Source of the DNA: Amoebophrya sp. A120
Lineage: Eukaryota; Protista; Dinoflagellata
Length of the DNA: 64,000 nt
Direction: 5' to 3'
Assembly: GCA_905178155.1 (NCBI GenBank)
Contig: CAJINV010000006.1
Location: 3,160,437 to 3,224,436 of the forward strand
Shown: positions 1 through 64,000 of the stretch, in pieces
How the letters are laid out: each line of letters opens with the position of its first letter
How positions within the stretch are numbered: position 1 is the first letter of the stretch
The notes under the pieces: generated by a model
Seen by the model: the letters and a program-made list of their open reading frames with translations, nothing else
What the model was told of the DNA's origin: nothing
Database searches by the model: none
Program-made: the position numbers and the translations under genes

Positions 1-3000
1 CTGCTGCTCTAGTACTGCCCGACGGTACACGGTACAGCTACTGGAGCTCGGGCGGTACAACTACTGGCGCACCGACGGGAGGAGTACTATCCGGTGATCA
101 TGTTGCGGACGGTACTACAACTGGTGCAGCTGCTGTGTATTCACCTGGTGATCCAATCGACGAGAAGTGGGTGACACCGGCAAACGTTGACGACGCGACC
201 CTGAAGGTCGACGATGAGGATCCCCGGGCTCTGTTACTACGTGCGAAGGAGGAGGAGAAGCTGAAGGCACAGGAGCGAAAAAGACAAGAGAGAGAAGAAG
301 CGGCGCGAAAAGCTGCACAAAAAGCCGCACAAGAAGAACTGGAAAAAAAGCAGCGAATGCTGAAGTACGAAAGGGAAAAGGAGAGAAAAGAGAAACTGGA
401 GAAACAAGAAAAAGAAGAGCGCGAAAAGAAAATGCTAGAACAGCAAGAGCGGGAAAAGGAGCTGGAGCTGCAACGGGAATTAGAAAGAGAACAGGAGGAG
501 CTGCAGAGGAAGCAGGCTATGCATTTTGCAGAATTATCGTACTAATTAGGAATTATCGCAGGACAAGTTTGCGTGGCAATGGCATGAGAAGTAAACTTTG
601 TCATGCTCCTGAATTGGCTTATGAACATGAAGTGCGTAGGACATTTATCATGCGGTATTGCGATAAAAGTTAGTAGGATACTTTTGCAGTGGATACCAGC
701 GGAGATTGACCTTCAGCAACAGAAGCGCGACGCCATTCGGAGGCAGCTGGAGGAGCAGCAAAAGAAGCGAAAACTGATGACGGAGCGGGAGCAAAGGGAG
801 AATGAGGAGAAAGAGCAAGCGCGCACTGCGATGGAAAGCGCGGCGAAAGAGCGGGCGGAACGGGAAGAGCTATCTGCGAGGTTAATACAACAGGAAAAGG
901 AGCAGGAAAAAGTAGAAAAGCAGAAGCAAAAGGCGACGAAAAAGAGCACTTCAACATCTGCTCACCAGGTGTTGAAAAAAGGACAAGGAGCGGGAACTGC
1001 ATCATCTCGCCAGGAGCTGTTGAAGAAGGGAGTGGAATCTAGTAGCAGCGGTAAACTACACATCAAAAAGGCGGGCAGCAAAGTTGTCGTGTCAGCGACG
1101 ACGACTAGCGGGAGTTCATCTAGTGACCACCAAAATCTTCAAAAGGGAGGACATGATGATGATGATGGTGCACCACCTCTTCACATGGAAAAAAAGAAAC
1201 TCGTGGTCGACAAGAAGGCACTTCCGAAGAAAAAAAAGAAACCCGTGGTCGACAAGAAGTTACTTCCGAATAGTAAAAACAAGGTCAAGAAATCCGTGGT
1301 GGACAAGAAGTTGCTATCCAAGAAGGAAGTGAAGGCTCTCACAGCTGCTGCCAGGAAAAAGGTGCAGGAAGAGAAGAAGACGAAAACCAATGCAGCTTCC
1401 GGGATGAAAAACAAGAAGGGGCAACAGATGCCTGCTGCCTCTACTTCTTCCACGAGCAACCCACAACAAGTTCAACGCACTACCGATCATTCTGGGCTGT
1501 CGGACATAGGAGCGCCACCTCCATCTTCGGAGAATAGAGGAGAAGGAAAGCGAAAGCAGCAGCAGCGGCAAAATGGCAAGAAGCCGAAAGTTATGAACTG
1601 CAAAAGCATCGTACTAGTACAAATTGCGATTACAAATTTGCTCAGCATGACACATTCAACTTGTAATGCTGTTTTACCTTAGGAAGAAGATTTGTCATGC
1701 ATCATAGCGCTTACTACGAGTGCAATGTTGCTTTTGCAGAGGATAAAAGTCGAACTGCGTCAGGACGGTGTTGAACAGGAGATGAAGCTGCAGGACGAGC
1801 AGGGGCTTCAACAGCTGCAAAATGCCAAAGCGCCACCTCCATCTTCGGAGAATACGAATAGAGGAGAAGGAAATATGCGAATAAAACAGCAGCAGCGGCA
1901 AAATGGCAAGAAGCCGAAAGTCGAAGTACGACGTCAGGAGGAACATCACGACGGGCAGGAGGAGGAGAAAATCGAAATTCAGCTGGAAGAACAAAATAAT
2001 AATGCCACAGCGCTGCAAAGTAGAAAGCAAAAACTTCTGCGCCAGCAGGACCACGAAGAGAAACAGAAAAAGAAAATACAGCAGGAACAACAGAACAAGG
2101 CTAAAACGCTACTTCTCCGTCAGAATCTGAAGGCGCTGCAGCAACGACAGGAACAGGAGCAGCAACTGCGCGAAAAACTTGATGCGGAGCCAGTTTTGAT
2201 GAACCAAGGGATTGCGGGGGCAGCAGCAGCAGCAGGAGCGGAGGCGGGTTATCTGTCTTCTCCTTTTGATATAATTTCCTCTGCACAGGAGCAGGATGAA
2301 AAAGGAGATTCTCATCCGGTGATCAACAACACCTCCCGGGACGAGATGTTGAACACAATCACCCACGACGCTGCTGTTTCGTCAGCTGACCGCGACTCTT
2401 TTCGTTCCAGATCTCGACTTCGTCGTCGTCCGTTAGATCGCCAATTTTCGCGATCCCGGAGCGGACACCGAGGACGGGACGAAAGAGGAAGATCTACTGC
2501 GCATAGGTCTTCGCAGGGTGGTGCCAGCGCGGTGCAAGGAGGGGGGCAGCATTCCCACCGGCCTCGCCTGGGCAGCCGCAGTACCCCAGTTAACCAACTT
2601 TTGGCACCACCCTCGACCACCAGGAGCTGTACCACGACAGGAACAAATACGACACGGAACTACAATCATGGTCTGGCAGAAGGAGCGACAAGTAGCACGA
2701 ACACCACCAGTGGTCTACTCGTTGCGCGACAGCAAGAAGATGATCAGGATCTTTTATTTCAACGGCAGTACTACGAAAATCAACAGCACTACACAAAAAA
2801 CACTGGTGCTGCTCACGGGCACCAGGCAGCAGCTTCGTCATCCTCATTCTCTGTCGGACAACAGGAAGATGAGCCTCTTGACAGCAGTAGACAGAGAGGC
2901 GAAAGTGCAGAGTCATTTTTGGACGAGGAACAGGAACGATACTATGAGGAGCTGAATTTCAACTACGACGCAGCACAGCATGTTGCAGAGAGTCCTCGTC

Positions 3001-3353
3001 GTGCCGGGTCTTTTTTAAATGATCATCATGCTGCTCCTCCTCCTCCCCCGCCCGATAGAAATATTCATCACGCGGATCATGAAACAAGAGCCACTACGTC
3101 TAGAAACAACCACGACACCACCTCCGATCTTCATCTTCCCCGTCACAACTACAGGACCCGCACGGAGTCCTTTGACTCACGACGGCGATCACGGTCGAGA
3201 GTGCGACGAGAAGACATTGATCGGAAAAGCGACAGGCGCGGCTCGGAATTATCCGGCGGAGCAGGATCGCCCACGCCACCTCGTGCAGAGAATGCTGAGG
3301 AGGAAGGAGGAGATCCGATGCTCCGGGCGTTGGGAAACATGTACCGATTTTAG
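1..3353 (+). CDS. Gene 1 (5' end outside window): K/E/Q-rich coiled-coil and low-complexity protein; 2 non-canonical introns
   Basis: Frame open from base 3; ORFs 135/603/1692 share one frame and join after removing the elements at 518 and 1592; stop at 3353. Confidence 0.75.
518..695. mobile_element. Introner family A (degenerate)
   Basis: TATGCATTTTGCA...TTTTGCAGTGGATA; DR degenerate. Confidence 0.75.
1592..1745. mobile_element. Introner family A
   Basis: TATGAACTGCAAAA...TTTTGCAGAGGATA; DR AAAGT; empty paralogous site at ~1915-1925. Confidence 0.95.
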
Positions 3354-4998
3354 GAAAACATGAAACGACGGGCGTCGTCTACAACACCCGTGCCGTTTCA
3401 GGAACAAATAATGTACGAGGTTTTTACTAGTAGAGAAGAGCGGGAAGTTGAGAAGTGCGTCGCAGCTTCTCCTCGTCATACTACTTACGTAGAACTCGAG
3501 TTTTATCCGTATCTATTTATTCTGGAGTGGTAGTGGTCTTGTTACCAACATTTTTGGCAAAAATGTTGGTTGATGTCGCCCTTTCATTTTTATTTCGACG
3601 TCGTCTGCGAGTGCGAAAATGAAAATGTCAAAACACGACATGAATTTCATCGAACTTTCTTGATGCAACACTTCATCGTCAAAAATACGGGCACATTAAT
3701 TGTGGTCTGGCTCGCATGAAAATCAAAATTCAAGTGAGCTGCCAGTACATTTTTTCAAACGACGACTTTTTGCAGCTCCAGGTGTGAGGGCCCTTCGTTT
3801 TTTATTCAAGGAGACTCAACTACAATCTGTCTTTACTCGTCCCCACCTCAGTTAGTACTAGTAGCACTAGACAGCACCCGGCTATTCAAGTCCTTGAGTC
3901 GGAAAAAATTTTGCCATTTCTGTGTTAGTCCGATACAAAACAAAGAATGCTGTCGATGAAATGAAGGAACTCCACCAACACGACGACTATACTAACTTAT
4001 TCACGAGATGAAAACTAAGAACAAGACATGGCTCGAAAATTGGTGGCGCTACCTCTAGGCTGCGAGCGACAAACAAACTTTTGGAAGACGTACGATTTCC
4101 GAGGTTACATGGCTTGCGACATTCTTATTTTTCAAATTTTCAATTCAAGTACTACAACAGATCTACTTCATGCGAAAAAATATATACGACAACCTCAACC
4201 AGCTAGAAGATGATGAAAGGCAAATGCTACCATGGATGTCTATGACTATGTCTTCACAGCTGGTTGCCATTCGATTTCTACAACATAGAGGGCCAGATAT
4301 TAGTTGCTGCAGCTTTGCTAATTGTAATTTTGACGATCGATGTGTTGTATGTGTGCAAAAATGCGAAAAATTTCATATCCTTTTCATCTAGATAAGTAAA
4401 TCTTTGAGAAAAATCTTTGCCGGGCAGCAGAGCTAGCGTCGCTCTCTTTGCACTCGTGATTGTAGTGGTTGCGAAATTTCTCCTATACAAAGGAGACGCT
4501 TTTTTTTTATATTTGTGTTGCGAACCTCAACCTCCTGTGTGTTGCAGTATCTAGGGCCAATACCAGGAGCGAAGCCGCAAAAAATCGTTGAACTGCGAGC
4601 GACTGAAAGTCTTTCTTTCATCAAGAATCTTGTCGTGTGCAAGCTGCAACAGCAAGAATTGGAAAAATCAAAGATGAAGGTTCAGTGGTGTCGCGAGTTT
4701 TGTTGTGAGTGCAAAAAGTAAAAATCTTCGTGAGTGCGACGTCGCGTTTCATTGCAAATGATTGTCCCTAGTACTCCCTTTCGCCACTCCATTGAATCAA
4801 ATTACCACGGCGCGCCGGGTGCGTGTTTGTTTCAATCTGTAGCTTGCCGAGATGAGTAGAGGACTGACGAGAACTTTTTGTCCTACCGTTATTTTAGGTG
4901 AACTATGAAGTAGTAGAGTCAGCACATCTTCATCTTGAAGGAGCAGTGTGGTTGCTTGAAAAATTACGATTTCCTCCGGCTCAGATCGCGGAAAACCG

Positions 4999-7900
4999 AT
5001 GATGTTCGCGACCGTAGTACCGGACGCCGAGGGTGTTGCAGATCCTGTGGCACCTACAACTTTTCCCGCCGCTGTTGAGCAAGCCTTTCTAACTTCCGCG
5101 ACAGAGGTCGCTGACCCGTTGCAGCAAGAAGCAGGAATAAATCAACATGAAGAAAACTACAAGTCCGGCTCTGAAACCGAGACAAGACCACGACGACCTT
5201 CTGCTGCTTCAGGTTCTACCAATCCGCCGAAAAAGAAAAAAATCCTTCCCGCGGATGACGCAACCCTGCAGAAGTACGGCACGCCGAGCCTCGCCTCGTT
5301 GAAGAATAAGTTTTCCCTCGGAACAAAATCGTTTTCCTCCACATTATTACTCCCGCCTCACAGCGCCGGTGGAACGTCAAGCCGACTGGACTCTTCCGCC
5401 GTGGCTGGTGAACAGTATTACAACAATAAATTCCGTACCCCCTCCACCGCCGCGCCGCAGAGTGCGGGAGGAGTTTTCAACAACCATCAAAATAACGCAG
5501 CACCTATGTCCACCCGCCCTTCTTCCGCCGCGTTCGAACGACGAATGATGCAAGGACGGCGGATATGAAATGAAAAAGCATCGTACTAGTTGTATATTGC
5601 ATATACAAATTTCCTCAGCATGAGAAACAAAATTTGTAATGCAGGTTTACCTTGAGAAAAAAATTTGTAATGCATGACTGCAATACGAGTACGATAGCGA
5701 TACTGTTGCAGTGCATAACGGAAAAACAAAGACGATCTGCGTTCCGAATACAGCGATTTGTTCACGCGCTTGACGAAAATTGGAGGGAATTTTGACGTAT
5801 CCTGCGCAAAAGTATCATACTCGTACTCATTGCAAATATGCATGGCAAATGTTCTTCTCAAGGTAAAACAGCATTACAAATTGCATTTGTCTTGCTGATT
5901 GCTAATTTGTCATGCAATTTATACTAGTACGACTACGATGCTTTTGCAATTCATATGACGAAAATGTAAGACGGTCGCTAGATCCAGCTGATCATGATGT
6001 TGACGGTTTATTTCACAACTACGGTCGTGGTGGTTTTGACGCAAACCGGAGTCTACAGGAGCGGCAACTACTACACGGGAAGATGATGAACACGACGGGA
6101 GAAGAAGATCATCAAGATCTTGTTTTGAGAAATAAAACCACCAACCGTCGTCCAATCTCCGCGGTGTCGTCCAACCGATCCTCCTTACAGTTCACGACGA
6201 AGATGACATCACGAAACGCAACAGCACAACAACAGCACAACAAAACGGTTTTAAACCTGCCCTTGCCGAATCTGCGGAAAAAGTCGCCCATCCAGAAGTG
6301 GAAGCAGTACCAAATGAACAAAATGGTGAAGGACTTGCGAAAAAACGTGAAGGAGCTAGAACGCCGGTCCTCCGAGAAGAAAAAGCGGCACCGCGAGCGG
6401 GCCGCGGTCGTATGCATTGCAAACACTAGTAGAAGTAATCGCATGACAAATTTCCGTAGCATGCGAAATGGAATTATTTGTAATGGGGATGCAACTAAAG
6501 AAAGAGGTTTGTAATGCATGACTGCGATTACTGCTACTAGTCCGACACTTTTGCAATGCATAGGTCGGGGACTACGACTACTCCGACACGGAGGAAGAAT
6601 ATGAAAGTGCACAACTCCCCCTCATACTCATTTGTGTTGCATGGGCAGCAATACAACCGTCAGCAGGAATGCAGGTTTTGCATGACAAATCTGCACAGGT
6701 GGATTGTAGTGCTAGTATTACTTGGGGTCGTGCCAGAACTTGTCATGCATAATAGTGACCGGAGCGTAAATTTGGAATTGGTGTTTTGCATGAGAAATGA
6801 GAACGAGGAGGACTTGTGCACTCTCATAAGGAAAATCATGAGGAGGGACCCAAATCCGCCAGGACGCCGGTGGAGAAGTTGAAAAAGCGTTTAGATCGGC
6901 AATTTTTTCGGGACCAGGACGATTTCGAAGCGGAGATACGGATTGCAAAAATGTCTGGGTTTGGAAAAATGCCAGGTTTGGCATGCTCTGCTAGCATGAC
7001 TGTCAAGTCTGTCACGCAAGGTGCCCAAAAGCGCCACTTTTGTGTCATGCAAAAACCCAGTTTCTCATGCAGAATAGGCAACACCTAGCGACTCAAAAAC
7101 CTGTCATGCTGAGCCGTCATTTCTGGCGTTGTCTTGATTCACCAACCAGCATCACAAGTTTCCAGACCCAGACATTTTTGCAGTTGATAGGAGATTTACG
7201 AAGACAACGGCTTTCTGGCCGACGAGAACTTTTCTCACCACCTTCATGGTGCGGCGGATAAGAACAACCTCCAGGGCGTTTCGAAACAGTTGAGTTACGA
7301 CGACGGCATATGGGAGTGTCAGGATTGATGAAACCGACAAAGTTGGAATTAGTTTGTCACGTAAAATGCGAGGCACAAGGTGCCTGCCTTGCGAGGATGG
7401 CAAGTGAGGCTGTTTGTCAGCCTGTTTAGGCGGGTAGAGTAGAGCTGCCAAGGATCATGACAAACGCAGTCTTCTTTGCCCCAAACAGCATGACAGATTG
7501 CGTTTCGATGTAGTAGCCGAAATTTGTCATGCGCCGCTTCGTAATTGGGGGTCCAAGTGGTATCCATTTTATGCATGACAAACTAATTTCAACTTTGACG
7601 ATTTCGGTCCTGACACTCCCATACGGCACGTCCTCTGCCGGGTTCTCCACCTCGCGCCCAACGTCCGCCACGACAAATCAAAATACTGCCTCTCGGTATC
7701 CCACGAAAAAACTGCTTCACTGTGATGATCTTGCAAGATCTGCATCACAAGTTTGTTGCCCATGACACAGAAAATTTGCCATGCGCGCTTCCAAAGGGAA
7801 AACACCGCTAAAGAGTCGAGGTCTTGCAGGTGTGGCAAGACAAATAGTTCTGTCTTCCATTCTATGCATCACAAGTTCACTGTGAAACAGTTTTTTCTTG

Positions 7901-10900
7901 CGATACTCGGCCGGTGTCCTCCAATGTGAATTTCGGCGGTGCTCCTGGAACGAGACCACCCTCGGCCACCACCGGTGGGTATCCTGTGCAAAAGTATCGC
8001 ACTCCCTCGTATAAATGCAAATGTATAGAAGGAGAAACGGTGATCATCCGACATGATCATGGACCGAAGAAAAATCGCAGCGTGCCCTCGTGGAAAGGGT
8101 GTTTTTTTTACGGACCGCAGAAATGACACAGCTTTTCCCAGGGTGTGGCAGTGTTTATTGCGCACATTATGCGAGCAGTGCTGAAGCTGAGAAAGGCCGA
8201 CAATGGGCGGGCGCTTTTGTGACCACAGGCGCTTTGTTTTCATTGTTGTTGGACGCATGAAACCACTCCACCTACATGGACACGAGCGCCCACGCGTTTG
8301 GTTCGTCGAGCGCTCTGATCTCGGCCGGAGCGCGACGCTTGACGAGGGTCGGGCCCATAGCGTAAAGCAGGCGCGTTTGGACTGTCATCCCCCGCGTGGT
8401 GCGCGCCCAGCTTCGTGCCCCGGCCTTGCCCGCCTCCCTGCCGCGAAGGCGTCGAGGCATCGACGGGCCGGGGGCCCGGCTCATTCAAATCCAGTGGTGG
8501 CTGCCTTTTGCGTGCCGCCATCGCCCACTACATTTCGGGCAGCAAAAAAATACACGGGCGCCGGCGGAGAAACGGCGCCGCTACTTACTTGCAAAAAGCA
8601 ACGGAGGCCATGCCGTCGGTGCTGAATTTGCACCGATGGCACGACGCAGTTTGGTGAAGAGAAAGAACGCGGCGCGACTTTCGCGCCCCCGCTTCAGCAT
8701 GTTGAAGACGATGAAGCACCTTGCTGCGCGGCCGCGGCAGCTGCGGCGTCTCTCTCATAGTCGGCGCAGGCAGGGACCGCGATAGACACTCGCTATGCCA
8801 TCACGCAGGGCCCCGGCCTAGCGCCTGCCAAGAAAGAACAAAAGCAGCGCCGCCGCATATAAATTTCGCCCGGCGACGAAGCGCATGCCCCGCCCGGCGC
8901 AGCCGTGGAGCCGGCTCACCTGAGAAGGGCGCAGAACTCCCAAAGCAGCCACAGCGCTGCACCGCCTCGAGCCTGGCTGCCAGTTCCTGCACCGGCCTCG
9001 GGCCCCTAACTGTGAGCGGCTGCCCCACTTGTAATTGGCAGGCCCAGCCTGGAGCCAGGGCTTCCGGGCCTTCAAGGAACTGGCGCAGAGCATACTATAG
9101 CAAGGCGCTGCTTCTTCATCTTCTTCGACAACGTGCTGCATTTCTCGCAAAGAAACGCGTTGTCGGAAATGAGTGCCGGAAGACTACAGAAAAACAATGA
9201 TAATGAGTGTCGAATCACTGATCATGAAAAAAAAAGACCCTAGTTGAATGCTGATCATCAAATCAAAAAAATCGTTTGATGATCAGCATTGCCACGAGCT
9301 AACAAAGGTGATCATCAAATCAAAAAAGTCGTTTGATGATCAGCATTCAGCTAGGGTCTTTTTGTTTCATGATCAGTGATTCGACTCTCATTTAGATCAG
9401 TGCTTTTCTGTAGTCTTCCGACACTCATTTCCGACAACGCGTTTCTTTGAGAGAAATGCAGCACGTTGTCGAAGAAGATGAAGAAGCAGCGCCATGCTAT
9501 AGTATGCTCTGCGCCAGTTCCTTGAAGGCCCGGAAGCCCTGGCTCCAGGCTGGGCCTGCAAATTACAAGTGGGGCAGCCGCTCACAGTTAGGGCCCGAGG
9601 CCGGTGCAGGAACTGGCAGCCAGGCTCGAGGCGGTGCAGCGCTGTGGCTGCTTTGGGGGTTCTGCGCTCTTCTCAGGTGAGCCGGCTCCGCGGCTGCGCC
9701 GGGCGTGGCATGCGCTTCGTCGCCGGGTGAAGTTTATATATATTTGGCGGCGCTGCTTTTGTTCTCTCTTGGCAGGCGCTAGGCCGGGGCCCTGCGTGAT
9801 GGCATAGCGAGTGTTTATCGCGGTCCGTGCCTGCGCCGACTATGAGAGACTCGCCGCAGGAGCTGCCGCGGCCGCGCAGCAAGGTGCCTCGCCGTCTTCA
9901 TGTTGAAGCCGGGGCGCGAAAGTCGCGCCGCGTTCTTTCTCTTCACCAAACTGCGTCGCGCCGTCGGTGCAAATTAAGAACCGACGGCATGGCCTCCGTT
10001 GCTTGTTGCTAGTACNNNNNNNNNNNNNNNNNNNNNNNNNNNNNNNNNNNNNNNNNNNNNNNNNNNNNNNNNNNNNNNNNNNNNNNNNNNNNNNNNNNNN
10101 NNNNNNNNNNNNNNNCGTCGCCGCCTGTCGTTTCGCCTCTCCTTTCGCCTGTCGTTTCGCCTGTCCTTTCGCCTGTCGTTTCGCCTGTCGTTTCACCTCT
10201 CGCCGCCACCTGTCGCCGTCACCTCTCGCCGTCGCCTCTCGTCTGGGGTATGTGATTACAGAACCCGGAAGTCAAGCAATATAAATATTAATCTTGTTCC
10301 CAAGGTAAATCTGCATTACAAATTTTAGTTCTCATGCTGAGAGTGTAATGCATTATATACGAATGCGATGCTTTTGCAATTCATAGTGGGACGATGAATC
10401 GTCCAATTTCTGCGTTGAGCGCAGCTGCAAAAGGCGGACCATCAACGACGAATAATCGGCCGCTCTCCGCGGTGAGCGCGAAATCAGTGCAATTCAAGGA
10501 CCAGTCGCAAATAACTTTCGGCCACAACATTTCTTCTTCTTCGGGAGAGCAGTTTCTAGAGGGGCCTGGTGGACCACAGCATGACAACTTTATTTCCGAC
10601 CATGAACATGATCCCGCGAACGACGCGAGGCTGCAGAAGCAGTTGAAGAACGAGAAACTGGGGATCAGCGACGCGGGGGGAAAACGCGGTCCGGTCTTGC
10701 TCGGGCTAGCAGAGGCTTTAATTACCTCTGCCGTTACGCCGAACCCCAGCCGCCCGGGGTCGGCGGTTCTTTTCGGAAACGCGAGCTCGATGCATGAACT
10801 GCAAAAGTATCGCACTCGTATAGAATGCATTACAAATTTTCTCCGCATGAGAAACAAAATTTGTCATGCTGATTTACCTTTAAACAAAATATTTGCAATG

Positions 10901-13900
10901 CAAGAATTGCATTTTTTATACGAGTGCGATACTTTTGCACAGGATACGATGCTCGGAAGTGCGATGCTGAGCAAGAGTGAACAATCTTCGAGGTCGCAGT
11001 CAAGGGCACTGTCCTCATCTGTCACTACCTCTTCAACACAGCTGCAGTCCCGTTCCCAATCCCGTATGCTCGTTTCCGCTGCAGTGCACGGTGCTGGTGG
11101 AGGTTCCAAGCACATCGTCGAAAGCAGTCAAGAAATAGAAGCAGACGACCAACACCAGCATTTTGAATCCTCTACCGAAGAGCAAAGCAAAACGCTACTC
11201 ATTGAAGCCTTGGCGAAGGGCAGGGACGTACCGGATGAGGAATATTTGAAGGAGCTGAACTACCTAGACGCCATTCACGCGTTTCCGAGGGGGGAGGGCG
11301 AATTAAGAAGCCGGAATTTGTCGGTTTCCGAGGTGAATTCGAAAACGATCGGCATGGATGAGGGGGTGCGCTTTGGCGATGATGATGAGGATGAGGACGA
11401 TCATTTACAAATCAATTTTGGCCCGCCCTCGTCGGAACTACAAGCAGATCATCTCGCCGAGCAGTCGCTTGCTGCAGGTGAAGACGGGGTGTTTCACCTC
11501 ACGGAAGCGACTGGTGTGAAAGACCACCAACGCGGGGGGACAACGTCGAAAGGCGAGCAGCACGACCTCAGCGACCTTGTATTACAGGAAAAAGCAACAT
11601 GAACATTAACGTTAATACGGAATTTGTGATGCAGGACCGCATCAGATGAAAAGGTGCCTAAATTTGTGTTGCATAGCATGCATGCTAGGAAAAATCTGTC
11701 ATGCATAGCTGCAATCTCTGGGCAAAACCGTCAAGGTTGACACTTTTTTCCTTGATACCTTGTCCTTCAGGACTACAAGCAATCGCTCCACGCACAGTCG
11801 ATGCTCGAAGACCAACCGCCGACGGCGGACAACCACCGCGGGTCCGGCATCTCCGACGTCTCCCTCGCGTTTGCGTATGAGTCCAAGATGGATTTGATGA
11901 GCTCCCCCAACACCTCGAAGAATTTGAAAAAGAAAGGTGGGTCGGCATCGTCGGCAAAAAAACGGAATAAGTCTACTTCGGGCCGCGGAAAAACTACAAG
12001 GGGCAAAAACAGCAGTAGTGGTCAGCAGCAACTCCGCGCCCGGTCCCCGACCGCGACGAATACCATGCACGAGCAGGTGACTTCCCCGATGCACGGGCTG
12101 ACGAAAGAGCAGCAGAAACTGGTAAAACCCGCGGACCCGGGGCAGCTGAAGCGCGTGGCCAACTACATGCGGTTGTTGGAAGATTTGTTCGAAACCACCG
12201 ACCACTTGGACACGTCCCTTTCCAAAACCGCGAACTCGCTGCTGAATTTGAAAAAACGGACCCAGTACGAGCACAAGGCCATGTCGTTACTGCAGAACGA
12301 AATCGAAAAATTGCAAATCGACGGAGGCTATGAATTGCAAGACTATCGTACCACGTAGTGATTGCATGATTTTTGCAAAGTAGCTCAGCATGACAGATGG
12401 AATTTGTCATGCGGATCTACCTTAAGAATGAATGAGACTTTGCATGCATCAACACTGCAATTACTACGAGTATGATACTACTTTTGCAATGCATAGAGGT
12501 TTCGACATGAACCCGAAAACCGTGGATCCGAACGCGAAAAGCTTATCAAAAGGGAACATCCCCGCTCCCCATATCGAAAACGAAATTTGTGATGCTGTAT
12601 TTGAGTACACAAATCGGCTCGTTCACTTCACTTCACTTCATCGGCTCGTAATGCTAGAAGACCAAGAGACGCAGCTGTGGCCTCGTTTGCAGGCAATTTG
12701 TCATGCTGTTTCCCACTTCCAGCTGATCCCTGTCATGCTGAAGATGCAAGGCTTTCCCACGCCAACCAGAACTACAGTCCGCATCTTTTCCCTTCTAGCA
12801 TGACAAAGCTGTGACCACAAATCTGAGTGTCGTCCAGACCGACGGCGGTAGATTCTTCTGGAGGCGGAGGCTAGATTTTCAATAGTGGAGGAAAGATGTC
12901 AGTCTATGTATGAAGCGCTCTCGTTTTCTTTACCCTGATGCGACCCAATAAGGAGAAACTCTCCTCCGTCAGCATGCGAATAGCATTTGGGTGCCCTACT
13001 TTGTGGAAGGCTCTTCTTCATTTTCTAAGCGGCTGGATTTCTTTGGGAATTGCCTTCGCTCATGTAGTGCTAGTGACATCTTTTAGGGGGGTGCCTACCC
13101 TTTTGCATTTTCGATTTTGATTCGTTATTTCTTTTTTTTAGAATGATGATGATACTATTTCTGGTTAGCCCACAAGAACAAGAACAAGAACGTGATCCGC
13201 TCCCGCAGGCAAAAAAAAAAAAATCTGCATCACAAATTTCTAGTTTGAGTACGGGGTGGGGGGATTTTTCATTTTAATAAAGCTCCAAGAAACTCCCCAA
13301 ACCCGCGCCCATGCTGGATGTGTTGACAAGGTTTGAGAATTTGAAGCACAAGCTGAGGAAATCGAATTTAGCAGTGGAGATGGAAAATAACAAGGATGAA
13401 AACAAGAATATTAAATCTGGTGGAGCGAAGATGAACAGCAATCGGACTTCTTCTTCTTCCACACAACAGAATGATCGGACTTTCGAGAATTACCACTCTT
13501 CGTCTGGAGGAATTATAGAGCACAGCAAGTCCCTGTCGTCCACCATAGAGGACGCCAGTGGCGCTGCCGGGTACGGGTTCGGGAAAGTGAAAAACAAACG
13601 CGGGGGCAGCAAAAGTAAAAACCTGCTATCAACTGCAAATATTTTTTGTCTGGATGATCTGGAAGATAGAATGCAAAGCAAGGCTTGTCATGCAACATCC
13701 CGGGAACAAAGAACACAAAGTTCTTGGTCTGTACTCCTGCGCCCACAAGCTGCATCTTCACAGATTGCGCAAGAGCCTCTTGATGCCTAGTATTCGCCCT
13801 CTGCGTTCTCTTTAGAAGTGGACAACTTTTGCCGTCCATCATGCAACACAGATTTTTGTCTACGCCGCACTTAGCATCACAAGTTGCAAGAATGTGGTTC

Positions 13901-15057
13901 CAGACGCGGACATATTTGTGATGCATACCTGCGGCACACACACAGCTTAGACTTTGAGGCGAAGAAACTGGGGAGGTTGTCGCAGAGTGACATCCGGTAC
14001 GAAACGACAAAGAGCATGCTGAGGAATCGCCCGATGTCTGGTATAATGATATGGTGGTTGGAGGGTCTACTATTCATTCTCAATGATGTAGTTCATGTTG
14101 ACGACAGTGCTATTTTTATCGTAAAAAATTGATAAGTGTGTATCTGTATCGGATCTTCTTGCATTGTTGTTGACGATGACAAAGTACTAGAAGTTTTATC
14201 GACCACAATAACCCTCCCACCTACTTCCCAGCAACCGAGAAGCTCCGCGAGACGCAGCGGCTATTTCACGCGCATGAATCGGACATGAATAAGCAGGAGA
14301 ACCGCGCCAACGATCTCCATGGGGACCCTGCCGTACCTGTTCCGGCGTCAACGTCTGGACGAGCAGCCTCCTCCTCTTCCGATATATTTCTGGAGCAAAG
14401 TCTATGCATTGCAAAAGTCAAAGTATGGTACTATTGAAGCAGTAATCGCATTACAAGTTTGTCCAGCATGAAAAATGGAATTTCTCATGCTGATTTATTA
14501 CCTTGAAAAGGAGATCTGTCATGCACAAATGCGATTACTGCGAGAACGAGTGCGATGCTTTTGCACAGGATAGAGCCTTGCTTTCGGCAATTTCCGCGAC
14601 ACCCGGCTGGGCAATCGGCAGTTGTTTATCCCAAAAGATGTATGACAGTGCACAACAACTCCTCCTCGTTCTCATTTCTCATGCACAAGCCCAAATCCAG
14701 TTGTTCCCTTGTACGTACCTTTACTATTACGCATGACAAATTCCGGAAGCCCAAACATTACTACATTAAAGGAATTCACACGTTTGTCATGCGTAGCATC
14801 CACGTGCGCTGGTGTTTGTATTGCTGTTCATGCAGTATACAAATAAGGGGAACGAGAGGGGTTGTGCACTCTCATAAGATGTTACGGAGTACTACGACGA
14901 GCTACATGCGGATCCTCCAAAACCGAAGGAAAAACCCAAGCGTCCTTGGAGCGGAAAGGACAAACGGAGGGAGAAGCAGGCGGAAATGTGGAAGGGAGAG
15001 ATAAAGGGCGTTGGGGAAGAGCTGTTGAGGACGCTCCCGCCGAGGGCGTTGTGCTGA
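4999..15057 (+). CDS. Gene 2: large low-complexity protein with recurring RP-x-SA motifs, ~16 introns, function unknown
   Basis: Exons between elements are open; last exons join as ...EQSLAFGNFRDTRLGNRQLFIPKDVTEYY... ending TGA 15055-57; acceptor of the intron at ~14041 unresolved. Confidence 0.7.
5564..5717. mobile_element. Introner family A
   Basis: TIRs; DR GCGGA/ACGGA. Confidence 0.85.
5798..5955. mobile_element. Introner family A (opposite orientation to 5564)
   Basis: TIRs; DR TGACG. Confidence 0.9.
6411..6562. mobile_element. Introner family A
   Basis: TATGCATTGCAAA...TTTGCAATGCATA; DR GGTCG. Confidence 0.92.
6600..6828. mobile_element. Introner family B
   Basis: TATGAAAGTGCACAA...TTGTGCACTCTCATA; DR AAGAA/AGGAA. 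Confidence 0.9.
6937..7189. mobile_element. Introner family C
   Basis: TACGGATTGCAAAAATGTCTGGGT...ACCCAGACATTTTTGCAGTTGATA; DR GGAGA. Confidence 0.92.
7309..7623. mobile_element. Introner family G
   Basis: TATGGGAGTGTCAGGA...TCCTGACACTCCCATA; DR CGGCA. Confidence 0.93.
7697..7905. mobile_element. Introner family D
   Basis: TATCCCACGAAAAAACTG...CAGTTTTTTCTTGCGATA; DR CTCGG. Confidence 0.9.
8586..10014. repeat. Long imperfect inverted repeat (~680-bp arms) with a twin-hairpin centre
   Basis: 8586-9262 is the reverse complement of ~9332-10014; mirrored ORFs 8818(-)/9447(+). Confidence 0.93.
10016..10115. other. Assembly gap (100 N)
   Basis: Run of N. Confidence 1.
10116..10243 (+). repeat. 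12-bp minisatellite (CCTGTCGTTTCG)n, degenerating
   Basis: Tandem copies directly after the gap. Confidence 0.9.
10793..10946. mobile_element. Introner family A (in-frame, stop-free)
   Basis: CATGAACTGCAAAA...TTTTGCACAGGATA; DR CGATG. Confidence 0.9.
11580..11757. mobile_element. Introner family E
   Basis: TATTACAGGAAAAAG...CTTTTTTCCTTGATA; DR CCTTG. Confidence 0.88.
12329..12495. mobile_element. Introner family A
   Basis: TIRs; DR GAGGC/GAGGT. Confidence 0.88.
12544..13279. mobile_element. Long (736 bp) family-F-like introner
   Basis: ~50-bp imperfect TIR TATCAAAAGGGAACATCCCC...GGGGATTTTTCATTTTAATA; DR AAGCT. Confidence 0.82.
13627..13927. mobile_element. Introner family C (diverged)
   Basis: TIRs; DR CCTGC. 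Confidence 0.85.
14403..14572. mobile_element. Introner family A
   Basis: TIRs; DR AAGTC/GAGCC (degenerate). Confidence 0.82.
14641..14876. mobile_element. Introner family B
   Basis: TIRs; DR AGATG. Confidence 0.92.
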
Positions 15058-15165
15058 TAAGTAGTAGAGTTCCCGGCGAAGAAGTTCTCTCTCCCATTAG
15101 GAGAAAGAGATGAATAAATAGCACGACTGATTTTTTATTTGTAAGATCGTTTTCATCTGAAACTG

Positions 15166-17510
15166 GTAAAGTAGAGGGTCGGCCAAAGTGAGAGGGTCGG
15201 GGAGAGGTAAAACGAGAGGTAGCGGAGAGGGTAGGGAGAGGGTGCGTAGTATGCACGCCGTTAAAGCGCGGCGATACGCGCGCAGAGGTTGGGTAGAGGT
15301 TGGGGAGAGGTAAAGTAGAGGGTAGGGGAAGAGGGTGTAGAGGGTCGGAGAGGGTGCGTAGTATAGGGCGACCCTCTAGGCGACCCTCTACCGCGACCCT
15401 CCCCGGGAGCCTCTATTTTACCTCTCAACGGACCCTCTCGGGACCTCTCCGACCCTCTCCCGGACCCTCTCCGGGAACCTCTCCGACCCTCTCCGGGAAC
15501 CTCTCCGACCCTCTCCCGGACCCTCTCTGACCCCCTCCCGGACCCTCTCCCGGACCCTCTCCGGGACCCTCTCCCGGACCCTCTCCGGGAACCTCTCCCG
15601 GAGCACAGCCAGCCCATTTTTCTGCGCGCGGCGCCTCCTCAAGAAGCTCGCTAGGGCGCAGCGACCGGCTGGCATTGCTTTCGCTTTCAGATCAGAGCGG
15701 CCGTTCAAAGTGCGTGCGCCGCTCTGCGTCCCCCAGAGTCAGGTGGAGGACGGCGGGGCCAGTTCGTGGGCTAAAAATTGGCTAAATTTTCCGGGATTTT
15801 CCCGAGACCCCAAGGCCCGGGCACCTCTCTGGCTTGGCCCGTGTGCCGCCGCCCCGGTCCGTGTCTTATCGCCCCCCCCTTCCTGGTTCGCCTCTGCCTT
15901 GTCGCCCCCATGGGGTTTGTTGGTGTCTGTGGGCCACTGGTACAGTGCGGCCGCTGTGCCTGCTCCTGCCTTGTGTTTTGTGTTTGGCCGCGCGCCAAGT
16001 TTTAAAATTTAAAAATTGGCCCGGTTTTCCGTGGAAATGCGGAGACGGCCAATTTCGACATGTCTTCCGACGGTGGTTTGCCGGATATTTTGCACCACGC
16101 AAAATATCCGGCCGCGTGGTCATGTGTGTTGCAGGGGAAGGCATTATCTCAGGAGCAACAGGCTCGAGATGGTGTTTGTCACTATCTCGGCCAAGCCCTG
16201 GGGGCTGCCTCTCCTTCTAACTGTTCTGCAGCGCGCTCCGCGCTGTGTTGTGCTTGTCTTTCTGATGACGTCGACCTTTGTCGCAGGATTCTTGTTCTAA
16301 ACGTGGCTTTGGAAATTTAGAAGTCCAGAGGACTTCCATGTTTCCAAAGCCGCGGGATTCACACTTTTTCGTCTTCGAAATCGGCGGCTAAATCTGCAAG
16401 TTGGTGATTTCCTTCCCGAAATCACTGTACTCGCGAATTTAGCCGTTCGAGGCGAAGATGGAAAGAGTGTGAATCCCGCAAAGTTTAGAACAAGAATTAG
16501 AAGGGCAATTTAGAACATGATTTAGCCATGCGATTTAGAACAAAAAATAGAATAGGATTTAGAATAGGATTTAGCCGGCCGATTTAGCACACAATTTAGC
16601 GGGCCAATTTAGAAAGGATTTTCCGCGCTTTTTGCTAAACTGCCAATTTAGCAAAAAGCGCGGAAGGCTAAATCGTTTGGGGCGGTGGAAATGTGGTGGG
16701 GAAATATAATAACTATTCGCGCATGGGATGGCGGCCCACCGACTTCCGGGGGCCAAACACATTTCCACCGGCGCCGGCTTCCGTTTGGGTCTGTCTTTCT
16801 TGGGTTCAAGGGCTTCCGCCTTCGGGCATTTCCTTTCCATGTCTATCCTCCATGCGCCATAGGGTGTCGCCTCGTTCTGTGCGCGCTCCGTCCGGGCCGC
16901 CGCAAAACAGCCGCCACAAACTCCGCTGGGGTTTTGTTTTCTTTTACCCGCGCCACGCGGGCTTTCTCTTTTCCTTCGGCGGCAACGCCGCCACGGCTGC
17001 TTTTGTCTGCCCAGACTCGTAAAAAATGCCGAAAAAATTAGCCAAAATTTAGCGGGCGAAGTCGCCCCACGCCCTCCATCTGACCAGAGGGGGCGCGGCG
17101 CCCCGCCCTAACCTGGTCGGCCACCTAGGGTGGCCGCAACTACTTTACACAGCGCCCGCGCGCGTTGGCAGCAGGTCGGTGCGTCGTCCTTGTGGCGCCT
17201 GAAACGCTGGCGCCCGGAATTAGTTCCCTGTGCGCATTTTCTCACGGCGCGCAGCTATTAAGGCCGGGCATGCAGCAGCAGGCGGAAGCGCAGGACGCGC
17301 CCCCGCGCCGTCTATTAGTAATACAGGCAGCGCTTTAGAGGCGCGCCCCTCCGGTTGCCTACCCATGCCGAAACATGGGCCGGGCTCTTTTTCTTTGGTT
17401 GTGTAGTGGCGCGCAGCGATTCATTGCTGGCGCCACCTTCCCCACCGGAACACCTCCACCGAGCAGCCCCCTCCCCGGCGGCCTCCGCCGGGGGGTGGCT
17501 GGTTTTTATA
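15166..17510. mobile_element. 2.3-kb GC-rich non-coding insertion between 27-bp direct repeats
   Basis: TTGTAAGATCGTTTTCATCTGAAACTG at 15139-15165 and 17511-17537; internal minisatellites and hairpins. Confidence 0.8.
15170..15600. repeat. GAGAGGGT-type repeats followed by complementary (ACCCTCTCCCGG)n minisatellite
   Basis: Purine-rich arm ~15170-15360, pyrimidine-rich arm ~15370-15600. Confidence 0.85.
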
Positions 17511-19058
17511 TTGTAAGATCGTTTTCATCTGAAACTGAAAGTGAGAGTGCAGCTTTGCGAGCGCGTTGGCACTAGGTGCCATAGATATTGTTGTTTAAGA
17601 TTACGCTCTCTGTAGCATAGCTCCTCGTCCGCAATGTTGATCAATTCTACGAACTATAATTTTCCATGTTGTGAGAACATGATCAACATGATATTCTAGT
17701 GAACCACAAAAAAAAAAAGCTCTTACGTCGACGAGGGACCTTCAGCGCCTGCTCGTTCAAGTAGTTCTTCCTCTTTGATTCACCGCAACCAACCTTTATC
17801 GAGACGACTTCACTTTAGCTTTACAGACGTTGACTTTCTCAGCCAAGCAACTTATTGCTTCAGCCTCTGCAGGTGCAGTCTGTTCCTATGTGAAGAAGAC
17901 TGCGATAAATATACATTACAGCAACACCTTGACAGTTAGATTTGATGCAAAAGCAAAGAGCTGTATCGTCAGCTTCTGGATTGCCGAAAAATAAGAACCA
18001 ATTCTTTTGACCCTGAACTTGGCTGTTTTCTTGAACTTCCTTTTCAAAAATACCTCTTCCGCTTTACTTTTTATTTACATCTGAACTTCTGATACTTTCA
18101 ATCTAGTCCGATCATGGCGATAGATTGCTCTGTCTCGAAGTCCTAGCGCATGAGGACCACGACAAGCAACGAGGGGCGTCAACATCTTCAACAACTCATA
18201 TAGCGTCACTATGCCGAGACCTATCATATCTTATCCTCGTCGCTCCGCTTATGAAAAGGCCGACCTTTTTTTATACTTACTTTCTGTTTGTCTGAAACGG
18301 CACGGTATTAACCGCTACGGCCCGCGCTTTATGATGTTAAGGTTAGCCTTATCTTCACTTCTTATGCTCGAACCCGAACGGCATCGATACAGTTACACTT
18401 ACACAACTTTTTACACTCTCCAAATCCAATCAAAACAGATTGTGATTGCCGGTAGAAGTACTATGAGACAGATTGCGGCGGCGGCCGATCGCATCACCAG
18501 GGATGACGAAAAAATGAACTTCAAACTGATAAATTGAGTTTCGCTTTCGTTTCAAATTCAAGGCAAGCTATCTCTCCCGATCATATTCGCTTCGAGTATT
18601 CTTGTTGGTGTCGTGATCGTGTTCATCATCTTCTTCCCGAACAATAAAAGGTGGAATTATAATACCAGCAAGAAGAGGTGCTGACAAGCTTTTGTTTGTT
18701 TCCCTTTTCCCTTTGCGCGAAGCACAAAGTACCATGGGTCGTGGAGGTCCAGCACCAGGTGGTCCACTTTGGGACTACTTTCCAAAACTTTTTTTCCTCT
18801 GAGCGTGGAGCAGGACGAGTGCAATAAAGGAATGAGAGATGATGATGACGACAGCCGGTGGGCTCTACTTTATTTACTAGCTTACTAGATGTACTTAACT
18901 TTGTTCAAAACCGTATTTGTCTCAACGAACATCTGTTGCGGATCGGGATCGGCGAGGAGAAGTTGTGAAGACAATGTCAAGTTCTTCTACTTGAGCTTGA
19001 CTATATGTTTATATCAAGGTGCTTTATAAAATTATTGCGCTTCTGAAATAGCGACATT

Positions 19059-22000
19059 ATGGCACGGGGACCACTCGCACAACTTGCTGGCTCTTCTTGC
19101 TCTTGCTCGTCCTCCTCGTTTCATTCTGCAAAAGCCGCGTCGTCCGCAACAGCGCGGACCCACGTAGTTTCCGCTTTAATGGGTGCGACGTCGAGTTGTA
19201 GTTCTACATCTACTTCGAGCATGCTTTATTTTCAGCATTTTTACACGACAAGACCTGCGGCTGGTGCAGCTGTTGCTCCACGGGGTCTGGGCAAGATTGT
19301 CGTCCAACATGACACCACCACCATCGCGTTCAGGAGCCAGAACCACAGCAAGTTTTTTCTCTCCAGCGGCGTTCTCGGCAGTAGTAGAATGGTGTGCACG
19401 AGGACAAATGGCGGGTCGTCTTGCAGCTCAAGTAGACCTCGAAACTACATGGAGACGATGAGGGGCACTAGTAGAACAAGAGGGGGCGCCGCAACGGCAA
19501 CTACAATTGCTCGTGGTGGTCAACATCCTTCTACCACGACGACCATGGAGACCATGCACCAAGGACGCCACCAGGACCGGGAGTTGTGGTCGCGCACGAG
19601 AAGTGCCAGCTGTTTGATGCAGATCGCAGGAAGATCGCAGGCAGCATGGGCCGCCGCTTCTAGCGCCGCCGGGGGTCGTGCTTCTGGAGATCATCGATAT
19701 TTTTGTGGAGCAGGAGGTGGAGGTACAGGGACAAGGCCGTCTTTTTCAAATTCAATACATGGTCTTCTTGGCCGCGGGGGCAAACAAATCCAAAACCAAA
19801 AGCATTTCTTTTCCACGACAGCTATACAACCTTCCCCGACAGCGGAAGCTGCAGCTTTACACGAACCGCTATCAAGTGGAACTTCTGCGGCCACAAAAAT
19901 TATGACAGAGGATTTAAAGCAGTTCTACCATTTCCACGTGGATCAATACCAGGAACAGATGCGGCAAGATTTTCTTAAAAAGCAAAAGGAGAATACTACC
20001 CATGGGTAAAAACTTCCCCACCACAAACCCAGATGAAGATTTGTCATGGAGGTCCAGGTCGTGCACACTTGCATTTACAGGAACATCTGGTGATGATATG
20101 CGCACCTCTATGAGAGGCCGACTCCTGCTGGCTGTCGTCGTGCTCGTGTGGTGGCATTTGTAATGCTGCAGTTAGTTTCATTACGCATGGCACTTTTATT
20201 CCTCTTCTCATGTTGCCACAGTCCTTGCTAAGAACCTGCACCACACTACAGATTGATGACTTGGCACGCTGCAGAAGCAAAAACTTGTTGACCTGATGTG
20301 TAAGTAGCAAAAGATGTTGAAACAAGAACTGCAGCCATCGTGGCGCCGCGACGGGGGAAGACGTTTTACACAGGATACAAAACGCGAGCTACGAAATCAC
20401 CGAAGATAATCTCACAGGAGAAAAAGATTTACTCGCCGACCCGTCGTCCTACGAGTCCGCTATCGACCGACTGTCGAAAATCAACGACCCCGAGTTTTTC
20501 AAAGCCTATGAGAATGCACAACTCCCCCTCCCCGTCGTATGTGTAGTTGCATGAACAGCAACACGAGCGCTGGCAAAGTAAATGCAGTTTTTCTTGCATG
20601 ACAAATTCTATAAAGGATTCAAATGCTGTTTTGGATTCCGGAAAGTGTCATGCAAACAATGTTAACAGGCAAAGATGGGTGGATTTGTAATTTTGCATGA
20701 CAAATGACGTGGAGGGGAAGTTGTGCACTTTCATAAAGCTAGTCCGAAAACGAGAACGTTGCCGACGGACGGGAGACATTTGGCAAGCTACCCGGGTACG
20801 AGCGACGTTTATGAAAGCCTCAGGTTGGAAATCCTCAAAGTGGAAATAATTTGTAATGCAAAAAAACGACTCCAGTTGAAGCGGCATTTGTAGTCGGCGC
20901 ATGACAAATTTCCCGGGCACGTAAATCATGTCTGTCATGCAGGTTAAGGCAAGGGGGTGCCCTTCTGTCGTGCTAAACAGCACTCCAATTCTTCGCCTCT
21001 AGCAGGACAATAGTCGGCCTCCATTGCGCTCTCTGCAATACAGTCTTTTTTGCGTCGCATTTCATGCATTACAAATCATTTCCACTTTGAGCATTTCCAT
21101 CCTGAGGGTTTCATAACGTTTTGCGCAACATCGCGTTGGTACGGGAGTGTCAGGATAGAAGAAATTGACAAAGTTGAAACAATCTGCCATGCATAAAATG
21201 CGATGCAGAGGGTGGTTCTATTGCCGAGGATGCAAAGTAGGAGGGAGATTCTAGTACTGCTAAGAATCGTCAAGAGGAGTTGGGCATGGGGATGGGCTGC
21301 TGAGTAGCTTGACAGACGGGACGAGTTCCTTTGCCCTAGATAACACGACAGATTTGCTTCCGGCGCGGGAAAAGAAATTTGTCTTCATGCGCCGACAATG
21401 TGCAAACTGTGGGCTCAAATACTGGTATCGGTTTTATGCATTACAAATTGTTTCAACTTTGTCGATTTCGGTCCTGGCGCTTCCATAGTTGGGAGCGGTG
21501 CCGAAGTATTGCCACCAGTGGTTACCGAGGAAGGACGCCACGTTTCAAGTTTCGACTGATTACTACTCGGAGAAAGAAAGGGTAGAGTTTGTCGACGAGA
21601 CGCGAAATTATGCGACACAAATTCATTGCCGTACTAGTACCTAGACGACGTGGAAAGTGCATGAGAAATCGTAGCCCGCAACTAGGAACAGGAATCGAAA
21701 TTTGTAATGCCTGATAAAACGATATGAAAAGACCAAGAGACTTGTCATGCAAGAAAACGAAGTACTAGGCTACAAGTACAATTTCTGTGTGTTGTAGTGA
21801 GATGAATTTGCTGTGGATAGAAACCAACTTGTGGAGCTGAACCAATTGGAGCTGTACAACCGGGGAGGGAATGTGCATCCCGGTACTTACTACATATGTC
21901 GCTTGGAGGATCATTGTCATGGTCTGACATGCAACTCCTGCATGACACGTAGGCATGTATTACCAGAAATTTTGTATGACGGACTGGATTTTTCCTACCT

Positions 22001-23290
22001 CAATAACTAACTTCTTCGTTTAGCAGCACTGCGACTCTTATCAAGTGTAAAAATGTCTGGGTCTGGAAGAGTGCATGTTTGTCATGCTTGTCTGGCATGA
22101 CTCTCAAATCTGTCATGCACGTTACCCAAGAGCGCCATTTTTCTGTCATGTAGAAACGCAGTCTGTCATGCAGAATAAGCAACACCTAGAAGCAGCTCAG
22201 AAACTTGTCATGCTGAGCGAGCACCTGCGGCCTCCTCATGATACGCCACCCAGCATCACAAGTTTCCAGACTCAGGCACTTTTGCATTTGATAACTCTAA
22301 GAACACTAGTATCACGACAGGTGGCTGCCTCCTGCAAGTCACCCAGGACGGCGCCGTTGTCGAGCGCGATGCGGAAAAGGATCGAGAGCTCATTCCCCGA
22401 TCGGTTAGGATGGCGCTGGCGAAGAAACCGATCAACCCAGTTCACGAACGTCTTTCGCTCGACGAGGGAAGTTTTGGGATCTGCCCGAAAACGGGAAGGA
22501 AGTCCAGGGCGATGAAAGCGCATGACCACATGGTAGAGTAGGCGAACAAAGGCTGTGTTGTAGTTTAAGTTTTCGCAACATTTGTGATGAGTAAGCGTGC
22601 CAGCTATCATGTCGCAAACGCAGTTGTACCTCGCATGACAAATTACCTGTTGATCTGCTCGCCAAGGTAAAAGGCCAGTGGGGCGGACTTTACGGCTTTT
22701 CCTTTCTCTTCAGGTATGAAAGTGCACAACTTGAACCCCTCCCCCTGATTTGTCGTGCAAAATGCCGCGCCGACGTCCTGCCGGTAGATCATCTCCGATG
22801 TCATGCAAAATGCCCAATCCAATTGCTGCGTTCTTGTGGGACTGTTTGCATGACAAATTCCGGAAGCGGCCCAAAGCCAAACACTACTAGCACTCGGAGC
22901 GTGAACTCGTCATGTACAGGCTCCACGTGTGTTGATGGCGCTTGTATTGCTGTTCATGCCAGACATTTCAGGAGGAAGGGGAGTTGTGCACTCTCATATC
23001 AGCCTGACCTGGATTATGAAGTATTCCCTCGCCAGTCAAACCGATGTCACGGTAGTGACGGATCCGAAGCGGAGAATATCTGGGTTCTACAGCGTATCAA
23101 ACATAAAAGTGTTAGTGGTACTTCTACTTCTACACGCATGCTGTGCAATAAAAATTCTTGTCGCGGGGGCTTTATTACAACTTGCCTTACCGAAAAGCAA
23201 GAACACCATACGAGAAGACAAATTTCGCTTTAACGCTAACACTTTTTGGCATGATACCCCGCGCACCAGGAAGAGCTGGATAGGATGTAA
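19059..23290 (+). CDS. Gene 3: hypothetical protein, possibly mitochondrial membrane (S/R/A-rich N-terminus, C-terminal hydrophobic segment)
   Basis: Reconstructed end GQWGGLYGFSFLF-LTWIMKYSLASQTDVTVVTDPKRRISGFYSAHQEELDRM*; localisation is inference. Confidence 0.6.
19997..20377. mobile_element. Introner family F (degenerate)
   Basis: TACCCATGGGTAAAAACTTCCCC...GGGGAAGACGTTTTACACAGGATA; DR unclear. Confidence 0.72.
20507..20735. mobile_element. Introner family B
   Basis: TIRs; DR AAGCC/AAGCT. Confidence 0.88.
20810..21115. mobile_element. Introner family G-like
   Basis: TATGAAAGCCTCAGG...CCTGAGGGTTTCATA; DR ACGTT. Confidence 0.9.
21140..21487. mobile_element. Introner family G
   Basis: TIRs; DR GTTGG. 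Confidence 0.88.
22039..22293. mobile_element. Introner family C
   Basis: TIRs; DR ACTCT. Confidence 0.9.
22715..22998. mobile_element. Introner family B
   Basis: TIRs; DR TCAGG/TCAGC. Confidence 0.88.
23095..23256. mobile_element. Introner family E (degenerate)
   Basis: TATCAAACATAAAAGTGTTAG...CTAACACTTTTTGGCATGATA; DR CAGCG/CCCCG. Confidence 0.72.
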
Positions 23291-24130
23291 AGGTTAAGGT
23301 GACACAGACACGTGGCCAACGCGTGAAGATCTAACTTGTACCTGAGTTTTTGATGCCACTCTCTACCTGAGACACAGAAGCCATGCCCTTGGGGCTAGTT
23401 TTGTGAGACGAAGCAAAACTGCTGCTGCATATGCTACAGCTGCAACTTCGGCGGATATGTTATTGTATACCCGTACAACGATCGACATCGAATCATGATA
23501 AGCACTGCTCGAGCGGTCGTCTGTCGAGGTCAAGACGCAGTGACGAGCGCTGCCTGAAAGAGCACTGTGAAGATCCTCGTCTTGCATTATATCACGAGAC
23601 CGTCTCTTGACTTGTGGTGTTCTGTGATGTTGTAGTGTGGTTTCGTACCCACACCCAGCTGCCTATCGTGGTAAGTACAACTTCAAATGAAGTTGATGTG
23701 CCAGCATTTCGTTTCAATTCTTTCTCGCACCATCGCTGTCGCTGCAATGCTTACACGTAGAACTTCTACGTGAAAAATAAAACCGCATCGCTGAGTGAGA
23801 TCATCAGAGCGACACAAAATCGTGCTGGTGGTTAAGTCAAATCCTCGGCGAGGCATTGAAGATAACAGAGAGAATATTTCACCAGTGATTTCGACGTTCC
23901 TTCATTCTATTCGAGACGAAGCAAAGTCGCTGAGAGACGCTACGACGCACAACAGAACGCGCCATGTTTGTGATGTCCTAGTACCTCGTGAAACAAATAA
24001 AGGTCTTCACGTGCTACCTATTCATCTTCGTGTCTGGCTTCAAATTTTTTCGTATTCTTATTCCTATATGGACGACCATGACCACTTATACTTTCTTCAA
24101 AATTAGGAAAAAAACTAGCGCGACGTCGCG

Positions 24131-27100
24131 ATGAAAATGCCTTCCCAGCATGAAGGTAAGTATCGCACCTGCAGTACGATGATATTAAGGGTGTAAAAGC
24201 ATGAAGATGCTGTCGTGCGGGCTCTACTATTAGAAACAAGTCCAAGTGCTTGATTATGATTTTCTGAGGCCGCACTGCATCCGCCAAATTTAAAGATGTG
24301 GTATGAACTGCAAAAGTAACGTACTAGTATAAATTGCAATACAAATTGGCTCAGCATTACAAATTGAATTTGTAATGCGGATTTGCCTTAGGAACTACAT
24401 TTGTGATGCATAAATGCAATTAGTACGCGTACGATACTTTTGCGCAGGATATGTGGTGGACCGGGCGGATTCCCGGCATGTCCGAGGAGGACGACCGGAA
24501 GCTCTTTGAAGAAGAGAAAAAGGCTATCAAACAGAAAAAGTTCGTCACGATCACTCGTGCGCATTTTTGCAATGCAAAACTTTCTGTCATGCGTAAAAAT
24601 GCATCACAGCCAAACTTCGTAAGGGGTCTCCCTAGTGTCGCTAAAAAAATTTGTAATGCAAAGCGTGCGAGTAGTTAGTGACTGTGGCAAACTTTTTCTC
24701 TTCATAAATGCGGAGCAGTTGGGCCAGGACCTGATGCAGGAGATCATGGATTTGTTGGGAGAGATATCGAATGCAAAGAACATCATTTCTGGGTGGAGGT
24801 CTGGGAAATAATTGCGACGAGATTTATCGTCATGCTACTAGTCTGGCATGGCAGGAGGAGACTCTCCTTCTGGGCTGCTCTGTATTGCGTGGCCGCAGCG
24901 AGCTCCTCTTGCCTGTCATGCAAAAAGGCAATTTCAAATGCGGAGTACGCAACTCAGAACCACGGAAAAACTTTTCATGCTTGACTTGCATAGTTTATTA
25001 CTGTGGGCTCATTGATATTCCCGGACCCGCATCACAAGTTATTTCCCGACTCACACCCAGACTACATATTCGCAGTTGATAAGAAAACGGACCACCGCCG
25101 ATACCCCCGATCAGGTACTGTTGTTTCTTCACGTCTGTAGTTCATGCAAGACGTTGTCAAGTATGAAATTTGTGATGCTGATTAATATTTCCGATAGCAT
25201 AGACTTCTGCCTCGTTTGCGTCTGTGCTGCATAAAGAATCCTCGATCCCGATGCATAAAGCCACACGACGAGAAATTGAAACTCAAATTGTCTATACCTT
25301 CATCAGCTTCGAGCGCGTTCCTGGCGATATGCAGGGCTTGGTAAAGCCGCGAGAAATCCACGTGCTATCCTGTGCAAAAGTATCGATCGTACTCGTATAA
25401 ATGCATTACAAATTTTCTATCTCAGCATGAGAAATAAAATTTGTAATGCGGATTTACCTTGAGAAAAAAAATTGTAATGCATGACTGCAATTACTACGAG
25501 TGCGATGCTTTTGCAGTGGATACGTGCGCGGACCGAACAACGCGCCAGTCCCCTACCGCGGTCCGGGCAAAACACCCTACTACAGGATAAGCAACACGGA
25601 GGCGACGATCGTGAAGCAGATATGCATTGCAAATGTGTCTGGGTCTGGAAGGCTACAAGGTTTGTCATGCTTGTCTGGCATGACTGAAGAGCTTGTGATG
25701 CGTGTCCAAGAAGAGGCGCTTTTTCTTGTCATGCAAAACGCAGTTTGCCATGCGGAAAGCGCAACACTAAGCCACGCAAATATTTCTCATGCTTGGTTGT
25801 GCATTACAGACGAGAGCTCACTACTCACAACTCAGCATTCCAAGTTCTTTCCTGACCCAGACATGTGCGCATTCGATAACAGACTTTGGAGTACAATGGT
25901 TTCCGAGAATTGACAACCAACGGGATCGGGCTGGGCATTAGCCCGCACGATTGGGTGGTCCAGTGGTCGGGGCCGAACTACTATGCACAGTAAATTGATA
26001 TTCGTCGTCCCGTATAGTACACGTACAAATTATGCGGTGTCTGCATGACAAAACTGGGCTCCCCTCCGATGCTAGTTTAGCATGACAAGTGTTCCTAAAC
26101 TCCAAATTGGGGAAGTTTGTGATCCACATCTTGTACAACATGCACGGGACGAATAATTTTGTGTTGCATAATTGCCGTGACTACGTTTACCAAAACCTGC
26201 ACGAATATCAGTACGTGAACCACTTTTCGGGCTTATCCTGTGTAGAATTTACGTGGTCCCCACCTCCACAGAGTTTCCATGCAGAAGATCATTTGCAACG
26301 GCAGAAACATTTGTGATGCGCATGTCGCCCATAATAGGCATAATTTCCAATGTCGTCTTTTGGAATATGTAATGCTGGAAACAGCAGACGGATTATTTGT
26401 AGTAATGCGGCTGTCCTAGTCCTTTCCACTAAGCGTAAGCTGCACTGCAATACGGACTGCAACTTGCGCTTGCCATACGTGTTGACTCCCAAAATAACTT
26501 GGATGCTTGTGTTGCAAGAAAATCGGCATCGTGACAACTCCCGGGCGGGGACGACGTGTTTCCTCAGGATATGGCTCCACGGAAATGACCCGGAAAGACC
26601 GGATTTGGTGCCACTTTCAGGCGATGCAGCGACTTATGCACCGCAACTATGTCTGGGTCTGGAAACTTGTAATGCAAGTCAGTCAATAAGGAATGCGAAT
26701 GCACTGTAATGCGTCGCCAAGCATGACAAGTTTTTTCGTGCTTCTGTGCAGCGTATTCCGCATGAGAAACTGCGTCCTCTTGCTGGGCACAACCAACATC
26801 TGTCCAAAACAGCCTAGGGCCAAGACGACACCGCGAGGACGACCACAGGGGGTTCGTCTCAATGATGATGATGATGATGATGACAGGCGAGAGAGCCTGT
26901 TTGTGGCCATGCAATACAGAGTTAAGGGTCATGCCGGACCAGCATGACAAACCTCGGAATCTTCCAGTAGACCCAGACATTTTTGCATTCGATACGACTG
27001 TTCGGAAAGTTGCAGTTTGACTTCGTCCCCGAGACGTTTGTGATTCCGGACCAATTGGAAGCGTTTATCCAGGTTTACGAGAAAACGGACTACCTCTGGA

Positions 27101-30100
27101 TTGTCAAGCCCCATGCGAGTATTGATTTTTTTACTATAACGTTAACTTTGCATGACTGATTTTCGCTCTCCTAGTGCAACTGCATGACAGACTTTTGTTT
27201 TCGATCTACAGTACTAGGAAATCTATTTCTTTTCGGAAGAATATATAGCATTCGAAACTTGATGAACTTCTTCCTCTTCTACACTAAAGGTTCCCGCGGA
27301 CGCGGCATCTTCATTCTCCAGGAGCTCTCCGAGATCCCGCTCGACTGCCTGACGGTGATATTATCCTGTGCAAAAGTATCGTACTCGTAGTATTCGCAAT
27401 CATGCATCACAAATCTCCTTCCTAAGCTAAATCCGCATTACAAATTCCATTTTTCATGCTGAGGGAATTTGTCATGCGATTACTATATATTATATTCATG
27501 CGAAAAAAGAGGTAGACAGAGGGTAAACAAGAGGTGGCCGAGAGGTCAAAAAGAGGTCAAAAGAGGTAAAAAAGAGGTCGACAGAGGTGGAGAGGTGGCG
27601 CGGGGCCCCATTCGAGAGGGTCGGCGCGAGTATAGCCCGCCGAAGCGCTCACCCTAAAGCGCCGCCTAAGTGCCTGAGAGGGTGCAGGGAGGTCAAAAAG
27701 AGGGGGCGCGAGAGGTCGACAGAGGTGGAGAGAGGTGGCGCGAATAAGGGGCGACCTCTCGCGGACCCTCTTGGCCACCTCTCGGCCACCTCTGTCGACC
27801 TCTCCCCGCGAGTATAGCCGGATTATTAGCGGGGACCCCCAAAAGAGGTCAGAAAGAGGGTCTGCGGGAGGTCTGCGAGAGGGTGAAAGCACGCCCAAGC
27901 GGGCGCGAATCCGCATGGCACTCCTCATATTTGGCATTGCAGGCCATTCGCGATCTTGTTTTGTTCGGCGCCTTTCCGCGCCACCCTCTCGCGCACCCTC
28001 TCGCGCCACCCTCTCGCGCCACCCTCTCGCGCACCCTCTCGCGCCACCCTCTCGCGCCACCCTCTCGCGCCACCCTCTTGCGCCACCCTCTCGCGCAACC
28101 CTCTCGCGCCACCCTCCCGCGCCACCCTCTCGCGCTACCCTCTCGCGCCGGGCGGCTTCTGTTCGCCCCCGGTGTTCTTTTCAGCTGCTCCCTGCGCAGA
28201 GCGCCCACAGGCGCGGGAAGCGCGCAAGTGGTCCTGCGGGTTGGCGCGGTGCAAACTCCAGTATGTTTCGTTGTGCAGGACTCCAGTGCGTGTCGTTGTG
28301 CACAGACCCGTGGCGTTGTGGTCCGATCGGCAAACTGTCTCGCCCCGGCCCAACAGCCTTGCGCTCCGGCGGCAGCCGGAGCATGGCTGGTTTATACTAG
28401 TGCGATGCTTTTGCATTTCATAGATATGCCGCTACGTCGAAAATCCCTACTTGATCCAGGGTCTGAAGTATCAAATGCAAATATCGATCTGGGTCTGGAA
28501 GGTCGCAACTTGTCATGCTGTCTTTCGATTCTAAAAAAATCATCATTGCATGACCAGCAAGAGGAGTCCAGATTGTGCTACGCGGGGTACAGGTCGTTTG
28601 TCATGCGGGAGAGGCATCAGGAAGCCCTCAAAATAAAATCTGTGATGCTAGCTCTTGCATTCCAGGCCTCATGGGTCATGCGAAATATGCATGACAAACC
28701 TGGGAATCTTCCAGACCCAAACATTTTTACAATCCATATGCAGTTCGACCTGCGCCTCTACGTCCTGGTGACCGGGTTTGACCCCTTGCGAATTTACCTG
28801 TTTAAGGAGGGCTTGACCCGTTTCGCCTCCTCGGTTTTTAGCACCACGGAAGAGGATATGACAGTGCACAACTACCCCTTCCCCTCATTTAATGTGTTGC
28901 ATGAACGGCAATACAAGCGTCAGAAAGAGTGCCTATTTTGCATGACAAATTTGCACAGGAGTGTAGTACTGTTTGGGCTTCTGGAGTTTGTCATGCAAAC
29001 AGTGCCAAGGGGCAGAGCCCGGATTTGCTATTTTGCATGACAAATAAGGGGGAGGGGGAGTAGTTGTGCACTGTCATAGAGGACTTGGGAAACGTTTACA
29101 AGCATTTAACCAACTACAGGTACTAGGAATTTTACGTACAGACAATGTATAGCTTGTTCTACTTTATTGCTGTATGGCTACTTTATTTTTTTGCATCAAT
29201 CAAATACATCTACTCGTCATGCGACTTGGAAGTAATTCCGCATGACAAAATTCGTCTGAACATGATAAAAAAATACAGTATCAACAAGTACGCGTCAAAC
29301 TTTGTCGAGAACGAGGACGCGGCGCAGGACAACGTGGGGCACAAATGGAGTTTATCGGCTTTGAACAAGCATCTATCAAATGCAAATATGTCTGGGTCTG
29401 GAAGAGTGTAAACTTGTCATGCAGGTTTTCCATGACCCTTGAGGCCTGGAATGCGGGACCTAGCATGACAGAGTCTGTGAGGTCTCTATCATGCCTATCC
29501 TGCATGAGAAACTCCCTCCCAACTCGGTCGAAAGTGGACAGCCTTTGGCACTCATGCAACACAGATTTTTGCATGATTCCGATTCGGATTTAGCATGACA
29601 AGTTTACACTCTTCAAGACCCAGACGCTTTTGCACTGCATAACATCTTGCTTGCTGCAATGTGGACGTGAAACTCATGTGGTCTCGGATCATCGACGTGC
29701 TCATAAAGTGCATCCTTTCCGTCGAATATCCATTGCAAATAATGTCATCATCCATGCGCCGTCTGGATTTGTGATGCAACTGCAAGCTTTACATGGGGCT
29801 ATAGATTTGAATTTGTGTTGCCGTTGCATGAAGAGGATAATTAAGTACTACTAGCAAGTTTTTTTTTTTTGCCATGCGAAATACAACTTAGTAGAACTAG
29901 AACTACTCAGCTGGCAAAAATATGCATACCTGTCTGTATGTAAATAGATTTCTGATGTGGTACTGTCCCTACCTAGTCTGAACGTAGCCATCAAAGCGGC
30001 CTCGCGCCATGCGAGGCTCCTCAGCATGAAGACAAGTAAGACCCTCCTTGTTTCCAGACCACCCGGCTTATCGACATTCTTTGCAGTTGATATTGAAAGA

Positions 30101-33100
30101 CCGATTGTGAACAAGATGAAGTCGACGGTGAGCTGGCGGAGTAACTGCTTCGAGCTGTACGGCTTTGATTTGTTGCTCGATGAAGGGTTATATGCATTGC
30201 GAAAGCATCGTACTCGTATAAATGCATTATAAATTAGCCCAGCATTAAAAATTGAATTTGTATTGTATTGCATAAATGCAATTGCTACGAGTGCGATACT
30301 TTTGCAAAGGATAGGCTAAAACCGCACCTACTGGAGGTGAATTTGTCCCCGTCCATGCAGGCCGACACGCTATGCATTGCAAATATCGATCTGGGTCTGG
30401 AAGATGAATGCAAGTTTGTCATGCTTGTCTGGGATGACTCTTAAATCTGTCATGCACGTTTTTACCCAAGAAGAGCCCCATTGTTCTGTCATGCAGAAAC
30501 GCACCAGTTTGTAATGCAGAATAGGAGAAGCTCAGAAACTTGCCATGCTGAGCCCGCACTTGTGGCCTCCTCCTGATACGCCACGCAGCATCGCAAGTTT
30601 CCAGACCCAGACGCATTTGCAGGTCATACACGCCGTTGGATTACAAAGTCAAATCCGCGTTGGTGCAGGAAACGTTTAATCTGGTATACTGACTTGAATT
30701 TCTCATGCAGTTTATCGCTTGATGCTTTGGCTTTGTCATGCTTGTGGGAACTACAAGTCGAGGTGGACCACTTTTAAACCAATGAATCAGCTCGGGCCCA
30801 AGCTCGCGGACCAGAAGCAGCTCGGTGAAACCCGATGGAAATCCCGGGCGAAGCAGCTGAAGCGGCAAGGCCAGCGGATCCCCTACGGCCAACCTCTATG
30901 CATTGCAAAAGTGATATCGTACTAGTTCTAGTAGAAATTGCAATAGAAATTGGCGCAGCATGACAGATGGAATTTGTCGTGCTGATTCAGTTAGCGAAGG
31001 AGATTTGTCATGCTGCATGACCACTGCGATAATTACTAGGTGTGCGATATTACTTTTGCACATGGGATAACCCCTCGCCGCAAGCAACGCCGGTTCTTCG
31101 ACTGCCTACGCGTCTGCACAGTATCAAATGCAAAAATGTCTGGGTCTGGAAACTTGTGATGCAAGGAAGGCAATAGTGAGCTCACTATAATGCGCTACCA
31201 AGCATGACAAGTCTTTTCCCCCTTCTGAGTTGCGTATTCTGCATGAGAAGCTGCGTTTTTGCATGACAGGGAAGAGGAGCTCTTCGGGGCCATGCAATAC
31301 AGAGTTCAGAGTCATGCCAGACTAGCACGACAAACACAAATATCGCAATCTCCCAGACCCAGACATCTTTGCATTTGATACACAGGCACTGAAGCCAACA
31401 GTTTTGAACACGCCAGCAGCGAGAGCGCGGGAAGCTATCCTGTGCAAAAGTATCGTACTCGTATTGCAGTCATGCATTACAAATCTTTCTCTTAAGGTAA
31501 ATCCGCAATACAAATTTTATTTCTCATGTTGAGGAAATTTGTAAATGCATTTTTAGGTTTACGAATACGATACTTTTGCAATTCATAGAAGCGGAGCGGC
31601 AGCAGAAATTCCACAACTTACAGAAGAAGAACTTGCCCCTCGCCACGTTAGGGGAAAAACCGCTGCGGCTGCTGCTCTATCAAATGCAAAAGTGTCTGGG
31701 TGTGGAACAGTGGAACTTGTGATGCAGATCTTGCATAATTCCTGGAAACTCTGTGTTGCACGAGCAGCAAAAGAGGAGCTTGCTTTGTCATGCAGAAACG
31801 CCATTTGTGATTCGTGGTAGGCATCAGCAGGCGTCTCCAAAACTTGTCATGCCTGGCTGCCATTGCAAGCGCTTCAATCATGCTCAATTCAGCATCACAC
31901 ATTTCCAGACCCAGATATATTTGCAGTACATATGCTCGAATGTGTCCAGGAATTCAGTATGGCGCACGACTTCATCCGCGTTTTTCCGACGCAGGCCAGC
32001 GTCAAGCGGTACGGACACATGATAGGAATCTATGAACTGCAAAAGCATCGTACTCGTATTGCGATCATGCATTACAAATTTTTTTCTGAAAGCAAATCTG
32101 CATTACAAATTTTATTTGCCATGCTGAGGAAATTGCATTTATACGAATACGATACTTTTGCACAGGATAGAATCGGGTCGACCGCAAAGTCCATGTCTGC
32201 GAGTCAACTCCTCTGTCTAGCCTTGTTTAACGAGCCCCGATTGGCGCGAGCGCGAAATGGGTCGCTGCGGTATCAAACAAAATCGTGCTAACGTTAACGG
32301 TTTTCACAGCTGGCAGTTATGCATTACAAATTTTGCCTTCCATGCATGCTACGCAACACAAATTTGGGCAACCTTTCTGATGCGTTACGGCATCACAAAT
32401 TCCGTTAACGTTAACGCTTTTTCTTGTGATACGCGGAGGTCGTTAACCAGAGGATCAAATGCGCAAACGAATAAAACGCCCTCTACTTCTCCCAACAAAC
32501 AAACCCCCGCGGTGCAGATCGACAACGAGGAGGACGGCATTTCTGCGGAAACCGCATCTGCGATTAATGCCCTGAACAAGCAGGGGGCCAGTGAGTTCGA
32601 CGACGTAGCGAGCACGGCATATGGGAGTGTCAGGATCGAAATCGACAAAGTTGAAATGACTTGCATGCAATGCATAAAATCGATGCAACCAGTTGAAAGG
32701 CCAATTTCCAAGCGGCGCATGACGAATTTCGGCACCGTCTAAATCCAGTTTGTCATGCTGGTTAGGGGCCCCAGAAGGCGTCCTTTGTCATGCTACTTTA
32801 GCAGCTGCATCGCAGGCCCCAAACAGGCTGACAGTCGGCCTCACTTGCCATCCCTGCAAGAGAGGCAGTTCATGCCTTGCAATTTATGCATGAGAAATTA
32901 TCTCAACGTTGACGATTTCCAATCCTGACGCCTCCATACGGCAAGCGGAATCTCCCAAACCACCGCGACGAGTAGCAACTTCACCGGTGTAAGTAGTGTG
33001 ACCGGAATAGGAACAAATGCGAGTCATTTAGCCGGGAATCATGCCAGTGGCGGGATATCGAATTTTGTTTCCGGGAACAGCTCATCGAGTAGTAGTTCGA

Positions 33101-36100
33101 GTTCGTCCTCAAACGTCGCTGCGGGTGGGGGGAATATCAATCACAACCTGGGTGGAAGAGGATCCTCGGCGAAAAACAGAGTCGAGTCGCCAGATTTAGC
33201 CGCCTTATCCCGCGCACGAAATTCGAACCGGGACAAGTCGAGGAACGGCGAGAAAAAGGGAAAATCAGGCAGAAGAAAATCGATAAATCAGTACTATCAG
33301 AATACGAGCGGGTTAGGGGTTTACGCCGATGGGGGATTGGGAGAGGGAGCAGAGGACGCCGGGGAACAGGGGGGAAGGTATAGATAGTTTGAACCAGGAG
33401 GCTTTTGAAGCAAGATGCATGCAAGGAGATTCACTACTTCTACTACCCATAGACAACATGAGCATGATCTTTACGGGCAGAGTAGCCTTACAGACACTGT
33501 ATATCGTACTCTTACAAAAAGAAAAACATGTAGGAACGCCGACACTTCGTCTCAACACACAATGAATCTATCAGGTGGCCCCTCTTCCAGGACGAGCCGC
33601 CGCCAATCCAGCGAAGCCGGACTCTATCAAATGCAAAACGGTCTGGGTCTGGAAGGATGCGAACTTGTGATGCATACTTGGATGACACAAAAATCTTCTG
33701 TCATGCTTAGACAGCAAAGGGAGCTCCTTTTCCTGTCGCCGAAAGTAGGTGTTTGCTGTGCGGGTTAAGCATTGGGAAACCGTCTCAAAAGCTGTGATGC
33801 TAGGCCTTGCATGGCACACCTTGCTTCTGTGTCAAGCAGACACAGCATCACAAACCTCAGCTGGATTCTTCCAGACCCATACACTTGTGCAATGCATAGA
33901 GTCAGACGCAGGAAAATTTGAACGGGCGTTCGAATCGGCAAAGTGTTTCTCCCACCAGGAACAGCGGCGGGGGCAACGGCGGGAATAGTAGCAGCTCCAC
34001 GAATATGGATTGCAAAAATGTCTGGGTCTGGAAGATTGCAACTTGTGGTGCTGTTTTTGGATTCCAAATAAAAGATCTGTATTGCATGACCAGCAACAGG
34101 ACTCGGACTCCAGTTTGTGTTACGCGGAGAAGGCATTTCTCATGCGGAATAGGCATTAGGAAGCCCTCTAAAAATCTGTGTTGCTAGATCATGCAGTAGA
34201 GGCATCAATCATCATACAAAATATGCATGACAAGTCTGCACTTTTCCAGACCCAGAAATTTTTGCATTTGATAACGAAGAAGCTCGCCAAGTCGAAAGCC
34301 CACACGGTGAATCAGTACCCCGCAACAGGGAACAACAATAATTCCACGTCAAACGACCAGCTAACGAGGAGCAACAGTTTAAACAACTCAAACTCGTCCT
34401 CTCAAGAGCAGCAATACCAGCACCAGCAGCCTCTGGTCAGCCCCGCGAATCTGATACAGAAGAAGGAGCAGATGAAGAACTTCATGCGGTATGAGGATCA
34501 TAATGAGCAAGAGCAGGCCATGCGGGATTTGCAGCAGAGCCAGAACGGCGGGAACGGAACAGCAGGGGGAAATAACAGCAGTAGTACTTCTTCTAACGGA
34601 GAGCAGATTCTAAACACCCACAACTTCTATTGGAGCACATCGGTCGTTATGAATTGCAAAAGTTGTATCGTACTCGTATAAATGCATTACAAATTTCCTC
34701 AGCATGAGAAATGAAATCTGCAATGCGGATTTACCTATACGAAAAAGATTTGTGATGCATAATTGCGATTGCTGCGAGTGCGATACTTTTGCACAGGATA
34801 GTCGTGAGTACTGAGGGGTCGAAACGAGGGCTGGATGCGTTGGAGAAGAGAATAAATGGGATGATATCATGTGTAAAATCGTCCCCACGACCCCATAGGC
34901 AAGCTAATTGGGAACTCGCAACACAGATCCAGAGATTTTGGGAGCCGCGCATGACAATTTGCAGTCCGTAGTGTAGTGTATGTTACCAGCAAGGAAAACT
35001 GCATCACAAGAAATCCATCTGCTTATCCTGTTTACAGCGTTACAAATTCGAAAACGCGAATGGAAACGCTTCTCATGGAGATGCGCATTACCAATCGTCC
35101 TCCAATCGCAAATCTGCATGACAAAAACTATGAACTGGGGACGTTTTTACACAGGATAGATGAACGGCAGTAGTTCCGTCGCGAACGCGAGCAACTTCGC
35201 GGCACATATCCTCTGCAAAAGTATCGTACTCGTACTCATCGCATTTATGCATTACAAATTTTTTTGCCAAGTTAAATCCGCATTACAAATTCGATTTACT
35301 ATCATGCTGAGGAAATTTGTCATGCGATTCATACAAGTGCGATACTTTTGCAGTTCATAGCACAGATGCTGCAGCAACAATTGCCCCAGTTCACAGTGAA
35401 TCCAGAAAAACCCCCACCGCCAATGCACCAGGAGGCGTATCATAACTCCTCGCCAAGATCGTCGCATCATCAGCGGAGTGTGAACAGGGACGATAGAGAG
35501 AGGGGCAGAAGTAATGCCGTTATCCACAGTAAATTTCCCGTACACGACGTGCAAATGCGGTCTCCGCATGACAAAACTTTGCTATGATCCTAGTTTAGCA
35601 TGACAAGTTTTGCGCTCCAAATTAGTGAAATTTGTGTATGCATCTTGTACATGTACGGGAAATTTGTATTGCATAGCCGTGAAGCAGAGTTACCAAACAG
35701 GAGCCGGGGGCACTGCGTCGCCGAGCGGTCGGAGCCCACCGGGAAAGAGTAGACAGCCGGTGATTGGCGCGGGCAGCGGGTATATATAAATGCATTACAA
35801 ATTTCCTCAGCATGAGAAAGAACATTTGTGATGCGGATTTACCTTAAGAAAATGATTTGTAATGCATGACTGCAATCAATAATTATCATGGGCGCAGCTG
35901 ATAAAAAATTTCGTCCGGATTTCGTCCGTTTTTTTGATATTTTTTTTGAAAATTTTTTTTTTGCCCCTTTGGAGGCGCCCGGCTTTGTGCCCTCTCCAGC
36001 ATCTATTAGCGCAGTGGGGCGTGCTCTGGGCCTGAATCTTCCCGGCCCTCGCTCCCTAACCCACGGCCACACCGCGGGCGTCGCCAGCATGTTTCGCGCG

Positions 36101-39100
36101 GCTCTTCACTCGATCACAACCGCTGGATCACAGGTCGCCGGACCTTAGGCGTCCAAGGGCTTGCCGCAGCCTGCTTTCGCATCCTCTCGAAGAGGCCCAA
36201 AAGCCTGCCATTGCCTAGGGCTTTTCATGTGGCTGCCCATGCAGTGGCCTCTCATTGCTTTGAGAAGGCGGCGCCGCATTTTTTGGGCAGGAAGCGACCA
36301 GCGATCAGCCCCCGGCCTTTGTCTGTGGGTGGGCTGGTGGGTTCGCGCCTTCACAAATCGGGGGATTTTCTTCTAGCAAAGACGGACAACAAAGACGAAG
36401 GCCAAAAATAGCTTTTTTTTTGGCTTCCGAAATATCTTTTTTTCGTCTCCCAAAATATCTCCGGACTTTCCCGAAATATCTCCGCGAGCGACAAGGAAAG
36501 CAAAAAAAACTATCTCAAAAGTTATTTTAGCGCCGATGCTATGGAGATACTTTGGGAGATATTTCTGGAAATATTCCGAGATACTTCCGCGGAGCTTTCC
36601 GAGACACTTTCTGGCCAAAAAAGCGTCGCCCAAAATATCTTTTTTCGGCTTCCAAAAATATCTTTTTTTGGCTTCCCAAAATATCTTTTTTCGGCTCTTC
36701 AAAATAGCTTCTTCCTTCTAGACCTTTTGGTCTGCGGATAAGGAGGGGGAAAAAGAGGGACAATCAAGATGCCCGAGGCGGCTACTTAAGGCTCCGTCAG
36801 GGTGCGCGCAGCAGGTGCGTGCCCAATGTTGCGTTGCCCTCAGGGTACCAGCGGCGCCCACCTAGGCGGGACGCACGCTCGCAGTGCCGGCGCGGGCAAC
36901 TTAAAAACCGCTAGGGAGAATGGGGGCCGGGGCGTGACACCTAGAGCTCGCGCAACAAAGTGCAGGGAGGCAGCGCGCAGCGTGTCATGCCGCCTGTGCC
37001 TTAGGACACCGCGCAAGCGCGCGGGCTCTATGCGCTAGCACAAGCGATGCGCCTCGCGCGCAATACCGCCGCCGCGCCAAGCAAAGGCTCCGCGGCTTTG
37101 GCAGGGCGGGCGTGAGGCGCTTTGTTGGGTTCAATTTTTTTTTTGAAAAAAAAAATATCAAAAAAACGGGAGATAATTTGGCTTCGGGTGCCATCCAGAC
37201 GGGCCCATGATAACAATAACTAAACAGGGCCCTCACCACCTCCTACGCTCCCAACGGAACCCTACTCCACCCGAACAACTCCGGCGGACCATATCAAATG
37301 CAAAAATGTCTGCTTCTGGAAGATTGCGAGGTTTGTCATGCACATTTTGCATGACTCCTGACGTCTGTGATGCATGCCCTAGCATCACAGATTTTGTGAG
37401 GGCTTCCTGATGTCTATACCGCATGACAAATGCTCTTTCCGTGTAGCAAAATTTGGACTCTCTTTGCTGCTTATGCAATACAGATTTTTTTAGAATCCAA
37501 AATCAGCATGACAAGTTGCATTCTTCCAGACCCAGACACTTTTGCATGTGATAGGTCAATGCTGCTGCCCACAGGTGGAGCGCAGAATCAGCAGGATCCA
37601 GCTAACGCCAGTCCGAACAAGTTGAGAAATCAATCGGTCGGGAATTGGCAGTCGTACTACCGTATGCATTGCAAAAGTATCGTACGTAGTATGAATTGCA
37701 TCACAAATTCAAATTCTGTCAAGAAGAAAAATGCAACTTGTCATGCTTGTTTACCTAAAAGGGGTAGTTTGTCATGCACGATAGCAATGACCACGAGTGC
37801 GATATCACTTTTGCAATGCATATACCGGAATTACGGCCAGAACCTCGCGGACAACGATCCGAACCGACCGGGCAGTCCGCAGAACCGCGTGCTGCAGCAA
37901 ATCAACCGAACGCGGTACGTATGCATTGCAAAAGCATCGCACTCGTTGTATCGCAATCCTGCACTACAGATCTTTTTCTTAACGTAAATCAGCATTGCAA
38001 ATTTTATTTCTCATGCTGAGGAAATTTGTAATGCATTTATATAGCTACGATAGCGAAGATACTTTTGCAATTCATAGTACAACGGTCAAGGGGGTGCGCC
38101 TGGGGTAGAGATGATGCTCGAAGGTCCGGTCATGATGGAGAACGGCTCGCCACTGAAGAGCAGGAGCATGAACGGTGCAAGTGGGGGGCAACTACATGGC
38201 TCGTCGCAGGACTTGCAACAGGTGCGTATGTTGAAAAGTTCAAACGTAATAAGAATCGTTTTTCAGTTCCTTCATTCCTATTGTCCACGCTCTGGAGGTG
38301 CATTTGGATTTGTCATTCTTTCAAAATCAAAACCAAGAAGTACGAAAAAACAAAATAAACGCCAGACCGCCGCCAACCAAGCTGCTTCTAGTACAAGTTC
38401 CACGCTGCACAACGCGAAAGTGTCCGCCTTGGCCAGAAAAGCTTACCCAACCATATGACCTGCTCAAGCATTACAATCTCAAACGTTACAACAGAATCTT
38501 CTTGGACTTGTCTTGCACAATGAGCATGGCAGACTCGCAGAGCGTTCCACTTTCTGCAATACAAATTTCGCCAGATTGTAGTGAGGTTTGGGATGACTCC
38601 GGAACTTGTCATGCGCAATCGTATGAGAGTTGGCTAGATCATGCATTTCTTGCATCACAGATTTGCTCTTCCATATTCTATTGCACCGGTTAAGAAGATT
38701 GTAACATCTGAGCGGGGTATAAATCAACAACCTCGTGGAGCAGCATTCGGAGCTGATCGGCCCCCCGGTGGATGTCAATTTATCGAAAGAAAAAACTGTT
38801 TCACTGTAAGCTAGATAGTGATGCACAGAATTCTGGAATCAACAGAAGGATTTGTGTTTGTCTTGCTACACCTACCTGATGCACCATGACAGTGTCCTCT
38901 CGGTAGTTGTGTTTTCACCCGCTGCCCTCAGACATGGCAAGTTTTTCTATGTCTTCATGCGTAACTACGAACTTGTGATGCGAATTTTGCAAAATTATCC
39001 TTACATCAGTGGAGCATTGTTTTCCCGCGATACAGTTGGTCCCCCAAGCAAAGACCGAGAGCCTTGTCGATGCCGCGGCCAAGGACAGCTGAGTTATCGA

Positions 39101-39340
39101 CATGATCGCAAAAGTAGAAGTGTCTCGCTTGTTGCCTTGCAGCACCACTGCATCACAAATCTCATTAATTTCATCTCGATTTGTCATGCTGAGCAGATTT
39201 TTTGATGTCATGCAAAAGGAGCAAGAACTACTAGCGTATCAATCGACAAAAATACTTTTGCAGTGCATATCACCGGAAGAGCAACAATGTGTCCAGCACG
39301 ACGAGTAGCGTGATTATGGGAGTGGATATCGAGTTGTGAT
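24131..39340 (+). CDS. Tubulin-tyrosine ligase-like protein (tubulin polyglutamylase, TTLL4/5-like) with long low-complexity tail; >30 introns; start and end approximate
   Basis: Spliced motifs: [133 protein letters not shown]. Confidence 0.93.
24302..24451. mobile_element. Introner family A
   Basis: TIRs; DR TGTGG. Confidence 0.9.
24525..24706. mobile_element. Introner family E
   Basis: TIRs; DR AAGGC/AATGC. Confidence 0.8.
24765..25081. mobile_element. Introner family C (diverged)
   Basis: TIRs; DR AGAGA/AGAAA. Confidence 0.82.
25115..25306 (+). other. Canonical GT-AG intron with residual TGTGATGC motif
   Basis: AG|GT...CAG|; joins IPPIS-FERVPG in frame. Confidence 0.75.
25366..25522. 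mobile_element. Introner family A
   Basis: TIRs; DR CGTGC. Confidence 0.92.
25621..25878. mobile_element. Introner family C
   Basis: TIRs; DR GCAGA/ACAGA. Confidence 0.9.
25982..26170. mobile_element. Introner family H
   Basis: TATGCACAGTAAATT...AATTTTGTGTTGCATA; DR ACTAC/ATTGC. Confidence 0.8.
26234..26571. mobile_element. Introner family F
   Basis: TIRs; DR GGGCT/TGGCT; splits [13 protein letters not shown]. Confidence 0.88.
26635..26994. mobile_element. Introner family C with internal expansion ending in (GAT)n
   Basis: TIRs; DR CGACT. Confidence 0.9.
27119..27289 (+). other. Canonical GT-AG intron with introner-like remnants
   Basis: Joins [12 protein letters not shown]; contains TAACGTTAAC and GCATGACA. 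Confidence 0.85.
27362..28422. mobile_element. Introner family A with ~0.9-kb nested insert
   Basis: TIRs at both ends; DR GATAT; joins LTVI-CRYVENP. Confidence 0.9.
27485..28392. mobile_element. Nested GC-rich element: AGAGGT repeats, 13-bp (CCACCCTCTCGCG)n minisatellite at ~27978-28148, terminal hairpin
   Basis: Layout and right end resemble 15166-17510. Confidence 0.75.
28469..28738. mobile_element. Introner family C
   Basis: TIRs; DR TGAAG/TGCAG; splits K-FDLR. Confidence 0.92.
28857..29078. mobile_element. Introner family B
   Basis: TATGACAGTGCACAACTAC...GTAGTTGTGCACTGTCATA; DR GAGGA. Confidence 0.94.
29120..29278 (+). other. Canonical GT-AG intron with residual GTCATGC/GCATGACA pair
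   Basis: Joins HLTNY-SINK. Confidence 0.85.
29374..29641. mobile_element. Introner family C
   Basis: TIRs; DR GCATC/ACATC. Confidence 0.9.
30191..30313. mobile_element. Introner family A (short, 123 bp)
   Basis: TIRs; DR GGTTA/GGCTA; splits [12 protein letters not shown]. Confidence 0.9.
30371..30628. mobile_element. Introner family C
   Basis: TIRs; DR CACGC. Confidence 0.92.
30897..31069. mobile_element. Introner family A
   Basis: TIRs; DR ACCTC/ACCCC. Confidence 0.86.
31122..31380. mobile_element. Introner family C
   Basis: TIRs; DR CACAG. Confidence 0.92.
31436..31587. mobile_element. Introner family A
   Basis: TIRs; DR GAAGC. Confidence 0.92.
31678..31932. mobile_element. Introner family C
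   Basis: TIRs; DR TGCTC. Confidence 0.9.
32031..32169. mobile_element. Introner family A
   Basis: TIRs; DR GAATC. Confidence 0.92.
32271..32431. mobile_element. Introner family E (opposite orientation to 11580)
   Basis: TIR including TAACGTTAACGG; DR TGCGG/CGCGG. Confidence 0.86.
32620..32938. mobile_element. Introner family G (opposite orientation to 7309)
   Basis: TIRs; DR CGGCA. Confidence 0.92.
33625..33898. mobile_element. Introner family C
   Basis: TIRs; DR GACTC/GAGTC. Confidence 0.88.
34004..34273. mobile_element. Introner family C
   Basis: TIRs; DR ACGAA. Confidence 0.92.
34648..34800. mobile_element. Introner family A
   Basis: TIRs; DR GTCGT. Confidence 0.92.
34865..35158. mobile_element. 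Introner family F
   Basis: TIRs; DR GATGA. Confidence 0.9.
35207..35359. mobile_element. Introner family A
   Basis: TIRs; DR GCACA. Confidence 0.92.
35521..35675. mobile_element. Introner family H
   Basis: TATCCACAGTAAATTTCCCGTAC...GTACGGGAAATTTGTATTGCATA; DR GCCGT. Confidence 0.9.
35780..37227 (+). other. Probable GT-AG intron derived from a family-A introner that lost its TIRs and carries a nested transposon
   Basis: GT at 35780; family-A core ~35786-35875; CTAAACAG ending 37227. Confidence 0.6.
35883..37213. mobile_element. 1.33-kb non-autonomous TIR DNA transposon with 6-bp target-site duplication
   Basis: TTATCATGGGC...GCCCATGATAA; subterminal CCGTTTTTTTGATATTTT also inverted; CAATAA on both sides. 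Confidence 0.88.
37292..37553. mobile_element. Introner family C
   Basis: TIRs; DR GACCA/GGTCA. Confidence 0.86.
37663..37822. mobile_element. Introner family A
   Basis: TIRs; DR TACCG. Confidence 0.92.
37920..38076. mobile_element. Introner family A
   Basis: TIRs; DR GTACG/GTACA. Confidence 0.9.
38454..38721. mobile_element. Introner family I
   Basis: TATGACCTGCTCAAGCATTACAATCT...AGATTGTAACATCTGAGCGGGGTATA; DR AACCA/AATCA. Confidence 0.78.
38781..39032. mobile_element. Introner family D
   Basis: TIRs; DR CAATT/CAGTT. Confidence 0.82.
39095..39269. mobile_element. Introner family A (degenerate 5' end)
   Basis: 3' TIR TTTTGCAGTGCATA and internal motifs; DR not evident. Confidence 0.6.
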
Positions 39341-41720
39341 TTGTCATGCGGTTCGTTTACTTGGGAGCCGGCGTGGGAGTTGTGGATGCTGTTCTTGCTG
39401 TCACGCACAAAAGTGATCCGACAAGTAGAAGCATCGGCGTACTTCAACAGAATTTTATGATGTAGTATTGCAGTATCAGTATCAAATTCAAATCGGAGTA
39501 CAAAGTTATGAATTTAGCAGCAGGGTTTAAAAAAGTAAGTAGAAGTAGCAATCACTTACTACGACCTTTTACATCAATGACGTCAAGATTTTTACACAAA
39601 AATGTCAGAATGTCCTTATTGTCAACTTTATGCATAATATTCGGCTATCCGCCTGACAAACGTGAAGACGCGCTTCTTGTCGCGGTTTGTGCATGGCAGA
39701 AAAAACTTTGAAATTTTGGAAAATGTTCTTGATAACGATAACTCCTATCGCATTTTAGTGAATTAGTGAACTTGTTGTGTTGCTGGTGTACTAGTTGCAG
39801 AACGAGGAGTTGTACTAAGGCGCAACAAGCTGCAACTACGGTTATTTTCAAATTTCCGGAAAGAGGTTGAACTTGAATCCAAAATGTAACATCACCACGC
39901 AGACGAGCCAGAGCAGACTCAGTCTGACTGGTACAACTGTCACTGCCTTGGAACTGTTTCAACTAAACAAATTCAAATTTATCAATTTTTATTGAGCTAC
40001 TGTTTGCTATTGTTTCCAAAGTTGTAGACACAACTACAACGACGACCTTGAGTTACTATTTCCCCTGTAGAATCATCAAGAAGAAAAACAAAACCTTAAC
40101 CTCCAGAATAATGAAAAGTAATACTCGTTTGCAAATAAACTATCAGACCACTCCTCTACTGTGGCAGCACCATCTCCTATTTGTTTCTATTTCACATTTG
40201 CTCAATGGTTCAAAAATACTTAATATTGCAGATTCCTATATGCTTTATCCTATGCAAAGAGTTTAGTTGGTGGCTCTTAATTTAGAAGTGCCACCTCTAA
40301 CAACTCGTTTCAGTGAGCTTCTATACTTTTTATTTGCGAATTATTGTCATCCTCAACAGTAGAGCGGTCGCGCCGTTGGGGGAAGGCGTGACTGGCGATC
40401 TAATATCTCAGTGCTAGTATATGATCACCAGTATCTTCAGATCGAATGATGAAACTTCCTTGCGCTCGACCAGGCGGCCACCAGCAGGAGAATTAATGAC
40501 TCTATCTAAAATTTATCAAAAAGATGAAAATCCACCTTGCATTTTTCCTGAACTAGTTACGAGCTCGTCCCTCCTTCGTAGTAGGCCTAGATTCAAGAAT
40601 GTCAACTTCCATGACAGCACGACGGCGCACCGACTACGGGAGAAGAACCCTGAACAAAAAGTAGAAAGAACATCCCAAAGAAGTAGAAGATATTGGTGGT
40701 CGCAATCAGAAGTCACACGACAGCACGGAGTTATGCATTTGAACAAAAAAGATGCTGGTAGAGTTGATGTATCGAACGAGCTAATTTTTGAATTCCAAAT
40801 AATTTCTGAAGACTCTATCAAAAAGCAGGAGAGCGAGAAAGATGTAAAATGTAAAATGAGATAAGCACTGAAAAAAAGCTACTGGTCGTGTTGTACTTTT
40901 CTGTACAGACGCAGGTAGTTGTGCAGCAACAGCTTCATTGCTAATTGCAATTCTGACGGCACTACAGAACCGTGTTCTACTCCGTAGTGCGTATCTGACG
41001 AGATAATTGAACAAGCATCCGGCTGCTCGTGATTATAGCCGCGGCGGGGGTGCTTTTTTATTTTTACCCTCATAACCCCGTCGTCCCATATTTATCGTAG
41101 CTGTCCTCTCTGCCCGCCATTTTTCCCTCGCAGGACCCTCCAACGTTAGTACCACGAAATGTAGTTGTACAAGAACTTAGAATTTCAAGTCGGCAAAAAT
41201 TATTGCAATGCCATCAACATCGTTCTTGTCGAAAGCGAAAAGCCAGCTGTAGAGGAAGTTCATGAAGTTTTTGTCCGTACTTGTTATAGAAATTGTCGCG
41301 TTTGAAGACCCGTCCCCGTGGTAGTGGTTCCAAGAAGAAGATGATGATAAAGCAACACCTCTACGCTTGAAGTGACGTCACTAGAGACGAGTTTTTGAAA
41401 ACAAAATAACGGACGGAGTAAAAATGCGACACCACCGTGGAGGACATGTTCACAAAGATGAACAAGACAAGATCAAGAGCTGCCACAAGAACGACCGCAC
41501 GACCGCCGTTGTAGCTACTAGGACTCGTCGTCGCTGTCCAGGCTAGTACGTAGTGCCACGACGTCGCTTCACTGTTTAGTCCGTTCCTTCAATCAGCCAC
41601 GACAAGGACCACCTGAGTGCGGTTTTCTTGTACCATCTAGCGTGTTGAAAGCGTGACTTAGTACAACCAACCGCAGTATCATACGATACGGGCAGACACG
41701 ACTACAGCTACACCAAGACG

Positions 41721-44700
41721 ATGGGGGGTGGCGGCAAGTACTACTTCAGCAAGAAATCGCAGATACCAAATGCAAATATGTCTGCCTCTGGAAGGTTATA
41801 GCTTGTGATGCTGCCTTTGGATTCTACAAAAACCTGTATTGCATGAGGAGCATTAATACGAGTCCAACCTGTGCTACGCGGGCGGGGCATTTCTCATGCG
41901 GTAGAGGCATGAGGAAGCCCTCGCAAAATCTGTGATGCTAGAGCATACATCACAGACATCCTGGGTCCGTCTTCCAAAACCTGCATGACAAACTCCTACA
42001 CCCATGCAGACCCAGACATAGTTGCAGTTGATAGCAGATCTACGAGCATTATTGCTACGTGTCGCCCCGGGATGTGAAATTTGCGCTGAATTGGAACGAG
42101 AAGCAGGACGAAGGAAAAGGAAACCAAAGTAGAGATGAGAGAAAATCAAGGGGAACAGGTGATCAGACAGGAGGATCTAGCGCGGCGGCGGGGGCCAAGA
42201 ACAAGAACTCTTCTACCAACTCAACTTCAACTTCATCCTGCGCTCGGGTGGAACAATGGTTCGAAGGGTATTTCGTCGTCTACAAGCCCTCCATGTGGAT
42301 TTGCGACAACGAGTATGGAGGCGTCAGGTTTGAAATCGACAAAGTTGAAACGATTTGCCATGCATAAAGTGCAAGGCATGAAGTGCCTGTCTTGCCGGGA
42401 TGGCAAGCGAGGCCAATTGTGGGCCTGTTTAGGGTTTGAAATAGAGCTACTCAACTAGCATGACAAAAGCAGTCTTCTGTGCCCAAATAGCATGACAAAT
42501 TGGATTCCGGTGCTCCGAAAATTTGTCATGCGCCGCTTATTGAGTGGGCTTCCGACTGGTATCGGTTTTATGCATGACAAACTATTTCAACTTTGACGAT
42601 TTCGATCCTGACACATCCATAACGAAAACGCGGATGATATCCGAAAGGAGGGAACGTCGGGGCACTATCCAAGAAAAAAACGTTGTAGGTGTAACTTTTT
42701 CGGCGGAACAGCATTACAAATTCGTCTGGCATGACAGCAAAAACCTGTCATGCGCAGATAGTATGTAGTGAGGTCACCGAACGGTTCTAACCGGGGAGTT
42801 TTTTTGACATATACCCTGAAAAACGACCGGCAATTTTCAAGCGGCCGGAAGCGTTTTTTGATACAAAATATTTTCAATTATCAAGCCTCCGGGGCTTTGC
42901 CAACAAACAAGCCCGGTCGAAAACTATCGACTCGCACTTGATAAAACGACGCAGGGGAGCCGGCAAAAGGAGCGCCCTTCTGAGGCGCCCACCGCCTTGG
43001 TTTCTCGCGATTTCGGGCGCCCAAAAGGGCGCCCGAGAAAAACGCGCCCAAAATCAGAACAGCGAAACTGCATGGCACGGCCGCGATTTTAGAGCATTTT
43101 TGGCGGCCGCGAAAGCGGTCGCCTTTCCGCCGGTTTCAGAGCCTGGGAAGCTTTGCAAAAAGCGCCGGCGAGAAAAATAAAAACCCAAAAGAGAAAAAGC
43201 GCGCCAGACGCGCAAAGCCAATCCGCATGCTATGGGCCCGATTTTTCTTCGCTTTTTGGGCGCCTTCCGTGGCGCCCGGATCGGCCCTATAGCATGGGGG
43301 CTGGCTTTCGGAAAGGAATTTCGGAAATTTGCCAGAATTTGCGATGTTCATCACGCGGCCGCCATACCGTGCGGCCTAACGTTACTCGCGGCGGTATGGC
43401 GAGCCCAGAAAAAGCAAAGCCGCGGTCAAGGCGACTGCCGGCAAGAAAACGCCCACGACGTCACTACCTCCGCCCCGGCGGCTATATTTGGTACGACTTG
43501 AAAACGGCCTTTAATGGTAATGGGCCCTACGACGCATGCCAAGCATGACAGACGCAATCTTTTTGCATGTTGCGCATCACAAATTTACACTAACAGCGTT
43601 TTTTTCTTGGATACGCACAAGCCGAAGAACATAGTCACCTGGTTGATCGCAAATTACGGAAAAGCGTACCCCTTTCTATCAGACTGCACAACTCCCCCCT
43701 CCTTGTCATTTGTAATGCAAAATACCAAACTCACTCTCACACCTTGCTCGTAAGTACCATCAGCATGACAAATAATTTCGGAACGACCTCAAATAGTACT
43801 TCTACAATCCACATGCCGATTTGTCATGCGAAAGCTCCTTTCGTGCTGTTGCTTGTGTTGCTGTTGATGCCATACAAATGAGGGGGACGGGGAGTTGATG
43901 TGCATTTTCATACTTTCTCTGCCACAACTTCAACGTCTTCACGAACAGCAGTTTCTCCAGCTGCACGGAATCGGAGAAAGAATGGGAGCAGAGGCTTTTA
44001 TTTCAAGACCATAGTGCCAAGAGTGACAACAGCGGGAGGAATTCTAGTCGAAGGAGTGGCGCAGGCACTGCTTTTGCCGCAACTGACAGGACAATCACCA
44101 CGACGACCGGAAGAACTACAAGTGTTGACAACAAGGACAAGGAGCTTGAAGAAGCCCTGCAGCAGATTCGGACCAAGTCCCAGTTCGGCTTGCTCCACCG
44201 CCTCGACCGAGAGACCTCAGGCTGCATTTTGGTTGCTTATACCAGAGAGGCGTTTGTGCAATTACAAACGACGAAACGGCAGAAGATGTGGCACAAGGAA
44301 TACGAAACTTTGGTGCACGGAACCATCCTATGCAAAGAAAAAACTGTTTGACTGTGATGATTTTGCAAGATCTGCATCACAAGTTTGCTACACATGAGAC
44401 AAAAAACCTGTCATGCGCGTTTCCCAGGGGAAAACACGCTTGAAATTCCGATGCCTTGCAGGTGTAGCAAGACAAATACTTCTGTGGTCCATTTTCTGCA
44501 TCACAAGTTCACAGTTTTTTCTTGCGATACATCCCACCCCGGCTCTGGCGGGACCAAATCGCGATTCCGCTGAAAAAACGAGCGAGAGCTGCCATGTGGG
44601 AAGCGACAAAAAGTCCGAACCGGTACGTCACTGCACACAAGGCGCAGCAAGCATCCAACCGAAATAGCAATCGGTTCTTCTCTGCTGGGGTGAAGTTTGT

Positions 44701-47700
44701 CGTGCAGAAGTGCGAATGTTGCTCGGAGTCGCTGAGGAACTTCAAGAGGGAGATATCCTGTGTAAAAACCTGCCCACGACCCAGAGTTGTCATGCAGATG
44801 TACAATTACAGAAGAGAAGACGTTTGTAATGCGCTTGTCCATGACGGGCATTTCCGATCGTGTTTTGGAATCTGTAATGCTGTAAACCGGATGAGAAAAT
44901 GGTTTCCTCATGCGGCTTCCTGTGCTAAACAACACTACACTGCAGATGGAAACTTGTCATGCACAACTCCCAAACCTTGGAGACTTGTGTTGCAGATTTA
45001 CCAACTTCACTCTCGGGTGGGGACGTTTTTACTCAGGATAGGAGAACGGATTGACAGACTACCAGCTAGACGGGGTAACTTTCCCGGGCTGCAAGTACAA
45101 CCGGAGGCCAGAAAGGGTGAGACAAAAGCACATGCTGGAGCTGAAGAAAACTTTCGCGTTGACAGACGAGCAAAATGACCAGTATGAAAGCAGTATGAAC
45201 TGCAAAAGTATCGTATTCGTATAAATGCATTACAAATTTCCTCTGCATGAGAGATAAAATTTGTAATGCGGATTTAGCTTAAGAAAAAGATTTGTAATGC
45301 ATGATTGCAATACGAGCGCGATACTTTTGCACAGGATAAGCGGAGCTTTTCTGCAGGAGTGCACCTGGGCGGAGAACCAGAAATACGACTGGGAGTGTTT
45401 GGAATATGAACTGCAAAAGTATCGTACTGGTAGTAATCGCAATCATGCAATACAAACTTCCATCCCAAGGTAAAACAGCATGACAAATTCCATTTGTCAT
45501 GCTGACCGAATTTGTAATGCGATTTCTTCTAGTACGATGCTTTTGCAATGCATATGGAACACGACAACACAATGTCCACTCTAACCTATGAGGTCATCGG
45601 ATACTACAAGTATTTCAGCAAGAAAGACAAAAGAGAGTTTCCCATGACGCGACTGCGTGTGAAACTCCAGACGGGCAGGACGCACCAGATCCGCGCGCAG
45701 TTGAAATTCTTGCTGGAAGACCTTGCGGCGGACGATAACGCGGGAAAGTTTGCGATGAGCTGGAAAAAACAGTTCTTGAACAAGGTAAAGAGTGAGGAAA
45801 AGGGAAATTCAAATAGTGGCGCATCTAGTGCTGGTGGTGTGGTGAAGAAATTAAACGCAGAAGTTGTACACCAAAAAGCTGATGAGAAAAACAACCCTGA
45901 AGACGAATCTTCTTCGCCATCTGACGACAGAAAAAACATCTTCTCCATGTCTCCCTCATACCCGGTTTGCGGTATTGTGGGGGACTTCTGTTACACGCAC
46001 GGCATTATCAAATGCAAATATGTCTGGATCTGGAATAAACCTGTGATGCTGGCTGGCGAAAAATCCTGAGGACGCCACAAGTATTAGCGGCTCAGCATGA
46101 CAAGTTTCTGATTTGCTAGGTGTTGCGCATTCTGCATGACAAACCGCGTCCCGGCATGGCAGAAAAGTGGGGCTTTTGGGTAACGAGCATGACAGACTTT
46201 GGCGTCATGCTAGCAGAGCATGACAGACCTTCCAGTCTTCCAGACCCAGACATTTTTGCAGTCCATAGTGATTTACAAATTTGACGAGTCGCGCGCAAAG
46301 GACAAACATGACCGGAACGACGCGCTCTTCTGGCAGAATCAGGCGAAGGAGACGTTTACAAGTGCGGAGCAATTGAGCGAATACGAAAGTTGGCAGAAGG
46401 ACGCTTGGCTTTCCGAGTACAACTACGAAGTGCGGAAGAAGCAGGAGAATATCCTCTGCAAAAGTATCGTACTCGTAGTAATTGCAATCGTGCATTACAA
46501 ATTTTTATCTCAAGGTAAATCCGCATGACAAATTTTATTTCTCATGCTGCGGGAATTTGTCATGCATTTCTACGAGTACGATACTTTTGCATTTGATAGA
46601 GAAAACTTTGGAGCAAATCGACTCCGAATTGTTCGGCGAGGATAACAATAACCGGCGTCGGGTCTTCTTACACACCGGGGTGTTAGGCTGGCCAACTCCG
46701 GAGTCGAACAACGTGGAAGTGCAGTGCGTGAAGACCGAGTTACTATGACAGTGCACAACTCCCCCTCGTTCTCATTTCTCATGCAAAAGCCCAAATCAAG
46801 TTGCTTCCCTGCGTCACTATTATGCATGACAGATTCCGGAAGCCCAAACAGTACTACACTAGGCGAATGAATGTGTCATGCACACCTGTGCCGGTGTTTG
46901 TATTGCTGTTCATGCAACACAAATGAGGGCGGGGGGGAGTTGTGTACTCTCATAGTTACCGGTCGAATTGCAGAACGTTTTTTCCAAACTGACCGTCGAT
47001 GAAGAGTTGCAGAATCAACTGAAAAAATGGAAGGAGGAGATGACGGGCGTCAATGTCCGATCCGCCAGGTCGAGCAAGCAGAACGAAAAAACCGCGAAGC
47101 CGCCGACAGAATACCTTTCCACCGAGGGACTGACAACCCATCAACGGATGAAAAAGTGGCTGTATGAGTTCGGGTTGAACCGCAAAACGGAAATCGCCTT
47201 GAACAGCTTCTACCGGAGTAATACGCTTTGCAAAGGTATCGCACTCGTAAGTAAAAATTGCAGTGACCACGCATTACAAATCGCGTGCCTAAAGGTAAAT
47301 CTGCATCACAAAAAGAGAAATTCGATTTTTCATGCTGAGGAAATCATTTGTAATGCGTTCTTGCTACTACACTAGTGGTGCGAAGATGCTTTTGCAATGC
47401 ATAAGGAAAGACGAGAAAAAAATGGACGATTTCATCCGGGAGTGGCACGCGTTTTGTCCGATGGTCAAGGTTGAAACGAGGAAAATGGACGGGGCGAAAT
47501 CTGTGAAACTGAAGTCCGCGGCGGTTCGGGGATTCGAGCCCTGGAAGGAGGACATTGCTGCGAAGAGTAGTACGACGAGCTCGCCCAGTGGCAGTGCGTC
47601 CTCACGACGCCGGGGACAAGAAGTTGTTGAGGGAGATGAAGAGCAGCACGACCGTGCTGGGCGAGGAAGAAGATCTTCGGAGAAACAAGATGAAAGCAGA

Positions 47701-50700
47701 ACAAGGACCCAAGGTCGTGCTGACAACTTGACACCCAGAACAGCACATAGACCACCACAACGTGACAACAGCAGCAGAAACCGCACAGGAGCAGGAGGAG
47801 TTACGTCCTCTACGAGAGCAGCAAGACGAGGCAAAATGAACAACACCAACAAGAACTCTGCGACCACGCCGCGAACTGAATCTGAATACGCGATTATTGA
47901 AACCCGAAAAGACCATAGCTTGATGGTGGACAGGATCTTGACCAGGTGGATGGCGGCGCAGGCGATTGAAGCAGAGTTGTGGATGAAAGGTCGTGTCAAG
48001 ACTGCAGCGGAATTGAAGGAGATTAATGAGGACTTTTGGAAACACCAGATCCTGAAGTGTAGTGACGATGTGGATTTGGTTTTATCGACAGGTGGCGGAA
48101 ATAAGAACAACAACAATAACTTTCGTTCGGAGTGTTCGAAAAGCAGCAGCAGCTCCTCCTCTGCTGCCTCGAGCTCCGATGAGCATGAAAACGAGGTTGG
48201 TGGAAAAAAACCGGCAACAATTCCAATACCGATTTTCACGCCGAAAAACAACAACGCCGAAGGTAAAAATGATATCGGCGTGGTGGATGCAAAGGTGAGC
48301 AAAAAGTTGCCGAAAAATTGCTGTCAGTTTCCGTTCGAGGAGGAGGAGGATACCAACAGGAGGAGAAAGAGCTATGCGTTGCAAATATGTCTGGGTCTGG
48401 AAGACAGTATACTTGTGATGCTAAGTCTACTACACCCTGTAAAAATCTGTGTTGCATTACTGCCACCAGTTCTTGTCCACTTTTGACCAAGTTAAGAGGG
48501 AGTTTCTCATGCAGGACAGGCATGATCGAGATCATCGCACAGAATCTGTCATGCCAGGAGGTCCTGCACTGCAGACCTCGTGGGTCATGGAAAATCTGCA
48601 TGACAAGCTTCCACGCTTCCAGACGGCCTAGACGTAATTGCATTTGATAAGAGCCTCGACTTCACCATGGGCATGTTTTTGTCGACCGAGTTCAAGGAAA
48701 CGAAATATGTCGTCGGCAGTGCTGATTACGCGGCCCGATTGCACGGGGGTTTGCCCGACAACTGGTATCTTGTGTTCGATAACAAGAAGCCAATCGTCGA
48801 AGACATGTGGTACTACTACAACCCCATCACGCAGGACAAGAGACCTCTGGATGAGCACCCGGCAGGAGGTGGAGAGGTGGAGGAAAACGAAAAGAGCAGC
48901 TCGGAACAAGCACCAGTGGTGGCTCCTGCTGCGGCGCCGCAGGAGGTGCATCAATTTTGCCCGGAGCAGCAGCTTAAGAGCAAAACCAGCATCCGCGAGA
49001 CGAGAACAACCACACAAGACGCCGAAGATGCCCCAGGTCGTTCTGTTGCGGATACTACAGCAAGAACAAAACCAGCACCACTTCTATCCGATGCAGACTT
49101 AGCCCGCAGGACTTGGATCTGTGAGTACGTGAAACAGCTGGACCACAGCGCGCTGCTCGAGTGGAAACTGAAGTACATGAAAATTGTTCGGAGGGAGGAG
49201 TTATTGATCCGGCAGAGCAAGGTCGCGAGCAGTGTACATCAAGCAGCAGCTGCGGTGGCTGCTGCATATGGTAAAGAAAGTAGAGAAAACTTTACTACAA
49301 ATAAAACCATCCCCGTAGTCCTAACACGACCCGCAACCGCCACGACGGCATATCAAATGTAAAAGTGTCTGGGTCTGGAAGAATGCAACCTGTCATGCTA
49401 AATCTGAAGCATGCAAAAATCTGTGTTGCATGATTACCAAAAGTCGTCCACGTTTGAGCAAGTCGGGAGGCAGTTTCTCATGCAGGATAGGCATGAGAGA
49501 GATCGCACAGAATCTGTCATGCTAGGTTCTGCATTCCAGACCTCATGGGTCATGGAAAAGCTGCATGACAAATCGCGCACTCTTCCAGACCCAGACACTT
49601 CTGCACTTGATACGGCAGCCAGCGGGACCACAACTTCAGGGGGCAATAAAACTTCACGGTCTGGCTCTGCCAGTTCTTCCAGTAGCAGTAGCGGCACTTT
49701 TTCTAGTAGCAGCTCATCTGCGTTGTCTTCCGCTGCGCCTGCGTCTATGATTAACACACGCGCGACCACTTCTCAAGTTCCTCATTCTCAACGACCTTCT
49801 ACACAGCAAGAACATCAAGCAGTGGTATATTCCAAAGCCGCTTCGGTGCTGCTGTCCCGCGAACAAGCTGCTGCGAAGAACGCCGCGCCCCCCGGGAACA
49901 GTAGTACAGCGACTTCTGCTTTCTCCTCTGTAATTCTAAAGCCACCACCGACAAAAAGGCGAAAGGTGGAACCATCAGGGGACGACGGAGCAGGTGGGAA
50001 AAAAATAATCATCGCTAAAAATAAGAATACAACTACGACAAGAACAGATTCGGTGAAAACAAATGGCAGTAGCATTGCCGCGACGAGGTCGAGGACTTCA
50101 AAACTTTTGTCTACCTGCTCCAGCATGACAGATTTTTTCCAGAAGTCACACGCCCGAATGATGAGCCGAGGGATCATGAGTCGGCAGAATAGTGTAGAGG
50201 CTCCGGCGAAGAATAGTGATGCTGATGGACAAGAACTAGAGGGTGTACAAGTTGTAGCACCTCCACCATCTGCGCTAGTCCTAAGTAGAGCGCCAGCTGC
50301 TGTTGACGATAGAAATTCAAGTGTTTCCGAAAATAAAACTGCTGATGGTGTTCCAGCATTCGCTCCTGCAGGAGCAGGAGCTTCTCAAGCAGATTCGTCT
50401 CAGCAGCAGCCTATTCCTCCAGTTCGGATGAAAAAGAGAAGAAGATCGAGCTCCTTTCCCGCCGAGAATGTTGGTAGGCACGATCTGAATCAGCAGGGCG
50501 AACGAAATGAAGAACACAGAAGTTTTGATATCAACAGAGCCGCAGCTACTGAGGCAGTGCAGCTTCCGCCGGGAATAAACGTTCTTCACAAGAGCTCGGC
50601 TTCTGGAAAAGAAAACACAACACTTTTGGAACAACAGCAGCACTACGCCCGGCAAACCCAAAGCGTTGCTGACCACGCAGCGAAAAATCAGGAACAGCAG

Positions 50701-52355
50701 TTGACTGCACATCAGAAGTTCACTTCGGTGCAACACGCCCAAGCATCTTCCTCTATTTCGTCCTCCTCCTCTGGCGAGCAAGCTGTAGGGGCATCAAATA
50801 CGGTACTAGCGGCTCCTACTAGCTCAACATCATTCATTCCTGCAAGAAGAATTACAACAACAGATCAAGATGAAGACAAACTGGTCCCCTTCCAAGAAAA
50901 GTTCCAGGTGAAAGCCAGTGTTCTCAGCCGCAGGCAGGCGCTGATAAACCGGCATCGGGAGAAGAAACTGTGGGCCGAAGCAGGAGAGCGACAAGTTGTA
51001 GAACATTGGTCGGTATCAAATGCAAATATGTCTCCTGGGTCTCGAAACTTGTGATGCTAGAATGTGGATGATGGAAACAGCTCGTCCGACTGCTGTGTAG
51101 TAGCGCGAGAACTTTCCAGAACGCTTTCTCATAGGCTGCAATCCGCGTCAGAAACTCCGTGCTCGCATGTTTAAAAGAGGCTGCGACATTTGTTGGCTAT
51201 GCAATACTAATACAGATTTCCTAGGTATAATCGAAAGCTAGCATTACAAGTTCCAACCTTCCAGACCCAGACATATTTGCGTTGCATAGTCGGCCGCCTA
51301 TCAAGCAGATGTAGATGATCCCCGCTACCGCAGTTTCTCGAGGAACGACAAGAAAGACAAGGAGACAAGTCAAAGCGCCAGTGGTCAACAACAGAGTACT
51401 AGGGGGTCCTTCACCTTCGGCAGTCTTGCCGGATTACGAAGGGCGGAAGTTGTGAGCGAGCCTGTTCCTAATCCTACACGATCGACTTCTACTGGCACCG
51501 CAGCTGCTTCTTCTTCTACGACGAACGGCATGTTGCATACTGGTGTTGCAGCAGTAGGAGCAGTAGATACAACAACAGAAAACATAATCATAAACAACAA
51601 GCACCACAACAATACAACCGCTGTGCGCAGCAACATAGAAGACCGAAAGGACTACAACGATGTTGATCACATCGGCGATAAAAAGGCCGAAAAAGAAAGG
51701 AAAAAGCTGAAAAGAAGGAGCCGCTCTGGATCTGCGGTTATTGACAAAAAACTTCTTTACGACACGGTATTTGGTATTAGTATTACTAGCGACGAGCATA
51801 ATTTTATGCATGTGCACAACTCCACCTCGTCCCCCTCATTTGTCATGCAAAATGTCGAATGGAGGCTGTGCCGCTTAGCACTGTTTGCATGACAAGTTCT
51901 CAAAGCCCAAGTAGCACTACAACCTTGTGCAAATTTGTCATGCAAAACATGCATTCTCGCTCTCGCTGGCGTCGCGCTTTTATTGCCGTTTCTGCTATAC
52001 AAATGATGGGGAGCAGGGGAAGTTGTGCGCTATCATAAATTTCGATCAGGAGCAACCCGGTGTGGATTTCCGCGATAAGGACATCAGGCGCGGGAAAGTA
52101 GACAAGGATGTGGAACTACACAAGCACGCGGCCTTGATGGACCACACCAGAAAACGCGACGTCGCGGGAACCACTAGTACTAGAGAGCGGCGAGCCAGGA
52201 CAACGTCGAAGGACAAGATCATGAAGTACGACATCACTAAAGTCAGTACCAGATCAACATTGAAATCTTCCGAGAAGAAAGAAAAGAAAGCTCTGTATGA
52301 GTTGGCTAGTACTTCTACCAGAGGTACGCACAAACGAGGGCGGACGCAGCGGTAA
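41721..52355 (+). CDS. RluA-family RNA pseudouridine synthase with long C-terminal extension containing a WW-like motif; ~15 introns
   Basis: Spliced motifs FVVYKP, GLLHRLDRETSGCILVA (His codon 44196), KEYETLVHG, LQTGRTHQIRAQL, IVGDFCY, VFLHTGVLGW; WW-like LPDNWYLV..WYYYNPIT near 48750. Confidence 0.88.
41764..42033. mobile_element. Introner family C
   Basis: TIRs; DR GCAGA. Confidence 0.88.
42314..42621. mobile_element. Introner family G
   Basis: TIRs; DR ACGAG/ACGAA. Confidence 0.9.
42666..43613. mobile_element. Introner family E with ~0.77-kb nested GC-rich insert (~42760-43535)
   Basis: TATCCAAGAAAAAAACG...CGTTTTTTTCTTGGATA; DR GGCAC/CGCAC. Confidence 0.88.
43677..43912. mobile_element. 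Introner family B
   Basis: TIRs; DR CTTTC. Confidence 0.88.
44329..44529. mobile_element. Introner family D
   Basis: TIRs; DR CATCC; closely similar to 7697 copy. Confidence 0.92.
44754..45040. mobile_element. Introner family F
   Basis: TIRs; DR GGAGA. Confidence 0.92.
45194..45338. mobile_element. Introner family A
   Basis: TIRs; DR AGCAG/AGCGG. Confidence 0.9.
45405..45554. mobile_element. Introner family A
   Basis: TIRs; DR TGGAA. Confidence 0.92.
46006..46267. mobile_element. Introner family C
   Basis: TIRs; DR GGCAT/GTGAT. Confidence 0.85.
46450..46598. mobile_element. Introner family A
   Basis: TIRs; DR GAGAA. Confidence 0.92.
46744..46954. mobile_element. Introner family B
   Basis: TIRs; DR GTTAC. 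Confidence 0.92.
47222..47403. mobile_element. Introner family A
   Basis: TIRs; DR AGTAA/AGGAA. Confidence 0.85.
48373..48649. mobile_element. Introner family C
   Basis: TIRs; DR AGAGC. Confidence 0.9.
49351..49612. mobile_element. Introner family C
   Basis: TIRs; DR CGGCA. Confidence 0.92.
51014..51288. mobile_element. Introner family C (diverged interior)
   Basis: TIRs; DR GTCGG. Confidence 0.88.
51805..52037. mobile_element. Introner family B
   Basis: TIRs; DR AATTT. Confidence 0.88.
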
Positions 52356-53119
52356 ACTGCTTTTATTAAACGGGTGACGGTGAGCAGTTGAAGTTTTATT
52401 AGAACCGCTTTTGCATTTTCTGTGCAAGAAGTGCAGCAGTGGTCTCGAAGCACCCCAGGCGGCTCTCCCGGTTCCACTAAGTACAAATGAATAAAGAATG
52501 CCTGGTGGCGCCCTCCAAGAACATGTGACTCATTCCCATAATATTTTGCTTTTGTTTGCAAGCGACAACATTGATATACTAGCGTTTTCATATGATCAAA
52601 AATGAACACGCGCAACCGCAACGAGACTATCACTATCATGCGAAGAAGATTTATTTTCGCACGTCTGCGGATAGAGAAATGAAATGAGCGACGCAATAAA
52701 TGCAGCGTTTGACCATGACGACCACACGAGCACGACTAAGGCAATGACGATTGATGGGCGGGAAGATTGGAATAATGCCAGGTTTCCTTGTTCGAGCGTT
52801 GCGGCTGCACACTGGTGACGTGTTGGTCGCCTGCGCTGTGACAGTTAGCGGCTTTCTTGTTTTCATCTAAAAGAAGGATCGATCTAGATCTACATCTACT
52901 GCCTCTAGTGTCTTGGAAAAAGATGCGCTACAGCTACACGATCTCCAAAGTAGACGTTGCGAGTGAAGATGAAAACGCTGTTTGCTGTTTGACGTTTACC
53001 TCGAGCGGGGAAGTTGATGATGAGATTTGGTATACGTCGTTTCGTTTGTCGTCGGGAAGGAAGTAGTGCTTAAGTAATGGAATAAAGAAGACTGAGGTTG
53101 TTCTTGAGCTACTTGCAAG

Positions 53120-56100
53120 ATGGTCGCGCGAACAACCGCGGTTCTACGTTCCAATGCAGCCGGAATTGTAACAGGAGCCGGAACAGCAACTGGCTCAACC
53201 TCTTCGTCTGCAAATGCGGTAATGCTTGCGACGCGTAAAATAAGTCCGGCTTCCCCCTCAAGAACCTCCCAGCAGCAACTCCACCGAGCCGTGCACCGTC
53301 CGGAGGCCTTGCTAAACCCGTACTTCCTACAGAAGGAGAAACTACAGCTGAATCCGAGGCAGAAAGTTCTGTGGACGCATAATCCAGCAACCGGTGCTGG
53401 TGGTTCGATCCCCGCCGAAGTAAATGGCGCTGGTGGAGGCGGTGCCACCAGCACAGCTTCTAGTACTTCCAGCAGTAGCTCCTCTTCTTCCACACCCTCC
53501 GTCTCAAACCTGGATTTAGCTCTGCTCACCAATCGGGGCCTGCGGAAGCAAACCATGGAAAATATCGTGAATCTGCTCGGGTCCGACCTGGGCAGGCTAC
53601 TGCTTTCCATCCCGAAAAACATCGGCCCGGAGCGGGCGTTCGTGGCGTACAAGCGGTTTTTGGTAAACAAGATCAACTCGGAGGCCTCGGTTGACAGCCC
53701 AGGTGGAGCTCTTTCTGCCCTTCAACAAAGCAAATTGAAAGCGGTAGAAAGTTATGCATTGCAAAAGGAAAAGCATCGTACTAGTAGTTTAAATTGCATC
53801 ACAAATTTTGGCAAGGAGGAAAGTGGAATCTGTAATGCTGTTTTGTCACAGGAAGAACATTTGTCATGCATATTTGCCATTTTGTACGAGTGCGATAGTA
53901 CTTTTGGACAGGATAAAAGTATGACGTTTCAAACTTTCGAGGAAGAATACCGGAAGATTATGCCGATGGTGATATCCTGAGCAAAAACATCCCCACCCCA
54001 GAGTCAAGATGGGGATCTCGCAACACAAATCGAGAAGTTTTGGGAGTCAAGCATGACAAGTTCGTCTCTGTATTGTAGTGCAGGATAGCAAATAGAGCCG
54101 CAATGCAAATCCATCTACTCATCTTGTTTAGAGCATTACAAAGTCCAAAACAAGATTGAAAATTCCTCTCACGGGGATGCGCATTACAAATCTTCCTGTG
54201 ACTGGAAATCTGCATGACAAATCTGGGGTGGGGACGTTTTTACTCAGGATAGGTCAAGTGGGAACGACAGAAACGGGTCGATCGGAACCACCGGAAACGA
54301 CTCAAGCCGCATCTGCTGCGTCGAGGAAATCAGCATTTGAAAATCAACGAAACCGCGTTCGTGACGCCAGAATTTGCCGAGGTAAATGATTTTTACGAAA
54401 AGGGCGTGAATCACTTAGGCGGTGGCGGTACTAGCAGTTCAGCATCCACCACTGGCGGTTCGTCGTATTCGAAATGTGGTGTGTGCCGAAGCTCTCTATC
54501 GCAAGAAAAAACTGTTTCACTGTATTAAACTTGTGATGCGGAGAATGCAACACAGACGCATTTGTCTTGCGAGTACACATGTAAGGCATTGGGTTTATCA
54601 ACGTGTTTTCCCTTATAAAGTACGCATAGCAAGTTTCCTTCGTCATGTGTAATGTAATGCAAAACTTGTAATGCAAAACTGGCAAAATCCTTACTTTACA
54701 GTGAGACAGCTTTTTCTCGCGATGCTCTCTGCTCTTCGACTACTATCTAGCAGAAAGCTACGCACAGCGGTACAATGCTGCAGATGCGATTTTAGAAGAG
54801 CAGCAGCAGGACAATATCACAGCGCAGTCGACGTTTATTAGTTCTTCCGTCACAGCTATCCTGTGCAAAAGTATCCTACTCGTACTAATTGCGTTATATG
54901 CATTACAAGTCTTTTTCTTAAGGCAAATCCGCATTACAAATTTAATTTGTGATGCCAAGTCAGTTATTTGTAATGCAAGTTATACTAGTACGATGCTTGT
55001 GCAATGCATAATAGGCAAGACAACTTCAGCTTCAAGCTCTTCCTTCCAGAAAAATATCGCAGCCGCTTTCCGGGACGAGTATTTGGATAGTGTGCGGCCG
55101 ATATCCAATTCAAATATGTCTGGGTCTGGAAGAATGCAAGTTTGTCATGCTTGTCTCACATGCCTCTTGCGCCTGTAATGCGTGAGCCGGAAAATAAGAG
55201 CCTCTTGCCTGTCATGCAAAAATGTAGTTTGTCATGCGGAAAGCGAAACACAAAGGAGCCCAGAAACTTGTCATGCATGGCTGCTTATTGCAATGTCCCC
55301 ACAATTCATAAATTAGCATCACAAGTTTCCAGACGTTCAGAGATATTTGCAATGCATAGCCGGTGCTCGGGAATGAACTGTCCGACTGGAAAACGCCGGC
55401 CATGTATGCAAGAGAAATAAAACTGTGTAATAGTTGTCGTTGTGTAACTCTGTAATGCAAAGCATGCAACACAGCCACACTTGTCTCATGCTAGCCAGCC
55501 ACGAGATCCTATTTCGTCTGATGTTATGTACTAGCTGCGCATGACAGGCTTTCTGTGTCATGCAGAACAGATTTGTCATGCTGTCATTCTCATTCCACAA
55601 GAGGACCTGCTATAAGTACACTAACGCAGGTTTATTCCTGCTGCATATCATGATGAAGAAATCTATTCTCACCAAGATCCTGAACTCTTTCACGAGGAAC
55701 AAAATCGAGAAATCCGTTGTGGAAAAAATTGTCGACAATGCAGCGATGAAAAGCATGATTTCCGGCCGTTTAACCGCGGACCTCCCACCAGAGGTCCTTG
55801 AGCCGGTGTTCTCTTTCAACGGGAACCAAAGCTGGAGCTTCGATCCCCGGGAAAGGGTGCGAATTCAGTTGGAAAATGTAGAGGGGAAGTTGGACGAGTT
55901 ATGAACTGCAAAAGCACCGTACTTAGTAGTGATTGCAAGACAAATTTCCTCAGCATTAGAAGTGGAATTTGTAATGCGAGTTGCCCTTAGCATCTGGATT
56001 TGTAATGCATAACTGCAATTAGTACGAGAACGAGTACGATGCTTTTGCATTGGATACGAATTACTGGCTGACGATTTGTGTCATCATGATGCACAGGAGA

Positions 56101-56844
56101 TGACGAGCAGCAGGACTGCAACTTCTACCAAAAATGATAATGATCCTCATCATCTTCATCGCGGCGTAGAAGAATTAGCACCTGTCACCACCCCAAACAG
56201 CACCACCTTCCCCTCCCTCTCCCCGGAAACCCGTGGCGAATTGCTCGGCAGCTACAAGTTCGGGAAGCCGCAGGTGAAATCGGAACGAGTCCTCAATACG
56301 CTTCGTTACCCGACGTTGCAAAGCGTGGCGAATCGGTTACCGGAGGACAAAGCCTACCGCAGTCACGTCTGGTCGGTGATTAACATTCTGGAACGGCAGA
56401 AAGGCTGGACGTTCGCGGACAAAATTCGGGCGGTGCAGACTTTGAAAGAGGTGTACTACAATCTGAAGAAGTCCAGCTACTGGCGCATATCCTGTGCAAC
56501 AGTATCGTAAATTCGTACTAATTGCAATCTTGCATGACAATAAATCTCCCTCCCCAAAGGCGACTCAGCATTACAAATGTCACTTCTCAAGGCGGGAAAA
56601 TTTGTGATGCAATTTTTACGTAGTACGATAGTTTTGCAATGCATAGTGCCGGCGGATCGACAAGAAGTTACCTTTAATGTGTCCGTCGAAACGGGAGCGA
56701 AAGAAGTACGGGCACGGACACAAGTCGAAATACGTGCAGCAGGTGAATGGGGGAAGTATGGACAAGAGTTACAAGCGCCGAGTGTTGTTCCGGAGGTATC
56801 GGAGCTTGTGTCGCCTGCCTTGCAAAAGGATTGACTTGGATTGA
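53120..56844 (+). CDS. Gene 6: hypothetical protein, possible mitochondrial targeting N-terminus; ~8 introns
   Basis: Globular-looking exon LRYPTLQSVANRLPEDKAYRSHVWSVINILERQKGW; last junction gives WRRRIDKKLPLM..., stop 56842-44. Confidence 0.7.
53753..53915. mobile_element. Introner family A (in-frame, stop-free)
   Basis: TIRs; DR AAAGT. Confidence 0.88.
53973..54251. mobile_element. Introner family F
   Basis: TATCCTGAGCAAAAACATCCCCACCCCAGA...TCTGGGGTGGGGACGTTTTTACTCAGGATA; DR GGTGA/GGTCA. Confidence 0.92.
54497..54724. mobile_element. Introner family D (opposite orientation to 7697 and 44329)
   Basis: TIRs (ends GATG); DR CTCTC. Confidence 0.88.
54857..55010. mobile_element. Introner family A
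   Basis: TIRs; DR ACAGC/ATAGG. Confidence 0.84.
55102..55358. mobile_element. Introner family C
   Basis: TIRs; DR GCCGA/GCCGG. Confidence 0.88.
55900..56056. mobile_element. Introner family A
   Basis: TIRs; DR CGAGT/CGAAT. Confidence 0.88.
56488..56645. mobile_element. Introner family A
   Basis: TIRs; DR GCGCA/GTGCC. Confidence 0.84.
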
Positions 56845-57774
56845 AGAGAACGACTCTGTTTTGCAAAGAACGCAGGAAGGGTAATTCATTGCACCGTAAA
56901 GAAATCGACGACTGTAGTTCTAGTTGATGTACAAGTAGATAGCACAAATCCATCCCGAATACGATTTGCAAAGTTCTTCTTGGAGCCAAATCGTGAATTG
57001 CAGATGGTCTGGCAAGCACACTAGCGTGGTGCTCGCAAAGATGAGTAGATAATGAAGCATCGGGTAGTCTTGATTTGTCGTTGTGCGACCAGGACCACCA
57101 AGACCATGCAATATACGAAGTGGATTCTTCTTGCAATTTTGGAGAAAATTAAATCGGTACAGCCAGCAGTGCTTTGTGTCGTGATGTTAATAAATTCATC
57201 GGTGCTGATTAGTCGTCGTCGTCGTCGGTTTTCTTGCGTCAGAATGTTGTGGACACGACCACCATCTTCAGAAGCACAACGTGACTGAATAGCTCTCGGT
57301 GACTGAATGGTCATTCTCGGTTTGGATAGAGTTGCTTGCTTTTCTTATTCTTTCCCACATCGGTTACAAGTTCGTAGTACCAATCTTGGTGTCGGCGTCG
57401 CTTCTCATCACGTAAAAAAGATGACCGTGTGATAGTGATTTTCATCTTCGCATCGGTTGCTTCACTGAATCCGAAGCCTGGTAAGTTGCGAAAAAACTGC
57501 TGCTCGTCGTGGCGTTTACTCATATATCTAGAAGGCTATTTCGAATTCGAAACCGCCAACACAGCAAGTTTGTTTCAAGTTTGCACCCCCCCCCCCAACA
57601 AAGAAGATTTTTTCAAATCGTAAGCACTAAAAACCCTTGCTGGAGATGCGATAGTTTCTCAACCTCACTGCATTTGATGTCCTCCCTTTTGCTGACTACG
57701 TAGCAGATTTGCGTTATCTGAAAAATAATTCCTGTATGTAAACGAGAGCAACGACCTCGACAGCCGGTACTACT

Positions 57775-60700
57775 ATGGTTGGCACAACTACAACAATATC
57801 CGCCCAGCCCGGCGACGGAAACAAGGAAAGTATTGAAGTGAAATCTGCAAACAAAAGAGCTCCTCCTTCTGTGTCGAAGAAAGTGAAGAACAAGAAGAAG
57901 ATCAAGTGGGAGCAGCACAACATGAAGATGAACAAGGATAATGAAGCCTCTGAAGCTAGCGCTGCTCCTGGTACAACTTCCAATAGCGCGGGTCCTGCCG
58001 CACCGTCGTCCTCTGCCTCCTCTTCCGAGGATGTTGTTTCCTCTTCCGAGGACTTCCACTTCGTCGGAGTGCAGCCAACAGCTACAACGATAGCTGCAGC
58101 AGACCAGCAGCACCAGCACGAAGAAGTAAAAAACGACCAAACTAGTCGTGCTGACCACAACTCTTTCCGCCCGCCCATGAGCAACCAGTTGCACCAAGAC
58201 GTGGTCGACGATGGTACCACGAAAAGCGGTATTTATTGGACCGTCAGCGTTGGGTTAATTCTGCTCCTATCAAATGTAAAAGTGTCTGGGTCTGGAAAGT
58301 TGGAACTTGTGATGCCAGCTTTGGAGTTTAAAAAAATCTGTATTGCATGACCAGCAAGAAGAGCCACATTTGGGCTACGCGAGGAGGGCATTTGTCATGC
58401 GGAAATGGCATCAGGAAGCTTTCCAAAAATCTGTGATGCTGGGTCATGCATTACAAGCATCATGGGTCATGCCAGACAAGCATGACAACCCTTCCGTTCT
58501 TCCAGACCCAGACATTTTTACATTTGATAGCTCCCGCTTTTCCTATACGGGGTGATTCTGTTTGGCGTCAACATGTATCAACTGTAAAAGTGTCTGGGTC
58601 TGGAAGGTTGAAACTTGTGATGCTAACTTTGGACTCTAAAAAATTCTGTATTGCATGACCAGCAAGAGGAGTCCGGTTTGTGCTACGCGTGGAGGGCATT
58701 TGTCATGCGAAATAGGCATCAGGAAGGCCTCTGAAAATCTGTGATGCTAAGGCTTCCATGACAGACATTCTGTGTCATGCAAAAACAGCATAACAAATTT
58801 CGGGTTCTTCCAGACCCAGACATTTTTACATTTGATAACATGCAACGATCCGCGGTTCAGAGTCATGGTACTGATGTGAACGTCCGCGGTAAACCGATGA
58901 ATTATGGGACTCTCAAATGTTACATTCTCAACTGGAACTGTTACATGATTTGTCATGCAAAATTGCCATCAGTATCTGTGTGATAAAGCTGCATCGCATG
59001 ACAAATCCAAATTCTCCCAGCGCCAAAGAGGCGAAGAAACTGCGCCAGATCTGTCATGCAAGACGCGCAGGCCCCCCCTTTCACTTTTGCCATTCTTGCA
59101 TCACAAATTTATGTTGTAACAGTTGAGAGTGTAACAGTTGAGAACGCCATATGAATACGGGCTTTCTTGCAGCGTCTTCCCCGACGGAACGGAAGTTCCT
59201 CGCTCCGACGAAAAGTACCGCTACCACCATTGAGAAGAAAAAGGGGTATGTGGTTCTTGAGGACCACTGGCGGACGACGGGCAAGGGTGAAGCGGCAAGA
59301 GCTGTTGCACATGATGATCACCACGTCGTGTTGCCACGGCAAAAGGAACAAAAGCCCGTCTCGTCCGACGGAAAAAGCGCCCCTGGAGGTGCTGGTCATC
59401 ATGCTGGTCCTGATCATGGCACCGGACGCGGAGCCGAGGAAGATGATTCCGAGTCAGAAGACGTGGCGAAAGAGGACCATGCTTCATCGAAACATTCCGA
59501 CCATGATGATGAAAGGGACGATCATGTTGTTGTCCACCCTCCACGTCCTTCTGCATCGAAGATGAAAACCACGAAAACGACACCCACGATCTCGCAAATT
59601 CCCGGACCGGCACCAGGTTCAGGACCTGCTCCAGCTGCTTCTGCTGCTGTGGAAATCGCGGCCTTGTCTGAGGATGGTGGACAGCAAGACGAAGATCGCG
59701 GGAACTCGAACTCGCCGCAGCCCTCGCCTGGCGAGAATGAGATGAAAGCCGCTTCGACGTTTTTGGAGGAGGAGGAAGGGAGTGATGAAAGTGAAAGTGT
59801 AAGTGAAGCCAGTACTGCTGTCGATGATGGTGCGGGAGACGAAGACCTGATCTATCCAGGAAAAAACACCCATCCCCATCCAATTTGTCATGCAAAACAT
59901 GCATAAAATCCGCCATTTGTTATGCATGCAATGGATGGGGATGGTTGTTTTTTCCTGGATATGATCATGGATGATTACACGACCGGCAAAATGAATTCCA
60001 AGTCCTCCGCAGCTCCGGTTGAAACCGAGGAATTTGAAGATGAAAATCAAAATGACCAGCCCGTGGGCGGTGAAATGCAAATGCAAGACAAGCATGGTGC
60101 TGTCTCTCGGTCTTCGTCTTCGGACGTTGCTTTCACGATGGATTTTCTGGAAGTTGGACAGGGGACTGCTGCTGTTCCACCGCGACCAGTACAAGCAGGA
60201 GTTCCATCTCGTTTCGTCGTGCCGGGTTCACCGCCAGTGTACCCGGCAGTCACTGCGCATGTCCCGCCAGGAGAAACACCACCGGGGCAGGAGCCGTCAC
60301 TACATCATCATACGCCGCCACCTTCTGCTCCTTCTGAGAAGGAGCAGAAGTCCCGCCTGAAAGTCAAAGTCACGGAGAAAGACCTCCAACAACACGCTCC
60401 GTTGCAAGTCGTGTACTACTGCAAATACCGAGACGGGGAAACCGACACCATTGCGGACCGTGCTGCACGCCCGAAAAATGCGGAAGCGCCACAAGCCGAA
60501 ACCGTGGAGGACTATTTGAACAAAGGCAGGTCGGCGATGAGCCCGCGCGCGTCGAAGGAGGAATGTATGAGAAAGTGCACGGGCTACCTAAAATGCGGCG
60601 TCTTTGCGTCGGTACCCTTACCGCAGCCCGACGACTCCGGGAGCACGGTGATGTGCTTTTTCGGGGACAAAACCCACGCGAACACACTCGACGCGGACGC

Positions 60701-61757
60701 TGCAGGGTGGGAAATTTCCTGTGTGGCGGCCTCCGGTACTGGAGAGGGCAGCGGCCTGACCGAGGCGAATTTGAGGAGTCTGGCTGGTGAAGGGGGCGAC
60801 AGCTCCAGGACCTCGGGGAGGAATGCGATGTCTGATGCTGATCGTTATCCCGTGCAAAAACGCTATGACATTGCCTGGCTTGCTCTTTTTTGTCAACTTG
60901 CGAAGGAGAATGGGTCTTCGTACTACAAAAGCAAAACGGCAGCCTTCTACAAATAAACCTGCTGTACATTTTGTCTCTACTTTATTTTTTGCCGCGAGCT
61001 GCGCTACGGCCACAAATGCGAATCAAAAGACAATTTGTATTTCATAGATACCTCGTCCAATTTTGTATAGTGATGGCCTCCTCCTGTATTGCGGACGCGA
61101 GTTGGAATTAAAGATGCTGATAACTCTGACATAAGTGTTTTTGCCTTGCATAGAGCTTCCACGGTGGCTTCAGAGCAGGATCTTGAAGGTGATGATGATC
61201 TTGATGCCCTCGACGAAGCAGATGAGTATGAAGAGGATGCAGGAGCGCATGCTCCTCTCGTTAAGACTCCTGAAGAAAATCAAACGGATGCGCAGCACAC
61301 CAGCTCCGCTGTGGCCGGAGCCGTTGAGCGGCACGACACCTGCCGCGGCTCGCACTGGTGGTCCCGATCGCACTGCGAGTGCTTGATGTACGACGCTGGA
61401 GATTCCCAAGGCTTCGTTCCGGTGAATGTCGCAGAAGGAAACAAGCACGGCCGCGAAACTACCATGTGTGACCGGGACGCGAAAATCGGGTCCGTTTGTG
61501 GCACAGGAATGAAGAGGAACAAAGAGGCTGGCGAGGGGAGGTGTGTCTTCAAATGTGCTTCGCGGCATTGCAAGTGCATCAAACACGGCGACCACACTGA
61601 ATACAAAGACGGGAATGCGAATTGCAAAAACTTATGGACCGCAATTCAAAAGCGCACGGTCGCGTACTGGAACATCAATCGGACTCGGACAGCTAGTGAA
61701 GAATTGGTGCATGATGAGGATGGCCAAGTTTTCGTATTCGAGTTTCCAAAAGCTTAA
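57775..61757 (+). CDS. Gene 7: single-pass membrane protein with acidic low-complexity and Cys-rich (PAN/apple-like) segments
   Basis: Hydrophobic helix IYWTVSVGLILLLPLFLYGVILFGVNM forms only after removing elements; SKEECMRKCTGYLKCGVF..MCFF cysteine spacing. Confidence 0.65.
58268..58529. mobile_element. Introner family C
   Basis: Perfect-looking ~26-bp TIR; DR GCTCC. Confidence 0.94.
58576..58837. mobile_element. Introner family C
   Basis: TIRs; DR ACATG. Confidence 0.94.
58903..59151. mobile_element. Introner family I
   Basis: TATGGGACTCTCAAATGTTACATTCTCAACTG...CAGTTGAGAGTGTAACAGTTGAGAACGCCATA; DR TGAAT. Confidence 0.88.
59853..59961. mobile_element. Minimal 109-bp introner, family J
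   Basis: ~30-bp near-perfect TIR; DR TGATC. Confidence 0.93.
60846..61152. mobile_element. Degenerate introner
   Basis: TATCCCGTGCAAAAACGCTATG...CATAAGTGTTTTTGCCTTGCATA; DR unclear. Confidence 0.55.
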
Positions 61758-61899
61758 GCTTTGGCTTAGTATTTGAGGACCAAAATAACAAAGCCACGAC
61801 GAATCGGATTCATCGTGGCGCAGGCACTGCACGTCAATTCACAGAAGATGCTGAACTACTTACCATGTGAACTGGTGCTTATCTTCATGTCATTAACAT

Positions 61900-64000
61900 T
61901 GTGATGCTTGTTACGTGAGCTTCATCTTGAATTTTTTACATGTGAGAAGTACGCGATCTGCTTTTGCCCAGGATGCAAGAAATGGGACGGTAGGTATTGT
62001 GGTTCCAAAGGAGTTGACGCGACCTGTCGTGCCAAGCCGCCACTCGGGGGCAACGAAATTTGCGTCAAGATGCTATGCAGTGCAACTAGGTCTCGGTCGG
62101 ACGAGGGGTGGAAGAACTTAAGTGAGTATATTACTTGTCTGCAACTTCTCGAAAATCTGTGTTGCATAACCGACAAGAAGAGTGCAGCTTCGTTTGTCAT
62201 GCACAAATGAGTTTCGCAATTTGCTTTTCCTTTTGCAGTACGCAATGTGCATCAGTACGAGAGACGGCCCTCTTCTTGAATGAAGCTTGTCATGCTTGTC
62301 TGGTTGTAATTCAAATCTCTGCAACATCACGAGTTCTTTCCAGACCCAGACGTATTTGCAGTGGATAGGCCCTCAATGCTGTCGATTCAGTCAACCCATT
62401 CGCCGCGATCCCTCCTCCGAATTTGAATGTCTATCCGCCAGAAAAGCACAGCCATACCTGAAAAAGAAACGAATTTGCGTTGCGGGGGGTTTTAGCTAAT
62501 GCTCAGCATGACAAACTGAAACTTTTTTGGTTGTATGTAGTTCTAGAAGTAGTCCTAGACCTCATGACCCAGGAAGACTACGACTCGGTTCTGCATGACA
62601 GAAAATAAATTTCTCTGTCTCTAGTGGTGTGGTCTGGTCTCCGCTTTCGCAGAGTGGCGCCAAGAATTTGCTAGCACCGCAACTTCATTTCCTTCCTGGT
62701 ATAAGTATGGCTGTATTTTTTTGTCGGATAATCCTCTCGACCCAGTCAAGCGTTCTGTGCAAGGCGCTGTGGTGGGACAGGAAATGGGCCAGGATGCGCA
62801 GGATGAGTTTCTGCAGTTGGCTGCCCTGGTATGCAATGCAAGTACACAACACGACACTTCTCCCCCGTAGTTCCCGAGATTGTATTGCAGACGAAGCACC
62901 ATCGAGAGAAAAAAAATGGCTCTCCTCAGCAGGATTGGGTGACGAGATTTACAACAACAAGGCATATTAGGTCATCAAGACGGTAGTAGCCAATTTCGAT
63001 TCGCTCTGAGTACCAGCTGCTTCGTGTTTACGTACAGAAGCGGCACCCACAGCGAAGCAATTCCATTCATGTGTATGAAGACATCAAACTCACAGTGGTC
63101 ATCTTCTACGCGGTGGTGTAGTACTCAGTTGCATTGCATACCCGGATTCCACCCAATTGGTTAAAATCGCGGGGCAAAAGAGCGGACAAGAACTGTACTT
63201 CGACGACGCACTAAACCGGGTGCAGCACGCCGTAAACATTGGGTATCTGCAGCGGTTGCAGAACTACCTCTACGTGCCTCTTCGCGGATGGATCATTGCC
63301 GAGGGATTCTTACCGCCCAAACTGGTGCAAGTTCTCAACCTGGCAGTTGAGGGTGCCATGACGTACATCGCCGTGGTGGCCTACGGCAGTGTGTATCCAA
63401 TGCAAAAGTTGTATGACGCTCGTACTTCTAAATCTAGTACAATATCGTGATGACGCATGACAGATTTTCCTTCTATAGCTGATTCTGCATGACAAACTCC
63501 ATTCTCCCTTCTCACGATGAAATTTGTGGTGCAAAACGTTGCGTACGAGCGCGATTAAGGATGTTTTTGCAATGCATACCCTGCCTGCCATCGCGATTCC
63601 CCTGGCCATTTTTCGCGCTGCCGAGTTCTATTGCTCGAGCCAGGAGGAGGAAAAAGCGAGCACGGAGGAGGGAGAAGACGCTGCAGTCAAGAAGAGCGGC
63701 GGATTGAGCCGGAAGTCGTTCTGTAAACTGCTCAACACAGCCAAAAACAAGTTTCCGGGGACCACCCACGCAGTGTACGGCGTCATGAACGCGCTCAACT
63801 TTCTCCTAAGCATTGCAAAAGTAGCGTACTTCTAGTGGGAATTGCATTACAAATTTTATTATCAGAGCCAAAAATTGAATTTGTACATGCTGATTCAGCT
63901 AGTAAAGTAGATTTGTCATCATGCGGATGCGAGGCTGCAATTACTACGACTGCGATAGTACTTTTGCAGTGCATATCTCCTTACCGGCAGCAACCTCGTG
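61900..64000 (+). CDS. Cys-rich and hydrophobic exons: continuation of gene 7 or a further gene; runs off the window
   Basis: Exon-like segments CFCPGCKKWDGRYC, QCCRFSQP, YLYVPLRGWII..AMTYIAVVAYGSV, IPLAIFRAAEFYC separated by elements. Confidence 0.5.
62074..62367. mobile_element. Introner family C (degenerate)
   Basis: 3' TIR CCAGACCCAGACGTATTTGCAGTGGATA; DR poor. Confidence 0.7.
63394..63578. mobile_element. Introner family A (degenerate)
   Basis: TATCCAATGCAAAA...TTTTGCAATGCATA; DR poor. Confidence 0.7.
63807..63975. mobile_element. Introner family A
   Basis: TAAGCATTGCAAAA...TTTTGCAGTGCATA; DR TCTCC. Confidence 0.88.

Follow-up and report, generated by a model that had tools for sequence, protein, structure and literature searches.

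Introns of MITE-like origin with arbitrary terminal bases have been described in Euglena (PMC12501133, PMC11282704) and in a hemistasiid diplonemid (PMC12621601), where complementary triplets stand at fixed spacers from the junctions and GT-AG introns coexist. In Euglena, excised full-length circles have been shown (PMC12501133; review PMC11282704), and the absence of hybrid introns has been taken to indicate separate machineries (PMC12501133; PMC11282704). Fritillaria borealis likewise carries MITE-derived non-GT-AG introns, which are reported to need the U2-type spliceosome (PMC13326754). The introners of Micromonas, Aureococcus and Symbiodiniaceae are DNA-transposon introns as well, with splice sites partly inside the target duplication; these carry or co-opt GY/AG and need suitable sites (PMC9860276), whereas the elements described here need none.

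Amoebophrya is a marine parasite whose odd introns were known earlier. For Amoebophrya sp. A120, Farhat et al (2021; PMC7789003) described introner elements that start with TAT, carry inverted repeats, have direct repeats of 3–5 nt at the exon borders, form hairpins and fall into many families. They leave the element border unknown and find no clear splice signature; the legend of their Fig. 3 terms splice sites variable relative to the hairpin, and the junctions of their Table S4, derived with HISAT2, have T at +2 in 9/9 predominant A120 motifs and a TA start or end in 0/9. A120 retains U2, U4, U5 and U6 snRNAs and 83/89 spliceosomal proteins, U1 snRNA was not found and minor snRNAs are reported absent, and the gene models were built from transcripts aligned by BLAT (PMC7789003). 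Here, we show for a window of 64,000 nt, the whole stretch of DNA analysed, that transposon-like elements are absent from RNA-like contigs while the DNA keeps them, and we infer a single junction register from repeats that have diverged.

Results

Three annotated Amoebophrya sp. A120 proteins (P0002, P0006 and P0007) align with the window at every residue, which confirms the source organism proposed in an earlier sequence-only reading and identifies the window elements as the published A120 introner elements. They number 94 and make up 40% of the window, in keeping with the more than 80 TAT...ATA elements with TIRs and 5-bp direct repeats that had been claimed. A strict scan, which asked for TAT...ATA, an inverted-repeat score of at least 8 and a perfect 5-bp repeat, returned 41 elements against 0–1 per shuffle in 10 shuffles, and a relaxed scan returned 90 candidates against 15–22 weak ones per shuffle in three. 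From these 90, six that lie outside the element families were dropped (3998, 8168, 35938, 36659, 39990 and 40331), one mis-paired call was resolved into three, five were added by inspection and then three more, two of them shown by a mapped protein and one by inspection.

The direct repeat is 5 bp long: it is exact in 49/91 elements, 6-bp exact repeats occur in 0/91, and repeat identity is 87% at length 5 vs 20–31% at lengths 2–4 and 6–9. Eight multi-copy families cover 70/91 elements and occur in both orientations, except for two 2-member pairs, one of these same-sense; element length is 109–381 nt in 89/94. A second assembly holds 318 further copies, 262 with perfect repeats. Like MITEs, the elements are short, non-coding and present in many copies, with TIRs and a target duplication of fixed length; like A120 introner elements, they lie inside annotated A120 genes, form families, have TAT inverted repeats and border repeats, and are removed from transcripts. 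No cognate transposase was found in the two insert ORFs of the window or in 94 of the 136 long ORFs from the other loci examined.

When each element plus 5 nt is removed, together with eight GT-AG introns, seven ORFs of 518–2076 aa open on the + strand and hold 90 of the 94 elements (Table 1); if 3, 4, 6 or 7 nt are taken instead, only fragments result, which hold 21–31 elements. That deletion of an element with one repeat restores the frame, and that every gene is affected, had both been read correctly from the letters, as elements sit in all seven genes; the tubulin-tyrosine-ligase (TTL) and RluA assignments likewise agree with Pfam. The TTL protein and its AT5.2 orthologue share 96% identity. 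In gene 3, element 23095 is read through in annotated P0006, and 22715 and 23095 probably lie 3' of the true stop at about 22541. Element 22039, suggested as an RT-PCR target, turned out not to be a stand-alone intron in the annotated protein, where it lies inside an ordinary GT-AG intron.

GT-AG introns account for 9/67 introns in the four mapped proteins. Seven of the nine start with GTAY and only four have A at -7; hybrid introns, with one GT or AG end and one element end, are absent among the 67. One GT-AG intron (35780-37227) contains a family-1 element interior and an insert. A shared internal motif, GCAT[GTC]ACA, may mark introns of both kinds.

Contigs of run X3, taken as RNA by guess, skip exactly the element plus 5 nt at four joints directly and at three more by length (a 100-nt remainder fits removal of three further elements), with no coverage between genes (52788-53451). 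Contigs of DNA run X1 span the whole of elements 47222, 56488 and 60846 without a gap at an even depth of 24–38, and one short X6 contig spans 51805 unspliced. Together with the ORFs and the 58 elements removed in the four mapped proteins, the RNA-like contigs support the earlier claim that MITE-like insertions are removed precisely, at the RNA level and without GT-AG.

Table 1. Genes, elements and introns of the window, in window coordinates; the strand is that of the gene.
Feature	Position	Strand	Remarks
Gene 1	3..3350	+	ORF 1002 aa after removal; 5' end beyond window
Gene 1 elements	518-695, 1592-1745	+	
Gene 2	4960..15040	+	ORF at least 1231 aa
Gene 2 elements	5564-5717, 5798-5955, 6411-6562, 6600-6828, 6937-7189, 7309-7623, 7697-7905	+	
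Gene 2 element	7980-10385	+	Nested insert and N gap
Gene 2 elements, rest	10793-10946, 11580-11757, 12329-12495, 12544-13279, 13627-13927, 14403-14572, 14641-14876	+	
Gene 2 putative GT-AG intron	about 14041-14231	+	
Gene 3	19059..23294	+	Annotated A120 protein P0006 (CAD7954000.1)
Gene 3 elements	19997-20377, 20507-20735, 20810-21115, 21140-21487, 21609-21819, 22039-22293, 22715-22998, 23095-23256	+	
Gene 3 GT-AG intron	21883-22320	+	Encloses element 22039; annotated protein
Gene 4	24260..39336	+	Tubulin-tyrosine-ligase-like protein P0002 (CAD7954002.1); PF03133, E 1e-85
Gene 4 elements (1)	24302-24451, 24525-24706, 24765-25081, 25366-25522, 25621-25878, 25982-26170, 26234-26571, 26635-26994, 27362-28422, 28469-28738, 28857-29078	+	
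Gene 4 elements (2)	29374-29641, 29727-30092, 30191-30313, 30371-30628, 30897-31069, 31122-31380, 31436-31587, 31678-31932, 32031-32169, 32271-32431, 32620-32938	+	
Gene 4 elements (3)	33625-33898, 34004-34273, 34648-34800, 34865-35158, 35207-35359, 35521-35675, 37292-37553, 37663-37822, 37920-38076, 38454-38721, 38781-39032, 39095-39269	+	
Gene 4 GT-AG introns	25115-25306, 27119-27289, 29120-29278, 30684-30790, 33378-33574, 35780-37227, 38222-38365	+	
Intron with repeats ACTAC/ATTGC	25981..26174	+	Cut at or after base 4 needed; AT5.2 and A25 orthologues concur
Decisive intron	39094..39273	+	Repeats TGAGT/TCACC permit cut after base 4 only
Gene 5	41649..52352	+	RluA-type pseudouridine synthase domain (PF00849); ORF 2076 aa
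Gene 5 elements (1)	41764-42033, 42314-42621, 42666-43613, 43677-43912, 44329-44529, 44754-45040, 45194-45338, 45405-45554	+	
Gene 5 elements (2)	46006-46267, 46450-46598, 46744-46954, 47222-47403, 48373-48649, 49351-49612, 51014-51288, 51805-52037	+	
Element 48373 and repeat	48372..48653 (base-4 register)	+	Missing from X3 record 9 (RNA-like contig); 282 nt = 277+5
Other direct skips by X3 contigs	49351 (267), 51014 (280), 59853 (114)	+	
Gene 6	53120..56841	+	Annotated A120 protein P0007
Gene 6 elements	53753-53915, 53973-54251, 54497-54724, 54857-55010, 55102-55358, 55405-55647, 55900-56056, 56488-56645	+	
Gene 7	57775..64000	+	Protein P0009 (100% match); continues past window end
Gene 7 elements	58268-58529, 58576-58837, 58903-59151, 59853-59961, 60846-61152, 61633-61975, 62074-62367, 62432-62730, 62830-63140, 63394-63578, 63807-63975	+	
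Degenerate element intron	60845..61156	+	No predicted hairpin or internal motif; RNA-like contig departs from genome after 60844 (repeat base 4)
Decisive intron	61632..61979	+	Repeats AAACT/CAAGA permit cut after base 4 only

Where does the cut fall? Diverged repeats are informative on this point and flank 22 of the 58 elements removed in the four mapped proteins. A cut after repeat base 0, 1, 2, 3, 4 or 5 is compatible with 3, 5, 7, 16, 22 or 15 of the 22 sites, respectively, and base 4, the only position to fit them all, is the probable junction; were cuts random, the probability that all 22 sites admit one given cut is 6e-8. Lower bounds independent of annotation come from orthologues (at least 4 at 25982, at least 3 at 28469) and RNA-like contigs (at least 3 at 47222, at least 4 at 60846). 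Base 5 is excluded at 61633, also independently of annotation, as it would make an in-frame TAA stop; six of the seven upper bounds come from annotated proteins only, not from reads. The introns would then have the form N-UAY(G/C)...(G/C)AUA-NNNN, with the first base and the last four contributed by the duplicated target. As 1 + 4 adds up to the 5-bp duplication, and TAT is read inward from either end, insertion anywhere and in either orientation would restore the original exon.

In this register, all 16 combinations of first and last intron base are present, and U at +2, A at +3, A at -7 and U at -6 are invariant in 58/58 introns (0/232 positions changed, vs repeats differing at 52/290). The sequence-only reading, which saw no shared splice dinucleotide, was right for GT and AG, but once the cut is placed a signal shared by the introns emerges, with U at +2 followed by A at +3. 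Canonical U2 introns were rejected, with a GT/GC-AG pair in 1/94 elements in the inferred register and in 11/91 when both ends are moved by the same amount, anywhere between -8 and +11, and so were U12 introns (AT-AC in 1/58; minor snRNAs reported absent, PMC7789003).

Folding is far better than that of shuffles in 81/89 elements (median z -6.1). Predictions include the second terminal pair in 60/89, whereas its probability is below 0.1 in 21/89. The degenerate elements 60846, 61633, 39095 and 55102 have no predicted fold or terminal pairing (z -0.8 to +0.7; terminal pair probability at most 0.02) and are nonetheless removed in mapped proteins; wherever the register can be resolved, it is the same. 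On the evidence of these four elements a long hairpin is not required for removal, and the structure-guided removal proposed earlier is not supported in that sense. The stem seems to matter less than the bases at fixed offsets (+2 U, +3 A, -7 A, -6 U).

Discussion

The window shares with the account of Farhat et al (2021; PMC7789003) the organism, the genes, TAT-starting inverted repeats, direct repeats at the borders, hairpins and families; in addition, we derive a strict 5-bp duplication, a shared internal motif and, from diverged repeats, a single register after repeat base 4 with invariant +2U/+3A/-7A/-6U. This placement of the junction, left unknown in that work and not found in the literature searched, would be the new element.

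Which machinery removes these introns? The explanation we put first, with our confidence in it evenly balanced, is that a relaxed U2-type spliceosome takes these non-autonomous DNA transposons out of the pre-mRNA, the putative branch point being A at -7. The cuts would lie one base ahead of the TAT start of the element and four bases beyond its ATA end. U+2/A+3/Y+4 may serve as a donor that is complete except for the G (7/9 local GT-AG introns begin with GTAY); the 3' junction would be set by distance from the invariant A at -7, not by AG, and the hairpin, though dispensable, could help draw the ends together. The T at +2 in all nine predominant motifs of the published Table S4 agrees with this register, but HISAT2, from which the table comes, may favour donor-like junction placement. 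Fixed short branch-point distances are known in Yarrowia and Trichomonas (-6 and -8, counted from the printed consensus), and in Fritillaria, transposon introns that lack GT-AG are removed by the U2 spliceosome (PMC13326754). Against this, formation of the second terminal pair would hide both the donor and the putative branch A, and the context of A(-7) is a poor match to the U2 branch consensus in the largest family. The 16/16 terminal combinations are broader than in Fritillaria, where AG-AC and AG-AT are preferred, the geometry of the terminal pair is thought important and U1 is kept (PMC13326754); the lack of hybrids among 67 introns and of a detected U1 in A120 may also speak against a spliceosome.

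The same register could instead belong to a separate machinery that recognizes a paired triplet, as in Euglena, a possibility to which we give less than even weight. This short paired-triplet form of structure-guided removal is a serious rival, in which a non-spliceosomal or second machinery (a duplex-cutting nuclease and a ligase) would release circles. In form, the code of Euglena, 5'-N3 CDG...CH'G N5-6, is alike (PMC12501133): complementary triplets at fixed spacers occur in both, CDG/CH'G with spacers 3 and 5–6 in Euglena, UAY (+2..+4)/AUA (-7..-5) with spacers 1 and 4 in the A120 window. Strong folding, free terminal bases, the missing hybrids and U1, and two changes at -5 in the window, both to G and thus preserving a U:G pair, favour pairing. 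Conversely, the register matches A120's own GT-AG donors, the second terminal pair is improbable in 21/89 elements and unstructured elements are still removed, and the fourth terminal position is unable to pair in 40/91 window elements and 117/279 second-assembly elements. Position +4 has a base other than T in 13 cases (10 of them C, which breaks the third pair) vs 2 cases of a base other than A at its partner -7 in window and second assembly combined (p=0.007), and 7 vs 2 of 279 in the second assembly alone (p=0.18), where element orientation was inferred by a method right in 80/85 window tests. This asymmetry fits recognition by sequence better than pairing, although strand-biased mutation could mimic it. 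More doubtful is a full second splicing code, blind to GT/AG and with its own machinery, in which the UAY/AUA pair and a 1+4 ruler equal to the transposase's 5-bp duplication would make every insertion, in either orientation, a perfect intron from birth, with GCAT[GTC]ACA marking both intron kinds in a lineage that has yielded no U1.

An artefact of the annotation pipeline, with real junctions that vary within the repeat or use nearby cryptic sites, is an improbable source of the fixed register. Most constraints do come from gene models of BLAT-aligned transcripts, and the published Fig. 3 legend speaks of variability (PMC7789003). Yet even without annotation the cut is confined to base 4 by orthologues, RNA-like contigs and the stop codon, equal-shift GT/GC-AG pairs are few, and the probability of chance agreement over 22 sites is very small. 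Excision from DNA in expressing cells, or pseudogenes, with no RNA splicing needed, is highly improbable and largely refuted: the TA-Y ends resemble ciliate internal eliminated sequences, rare excision is compatible with the contig data and the RNA status of X3 is a guess, but X1 DNA is colinear over whole elements, X3 skips elements and is silent between genes, and the ORFs are intact.

As to the origin of the elements, TA..TA termini are shared with IS3EU/GingerRoot, whose integrase-like transposases (PMC10045372) fit the integrase-like ORFs reported for A120 TIR introners (PMC12130899). The IS3EU/GingerRoot duplication is usually 6 bp (PMC10045372), in contrast to 5 bp here, and this kinship is only a lead because no transposase was found.

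In conclusion, the fixed register specifies at which base each intron begins and ends, points to a candidate branch nucleotide and singles out four invariant positions, and so offers a testable junction rule for an unexplained kind of splicing, one that would allow gene finders to model A120 element introns. It would explain how tens of thousands of insertions can be harmless, with offsets that sum to the target duplication and a signal at both ends. If true, either the A120 spliceosome would be indifferent to the dinucleotides at both intron ends, or splicing of the Euglena kind would have a second instance, in a lineage unrelated to the first.

Results

The transposon-like introns proposed in the sequence-only reading are real: our final set comprises 94 TAT...ATA inserts with inverted ends and 5-bp direct repeats, covering 40% of the window and named here by their start coordinates. 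A strict scan (TAT...ATA, inverted ends, perfect 5-bp repeat) returned 41 elements compared with 0-1 per shuffle (10 shuffles), and a relaxed scan gave 90 candidates, where shuffles yield 15-22 weak matches each; of these candidates 6 were dropped and one was split into three, while visual inspection contributed 5 elements and a later round another 3. The direct repeat is 5 bp long (exact in 49/91; identity 87% vs 20-31% at other lengths), and eight families account for 70/91 elements, members of the larger families lying both sense and antisense to the genes, all of which are on the + strand. Removal was likewise claimed to restore the reading frame, and this is borne out: taking out each element plus 5 nt, along with eight GT-AG introns, leaves seven ORFs of 518-2076 aa that contain 90 of the 94 elements, and other removal lengths produce fragments only. 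Scanning a second assembly (JACKZZ01, 543 kb, loci L001-L167) with a finder that demanded at least 4/5 repeat matches recovered members of these families, up to 94% identical: at least 318 elements, at least 262 of them with perfect repeats.

Four sequencing runs were compared on 41500-61400, the RNA nature of X3-X6 being guessed. X3 contigs skip 282, 267, 280 and 114 nt at 48373, 49351, 51014 and 59853, in each case the element plus 5 nt, and a remainder of 100 nt is consistent with exact removal of 58268, 58576 and 58903; X3 cover is zero at 52788-53451, between genes. The DNA run X1 spans whole elements with no gap, its joint table being swamped by joints that link different element copies. 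One short X6 contig spans 51805 unspliced, and the raw RNA run X9, with 3 reads only, is uninformative. Gene 6 (53120-56841) has little or no X3 cover and its neighbours are at depth ~76-92, contig depth being a poor measure of expression.

Single-exon searches retrieved proteins named Amoebophrya sp. A120 that match genes 3, 4 and 6 residue for residue, and gene 7 was residue-mapped to the representative protein P0009. The A120 gene models, having been built from transcripts aligned with BLAT, serve as a proxy for the junctions. The junction is hidden by a perfect repeat and revealed by a diverged one; 22 of the 58 elements removed in these four proteins give informative sites. Cuts after repeat base 0, 1, 2, 3, 4 and 5 fit 3, 5, 7, 16, 22 and 15 of the 22 sites, respectively, and at 39095 and 61633 base 4 is the sole admissible cut. 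Orthologues from strains AT5.2 and A25, which are independent of the A120 gene models, place the cut at base 4 or later at 25982 and at base 3 or later at 28469; X3 places it at base 3 or later at 47222 and, if joints are leftmost as elsewhere in the joint table, at base 4 or later at 60846. At 61633 a cut after base 5 creates a stop, this being the only one of the 10 rows of the stop-codon test over diverged repeats in which the frame is known to be coding. Table S4 of Farhat 2021 (PMC7789003) lists T as the second base in 9/9 predominant A120 motifs. Together, the diverged-repeat fits, the bracketing sites and this second-base T point to an intron that would read N-UAY(G/C)...(G/C)AUA-NNNN. 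The TT donors and TTA-starting repeats given for A25 in the same source would also place U at +2 and A at +3.

In this register all 16 pairs of first and last bases are seen, and GT-AG occurs in 1/94; at element 22715, insertion at TCAG yields GT-AG. We saw no drift toward GT or AG in the window (+1 G in 23/94, terminal AG in 11/91), and +1 is G in 96/279 oriented elements among those listed for the second assembly. Among the 58 elements placed on mapped proteins, mismatches between the two repeats affect 52/290 sites, whereas no departure from U at +2, A at +3, A at -7 or U at -6 was seen (0/232), which argues that the element ends are under selection after insertion. Because GTAY starts 7/9 GT-AG introns of the window, the elements carry the local donor sequence except for its G. 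A fixed branch A was not found in the GT-AG introns (4/9).

The motif GCAT[GTC]ACA, on either strand, is common to unrelated element families (11.6 per kb; 84/88 short elements), and short GT-AG introns carry it at 4.5 per kb (5/7 introns, 0.1 expected); no copy occurs in exons (7.6 kb) or in intergenic DNA (7.8 kb). These GT-AG introns match the element library around the motif only, with the exception of that at 35780. The motif may be a transposase-binding repeat surviving in decayed copies, or a signal that marks introns. Elements 60846, 62830 and 30191 lack it and are removed, so it is not required.

Coordinates of motif-bearing GT-AG introns and of individual loci in the window
Feature	Position	Strand	Description
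GT-AG intron	22533-22666	+	GCAT[GTC]ACA, either strand
GT-AG intron	25115-25306	+	GCAT[GTC]ACA, either strand
GT-AG intron	27119-27289	+	GCAT[GTC]ACA, either strand
GT-AG intron	29120-29278	+	GCAT[GTC]ACA, either strand
GT-AG intron	30684-30790	+	GCAT[GTC]ACA, either strand
GT-AG intron	35780-37227		family-1 element interior without ends, plus 1.3-kb insert with inverted ends 35883-35900 / 37196-37213
Palindrome	8586-10014		1.4 kb, near-perfect, arms 87-97% complementary; within element 7980-10385, adjoins 100-N gap
GC-rich insert	15133-17540		intergenic, 2.4 kb, 10-12 nt tandem repeats, ~30-nt flanking direct repeats
Nested tandem arrays	27362-28422		related-looking to 15133-17540
Nested insert	42666-43613		another insert nested within
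P0006 annotated C-terminus	22533-23294		doubtful GT-AG intron, read-through of element 23095
Element	24302-24451		within first codons of the TTL-like gene 4

The intron at 35780 is possibly an element intron converted to a canonical one, and the palindrome could represent either a fold-back element or an artefact of the assembly. One ORF tested from the GC-rich insert set had no Pfam match. The gene 3 ORF probably stops near 22541, which would leave elements 22715 and 23095 in the 3' UTR. The last base of element 24302 recreates an ATG, and therefore both forms begin Met-Trp-Trp.

Discussion

How are these elements removed? We favour a relaxed U2-type spliceosome, to which we give about an even chance: the donor would be read at +2 to +4, the branch would lie at A(-7) and the acceptor would be set by distance. 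Short, fixed branch-to-end distances are described in Yarrowia and Trichomonas (PMC2483917), and in Fritillaria the U2 spliceosome processes transposon-derived non-GT-AG introns (PMC13326754). Against this reading count the free terminal bases, a stem predicted across both signals in 60/89 elements, the poor branch context of A(-7), the lack of hybrid introns among 67 mapped, and the report that U1 snRNA was not found in A120 (PMC7789003).

A Euglena-like code, in which paired triplets with spacers signal removal, is the main alternative and somewhat less likely; in Euglena the product of nonconventional-intron removal is described as circles (PMC12501133, PMC11282704; for hemistasiid diplonemid introns see PMC12621601). 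Predicted folding is strong in 81/89 elements (z < -2; rough scores from 8 shuffles each at 20 C, with 62432 folded with its end 1 nt too long), as expected of any MITE, and for 60846, 61633, 39095 and 55102 neither a fold nor pairing of the ends is predicted, yet they are removed. At the fourth terminal position the two ends oppose G to G or C to C in 40/91 window elements and in 117/279 oriented elements among those listed for the second assembly. There are 13 changes away from T at +4 and two away from A at -7, the position with which +4 would pair (both sets pooled, listed elements; p=0.007), an asymmetry that is not significant within the listed elements of the second assembly alone.

Cuts at the element ends were rejected (an intron starting TA fits 15/22 sites, one ending TA 3/22), as were nearby GT/GC-AG pairs as the real junctions. 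The real +2 T>C changes (3/3) follow G and resemble GC donors; this was set aside since the pattern is strand-symmetric, the equivalent change at the opposite terminus being mostly followed by C.

Farhat 2021 (PMC7789003) described introner elements in this same strain, with inverted repeats starting TAT and 3-5 nt direct repeats, and reported more than 60% of A120 introns as non-canonical, without placing the intron border; the phenomenon is therefore already known. We found no statement of the base-4 register in the literature searched, including passages of PMC9860276, PMC11453091, PMC12005148 and PMC12787238, with subscription papers (Roy 2023, Henriet 2019) outside its scope; the comparison leaves aside what Farhat 2021 shows as images (logos, snRNA alignments, S19-S25), where part of the register could already be visible.

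As to mobilisation, none of the 94 long ORFs checked, out of 136 in the JACKZZ01 loci, is a transposase, and viral contigs do not match the elements. IS3EU/GingerRoot transposons have TA..TA ends like the A120 elements, but their duplication is usually 6 bp (PMC10045372). Integrase-like ORFs have been reported in A120 TIR introners (PMC12130899).

The AT5.2 orthologue P0001 is 96% identical to the gene 4 protein P0002 over 374 aa, although AT5 introns are reported as almost only canonical (PMC7789003), pointing to an element invasion restricted to one lineage. P0003, a relative's predicted protein, runs uninterrupted through the 26635 site and leaves the alignment at the GT-AG intron 27119, which suggests an empty site at the former and an older intron, common to both, at the latter.

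In conclusion, the elements are real and already known, both as a class and in A120, while the splice rule is new and testable. Since the offsets of 1 and 4 add up to the length of the duplication (5 bp) and TAT is read inward from either end, an element would insert seamlessly anywhere and in either orientation, under both mechanisms.

What the first reader, a model, noticed from the sequence alone, without database searches (positions are those of the whole stretch)
518..63975. One internal motif, GCATNACA / TGTNATGC, shared by otherwise dissimilar families
Seen: families A-J differ in TIR and length, yet most copies carry several GCATGACA, GCATTACA or GCATCACA motifs and their reverse complements (for example 1592: GCATGACA, TGTAATGC, TGTCATGC; even the 109-bp 59853 element has TGTCATGC and TGTTATGC). 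By eye the motif is rare in exons and intergenic DNA. Inference: a binding site for one trans-acting protein (transposase or splicing/excision factor) serving all families, and the best handle for finding the unknown machinery.
Basis: partly seen in the sequence, partly recalled or inferred. Interest (0 to 1): 0.8.

Follow-up and report, generated by a model that had tools for sequence, protein, structure and literature searches.

The report
Shared binding-site code in mobile introns
Dozens of otherwise unrelated transposon-like inserts in the genes of an Amoebophrya-type protist carry the same 11-base signal at set distances from their ends and often in pairs three DNA turns apart, which likely marks the docking sites of the still unidentified enzyme that would spread these introns.

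Summary
Real. GCATNACA occurs 265 times (9.6 expected). 248 copies lie in 91 TAT...ATA elements with 5-bp target duplications that interrupt open frames, the anatomy published for Amoebophrya A120 introners (PMC7789003). Exons hold 2 copies, intergenic DNA 1. The full site is GCA(T/a)B(A/g)(C/g)ARRt, present in 23 of 25 sequence groups. New here is its geometry: the first inner copy lies 33-52 bp from the end (136 of 176 ends; 2 closer). Same-direction pairs lie 31-33 bp apart with unconserved spacers (14 of 25 groups; p<0.0005). There is no bias to the transcribed strand. A second assembly repeats this (516 elements). Best reading: repeated subterminal DNA site for the mobilising transposase (0.65), as in Emigrant/Lemi1 or Tn7. 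Branch-point and RNA-pairing roles are disfavoured; a host DNA-binding factor (0.2) is not excluded. Against: no transposase found, no RNA data, copies also in some GT-AG introns (one is a TIR-less element body). Not in the texts searched, and the scan had not noted it on other DNA.

The parts
1592..1745 (.). Group 0 element (about 140-180 bp, 27 copies in the window). Motif at 1645+, 1662-, 1693- (the last two 31 bp apart). TSD AAAGT on both sides.
   Evidence: Empty paralogous site near 1906-1940. Other copies start at 5564, 5798, 6411, 10793, 12329, 14403, 24302, 25366, 27362, 30191, 30897, 31436, 32031, 34648, 35207, 37663, 37920, 45194, 45405, 46450, 47222, 53753, 54857, 55900, 56488, 63807.
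58268..58529 (.). Group 1 element (about 250-360 bp, 22 copies). Five exact motif copies; first inner site 41-43 bp from each end; a 31-bp pair.
   Evidence: Other copies start at 6937, 22039, 24765, 25621, 26635, 28469, 29374, 30371, 31122, 31678, 33625, 34004, 37292, 41764, 46006, 48373, 49351, 51014, 55102, 58576, 62074.
28857..29078 (.). Group 2 element (about 210-285 bp, 8 copies), 3 exact motif copies
   Evidence: Others start at 6600, 14641, 20507, 22715, 43677, 46744, 51805.
42314..42621 (.). Group 3 element (about 305-350 bp, 5 copies), with 32-bp same-direction pairs
   Evidence: Others start at 7309, 20810, 21140, 32620.
44754..45040 (.). Group 4 element (about 280-340 bp, 4 copies). 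This copy has 5 sites, all antisense to the transcript.
   Evidence: Others start at 26234, 34865, 53973.
7697..7905 (.). Group 5 element (about 200-230 bp, 3 copies)
   Evidence: Others start at 44329, 54497.
11580..11757 (.). Group 6 element (2 copies; the other is 32271-32431)
35521..35675 (.). Group 7 element (2 copies; the other is 25982-26170)
59853..59961 (.). Shortest element, 109 bp. Two antisense sites 32 bp apart (59886, 59918); perfect TSD.
12544..13279 (.). Longest simple element, 736 bp. Sites 45 and 46 bp from the two ends plus a 32-bp pair; no ORF of note.
518..695 (.). Singleton element with motif (599-). Further singletons with motif start at 13627, 21609, 24525, 29727, 38454, 38781, 39095, 42666, 55405, 58903, 62432, 63394.
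60846..61152 (.). Decayed TAT...ATA element with no inner motif copy; the reading frame is still restored by removing it
62830..63140 (.). Element with no exact motif copy (one weak site at +52); the frame is restored by removing it
35780..37227 (+). Predicted GT-AG intron built from a group-0 body that has lost both TIRs but keeps 3 exact motif copies (35792, 35827, 35858). It carries a nested 1329-bp TAT...ATA insert (35884-37212) without a full site.
   Evidence: 91% identity to 45220-45311; intron call and open joined frame
27119..27269 (+). Predicted GT-AG intron of the tubulin-tyrosine-ligase gene with one exact motif copy (27182) and no TIR; bounds approximate. Like cases: copies at 20159, 21940, 22633, 25171, 29240, 30734, 61900.
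   Evidence: TTL family E=2e-13 for exon 28741-28854
10249..10385 (.). Partial group-0-like element beside the assembly gap, 2 exact copies

Best explanation
The motif is an 11-bp site, GCA(T/a)B(A/g)(C/g)ARRt, repeated 2-6 times in both directions inside short TAT...ATA elements with 5-bp target duplications, at fixed distances from the ends and from each other, and it is likely the subterminal DNA-binding site of the transposase predicted to mobilise all these families. Shown: the site, its enrichment, its geometry, its strand symmetry, and insertion with a 5-bp duplication. Inferred mechanism: one transposase subunit sits on the outer ~30 bp (TAT end plus A-rich TIR, where inner copies are excluded). 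Further subunits bind the inner sites, a pair 31-32 bp apart lying on the same helix face three turns away. Cooperative binding pairs the ends and makes the best-endowed minimal elements the best substrates, which explains why unrelated fillers converge on one grammar. The enzyme is most plausibly an integrase-like DDE protein (TA..TA ends as in IS3EU/GingerRoot; published A120 family 38 has TA/TA ends, a 5-bp TSD and integrase-like fragments); that identity is a guess (about 0.4). Removal from RNA would be a separate step that does not need the motif.
For: Enrichment 265 vs 9.6; 248 of 265 in elements. Present in 23 of 25 groups that share no sequence once motif and TIR are masked. Core columns 0.95-0.98 identical to the family majority vs 0.75-0.80 for neighbours in 4 families, 0.82 vs 0.66 in the fifth. 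In 554 elements, departure from five agreeing relatives is 1.9% at core bases vs 5.0% at other agreeing columns. First inner site 33-52 bp from the end in 136 of 176 ends and at 32 or less in 2 (group-weighted 14.7 vs null 6.1, and 0.19 vs null 7.2). 31-33-bp same-direction pair in 14 of 25 groups, 11.1 vs null 1.5, maximum 6 in 2000, with spacers 28% identical between groups. Second assembly: 510 of 516 elements and 42 of 45 groups have the site; pair in 21 of 45 groups (18.5 vs 3.5); 836 of 1020 ends at 33-52, 5 closer. No strand bias: 155 vs 185, p=0.12. TIR bases 3-14 score as a full site in 104 of 1032 ends and other offsets almost never. Empty paralogous sites confirm insertion plus 5 bp. 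Precedent: Lemi1 proteins bind subterminal repeats of the Emigrant MITE (PMC1636448, passages); Tn7 ends carry arrays of TnsB sites (PMC8649781, passages).
Against: No transposase or integrase family in 130 of the 157 long ORFs of the related loci, nor in 5 shorter ORFs from inserts; none of 7 long TIR pairs is an autonomous element. Farhat et al. found putative transposases only in A25, not A120. Some TAT...ATA elements with good TIRs have no exact copy (window 60846, 62830, 30191; L060 873 bp; 20 of 534 in the loci). The site is enriched about fivefold in predicted GT-AG introns without element homology (11 of 30, null 2.1 hits), and core decay (1.9%) is somewhat below half the TSD mismatch rate (6.9%/2); both hint at constraint after insertion. 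Most TIRs share only the 3' half of the site (median score negative). No binding experiment, no RNA reads.
Confidence: 0.65

Rival explanations
1. A host sequence-specific DNA-binding protein (for example an ApiAP2-type factor or a domesticated transposase) binds the site and would mark these introns on DNA for co-transcriptional removal in a cell reported to lack U1, or acts as an accessory factor of transposition.
For: The same DNA geometry fits. Copies in 8 of 12 hand-called and 11 of 30 predicted GT-AG introns. Core decay 1.9% vs TSD mismatch 6.9%. No transposase known in A120. The 5' part TGCATG resembles the AP2-EXP site TGCATGCA (PMC6631176, passage).
Against: 19 of 30 predicted GT-AG introns have no site. 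One motif-bearing GT-AG intron is demonstrably a TIR-less element body. Two elements without inner sites still interrupt open frames. TGCATGCA itself occurs only 4 times in the window. TSD mismatch does not track element divergence, so it is a poor clock.
Confidence: 0.2
2. The motif acts on RNA, as a branch point (its core reads UNAC) or by pairing with its reverse complement to fold the intron.
For: UNAC resembles the recalled yUnAy branch consensus. 142 of 340 copies pair with another copy in predicted folds; core bases are 77% paired vs 62% for other inner bases.
Against: No sense bias; a sense copy 15-50 nt from the 3' end in 38 of 90 elements vs 38 of 90 on the mirror strand. 7 elements have only antisense and 7 only sense copies, so they cannot pair. 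N avoids A. Same-direction 31-32-bp spacing has no pairing explanation.
Confidence: 0.07
3. All groups descend from one ancestral element and the motif is an inherited relic with no present binding partner.
For: All groups share TAT ends and an A-rich TIR; clustering can miss old homology (groups merge at lower thresholds).
Against: Spacers are at random identity (28%) while sites and spacing persist; core bases change 2.6 times less than other agreeing columns. Common descent may be true but does not explain selective retention.
Confidence: 0.08

Closest known systems
Introner elements of Amoebophrya sp. A120 (Farhat et al. 2021, PMC7789003; sections 10-12 and 16 read whole, supplement legends; Gozashti et al. 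2025, PMC12130899, passages and 56 of 58 A120 rows of one dataset)
   Same: IR starts with TAT, then about seven variable bases and an A-run; 5-bp direct repeats; non-canonical borders; insertion in exons; family lengths (107, 149, 160, 209, 234, 256-278, 305-321, 730 bp) match those here.
   Different: The text read describes only IRs and DRs, no shared inner motif or spacing rule. Figures (logos, example element) could not be seen. The window's source was not established.
Subterminal transposase sites of MITEs and DNA transposons: Emigrant/Lemi1 (PMC1636448, passages), with Sleeping Beauty, pogo, CACTA and hAT named there
   Same: Short repeats inside the ends, in both directions, partly like the TIR, with arrangement mattering.
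   Different: Here one site and one spacing rule span dozens of unrelated families that are also introns; binding is not shown and the transposase is unknown.
Tn7-like end arrays (PMC8649781, passages)
   Same: Arrays of repeated sites at both ends of elements moved by an integrase-fold transposase; 5-bp duplication (recalled for Tn7).
   Different: Tn7 sites are about 20 bp and ends are TGT..ACA (recalled); prokaryotic, multi-protein system.
IS3EU/GingerRoot (PMC10045372, PMC6839031, passages)
   Same: TA..TA termini; integrase-related DDE transposase as candidate partner.
   Different: 6-bp TSD there, 5-bp here; TIRs 100-150 bp there, about 15-30 bp here; no transposase found here.

Membership tests
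Amoebophrya A120-type introner | IR beginning TAT, about 7 variable bases, then a run of A | tested here: met
   84 of 91 have TAT..ATA at both ends; logo shows A at positions 11-14 in 70-87%
Amoebophrya A120-type introner | 3-5-bp direct repeat at the borders | tested here: met
   5-bp TSD perfect in 49 of 91 and at most 1 mismatch in 79 of 91; none perfect at 6-9 bp; empty paralogous sites
Amoebophrya A120-type introner | Interrupts coding sequence with mostly non-GT-AG borders | tested here: met
   Removal restores long frames, e.g. 2076 aa across 16 elements; only 5 of 91 have a GT-AG register
Amoebophrya A120-type introner | Removed from mRNA (RNA-seq junctions) | not testable with these tools
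Subterminal transposase-binding repeat | Repeated near both ends with constrained position and more conserved than flanks | tested here: met
Subterminal transposase-binding repeat | Related to part of the TIR | tested here: inconclusive
   104 of 1032 ends score as a full site at one offset only; most share just the RCAAA half
Subterminal transposase-binding repeat | Bound by the cognate transposase; present at ends of the autonomous element | not testable with these tools
   No autonomous element in 64 kb plus 665 kb examined
IS3EU/GingerRoot | TA..TA termini | tested here: met
IS3EU/GingerRoot | 6-bp TSD | tested here: not met
   0 of 91 perfect at 6 bp vs 49 of 91 at 5 bp
IS3EU/GingerRoot | Integrase-related DDE transposase | tested here: inconclusive
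   None found in the ORFs scanned; sample is under 1% of a genome of the published size
Spliceosomal branch point | Sense strand, short distance upstream of the 3' splice site | tested here: not met
   38 vs 38 of 90 in the mirror test; 9 of 90 elements have no sense copy

The most novel reading that the evidence does not exclude
The site is read by a host or domesticated DNA-binding protein that uses the 33-52-bp and 31-32-bp geometry as a ruler to define intron ends on the DNA, replacing U1 recognition: a transposon binding code turned into a splicing code for tens of thousands of non-canonical introns.
Probability: 0.12. Interest if true: 0.92.

Novelty: new variant of a known kind. Interest (0 to 1): 0.62.

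Why it matters
How Amoebophrya introners move and are spliced is stated as open: no transposase found in A120, U1 missing, about 1950 families treated as separate (PMC7789003). A single site with a strict geometry implies that most families share one machine. It gives a bait for pull-down, a signature for finding the autonomous element, and a mutation to separate mobility from splicing. It also shows one route by which such elements can mature into ordinary GT-AG introns (35780-37227).

Tried and rejected
Element set: 99 automatic calls; 18 dropped by eye as false or merged, 10 added by hand, 4 coordinates corrected. The automatic calls did not use the motif. Element 35884 was left out of the clustering (90 clustered). 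Autonomous partner: 7 long TIR pairs in the loci; the four examined (L073, L011, L014, L060) gave no transposase, and the 415-aa ORF inside the 2459-bp L073 element has no Pfam family and only itself as homologue. 27 of 157 long ORFs (mostly low-complexity or antisense shadows) were not scanned. Viral contigs: 0 hits for a group-1 end and 6 for the 31-32-bp pair. The best, L138, is a simple pentamer repeat of the avoided N=A form next to what reads like a phage terminase (my reading, not searched): rejected. Prokaryote genomes: 72 hits vs about 20 by naive chance, many in tandem repeats, none similar to the elements: rejected. TSD mismatch as an age clock did not track divergence. No diverged orthologous insertions were found, so selection after insertion is undecided. 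The GT-AG intron predictor is noisy (bounds wrong for several window introns). No whole genome and no reads were available. Roy et al. 2023 is not held. The motif-string paper search listed 30 of 3,688 papers, none on these elements by title.
Full report
1. Observation. The 8-mer GCATNACA occurs 265 times, 121 on + and 144 on -, against 9.6 in shuffles (maximum 20 of 100). The middle base is G 144, T 64, C 54, A 3. Flanks extend the site to about 11 bp, and variants with A at position 4, G at 6 or G at 7 are common, giving GCA(T/a)B(A/g)(C/g)ARRt. The quoted examples at 1592 and 59853 are correct.

2. What carries it. A search using only TAT/ATA ends, inverted repeats and flanking duplications gave 99 calls; after dropping 18 and adding 10 by hand, 91 elements remain. 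84 of 91 begin TAT and end ATA; a 5-bp duplication is perfect in 49 and has at most one mismatch in 79. Removing each element with one duplication copy restores long + strand frames, e.g. 2076 aa across 16 elements. All 91 lie within my gene bounds; only 5 have a GT-AG register; lengths are spread over all three phases. One host gene is a tubulin-tyrosine ligase. Empty paralogous sites confirm insertion with a 5-bp duplication for window element 1592 and three elements in L004. This is the anatomy published for Amoebophrya A120 introners (PMC7789003); the window's source was not established, and removal from RNA could not be tested.

3. Enrichment. Of 265 copies, 248 are in elements (11.9 per kb), 5 in partial elements, 8 in 12 hand-called GT-AG introns (4.1 per kb), 2 in exons (0.08), 1 intergenic (0.11), 1 in long GC-rich inserts. 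With motif and TIR masked, 90 elements fall into 25 groups above the shuffle maximum (8 multi-copy, 17 single), and 23 of 25 carry the motif. Core columns are 0.95-0.98 identical to the family majority vs 0.75-0.80 for neighbours in four families, and 0.82 vs 0.66 in the heterogeneous fifth.

4. The first inner site lies 33-52 bp from the end in 136 of 176 ends and at 32 or less in 2; counted per group, 14.7 vs 6.1 and 0.19 vs 7.2 under random placement. Same-direction pairs 31-33 bp apart occur in 53 of 90 elements and 14 of 25 groups (11.1 vs 1.5; maximum 6 in 2000 permutations). Their spacers are 28% identical between groups, so the spacing is kept, not the sequence. 31-32 bp is three turns of B-DNA (established knowledge). 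Families insert in both directions (16:11, 11:11) and sites show no strand bias (155 vs 185, p=0.12).

5. Replication. A metagenome scan gave 136 loci, 665 kb unique, with the same families at 72-94% identity; the listed loci come from one assembly, and each locus was anchored on a group-1 end holding one motif copy, which biases family sizes. 534 elements were called without the motif: 12.1 copies per kb inside, 1.2 outside; 557 of the 652 outside copies lie in element-like sequence; long coding frames hold 0.065 per kb. Of 516 gap-free elements 510 have an inner site, as do 42 of 45 groups; the 31-33 pair is in 21 of 45 groups (18.5 vs 3.5, maximum 10 of 1000); 836 of 1020 ends have the first site at 33-52 and 5 closer. 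TIR bases 3-14 score as a full site in 104 of 1032 ends, other offsets almost never, but most TIRs share only the 3' half. Among 554 elements, departure from five agreeing relatives is 1.9% at core bases, 3.4% at positions 4, 6 and 7, 6.3% at N and 5.0% at other columns.

6. Results against a transposase-only reading. The site is in 8 of 12 hand-called GT-AG introns and in 11 of 30 predicted ones without element homology (null 2.1 hits, maximum 7); 19 of 30 have none. One case is explained: intron 35780-37227 is a group-0 body, 91% identical to 45220-45311, that lost both TIRs and kept its sites. The others show no significant similarity to elements. Core decay (1.9%) is below half the TSD mismatch (6.9%), but TSD mismatch does not track divergence, and no diverged orthologous insertions were found; constraint after insertion is undecided. 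Elements 60846 and 62830 have no inner site, nor has the 873-bp TAT element in L060 an exact copy. No transposase was found, and Farhat et al. report none in A120.

7. RNA-level roles. A branch-point mirror test gives 38 vs 38 of 90; 142 of 340 copies pair with another copy in predicted folds, but 14 elements have sites in one direction only. Neither role is general.

8. Mechanism. Shown: site, enrichment, geometry, strand symmetry, 5-bp duplication. Inferred: a protein binds double-stranded DNA at these sites, with an end-bound subunit occupying the outer ~30 bp and further subunits three turns apart on one face; the protein is the mobilising transposase (0.65), a host factor (0.2), an RNA-level reader (0.07), or nothing (0.08). 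An integrase-like enzyme is the best guess for the class: IS3EU/GingerRoot have TA..TA ends but 6-bp duplications, and A120 family 38 is listed with '5-bp TSD, TA/TA Termini' and has integrase-like fragments. Whether family 38 carries the motif could not be seen.

9. Novelty. Subterminal transposase sites are known (PMC1636448; PMC8649781), and so are these introners. A shared inner site and spacing rule were not found in the sections and supplement text of PMC7789003 read, in passages and 13 of 14 supplements of PMC12130899, in passages of PMC9860276 and PMC11282704, or in searches. Figures were not visible and Roy et al. 2023 is not held, so a prior mention cannot be excluded. Earlier scan notes held nothing on this motif. 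Verdict: new variant of a known kind, interest 0.62.

Noticed in passing
window 35780-37227: A group-0 element body without TIRs appears to have become a GT-AG intron; its donor GT lies at an internal GTAT of the element. A snapshot of introner-to-canonical-intron conversion.
   Followed up: partly
predicted GT-AG introns, window and loci: 17 of 34 predicted donors start GTAT, as would arise from a G in front of an element's TAT end; the predictor may also have learned this pattern.
   Followed up: no
window 27490-28392, 42812-43490, 35884-37212; L011, L014, L073: GC-rich inserts of 0.5-2.2 kb nested inside introners, lengthening them several-fold; they lack the motif or nearly so.
   Followed up: partly
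window 8586-10014: A 1.4-kb inverted repeat (91% identical arms) beside the N gap; a foldback element or an assembly artefact.
   Followed up: no
window 15132-17547: A 2.4-kb intergenic element with about 45-bp direct repeats at its ends and inner inverted and tandem repeats; part recurs in L075 at 92%. No Pfam family in the two ORFs scanned.
   Followed up: partly
L073 476-2934: A group-1 element with perfect TSD holding a 2.2-kb insert with a 5'-truncated 415-aa ORF of no known family (captured gene fragment or nested element).
   Followed up: partly
window, all genes: All long frames are on the + strand, and none of the 91 elements lies in the 8.7 kb called intergenic, suggesting targeting to or retention in genes.
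   Followed up: no
window TSDs and loci: TSD copies mismatch at 13% (window) and 7% (pooled) of bases while TAT ends differ at under 2%, and mismatch does not track element divergence; TSD changes may be selected for splicing or coding.
   Followed up: partly
window 22715-22998: An element inserted at the acceptor end of a GT-AG intron, its duplication including the AG.
   Followed up: no

Follow-up and report, generated by a model that had tools for sequence, protein, structure and literature searches.

The left end of the 64,000-nt stretch of Amoebophrya sp. A120 DNA analysed here (the window) carries a plus-strand gene that contains a tandem duplication, one unit of which is interrupted by a 154-nt insert. 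The insert (1592-1745) starts with TATG, ends with GATA, and has stops in all three plus-strand frames. Its terminal inverted repeat is complementary at 12 of 15 nt and shows TAT-N7-AAA at both ends (1592-1604 on the plus strand, 1733-1745 on the minus strand). AAAGT flanks it on the left (1587-1591) and on the right (1746-1750), giving a removal length of 159 nt. We compared the locus with contigs from several runs: X1 was read as DNA, and X3 to X6, which represent one sample, were taken to be RNA by guess, no listed run being recorded as RNA. The features of the locus are as follows.

3-3353, plus strand: host gene for a low-complexity, coiled-coil-like protein, with its 5' end beyond the window; X3 contigs continue to 4291
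518-695, no strand assigned: an older introner of the host gene, whose repeat copies have diverged (CAGGC / CCAGC); 183 nt are skipped in X3 (515 joined to 699)
1511-1828, plus strand: tandem unit 1, with the filled site, 159 nt once spliced (alignment)
1587-1591, plus strand: left copy of the target-site duplication, AAAGT (sequence)
1591-1749, plus strand: probable intron at the family register, TT...AG, 159 nt (RNA-like contigs, register)
1592-1745, no strand assigned: introner element, non-coding, 154 nt, with TAT-N7-AAAA terminal inverted repeats (sequence, family census)
1746-1750, plus strand: right copy of the target-site duplication, AAAGT (sequence)
1829-2008, plus strand: tandem unit 2, with the empty site and one AAAGT at 1917-1921 (alignment)

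The duplication is longer than the segment described in the initial annotation, as the tandem unit is bordered by AGCG at 1511, 1829, and 2009. Pairwise alignment of the two copies, which had been proposed as a check, upheld the idea of a filled and an empty site: with 159 nt removed, copy 1 matches copy 2 over 39 identical nt across the junction, and the only match to this run in the window is 1887-1925. When removal lengths of 150 to 169 nt were compared, 159 gave the best downstream match to copy 2 (8 of 12 letters; the runner-up had 6). The spliced length of unit 1 (159 nt) equals the length spliced out of it (159 nt), which is probably a coincidence. Removal of the focal intron and of the upstream 183-nt intron leaves a single frame of 1002 codons plus a stop (3-515 + 699-1586 + 1746-3353).

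In the host protein, the two exons flanking the focal site matched no Pfam family, and the first exon gave a weak, below-cutoff match; the protein had no Atlas match, and homologue searches found none. Rfam gave no match in the 64-kb window. Elsewhere in the window lie two intron-riddled plus-strand genes, one with a tubulin-tyrosine ligase domain (27748-29037, above cutoff) and one with a piece of an RNA pseudouridylate synthase (45533-46066, below cutoff), as well as intergenic pyrimidine-rich tandem arrays with units of 10 to 13 nt (15435-15616 and 27969-28162). A near-perfect 1.4-kb palindrome at 8586-10014, with arms 87 to 97% complementary, abuts a 100-N assembly gap and may be a foldback element or an assembly artefact.

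The focal element belongs to a family that is abundant in the window. TAT-N7-AAA occurs 172 times against 31 expected (reached in 0 of 100 shuffles), and we called 72 such elements, covering 25% of the window. About 20 relatives of the focal element, in both orientations, are 63 to 81% identical to it, with scores of 116 to 207 compared with a shuffle maximum of 67. For a census of the flanks, 76 elements were chosen on their inverted ends alone, with the flanks disregarded. An exact 5-bp direct repeat borders 36 of the 76, and 57 have one with at most one mismatch; none has an exact repeat of 3, 4, or 6 to 10 bp. When the pairing was shuffled, exact 5-bp repeats numbered 0.57 on average, and three Markov controls yielded 5 to 8 picks each, none with an exact repeat. 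The 5-bp repeats vary in sequence between elements and show no strong base bias. It is this difference from element to element that proves a target-site duplication, the status which had been proposed for AAAGT from the focal site. Short, non-coding, and with inverted ends that are bordered by a duplication of constant length and varied sequence, these elements have the properties of MITEs, i.e., non-autonomous terminal-inverted-repeat DNA transposons.

Some individual elements are worth recording. One member of the focal family, at 53753-53915, also has an AAAGT duplication; its flanks are unrelated, and X4 and X6 pass over it as a gap of 168 nt. Two 262-nt elements (58268-58529 and 58576-58837) are 83% identical and 46 nt apart, possibly the result of a local hop. 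Altered terminal triplets occur at 54497-54724, 61633-61975, and 63807-63975 (TAT..ATG twice, TAA..ATA once); the element plus 5 nt is still removed in these cases, which makes them useful for mapping which end letters matter.

To establish how the focal element leaves the RNA, we relied on contig ends, which can decide the focal splice since the assembly graph breaks at the two repeat copies. X1 covers the gene region continuously, as expected of DNA. X3 behaves as expected of RNA: 516-698 is missing from it, depth is zero over 4481-5600, and coverage ends at 4291. Run X7 has nothing but short gapped pieces over the region, and X9, an RNA run of 2026 under the same species label, placed 0 reads and carries no weight either way. 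In X3, contigs end at 1586, a 192-nt contig consists of 21 letters joined to 1746-1916, and the next contig starts at 1896; the corresponding X1 contig starts at 1892, the position expected without splicing. We simulated 31-mer contigs under eight removal models, and precise removal of 159 nt was the only one to give both a 192-nt contig and a start at 1896. Retention of both repeat copies or of neither, and in-frame removals of 156 and 162 nt, were ruled out by the same simulation. We infer from these contig ends, in one run that is probably RNA, that the focal element is absent as an exact 159-nt removal; contigs drop minor forms, and the joint at this site was read indirectly. A frame test was run across the family as well: junctions fall inside long frames for 44, 48, and 48 of 72 elements when the element plus 2, 5, or 8 nt is removed, compared with 15 to 18 otherwise. 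As these three lengths are supported alike, this test fixes the removal length modulo 3 only.

These results bear on most of what the initial annotation had claimed. The assignment of TAT and ATA to the element is borne out by the family census and the RNA-like contigs, and the proposal that losing 159 nt restores the codons agrees with the 1002-codon frame and the X3 contig ends. The cDNA junction had been expected to equal the empty site, and the X3 contig ends do fit the copy 2 junction, an indirect agreement from one run that is RNA by guess.

Where exactly the RNA is cut is a separate question. At the focal site six cut positions yield an identical RNA, none of them GT-AG, and the cut is hidden because the repeat copies are perfect. 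We therefore turned to other elements, in which the repeat copies have diverged and the kept letters can be read in the RNA. Comparison of X3 to X6 with positions 37100-57000 supplied 15 of 30 joints, and 3 further joints brought the number analysed to 18. Sixteen of these remove a TAT..ATA element plus 5 nt, one removes a TAT..ATG variant in the same way, and one is a canonical GT-AG intron, which indicates plus-strand transcription. Splicing occurs for elements in both orientations (forward, 1592, 37663, 53753, and 55900; reverse, 37920, 54857, and 56488).

Diverged repeats are present at 11 of the 16 TAT..ATA joints, and all 17 diverged positions agree with one register. The RNA keeps the left-copy letter at repeat positions 1 to 4 (13 of 13) and the right-copy letter at position 5 (4 of 4), and the intron is therefore N TAT...ATA NNNN, with the 5' cut 1 nt before TAT and the 3' cut 4 nt after ATA. 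An annotated Amoebophrya sp. A120 protein, P0001, extends this result: its residues 1-1127 correspond to 12 exact segments in the window at 57775-64000, and it was the only match of the open reading frame at 59907-60953, which assigns the window to A120 or to the same species. Its 11 junctions comprise 5 that are uninformative, 5 that are compatible with the register, and 1 that fixes the register alone, although the gene model may derive from the same RNA data as the X3 to X6 joints. The element at 63807-63975 has a perfect repeat and is uninformative. All 17 informative junctions (11 RNA, 6 protein) are compatible with one register, which two elements set by themselves.

39095-39269, no strand assigned: element whose repeat copies differ at positions 2 to 5 (TGAGT / TCACC); the RNA joint 39093-39274 (X3, X4, and X6, one sample) alone sets the register
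61633-61975, no strand assigned: TAT...ATG variant element (AAACT / CAAGA); annotated protein P0001 is compatible with the family register only

With plus-strand genes assumed, the donors of 75 elements at this register are AT (21), CT (20), GT (19), and TT (15). All 16 pairs occur as acceptors, AG in 9 of 75, and GT-AG ends were found once in 75. Among these 75 elements there is neither a G enrichment at the donor nor a strong AG enrichment at the acceptor, and for this reason we claim no drift toward canonical ends. The single GT-AG element, at 22715-22998, has G in the left repeat copy and C in the right and may itself have drifted to a canonical intron. Use of the family register at the focal site (1591-1749) would give TT...AG ends, not the GT-AG ends of a U2-type spliceosomal intron; the register is extended to this site from its relatives.

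We conclude, with a probability of about 0.8, that the focal element is an A120-type introner whose inverted ends read TAT...ATA, that it likely entered copy 1 by an insertion that duplicated 5 bp of the target, and that its splicing likely follows a fixed register, 1 nt before TAT and 4 nt after ATA. The anatomy of the element, the 5-bp repeat across the family, the absence of elements together with 5 nt from RNA-like contigs, and the single compatible register are the observations on which this conclusion builds. Insertion would be of the DNA-transposon type, by a transposase-like enzyme with a 5-nt stagger. PMC7789003 reports no transposase in A120; according to PMC12130899, some A120 introners contain integrase-like open reading frames inside the inverted repeats.

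In splicing, the element ends would act as landmarks: the first T would always lie at intron position +2, where the U of GU sits, and the 3' site would be measured from the terminal ATA and not chosen by AG. Because 1 + 4 equals the length of the duplication, removal would be free of scars at any 5-mer and in either orientation. The machine would most likely be a modified spliceosome without U1, a putative assignment that we hold to be somewhat better than even, and the terminal hairpin would bring the intron ends together. With its constant T at +2 and A at +3, the start of the intron looks like a spliceosomal donor. Structure prediction gives a terminal stem in the majority of verified elements, the focal one among them; in 12 of 16, pairing averages 0.5 or more across the first 15 pairs. 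Predicted TAT:ATA pairing is near 0 for the elements at 39095 and 54857, and folding z-scores are weak (-1.48 and 0.23). In the element at 39095 the inner stem is displaced by a 5-nt insert and the cut keeps its place, which favours measurement from the terminal triplet.

The same element could instead be removed at the same register by a structure- or end-guided endonuclease together with a ligase, which we regard as possible but distinctly less probable. Neither cut shows a dinucleotide preference, both orientations work, and the stem is predicted in most verified elements; however, the cut is asymmetric to that stem, the letters at +2 and +3 suit a spliceosomal donor, and cutting stays exact at 39095 without predicted terminal pairing. 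Published observations fall on both sides: such a machine is suspected for euglenid nonconventional introns, which leave as full-length circles (PMC11282704), and PMC7789003 reports that no U1 was detected in A120, yet that U2, U4, U5, U6, and most spliceosomal proteins are retained.

It is unlikely that the cuts vary within the 5-bp repeat between elements or molecules and that a small sample has produced the single register by chance. The text of PMC7789003 describes where the cuts lie relative to the hairpin as variable or unknown, and its Fig. 3 legend and section 11 speak for variable cuts. If cuts could fall anywhere in the repeat, the probability of a shared register among the RNA joints would be 0.0025; it is 0.06 for mixtures of three adjacent positions and 0.13 to 0.25 for two, so that the RNA joints taken alone are still compatible with a one-base spread. 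Against variable cuts, none of the 17 informative junctions contradicts the fixed register, the elements at 39095-39269 and 61633-61975 set it independently, and T is second at all 9 predominant non-canonical A120 sites in Table S4 of PMC7789003. The published variability would be expected if aligners slide junctions inside perfect repeats.

The history of the two copies is a further point on which the spliced introner has to be weighed against another account. Within the tandem unit, the 5' half is identical at 84 of 85 positions and the 3' half at 51 of 68, with gaps (Fisher p 3e-6); the identity of the 3' half still exceeds that of codon shuffles (5/2000). The 5' half looks recently homogenised, which suggests later conversion between the copies. 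The conversion may have taken place at the DNA level and halted at the element; alternatively, its template may have been a spliced copy, which would have erased an element from unit 2. The duplicated segment had been put forward as a built-in control: the filled and empty sites stand, but with its 5' half in this state copy 2 is a weaker control than had been thought.

Gain of the element in copy 1 is strongly favoured over loss from copy 2, though not proven; a single insertion into unit 1, inferred to be later than the duplication, is the simplest history. An element older than the duplication could have left copy 2 in a precise loss, for instance when the copy recombined with reverse-transcribed spliced RNA, and copy 2 would then be a restored site. 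The focal element differs by about 20% from its nearest relatives in the window and for this reason need not be young, and the contrast between the two halves of the unit would fit such an exchange. We nevertheless consider loss improbable, as one insertion already accounts for the pattern, the focal AAAGT copies remain identical, the roughly 25% divergence of the 3' half allows time for an insertion after the duplication, and DNA-level conversion ending at the element also explains the homogenised 5' half. Finally, an ordinary 160-nt GT-AG intron at 1590-1749, or no removal and a broken gene, is scarcely credible: GT and AG are present at those positions, but a 160-nt splice would put the frame out (from 699, a stop is reached after 308 codons, versus 831), and the X3 contigs contradict at contig level both GT-AG removal (197 nt / 1890 predicted) and the unspliced state (355 nt / 1892 predicted).

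Introners of this kind are already known. PMC7789003 (Farhat et al. 2021) describes 29,850 repeated introns in A120, 17% of the assembly, with inverted repeats of 8 to 20 nt (TAT, 7 variable nt, and at least 3 A) and direct repeats of 3 to 5 nt. The focal element shares with them the organism, the TAT + 7 nt + AAA ends, a direct repeat at the exon border, non-canonical ends, and membership in an intragenic repeat family; its non-canonical removal was read from contig ends in one run taken to be RNA by guess. Since every testable feature of A120 introners is found in it, its kind is not new. The window differs from the text of that report, which gives 3- to 5-nt repeats and variable cuts, in that the repeats are 5 bp and one register fits the informative junctions; the legend to Fig. 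S19 there does mention a 5-bp repeat. An intragenic pair of filled and empty sites is not mentioned in the sections of PMC7789003 that were compared. We did not find the fixed register in a full-text literature search that included PMC7789003, PMC12130899, PMC9860276, PMC11282704, PMC11453091, PMC12005148, and 10.1101/2020.10.14.339549, as far as their accessible text goes; Fig. 3, 4b, S19, S22, and S23 of PMC7789003 and the datasets of PMC12130899 may show it.

Comparable elements occur in other lineages. According to the parts of 10.1101/2020.10.14.339549 and PMC9860276 compared, introners of Aureococcus, Symbiodinium, and Polarella likewise combine inverted ends with a target-site duplication, the signature of non-autonomous DNA transposons, and are cut without a scar within or beside the duplication, some classes in both directions. 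Those introners carry or co-opt GT/GC/GA and AG, with set letters supplied by the target, whereas in the window elements no particular dinucleotide is required at either cut and nothing but the elements' own ends is constant. The nonconventional introns of euglenids and the non-canonical introns of Fritillaria also derive from transposons, as described in PMC11282704; their inverted repeats keep a set distance to the splice sites, and their junctions are repeat-like. Euglenid introns pair +4..+6 with -8..-6 and prefer pyrimidine/purine junctions, whereas the stem of the window elements runs from +2 to -5 with no junction preference; Fritillaria introns are mostly AG-AC or AG-AT, unlike the window elements (PMC11282704).

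Some 29,850 repeated introns were already known from A120, the focal element being one of them, and the filled and empty pair is an illustration; the fixed register is the added result. The text of PMC7789003 does not settle how these introns are spliced when GT-AG ends are lacking and U1 is undetected. We consider it rather more plausible than not that tens of thousands of A120 introns are spliced by a ruler that reads the TAT/ATA ends, cutting 1 nt before and 4 nt after them, with any flanks and in either orientation. If so, the two offsets would sum to the 5-bp duplication and each insertion would be a scar-free intron from birth, and the published "unprecedented variety of splice sites" would be one rule viewed through random target sites. 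Such a fixed geometry would provide true intron ends, places in which to seek branch points or circles, and corrected gene models, and it would explain how insertion can be blind to the sequence and the orientation of its target.

Follow-up and report, generated by a model that had tools for sequence, protein, structure and literature searches.

Introners with inverted and direct repeats, together with a hairpin model, have already been published for Amoebophrya sp. A120 by Farhat et al. 2021 (PMC7789003), who asked how Amoebophrya, a marine parasitic dinoflagellate, manages to splice introns of which 60-65% are non-canonical although U1 was not detected; according to that report, U2, U4, U5, U6 and the majority of the spliceosomal proteins are present in A120. 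The elements analyzed here come from the same organism and share with those introners the TAT-starting repeats, the A run, the direct repeats, the non-canonical ends and the proposed hairpin. The border was undefined or variable in that study, and its description of the splice sites as variable relative to the hairpin speaks against a fixed register, whereas we observed a fixed register and an unbiased orientation. Its figures (Fig. S23; 'four nucleotides upstream') may already hint at the offset, and in the accessible text and supplement legends 'strand' does not occur and 'orientation' refers to gene blocks only. A TIR family with integrase-like ORFs is also described for A120 in the accessible part of a further report (PMC12130899).

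The ILE classes of Polarella glacialis and the introners of Aureococcus are DNA-transposon introns that lie in either orientation with target duplications (10.1101/2020.10.14.339549, which also serves as the secondary source for Aureococcus); they recruit G[TCA] and AG sites from the element or the target-site duplication (TSD), shift the register to reach them and are biased to one orientation, whereas the A120 elements accept any TSD, keep one register and show no bias. The nonconventional introns of euglenids likewise probably originate from MITEs, lack GT/AG and pair their termini at a fixed offset, as far as the accessible text of two reports goes (PMC11282704; PMC11170887), but they pair CAG/CTG at +4..6/-8..-6 instead of UAU/AUA at +2..4/-7..-5, belong to an unrelated lineage and have reported circular products. 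Judged by these sequence features, the two would at most work alike, and the A120 introners are not members of the euglenid class. The non-canonical introns of Fritillaria borealis are MITE-derived as well and, in the available portions of the reports, are handled by an adapted U2 spliceosome and keep the preferred ends AG-AC and AG-AT from a specific target motif (PMC11282704; 10.1101/2025.08.15.670264; PMC13326754), whereas positions +1, -2 and -1 are free in A120. The preliminary description of this DNA therefore overrated the novelty, since both the A120 introners with their hairpin (PMC7789003) and two-way introners (10.1101/2020.10.14.339549) were known. New here is an AG-free register after TSD base 4 that is directed by the transcript; we found no earlier report of a fixed, AG-free introner register in the literature.

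Introners of the same family lie in both orientations

The window, a 64,000-nt stretch of A120 contig CAJINV010000006.1, contains at least 88 introners of the known type with inverted ends TAT..ATA and a 5-bp TSD (1592..63975), which make up 36% of its length with nested inserts counted in, and two exons are 100% identical to annotated proteins of Amoebophrya sp. A120. The element finder, which accepted TAT/ATA with at most one change and thereby partly built in the terminal conservation, returned 79 non-overlapping elements, and three local shuffles gave 6, 1 and 2 raw candidates; the catalogue was completed by discarding the candidate at 36446 as false and adding ten elements by hand. The elements fit the description of A120 introners (a TAT-starting inverted repeat, a downstream A run, short direct repeats and repeated families) and show the traits of MITEs or TIR DNA transposons, namely TIRs, a constant 5-bp TSD, no coding capacity and random orientation. 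TSD composition was at background level, the TSD copies showed no drift towards GT or AG in the window or in outside elements, and splice dinucleotides recruited from the TSD, as in Aureococcus and Polarella, were not found. Many mismatched duplications occur between 52950 and 64000.

Seventy-five elements were assigned to families, and all seven multi-copy families had copies in both orientations inside + strand genes, 43 in reference and 32 in reverse orientation overall (A 16/12, B 16/7, C 3/5, G 3/2, D 2/3, H 2/2, E 1/1). Orientation graphs of the seven families contained no inconsistent edges (0 of 275 in family A). The preliminary description had reported same-family introners both ways round in same-strand genes, and every copy it named was found with its start and motifs as described. 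Its proposed alignment of copies assigned orientations in agreement: global alignment gave 63% identity forward and 74% as reverse complement for the family A copies 5564..5717 (+, TSD GCGGA/ACGGA) and 5798..5955 (-, TSD TGACG), 60% versus 75% for the family G copies 7309..7623 (+) and 32620..32938 (-), and 55% versus 75% for the family E copies 11580..11757 (+) and 32271..32431 (-). In family D, the reverse copy 54497..54724 (-), whose 3′ end is an ATG variant, aligned to 7697..7905 (+) with 57% versus 70% and to 44329..44529 (+) with 56% versus 69%, while the two same-sense copies reached 81% forward versus 60%. The strand-bias check, extended to 141 metagenome loci of an independent assembly that stand in for the genome of the window itself, again showed unbiased orientation (83:75; family A 49:48).

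These copies reside in four + strand host genes. The gene at 4960..15006 has no assigned function and holds the copies from 5564 to 11580; once 13 introners are removed, it forms a single 1231-codon ORF to 14129 that aligns to P0003, a related Amoebophrya-like protein, and its 3′ part corresponds to P0002, in whose gene model the 11580 copy is removed. The copies at 32271 and 32620 lie in a gene of the tubulin-tyrosine-ligase family (TTL; P0001, PF03133; 24451..40877), the model of which comprises 33 introners and 7 GT-AG introns, and also in a spliced RNA contig that continues to 40877. Introner removal rebuilds its TTL domain (Pfam, E 1.3e-85); eight of nine proteins had no Pfam match. The copies at 44329 and 54497, whose host strand was called from ORFs, lie in + ORFs that are open only after removal (43502-52352, 13 introners, 1972 codons; 53108-56841, 8 introners, 685 codons), and a search up to 2000 aa found no full-length protein for either gene. 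Of the 85 elements that lie within ORFs, just 5 could be retained without harm. Long + ORFs hold 72 elements after removal of element+5 nt and 52 in the +4 or +6 control, a weak control in which long exons count alone.

The introners are removed from RNA in one register

The introners are excised from RNA without the usual GT/AG signals and either way round. In a single spliced contig, which we treated as RNA on the ground that its GT-AG introns are absent, its source run not being on record as RNA, all 24 consecutive introners were missing, each as element+5 nt, in both orientations (A 4+/4-, B 4+/3-, and reverse copies of D, E, G and H), so that the risk raised earlier that only one orientation is spliced did not materialize. 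The removed lengths matched the sum of element+5 for these 24 introners plus the GT-AG introns exactly in 6/6 intervals; for the G copy at 32620, 324 nt are missing between the adjacent contig positions 2097 and 2098. Raw RNA runs contributed 14 and 2 reads mapped to the window. In P0001, element+5 holds for each of the 33 introner junctions, and the stretch 27362-28422 was removed whole together with a large insert in the loop.

Where the two TSD copies differ, the cut can be located, and it follows base 4 of the TSD (k=4) in 10/10 informative junctions, four of them seen directly in RNA. Among the ten residue-changing mismatches in P0001, k=4 accounts for all ten, k=3 and k=5 for eight apiece, and k≤2 for no more than two; these junctions belong to one gene, k≥4 and k≤4 are set by two junctions each, and the mirror test comes from one family. 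The cut lies exactly after base 4 by RNA and protein at 39095..39269 (TSD TGAGT/TCACC; intron 39094-39273, TT..AC), and the gene model requires base 4 or 5 at 25982..26170 (TSD ACTAC/ATTGC). RNA retains base 5 of the right TSD at the reverse A copy 37920..38076 (-, TSD GTACG/GTACA; k≤4) and restarts at its base 4 at the B copy 28469..28738 (+, TSD TGAAG/TGCAG; k≥3) and at its base 2 at the E copy at 32271. The cut falls after base 3 or later at the D copy 38781..39032 (-) and, by the gene model, at the B copy 33625..33898 (+). The reverse B copy 37292..37553 (-, TSD GACCA/GGTCA) likewise requires k≥3, as family B does in both orientations, and the register is therefore not mirrored. Five P0002 junctions were uninformative, and a stop-codon test did not discriminate between k values.

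The intron is thus N-TAT...ATA-NNNN, cut 1 nt upstream of the 5′ repeat and 4 nt downstream of the 3′ repeat, with a polarity set by transcript direction and not by element orientation. The predominant non-canonical splice pairs of A120 (Table S4 in PMC7789003) start with NT in 9/9 cases, as k=4 predicts, with the reservation that these pairs may reflect the choice of the aligner; in strain A25 the pairs that predominate are TT-NN. Of the symmetric removal signal proposed earlier, consisting of the TIR stem and the flanking repeat, the ends that are the same either way were retained, but the cut is asymmetric (1 nt/4 nt) and the flanking repeat is a TSD of arbitrary sequence and does not act as a signal.

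Splice signals and terminal stem

A GT/GC-AG cut is possible in only 3 of 88 introners in any equivalent register, which agrees with the earlier view that conventional directional signals are not needed. AG at the 3′ end was at background (10/88 in the window; 14/179 outside, about 16 expected), intron positions +1, -1 and -2 were unconstrained in window and outside elements, and the branch motif CTRAY was not enriched (10 sense versus 8 antisense of 88); the GT/GC-AG ends and the branch-point consensus near the 3′ end of canonical U2 introns are thus both missing. In both orientations the repeat offers a UAU resembling a donor, along with a tract rich in U (-19 to -15), and the eight local GT-AG introns begin with GTAT (5), GTAC (2) or GTGC (1). 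YYGCAG occurs in the 3′ arm of 14/88 elements and was skipped in 5/5 RNA-covered cases. Terminal variants of 267 elements were unequal, with +4 changed nine times versus once for -7 and +2/+3 twice versus eight times for -5/-6 (Fisher p=0.005, post hoc); +4 U>C was tolerated in seven cases though it breaks the pair, and the pair-keeping -7 A>G was never seen.

The predicted pairing probability of the arms was 0.77 compared with 0.15 for shuffled 3′ arms (30 sampled elements), and positions 4-7 pair in just 34-50 of 88 elements, leaving the base of the stem weak. Selection on the stem at the RNA level was not detected by G-U versus A-C mismatches (82:79 in the window, 45:46 outside), and sense folds were not more stable than antisense folds (49/85, p=0.17).

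Possible modes of removal

These MITE-type introners are removed from RNA in either orientation and one register, and we lean towards a relaxed spliceosome of the U2 type as the catalyst. It would recognize the UAU of the repeat as a donor and find the acceptor by counting 4 nt from the end of the paired repeat. The two arms would pair, mostly at positions 8-14, and conceal an AG lying in the 3′ arm; U and A at +2/+3 would be read as in the GUAU/GUAC donors of the local introns; the almost invariant A at -7 could act as branch nucleotide or ruler point; and arm pairing may replace the reportedly missing U1 snRNA. Inversion would leave the view of the machine unchanged because both arms read alike. 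The register, the element+5 arithmetic, the UAU start resembling GT-AG introns, the unequal terminal variants, the arm pairing and the skipped YYGCAG argue for this spliceosomal interpretation, and the arbitrary 3′ dinucleotide, the lack of a stem-selection signature and the weak stem base argue against it. To our knowledge, no spliceosome described so far carries out its second step at an arbitrary dinucleotide. Tentatively, the reaction could be a ruler-type RNA splicing that does without G+1 and AG. Its cuts would fall 1 nt upstream and 4 nt downstream of any paired UAU...AUA, which would undo the 5-bp TSD exactly and clear tens of thousands of transposon inserts, and its catalyst would be either a splicing system of a new kind or a spliceosome whose second step is blind to sequence; an insertion would then become an intron instantly, whatever its orientation or site. 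With a single register, 'no splice signature' gives way to the rule NT..NN = N-UAU...AUA-NNNN, which fixes gene annotation, points to the A at -7 as a branch candidate and explains the free spread of introners, with neither target sequence nor orientation selected against. If the second step truly ignores the acceptor sequence, the scope of nuclear pre-mRNA splicing would be wider.

The main rival, which we regard as less likely, is a spliceosome-independent endonuclease/ligase that uses the terminal stem as the reference point for both cuts and releases a circle or linear RNA, as proposed for euglenids, whose introns pair +4,5,6 with -8,-7,-6 and are excised as circles (PMC11282704). The unconstrained +1, -1 and -2, the fixed offset from the repeat, the unenriched CTRAY and the tolerated loop insert at 27362-28422 would suit such an enzyme, but from +2 onwards the 5′ end matches the local GT-AG donors and shares their drift to TAC, a pair-breaking variant is tolerated, a G-U bias is missing and the spliceosome is reported as nearly complete. 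That an ordinary spliceosome uses conventional donor, branch and acceptor signals hidden on both strands is very improbable and largely refuted by the element+5 arithmetic; the repeat does provide the UAU and the U-rich tract both ways round, and YYGCAG is present in some 3′ arms, but GT/GC-AG cuts are nearly always impossible, the 3′-arm AG is skipped and branch motifs stay at the antisense background.

Two explanations without RNA splicing have hardly any probability. Excision at the DNA level had been considered in the preliminary description; carried out by a transposase with repair, ahead of expression or in its course, it would agree with the MITE anatomy and with element+5 as precise excision; however, intron-containing DNA contigs (depth about 30) span six whole elements unchanged (29727, 30897, 34865, 38781, 39095 and 47222), and no element+5 deletion is found among the 15 joints listed from a table of combined DNA and RNA contigs with 841 further, mostly repeat-made joints. 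In addition, the RNA contig lacks its GT-AG introns as well, and cut polarity follows the transcript for both element orientations, which argues against DNA excision. Reverse-transcriptase template switching across the hairpin between the direct repeats is an artefact that stems and direct repeats favor, according to the accessible part of one report (PMC4176328), but the register is constant, all 24 elements are absent from one contig, retention is rarely harmless, and removal restores the TTL domain and ORFs of up to 1972 codons.

Introner families and orientation

The window was searched for elements with inverted TAT..ATA ends and a 5-bp repeat on either side (the target site duplication, TSD). 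This gave 79 non-overlapping elements, whereas three local shuffles produced 6, 1 and 2 raw candidates. Candidate 36446 was removed and ten elements were added manually, giving a final set of 88 introners; an additional one noticed afterwards (42668-43614) is outside this count. Removing each element plus 5 nt (element+5) yielded long + strand frames, e.g., 1972 codons over 13 elements and 1231 codons over 13. Two window exons match annotated Amoebophrya sp. A120 proteins at 100%, and P0001, the A120 protein of the gene at 24451..40877 (+), belongs to the tubulin-tyrosine-ligase (TTL) family. The reading HRLDRETSG at 44196-44230 presumably resembles an RluA pseudouridine synthase motif. The introners are a real feature and members of a known element class, and they agree with those that Farhat et al. 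describe in A120, for which the available text (PMC7789003) gives repeats beginning with TAT, direct repeats of 3-5 nt, a 65% share of non-canonical introns, a model based on a hairpin and undetected U1.

All-against-all alignment of the window introners gave seven multi-copy families without inconsistent orientation edges, and every copy pair named in the preliminary description had the relative orientation claimed there. The 75 family-assigned copies are split into 43 in one orientation and 32 in the opposite one (A 16/12, B 16/7, C 3/5, D 2/3, E 1/1, G 3/2, H 2/2). We extended the comparison to at least 141 loci from one metagenome assembly, retrieved by the exact repeat motif and with full flanks for 80; those listed contain 331 elements (314 unique, 296 with sufficient flank). 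A window-trained codon model assigned the host strand; its 82 correct calls out of 86 were made on its own training data and are therefore an optimistic measure of accuracy. No strand bias was evident beyond the window among the listed copies with family and strand (83 reference and 75 reverse, n = 158; 49:48 for family A; 74:74 at a stricter cut-off). The metagenome assembly has the same families, e.g., elements 87-92% identical to copies of family G; a close relative thus exists outside the A120 assembly.

Removal from RNA and position of the cut

One 5616-nt spliced RNA contig (run X5) covers the TTL gene in seven listed pieces. The gaps between the pieces correspond exactly to the summed element+5 of 24 of 24 introners plus GT-AG introns, the interval remainders of 266, 0, 197, 0, 1448 and 144 nt being the exact GT-AG intron lengths; this evidence consists of interval sums, with a single junction resolved only at 32620. 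The missing introners include family A (4+/4-) and family B (4+/3-) and reverse copies of D, E, G and H, so both orientations are spliced and not one only. Just 14 and 2 reads mapped from the raw RNA runs X9 and X10. Intron-containing DNA contigs (run X1) cross six whole elements without change. The preliminary description had proposed either hairpin recognition in RNA or excision from DNA; removal at the RNA level stands, and the DNA-level option is not supported, these six elements being retained. The element at 27362 is absent as a whole from P0001 and that at 12544 from P0002, a model of the 3′ part of the gene at 4960..15006 (+); loop length thus seems immaterial.

TSD copies that differ reveal which base the mRNA keeps, and hence k, the TSD base after which the cut falls in transcript direction. 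According to the available text of PMC7789003 (section 25), P0001 is a gene model from BLAT-aligned transcripts. Its 33 introner junctions all satisfy element+5, and 10 have a residue-changing TSD mismatch; k = 4 fits 10/10 of these, k = 3 or k = 5 fits 8/10 and k ≤ 2 at most 2, giving an intron of the form N-TAT...ATA-NNNN. In four of the ten, k could be read straight off the edges of the RNA pieces (28469, k ≥ 3; 32271, k ≥ 1; 37920, k ≤ 4; 39095, k = 4 exactly), and the five P0002 junctions examined carried no register information. If the machine took its orientation from the element, opposite copies should show k and 5-k, whereas family B showed k ≥ 3 in both orientations (28469 and 33625 versus 37292); junction position is thus unmirrored, as far as this one gene and family extend. 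In the accessible Table S4 of PMC7789003, all nine predominant A120 non-canonical pairs begin with NT, which is independent support for the register, with a possible contribution from aligner preference.

Splice-site letters and arm pairing

The first intron base is unconstrained (C 25, A 24, G 22, T 17 of the 88 window introners), all 16 end dinucleotides are represented, and GT/GC-AG is usable in any equivalent register by only 3/88. AG ends occur in 14 of 179 listed metagenome introners (~16 expected), and CTRAY in the 3′ regions of window introners 10 times in sense versus 8 in antisense. YYGCAG lies within the 3′ arm of 14/88 and was passed over in all five RNA-covered cases, in each of which it is paired in the predicted fold. 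Positions +2 to +4 read TAT or TAC, as in the GT-AG donors of the window (GTAT 5, GTAC 2, GTGC 1; n = 8). The two introner ends differ in the changes tolerated (p = 0.005, post hoc and on small counts).

Arm positions 1-3 pair in 83-88 of the 88 introners, which the finder imposes in part, positions 8-14 in 67-81 and positions 4-7 in only 34-50; predicted arm pairing in 30 sampled elements was 0.77 versus 0.15 in the shuffled control. No RNA-stem signature was seen in G-U versus A-C mismatches (82:79 in the window, 45:46 in the listed outside elements), sense folds were not superior to antisense folds (49/85 window elements), and the commonest terminal variant among 267 listed elements, U>C at +4 (7 cases), disrupts a pair, with no A>G at -7 among them. 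The equal mismatches, antisense-like folds and pair-breaking variant count against a signal made of structure alone. In 85/88 window elements, the inner motif GCATNACA/TGTNATGC is found in roughly mirror order, making the interior likewise quasi-symmetric.

Possible mechanism and alternatives

A transposase or integrase would create the 5-bp duplication upon insertion. In the RNA, pairing of the arms would bring the introner ends together and hide inner AGs, and a relaxed spliceosome would take N-UAU as donor and ligate 4 nt beyond AUA, the acceptor perhaps being measured 7 nt from a branch A. The intron would take along one left and four right TSD bases, restoring the original coding sequence. 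We lean slightly towards this proposal as a whole, with paired arms, an N-UAU donor and a 4-nt offset past AUA. A non-spliceosomal cut as in euglenids, whose introns have a similar fixed offset and are released as circles (available parts of PMC11282704 and PMC11170887), is a tentative alternative. Conventional signals hidden in the elements are improbable, with GT/GC-AG within reach of so few introners, and excision at the DNA level is more improbable still, given the elements left intact in the X1 contigs; an RT artefact (PMC4176328, as far as accessible) deserves equally little credence.

For comparison, the accessible texts report an adapted U2 spliceosome in Fritillaria (10.1101/2025.08.15.670264; PMC13326754) and introners in either orientation in Polarella and Aureococcus (10.1101/2020.10.14.339549). 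The latter use G[TCA]/AG sites from the element or the duplication and show orientation bias, whereas those of A120 are AG-free and unbiased. In their available parts, the screen of Gozashti 2022 looked for copies in opposite orientation (PMC9860276) and a 2025 screen demanded same-orientation ends (PMC12130899). Neither orientation independence nor a fixed register is stated in the accessible Amoebophrya literature; figures or subscription papers may contain part of this. What is new in the A120 introners is an orientation-free, AG-free, fixed-register rule: they lie in either orientation without bias and leave the RNA as element+5 in a transcript-polar register, the latter on a small sample.

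Long, nested and possibly decayed elements

Long introners whose ends and duplications are intact lie at 7980-10385, 27362-28422, 42668-43614 and 12544-13279, the first three with nested inserts of 0.8-2.2 kb. Nested in the 7980 element is a 1.4-kb near-perfect palindrome (8586-10014, arms 87-97%) that adjoins an assembly gap (10016-10115). The GT-AG intron 35780-37227 holds a family A copy without the 5′ repeat and an apparent nested 1.3-kb TAT..ATA element (~35883-37213), and may be an introner decayed into a canonical intron; GT-AG introns at 25169, 27182, 29240 and 30732 also contain the inner motif and may be old introners. The family A copy at 10793-10946 has a 5′ CAT in place of TAT, so its intron would begin with GC; this copy keeps the reading frame and has no stop codon (one of 5/85 such), is retained as coding sequence in P0002 and is possibly a natural splicing-defective copy. 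At repeat positions 4-7, families A and B have a few discrete tips in common (e.g., GAAC, CCTG, GCAT, CAAA), switched between ends in 32031 and 25366, which suggests exchange of termini. C-rich tandem arrays of 10-13 nt units (15435-15616 and 27969-28162), opposite G-rich counterparts upstream, are likely another repeat type. The coding exons of the TTL gene are densely inserted, and the finder returned zero introners in its transcribed 3′ UTR of ~1.5 kb (39337-40877).

Follow-up and report, generated by a model that had tools for sequence, protein, structure and literature searches.

One intron in the window (the whole 64,000-nucleotide stretch of Amoebophrya sp. A120 DNA analysed here), at 35780..37227, is a GT-AG intron derived from an introner, and it is the sole clear converted case. 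Conversion of this kind likely occurs as a rare jump. A graded series of intermediates was not visible among 90 introner elements and is not supported. Three further introns of the same gene, at 25115..25306, 27119..27289 and 29120..29278, which a sequence-only reading had arranged as steps of such a series, are real GT-AG introns. Positions are those of the window, and the features named lie on the plus strand unless stated.

The gene, at 24296..39338, encodes a TTLL5-like tubulin polyglutamylase (match to PF03133) of 1301 aa. Its model contains 41 introns, 34 of them introners with TAT..ATA TIRs and seven of the GT-AG type, and is identical to the annotated protein CAD7954002.1 of Amoebophrya sp. 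A120 at 1301/1301 residues. Splicing was read from contigs of four runs representing two samples of one study; the RNA status of these is a guess in the record, yet the contigs skip introns. Thirteen joints were obtained within 24700-29730, and downstream 14 were usable among the 15 listed of 86. The joint 31162>31241 was discarded because it runs from repeat to repeat, and two raw RNA runs (32 and 2 matching reads) were excluded from the splice evidence. Introners of strain A120 have already been published (Farhat et al. 2021, PMC7789003). The element set used here numbered 90, made up of 92 scan candidates plus additions, minus 14 rejected as false or nested and two whose termini had decayed (10794 and 54497). 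Contigs or the annotated protein back only the 34 in the TTLL5-like gene, the others being recognised by structure, and the whole family profile set (eight families, 65 copies) was built from the 64-kb window alone.

A single cut placement, N-TA..TA-NNNN, fitted 21/21 contig-supported non-canonical joints: the intron takes in one base ahead of the first TA and four past the last TA, whatever those bases are. The register is bounded by the joints at 24763 and 37914 and fixed by that at 39093, which is unable to slide; the non-canonical introner removed there (39094..39273) still has two of its five TSD bases matching. With a single register, donor position +1 falls on TSD base 5 and the acceptor on TSD bases 3-4, both within intronic TSD copies and free to change. 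The earlier argument that a cut one base before the TA gives GT if that base is G is therefore structurally right, as the joints bear out.

Introners can end up as GT-AG introns lacking TIRs, as had been proposed. In 35780..37227 (joint 35778>37227) a family A core was retained at 35785-35878, both TIR arms are absent, and splicing is GT-AG. The first 100 nt of the intron correspond to this core, with a profile score of 71 bits over model positions 29-121 of 150. The core is 91% identical over 92 nt to an intact copy at 45194, and 0/200 and 0/300 shuffles did as well. An unrelated TIR element of 1331 bp, to which no strand was assigned, is nested in the intron at 35883..37213 and flanked by CAATAA repeats; apart from it, the core is bordered by other sequence of about 6 and 14 nt. 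Since both arms were lost around a young core, deletion is a more probable cause than slow decay.

The sequences GCATGACA and TGTGATGC, taken in the sequence-only reading for family remnants within the named introns, were found to be two forms of a single motif, TGT[ACG]ATGC. The motifs are real, but they are not family-specific, one motif being common to all introner families. It was observed at 262 sites in the window against 7.9 expected, 246 of them inside 89 elements representing all families and the other 16 elsewhere; 86 of the 89 elements, across all families, carry it. Its orientation is about balanced (132 and 111 sites on the two strands). Conservation in families A-D was 0.82-0.97 in motif columns versus 0.69-0.80 in other interior columns, and same-strand pairs 30-33 nt apart were seen in families A, B, D, F and H. 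This conservation and paired spacing suggest a candidate DNA-binding site, to judge from the sequence.

Contigs in 4/4 runs skip 192, 171 and 159 nt at 25115, 27119 and 29120, respectively, with the frame kept, which confirms the three introns as GT-AG. Judging only by their ends, they are presumably excised by the U2 spliceosome by way of a lariat. Intron 25115..25306 (codon 52, phase 2) has one motif copy at 25171 and the repeat ATCAG at exon end and intron end. Intron 27119..27289 (codon 214, phase 1) has two motif copies 33 nt apart, at 27149 and 27182, and TAACGTTAAC at 27137. Intron 29120..29278 (codon 301, phase 2) has the motif at 29240, a 7-of-8 copy at 29216, and TACAG at both junctions. 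One strict TGT[ACG]ATGC was recorded in each, and shuffles matched in 82, 11 and 64 of 2000 (25115, 27119 and 29120, in that order here and below); at these rates its presence in 3/3 is not chance. Across the gene 5/7 GT-AG introns carry the motif, among them 30684..30790 (codon 425, phase 0; one copy, no TIR), which is required by a contig span of 1371 nt and by the annotated protein. The intron at 38222..38365, with a GTGC donor, has neither motif nor family match.

The absence of TIRs from the three named introns, claimed earlier, was borne out: of 20 terminal positions 4, 4 and 6 match, whereas the 90 introners have a median of 15.5. Folding was not significant in any of them (z 0.31, 0.12 and -1.57), as against -3.60 for the introner at 28468-28742. 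Their description as introner-sized holds in part: 159-192 nt overlaps the short family but no other, and introner introns have a median length of 254 nt (83 elements). The GTA start claimed for them was found in all three. GTA donors do not discriminate for introner origin, because snRNP27 is reported as not detected in Amoebophrya (Farhat et al., PMC7789003) and in yeasts its loss accompanies +4U (Parker et al., PMC10581693). Where an introner would have its terminal TA, 6 and 5 nt before the 3' end, 0/3 have one; the bases there are CA, CT and AT. An in-register 5-nt direct repeat matched at 4/5, 1/5 and 4/5 positions and overlaps the splice consensus. Exon-end/intron-end repeats (ATCAG, TACAG and AATC(T/A)G) occur at 3/4 introns of the conserved half of the gene.

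Beyond the motif, family similarity was absent in 25115, borderline in 27119 and weak in 29120; profile scoring, which had been put forward as a check, gave 4-8 bits and no family assignment. With the motif kept, the profile score (window-built profiles) was attained by 12, 41 and 1 of 200 shuffles and the best single-copy score by 23-52, 5-28 and 0-4 of 300. Patches spanning two motifs were found in 27119 (45 nt at 78% to a copy at 63394) and in 29120 (40 nt at 78% to a family B copy at 22039). The family E resemblance claimed for TAACGTTAAC stands in so far as the match lies near the expected offset in 27119; it was equalled by 2/60 shuffles, with six ends tested, and some 10-mer in common with an element was present in nearly every shuffle.

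Whether the named three descend from old introner insertions is for us an even call; if they do, they mark the outcome of a rare conversion that was likely abrupt, and are not graded steps. The arms would be lost by deletion, at 35780 perhaps in connection with the nested element, and the armless intron would persist only if the TSD gives GT and AG or is one or two changes off. The interior would drift afterwards, and the TGT[ACG]ATGC sites would stay, being under constraint. Arm loss or splice sites may come first. For introner descent are the motif in 3/3 named introns, against only two sites across 12.7 kb that appear free of genes, and the 78% patches in 27119 and 29120. A constrained motif is no clock, and it could arise in any intron. 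Against such descent, the junction repeats of the named introns overlap the splice consensus, and the TTLL domain is identical to that of the A25 ortholog at 320/345 residues, conserved proteins being richer in positions common to A25 and A120 (Farhat et al., PMC7789003).

A serious alternative, to which we give somewhat more than one chance in three, is that the named introns are old spliceosomal introns unrelated to introners, with the motif acquired either by convergent selection, as a mark of introns at the DNA level, or from a nested fragment that has decayed, and with 35780 as an exception. Their want of TIR, register and family fits this, as do the GTAY donors in 6/7 GT-AG introns, which accord with snRNP27 loss (PMC7789003; PMC10581693). 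Positions common to A25 and A120 are reported to comprise 19.4% of A120 introns, to be 98.6% canonical and to be commoner in conserved proteins (Farhat et al., PMC7789003); by our own arithmetic on these figures, about half of A120 canonical introns are at A25-shared positions. The canonical introns of the window concentrate in the conserved TTLL5-like gene, seven versus four unverified candidates elsewhere (5966, 14041, 21883 and 22533, chosen on frame and look only), and a family C element lies within the acceptor of the probable canonical intron 22533-23002.

The orthologs bear on the same alternative. A25 (GSA25T00017129001) and AT5 (g18911) orthologs of the TTLL5-like protein were found, as proteins only. 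One cluster of protein fragments, known from these and not from DNA, is broken at HLTNY-R, just where a phase-2 intron at the position of 29120 would interrupt the protein, and so speaks for an old intron there; however, 65 short proteins extend to HLTNY, and homology is lost at this point in that cluster and one other alone. Nearly all of 80 metagenome loci were uninterrupted, and the few splits (L045, L050 and L056) were not at the three sites. Seven further loci, in prokaryote assemblies, proved to be distant TTLL paralogs, with a break at HLTNYS in 0/5 examined.

Other observations weigh against unrelated old introns. The elements avoid non-exonic DNA, with no TAT..ATA element in the 12.7 kb of apparently gene-free DNA against about 49 expected at exonic density, so that acquisition of the motif by later insertion into an old intron is unlikely. 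The absence of nested TAT elements is partly built into the non-overlap rule and was excluded as evidence. In 27119 and 29120 the motifs are paired with similar spacers, as if inherited, and the motif is not required of an intron, because 2/7 GT-AG introns are without it.

A stepwise version of the series in the sequence-only reading would have selection moving the TSD copies to GT and AG, with gradual decay of the TIRs to follow and 28469 as an intermediate. We consider this improbable. The cut register permits it, G is in the intronic copy at three of the five informative donor-base differences, and the GT-AG intron at 33378..33574, which has neither motif nor family match, has TA at both expected register positions. 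Among the 90 elements, however, GT in register (G at the donor base) occurred in 22 intronic versus 21 exonic repeat copies and AG in 11 versus 13; a single element, at 22715, had both. Where the TSD copies differ, the canonical base was in the intronic copy in seven cases, toward canonical ends, and in the exonic copy in nine, away from them (p 0.80); these terms denote only which copy holds the canonical base, the direction being fixed at 28469 alone, via a conserved K. The negative correlation of TIR identity with canonical ends that had been anticipated did not appear (rho -0.13, p 0.21, 90 elements), and TIR matches were 15.2 of 20 with GT donors versus 14.9 with other donors. The order in which GT and AG arise before the TIRs decay thus finds no backing, there being no GT or AG excess in intronic copies and no tracking of canonical ends by TIR identity. 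The armless state of 35780, with its core still 91% identical, is likewise not gradual decay. A weak bias toward canonical ends would be compatible with a sample of ninety elements.

The supposed intermediate at 28469 is an ordinary non-canonical family B introner, 28468..28742 (element 28469-28738), having TIR, TSD, family membership and non-canonical removal. Its repeats are TGAAG upstream and TGCAG downstream, as had been noted, and the transcript retains the upstream A (joint 28466>28742), 275 nt being removed as GT..CA in the common register. The need of the conserved K for the upstream copy was upheld, K251 being invariant in the seven orthologs aligned. The A is therefore ancestral and the intronic copy changed from GT..AA to GT..CA, away from AG. 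Its GT and AG are one base out of register; the CAG is usable only with a TA donor, and a cut at both GT and AG would take out 276 nt and throw the reading frame off.

A separate, older element family starting with GT, taking AG from the TSD and born canonical as in Aureococcus or Polarella, is very improbable: such element classes have been described (Roy et al., 10.1101/2020.10.14.339549), and at 25115 and 29120 the exon and the intron close with a 5-nt repeat whose last two bases are AG, but 27119 has none and the named three are absent from one another's best window matches.

The elements agree with those described by Farhat et al. (PMC7789003) in organism, in TAT-starting IRs and in DRs of 3-5 nt, and the common non-canonical ends given there (GT-AC, CT-AG, AT-AG and TT-AG) fit an N-T start. 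That report calls the splice position relative to the hairpin variable, whereas one register was found here, and it gives 15% of A120 canonical introns as having DR+IR. In its accessible text no description was found of a single register, a common internal motif or armless GT-AG derivatives. A literature search likewise gave none for A120, although published figures or supplements may hold them, and the accessible parts of PMC12130899, PMC11282704, PMC12621601 and PMC13326754 contained nothing on conversion.

It is established that fungal introner-like elements decay into ordinary introns, shedding sequence and length until they are indistinguishable from regular introns (Collemare et al. 2013, PMC3609843); those elements begin as spliceosomal introns, whereas in A120 the starting point is a non-GT-AG hairpin intron. 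A change from hairpin-defined to conventional has been proposed for euglenid intermediate introns (Milanowski et al. 2016, PMC4770533), with the caution that a GT/GC end alone is no proof of kinship. The euglenid example keeps its hairpin and gains GC-AG, whereas 35780 is armless with a recognisable family core. Splice sites are TSD-recruited in Symbiodinium and Polarella also, and later donor conversions (GA to GC) were shown via orthologs in Symbiodinium (Roy et al., 10.1101/2020.10.14.339549); there the splice sites are present at insertion, whereas A120 introners need none.

The window yields one clean converted intron and no visible gradual, selected series. As a tentative wider proposal, which we hold to be possible but short of probable, splice-site-free hairpin introners may be an ongoing source of the ordinary GT-AG introns of A120. 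All families would have one register and a common, constrained TGT[ACG]ATGC array (often with 31-33 bp spacing), and would convert by loss of both arms, after which the motif would persist as a tracer in the majority of strain-specific canonical introns. There are tens of thousands of such elements in A120, and the fixed register and common motif make the question countable genome-wide. If the proposal is true, canonical introns would arise from non-canonical ones by a route open to direct counting, and the maturation of mobile non-canonical introns into spliceosomal ones bears on the origins of introns.

The best case in the window of an introner converted to a GT-AG intron without terminal inverted repeats (TIRs) is the intron at 35780-37227, which has GT-AG ends and the core of a young family A introner, its TIR arms being gone; a TIR element of 1331 bp is nested inside it. 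In a cluster of unnamed TTLL fragments (P0051), the sequence ends at HLTNY-R and unrelated residues follow, a break that would fit a distant eukaryote with an intron where the GT-AG intron 29120-29278 lies in the TTLL5-like tubulin polyglutamylase gene. For one member of the cluster the recorded source is an archaeal MAG, probably through contamination.

The introner at 39094-39273 was excised precisely with just two of the five bases of its target duplication (TSD) matching, and the direct repeat is therefore dispensable for introner splicing. The ends of hairpin intron 6411-6562 (TSD GGTCG) can be placed as GT-AG by aligner sliding; published counts of canonical introns with inverted and direct repeats may be inflated by such introns. 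In what is probably a GT-AG intron (22533-23002), a family C element (22715-22998) occupies the TCAG acceptor, and the AG|GT left at the upstream copy is possibly a recursive splice site.

Large unrelated nested inserts were carried by the introners at 7980-10385, 27362-28422 and 42666-43613, and the one of these that is 1066 nt long was still removed in register (one base before the first TA, four bases after the last). A long near-perfect palindrome lies at 8949-9647. The motif TGT[ACG]ATGC was found in nearly every introner, whatever its family, and at 262 sites in the whole window (7.9 expected), on both strands, often spaced 31-33 nt apart and more conserved than its flanks.

Median exon length in the TTLL5-like gene was 80 nt; its first coding exon (24296-24300) is just 5 nt and is directly followed by an introner. 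TAT..ATA elements were absent from 12.7 kb of apparently gene-free DNA (3353-4910, 15065-19900, 23262-24295, 39337-41720, 52356-53119, 56680-57775 and 60942-61990), where approximately 49 were expected from exonic density; introner insertion or retention is therefore exon-specific.
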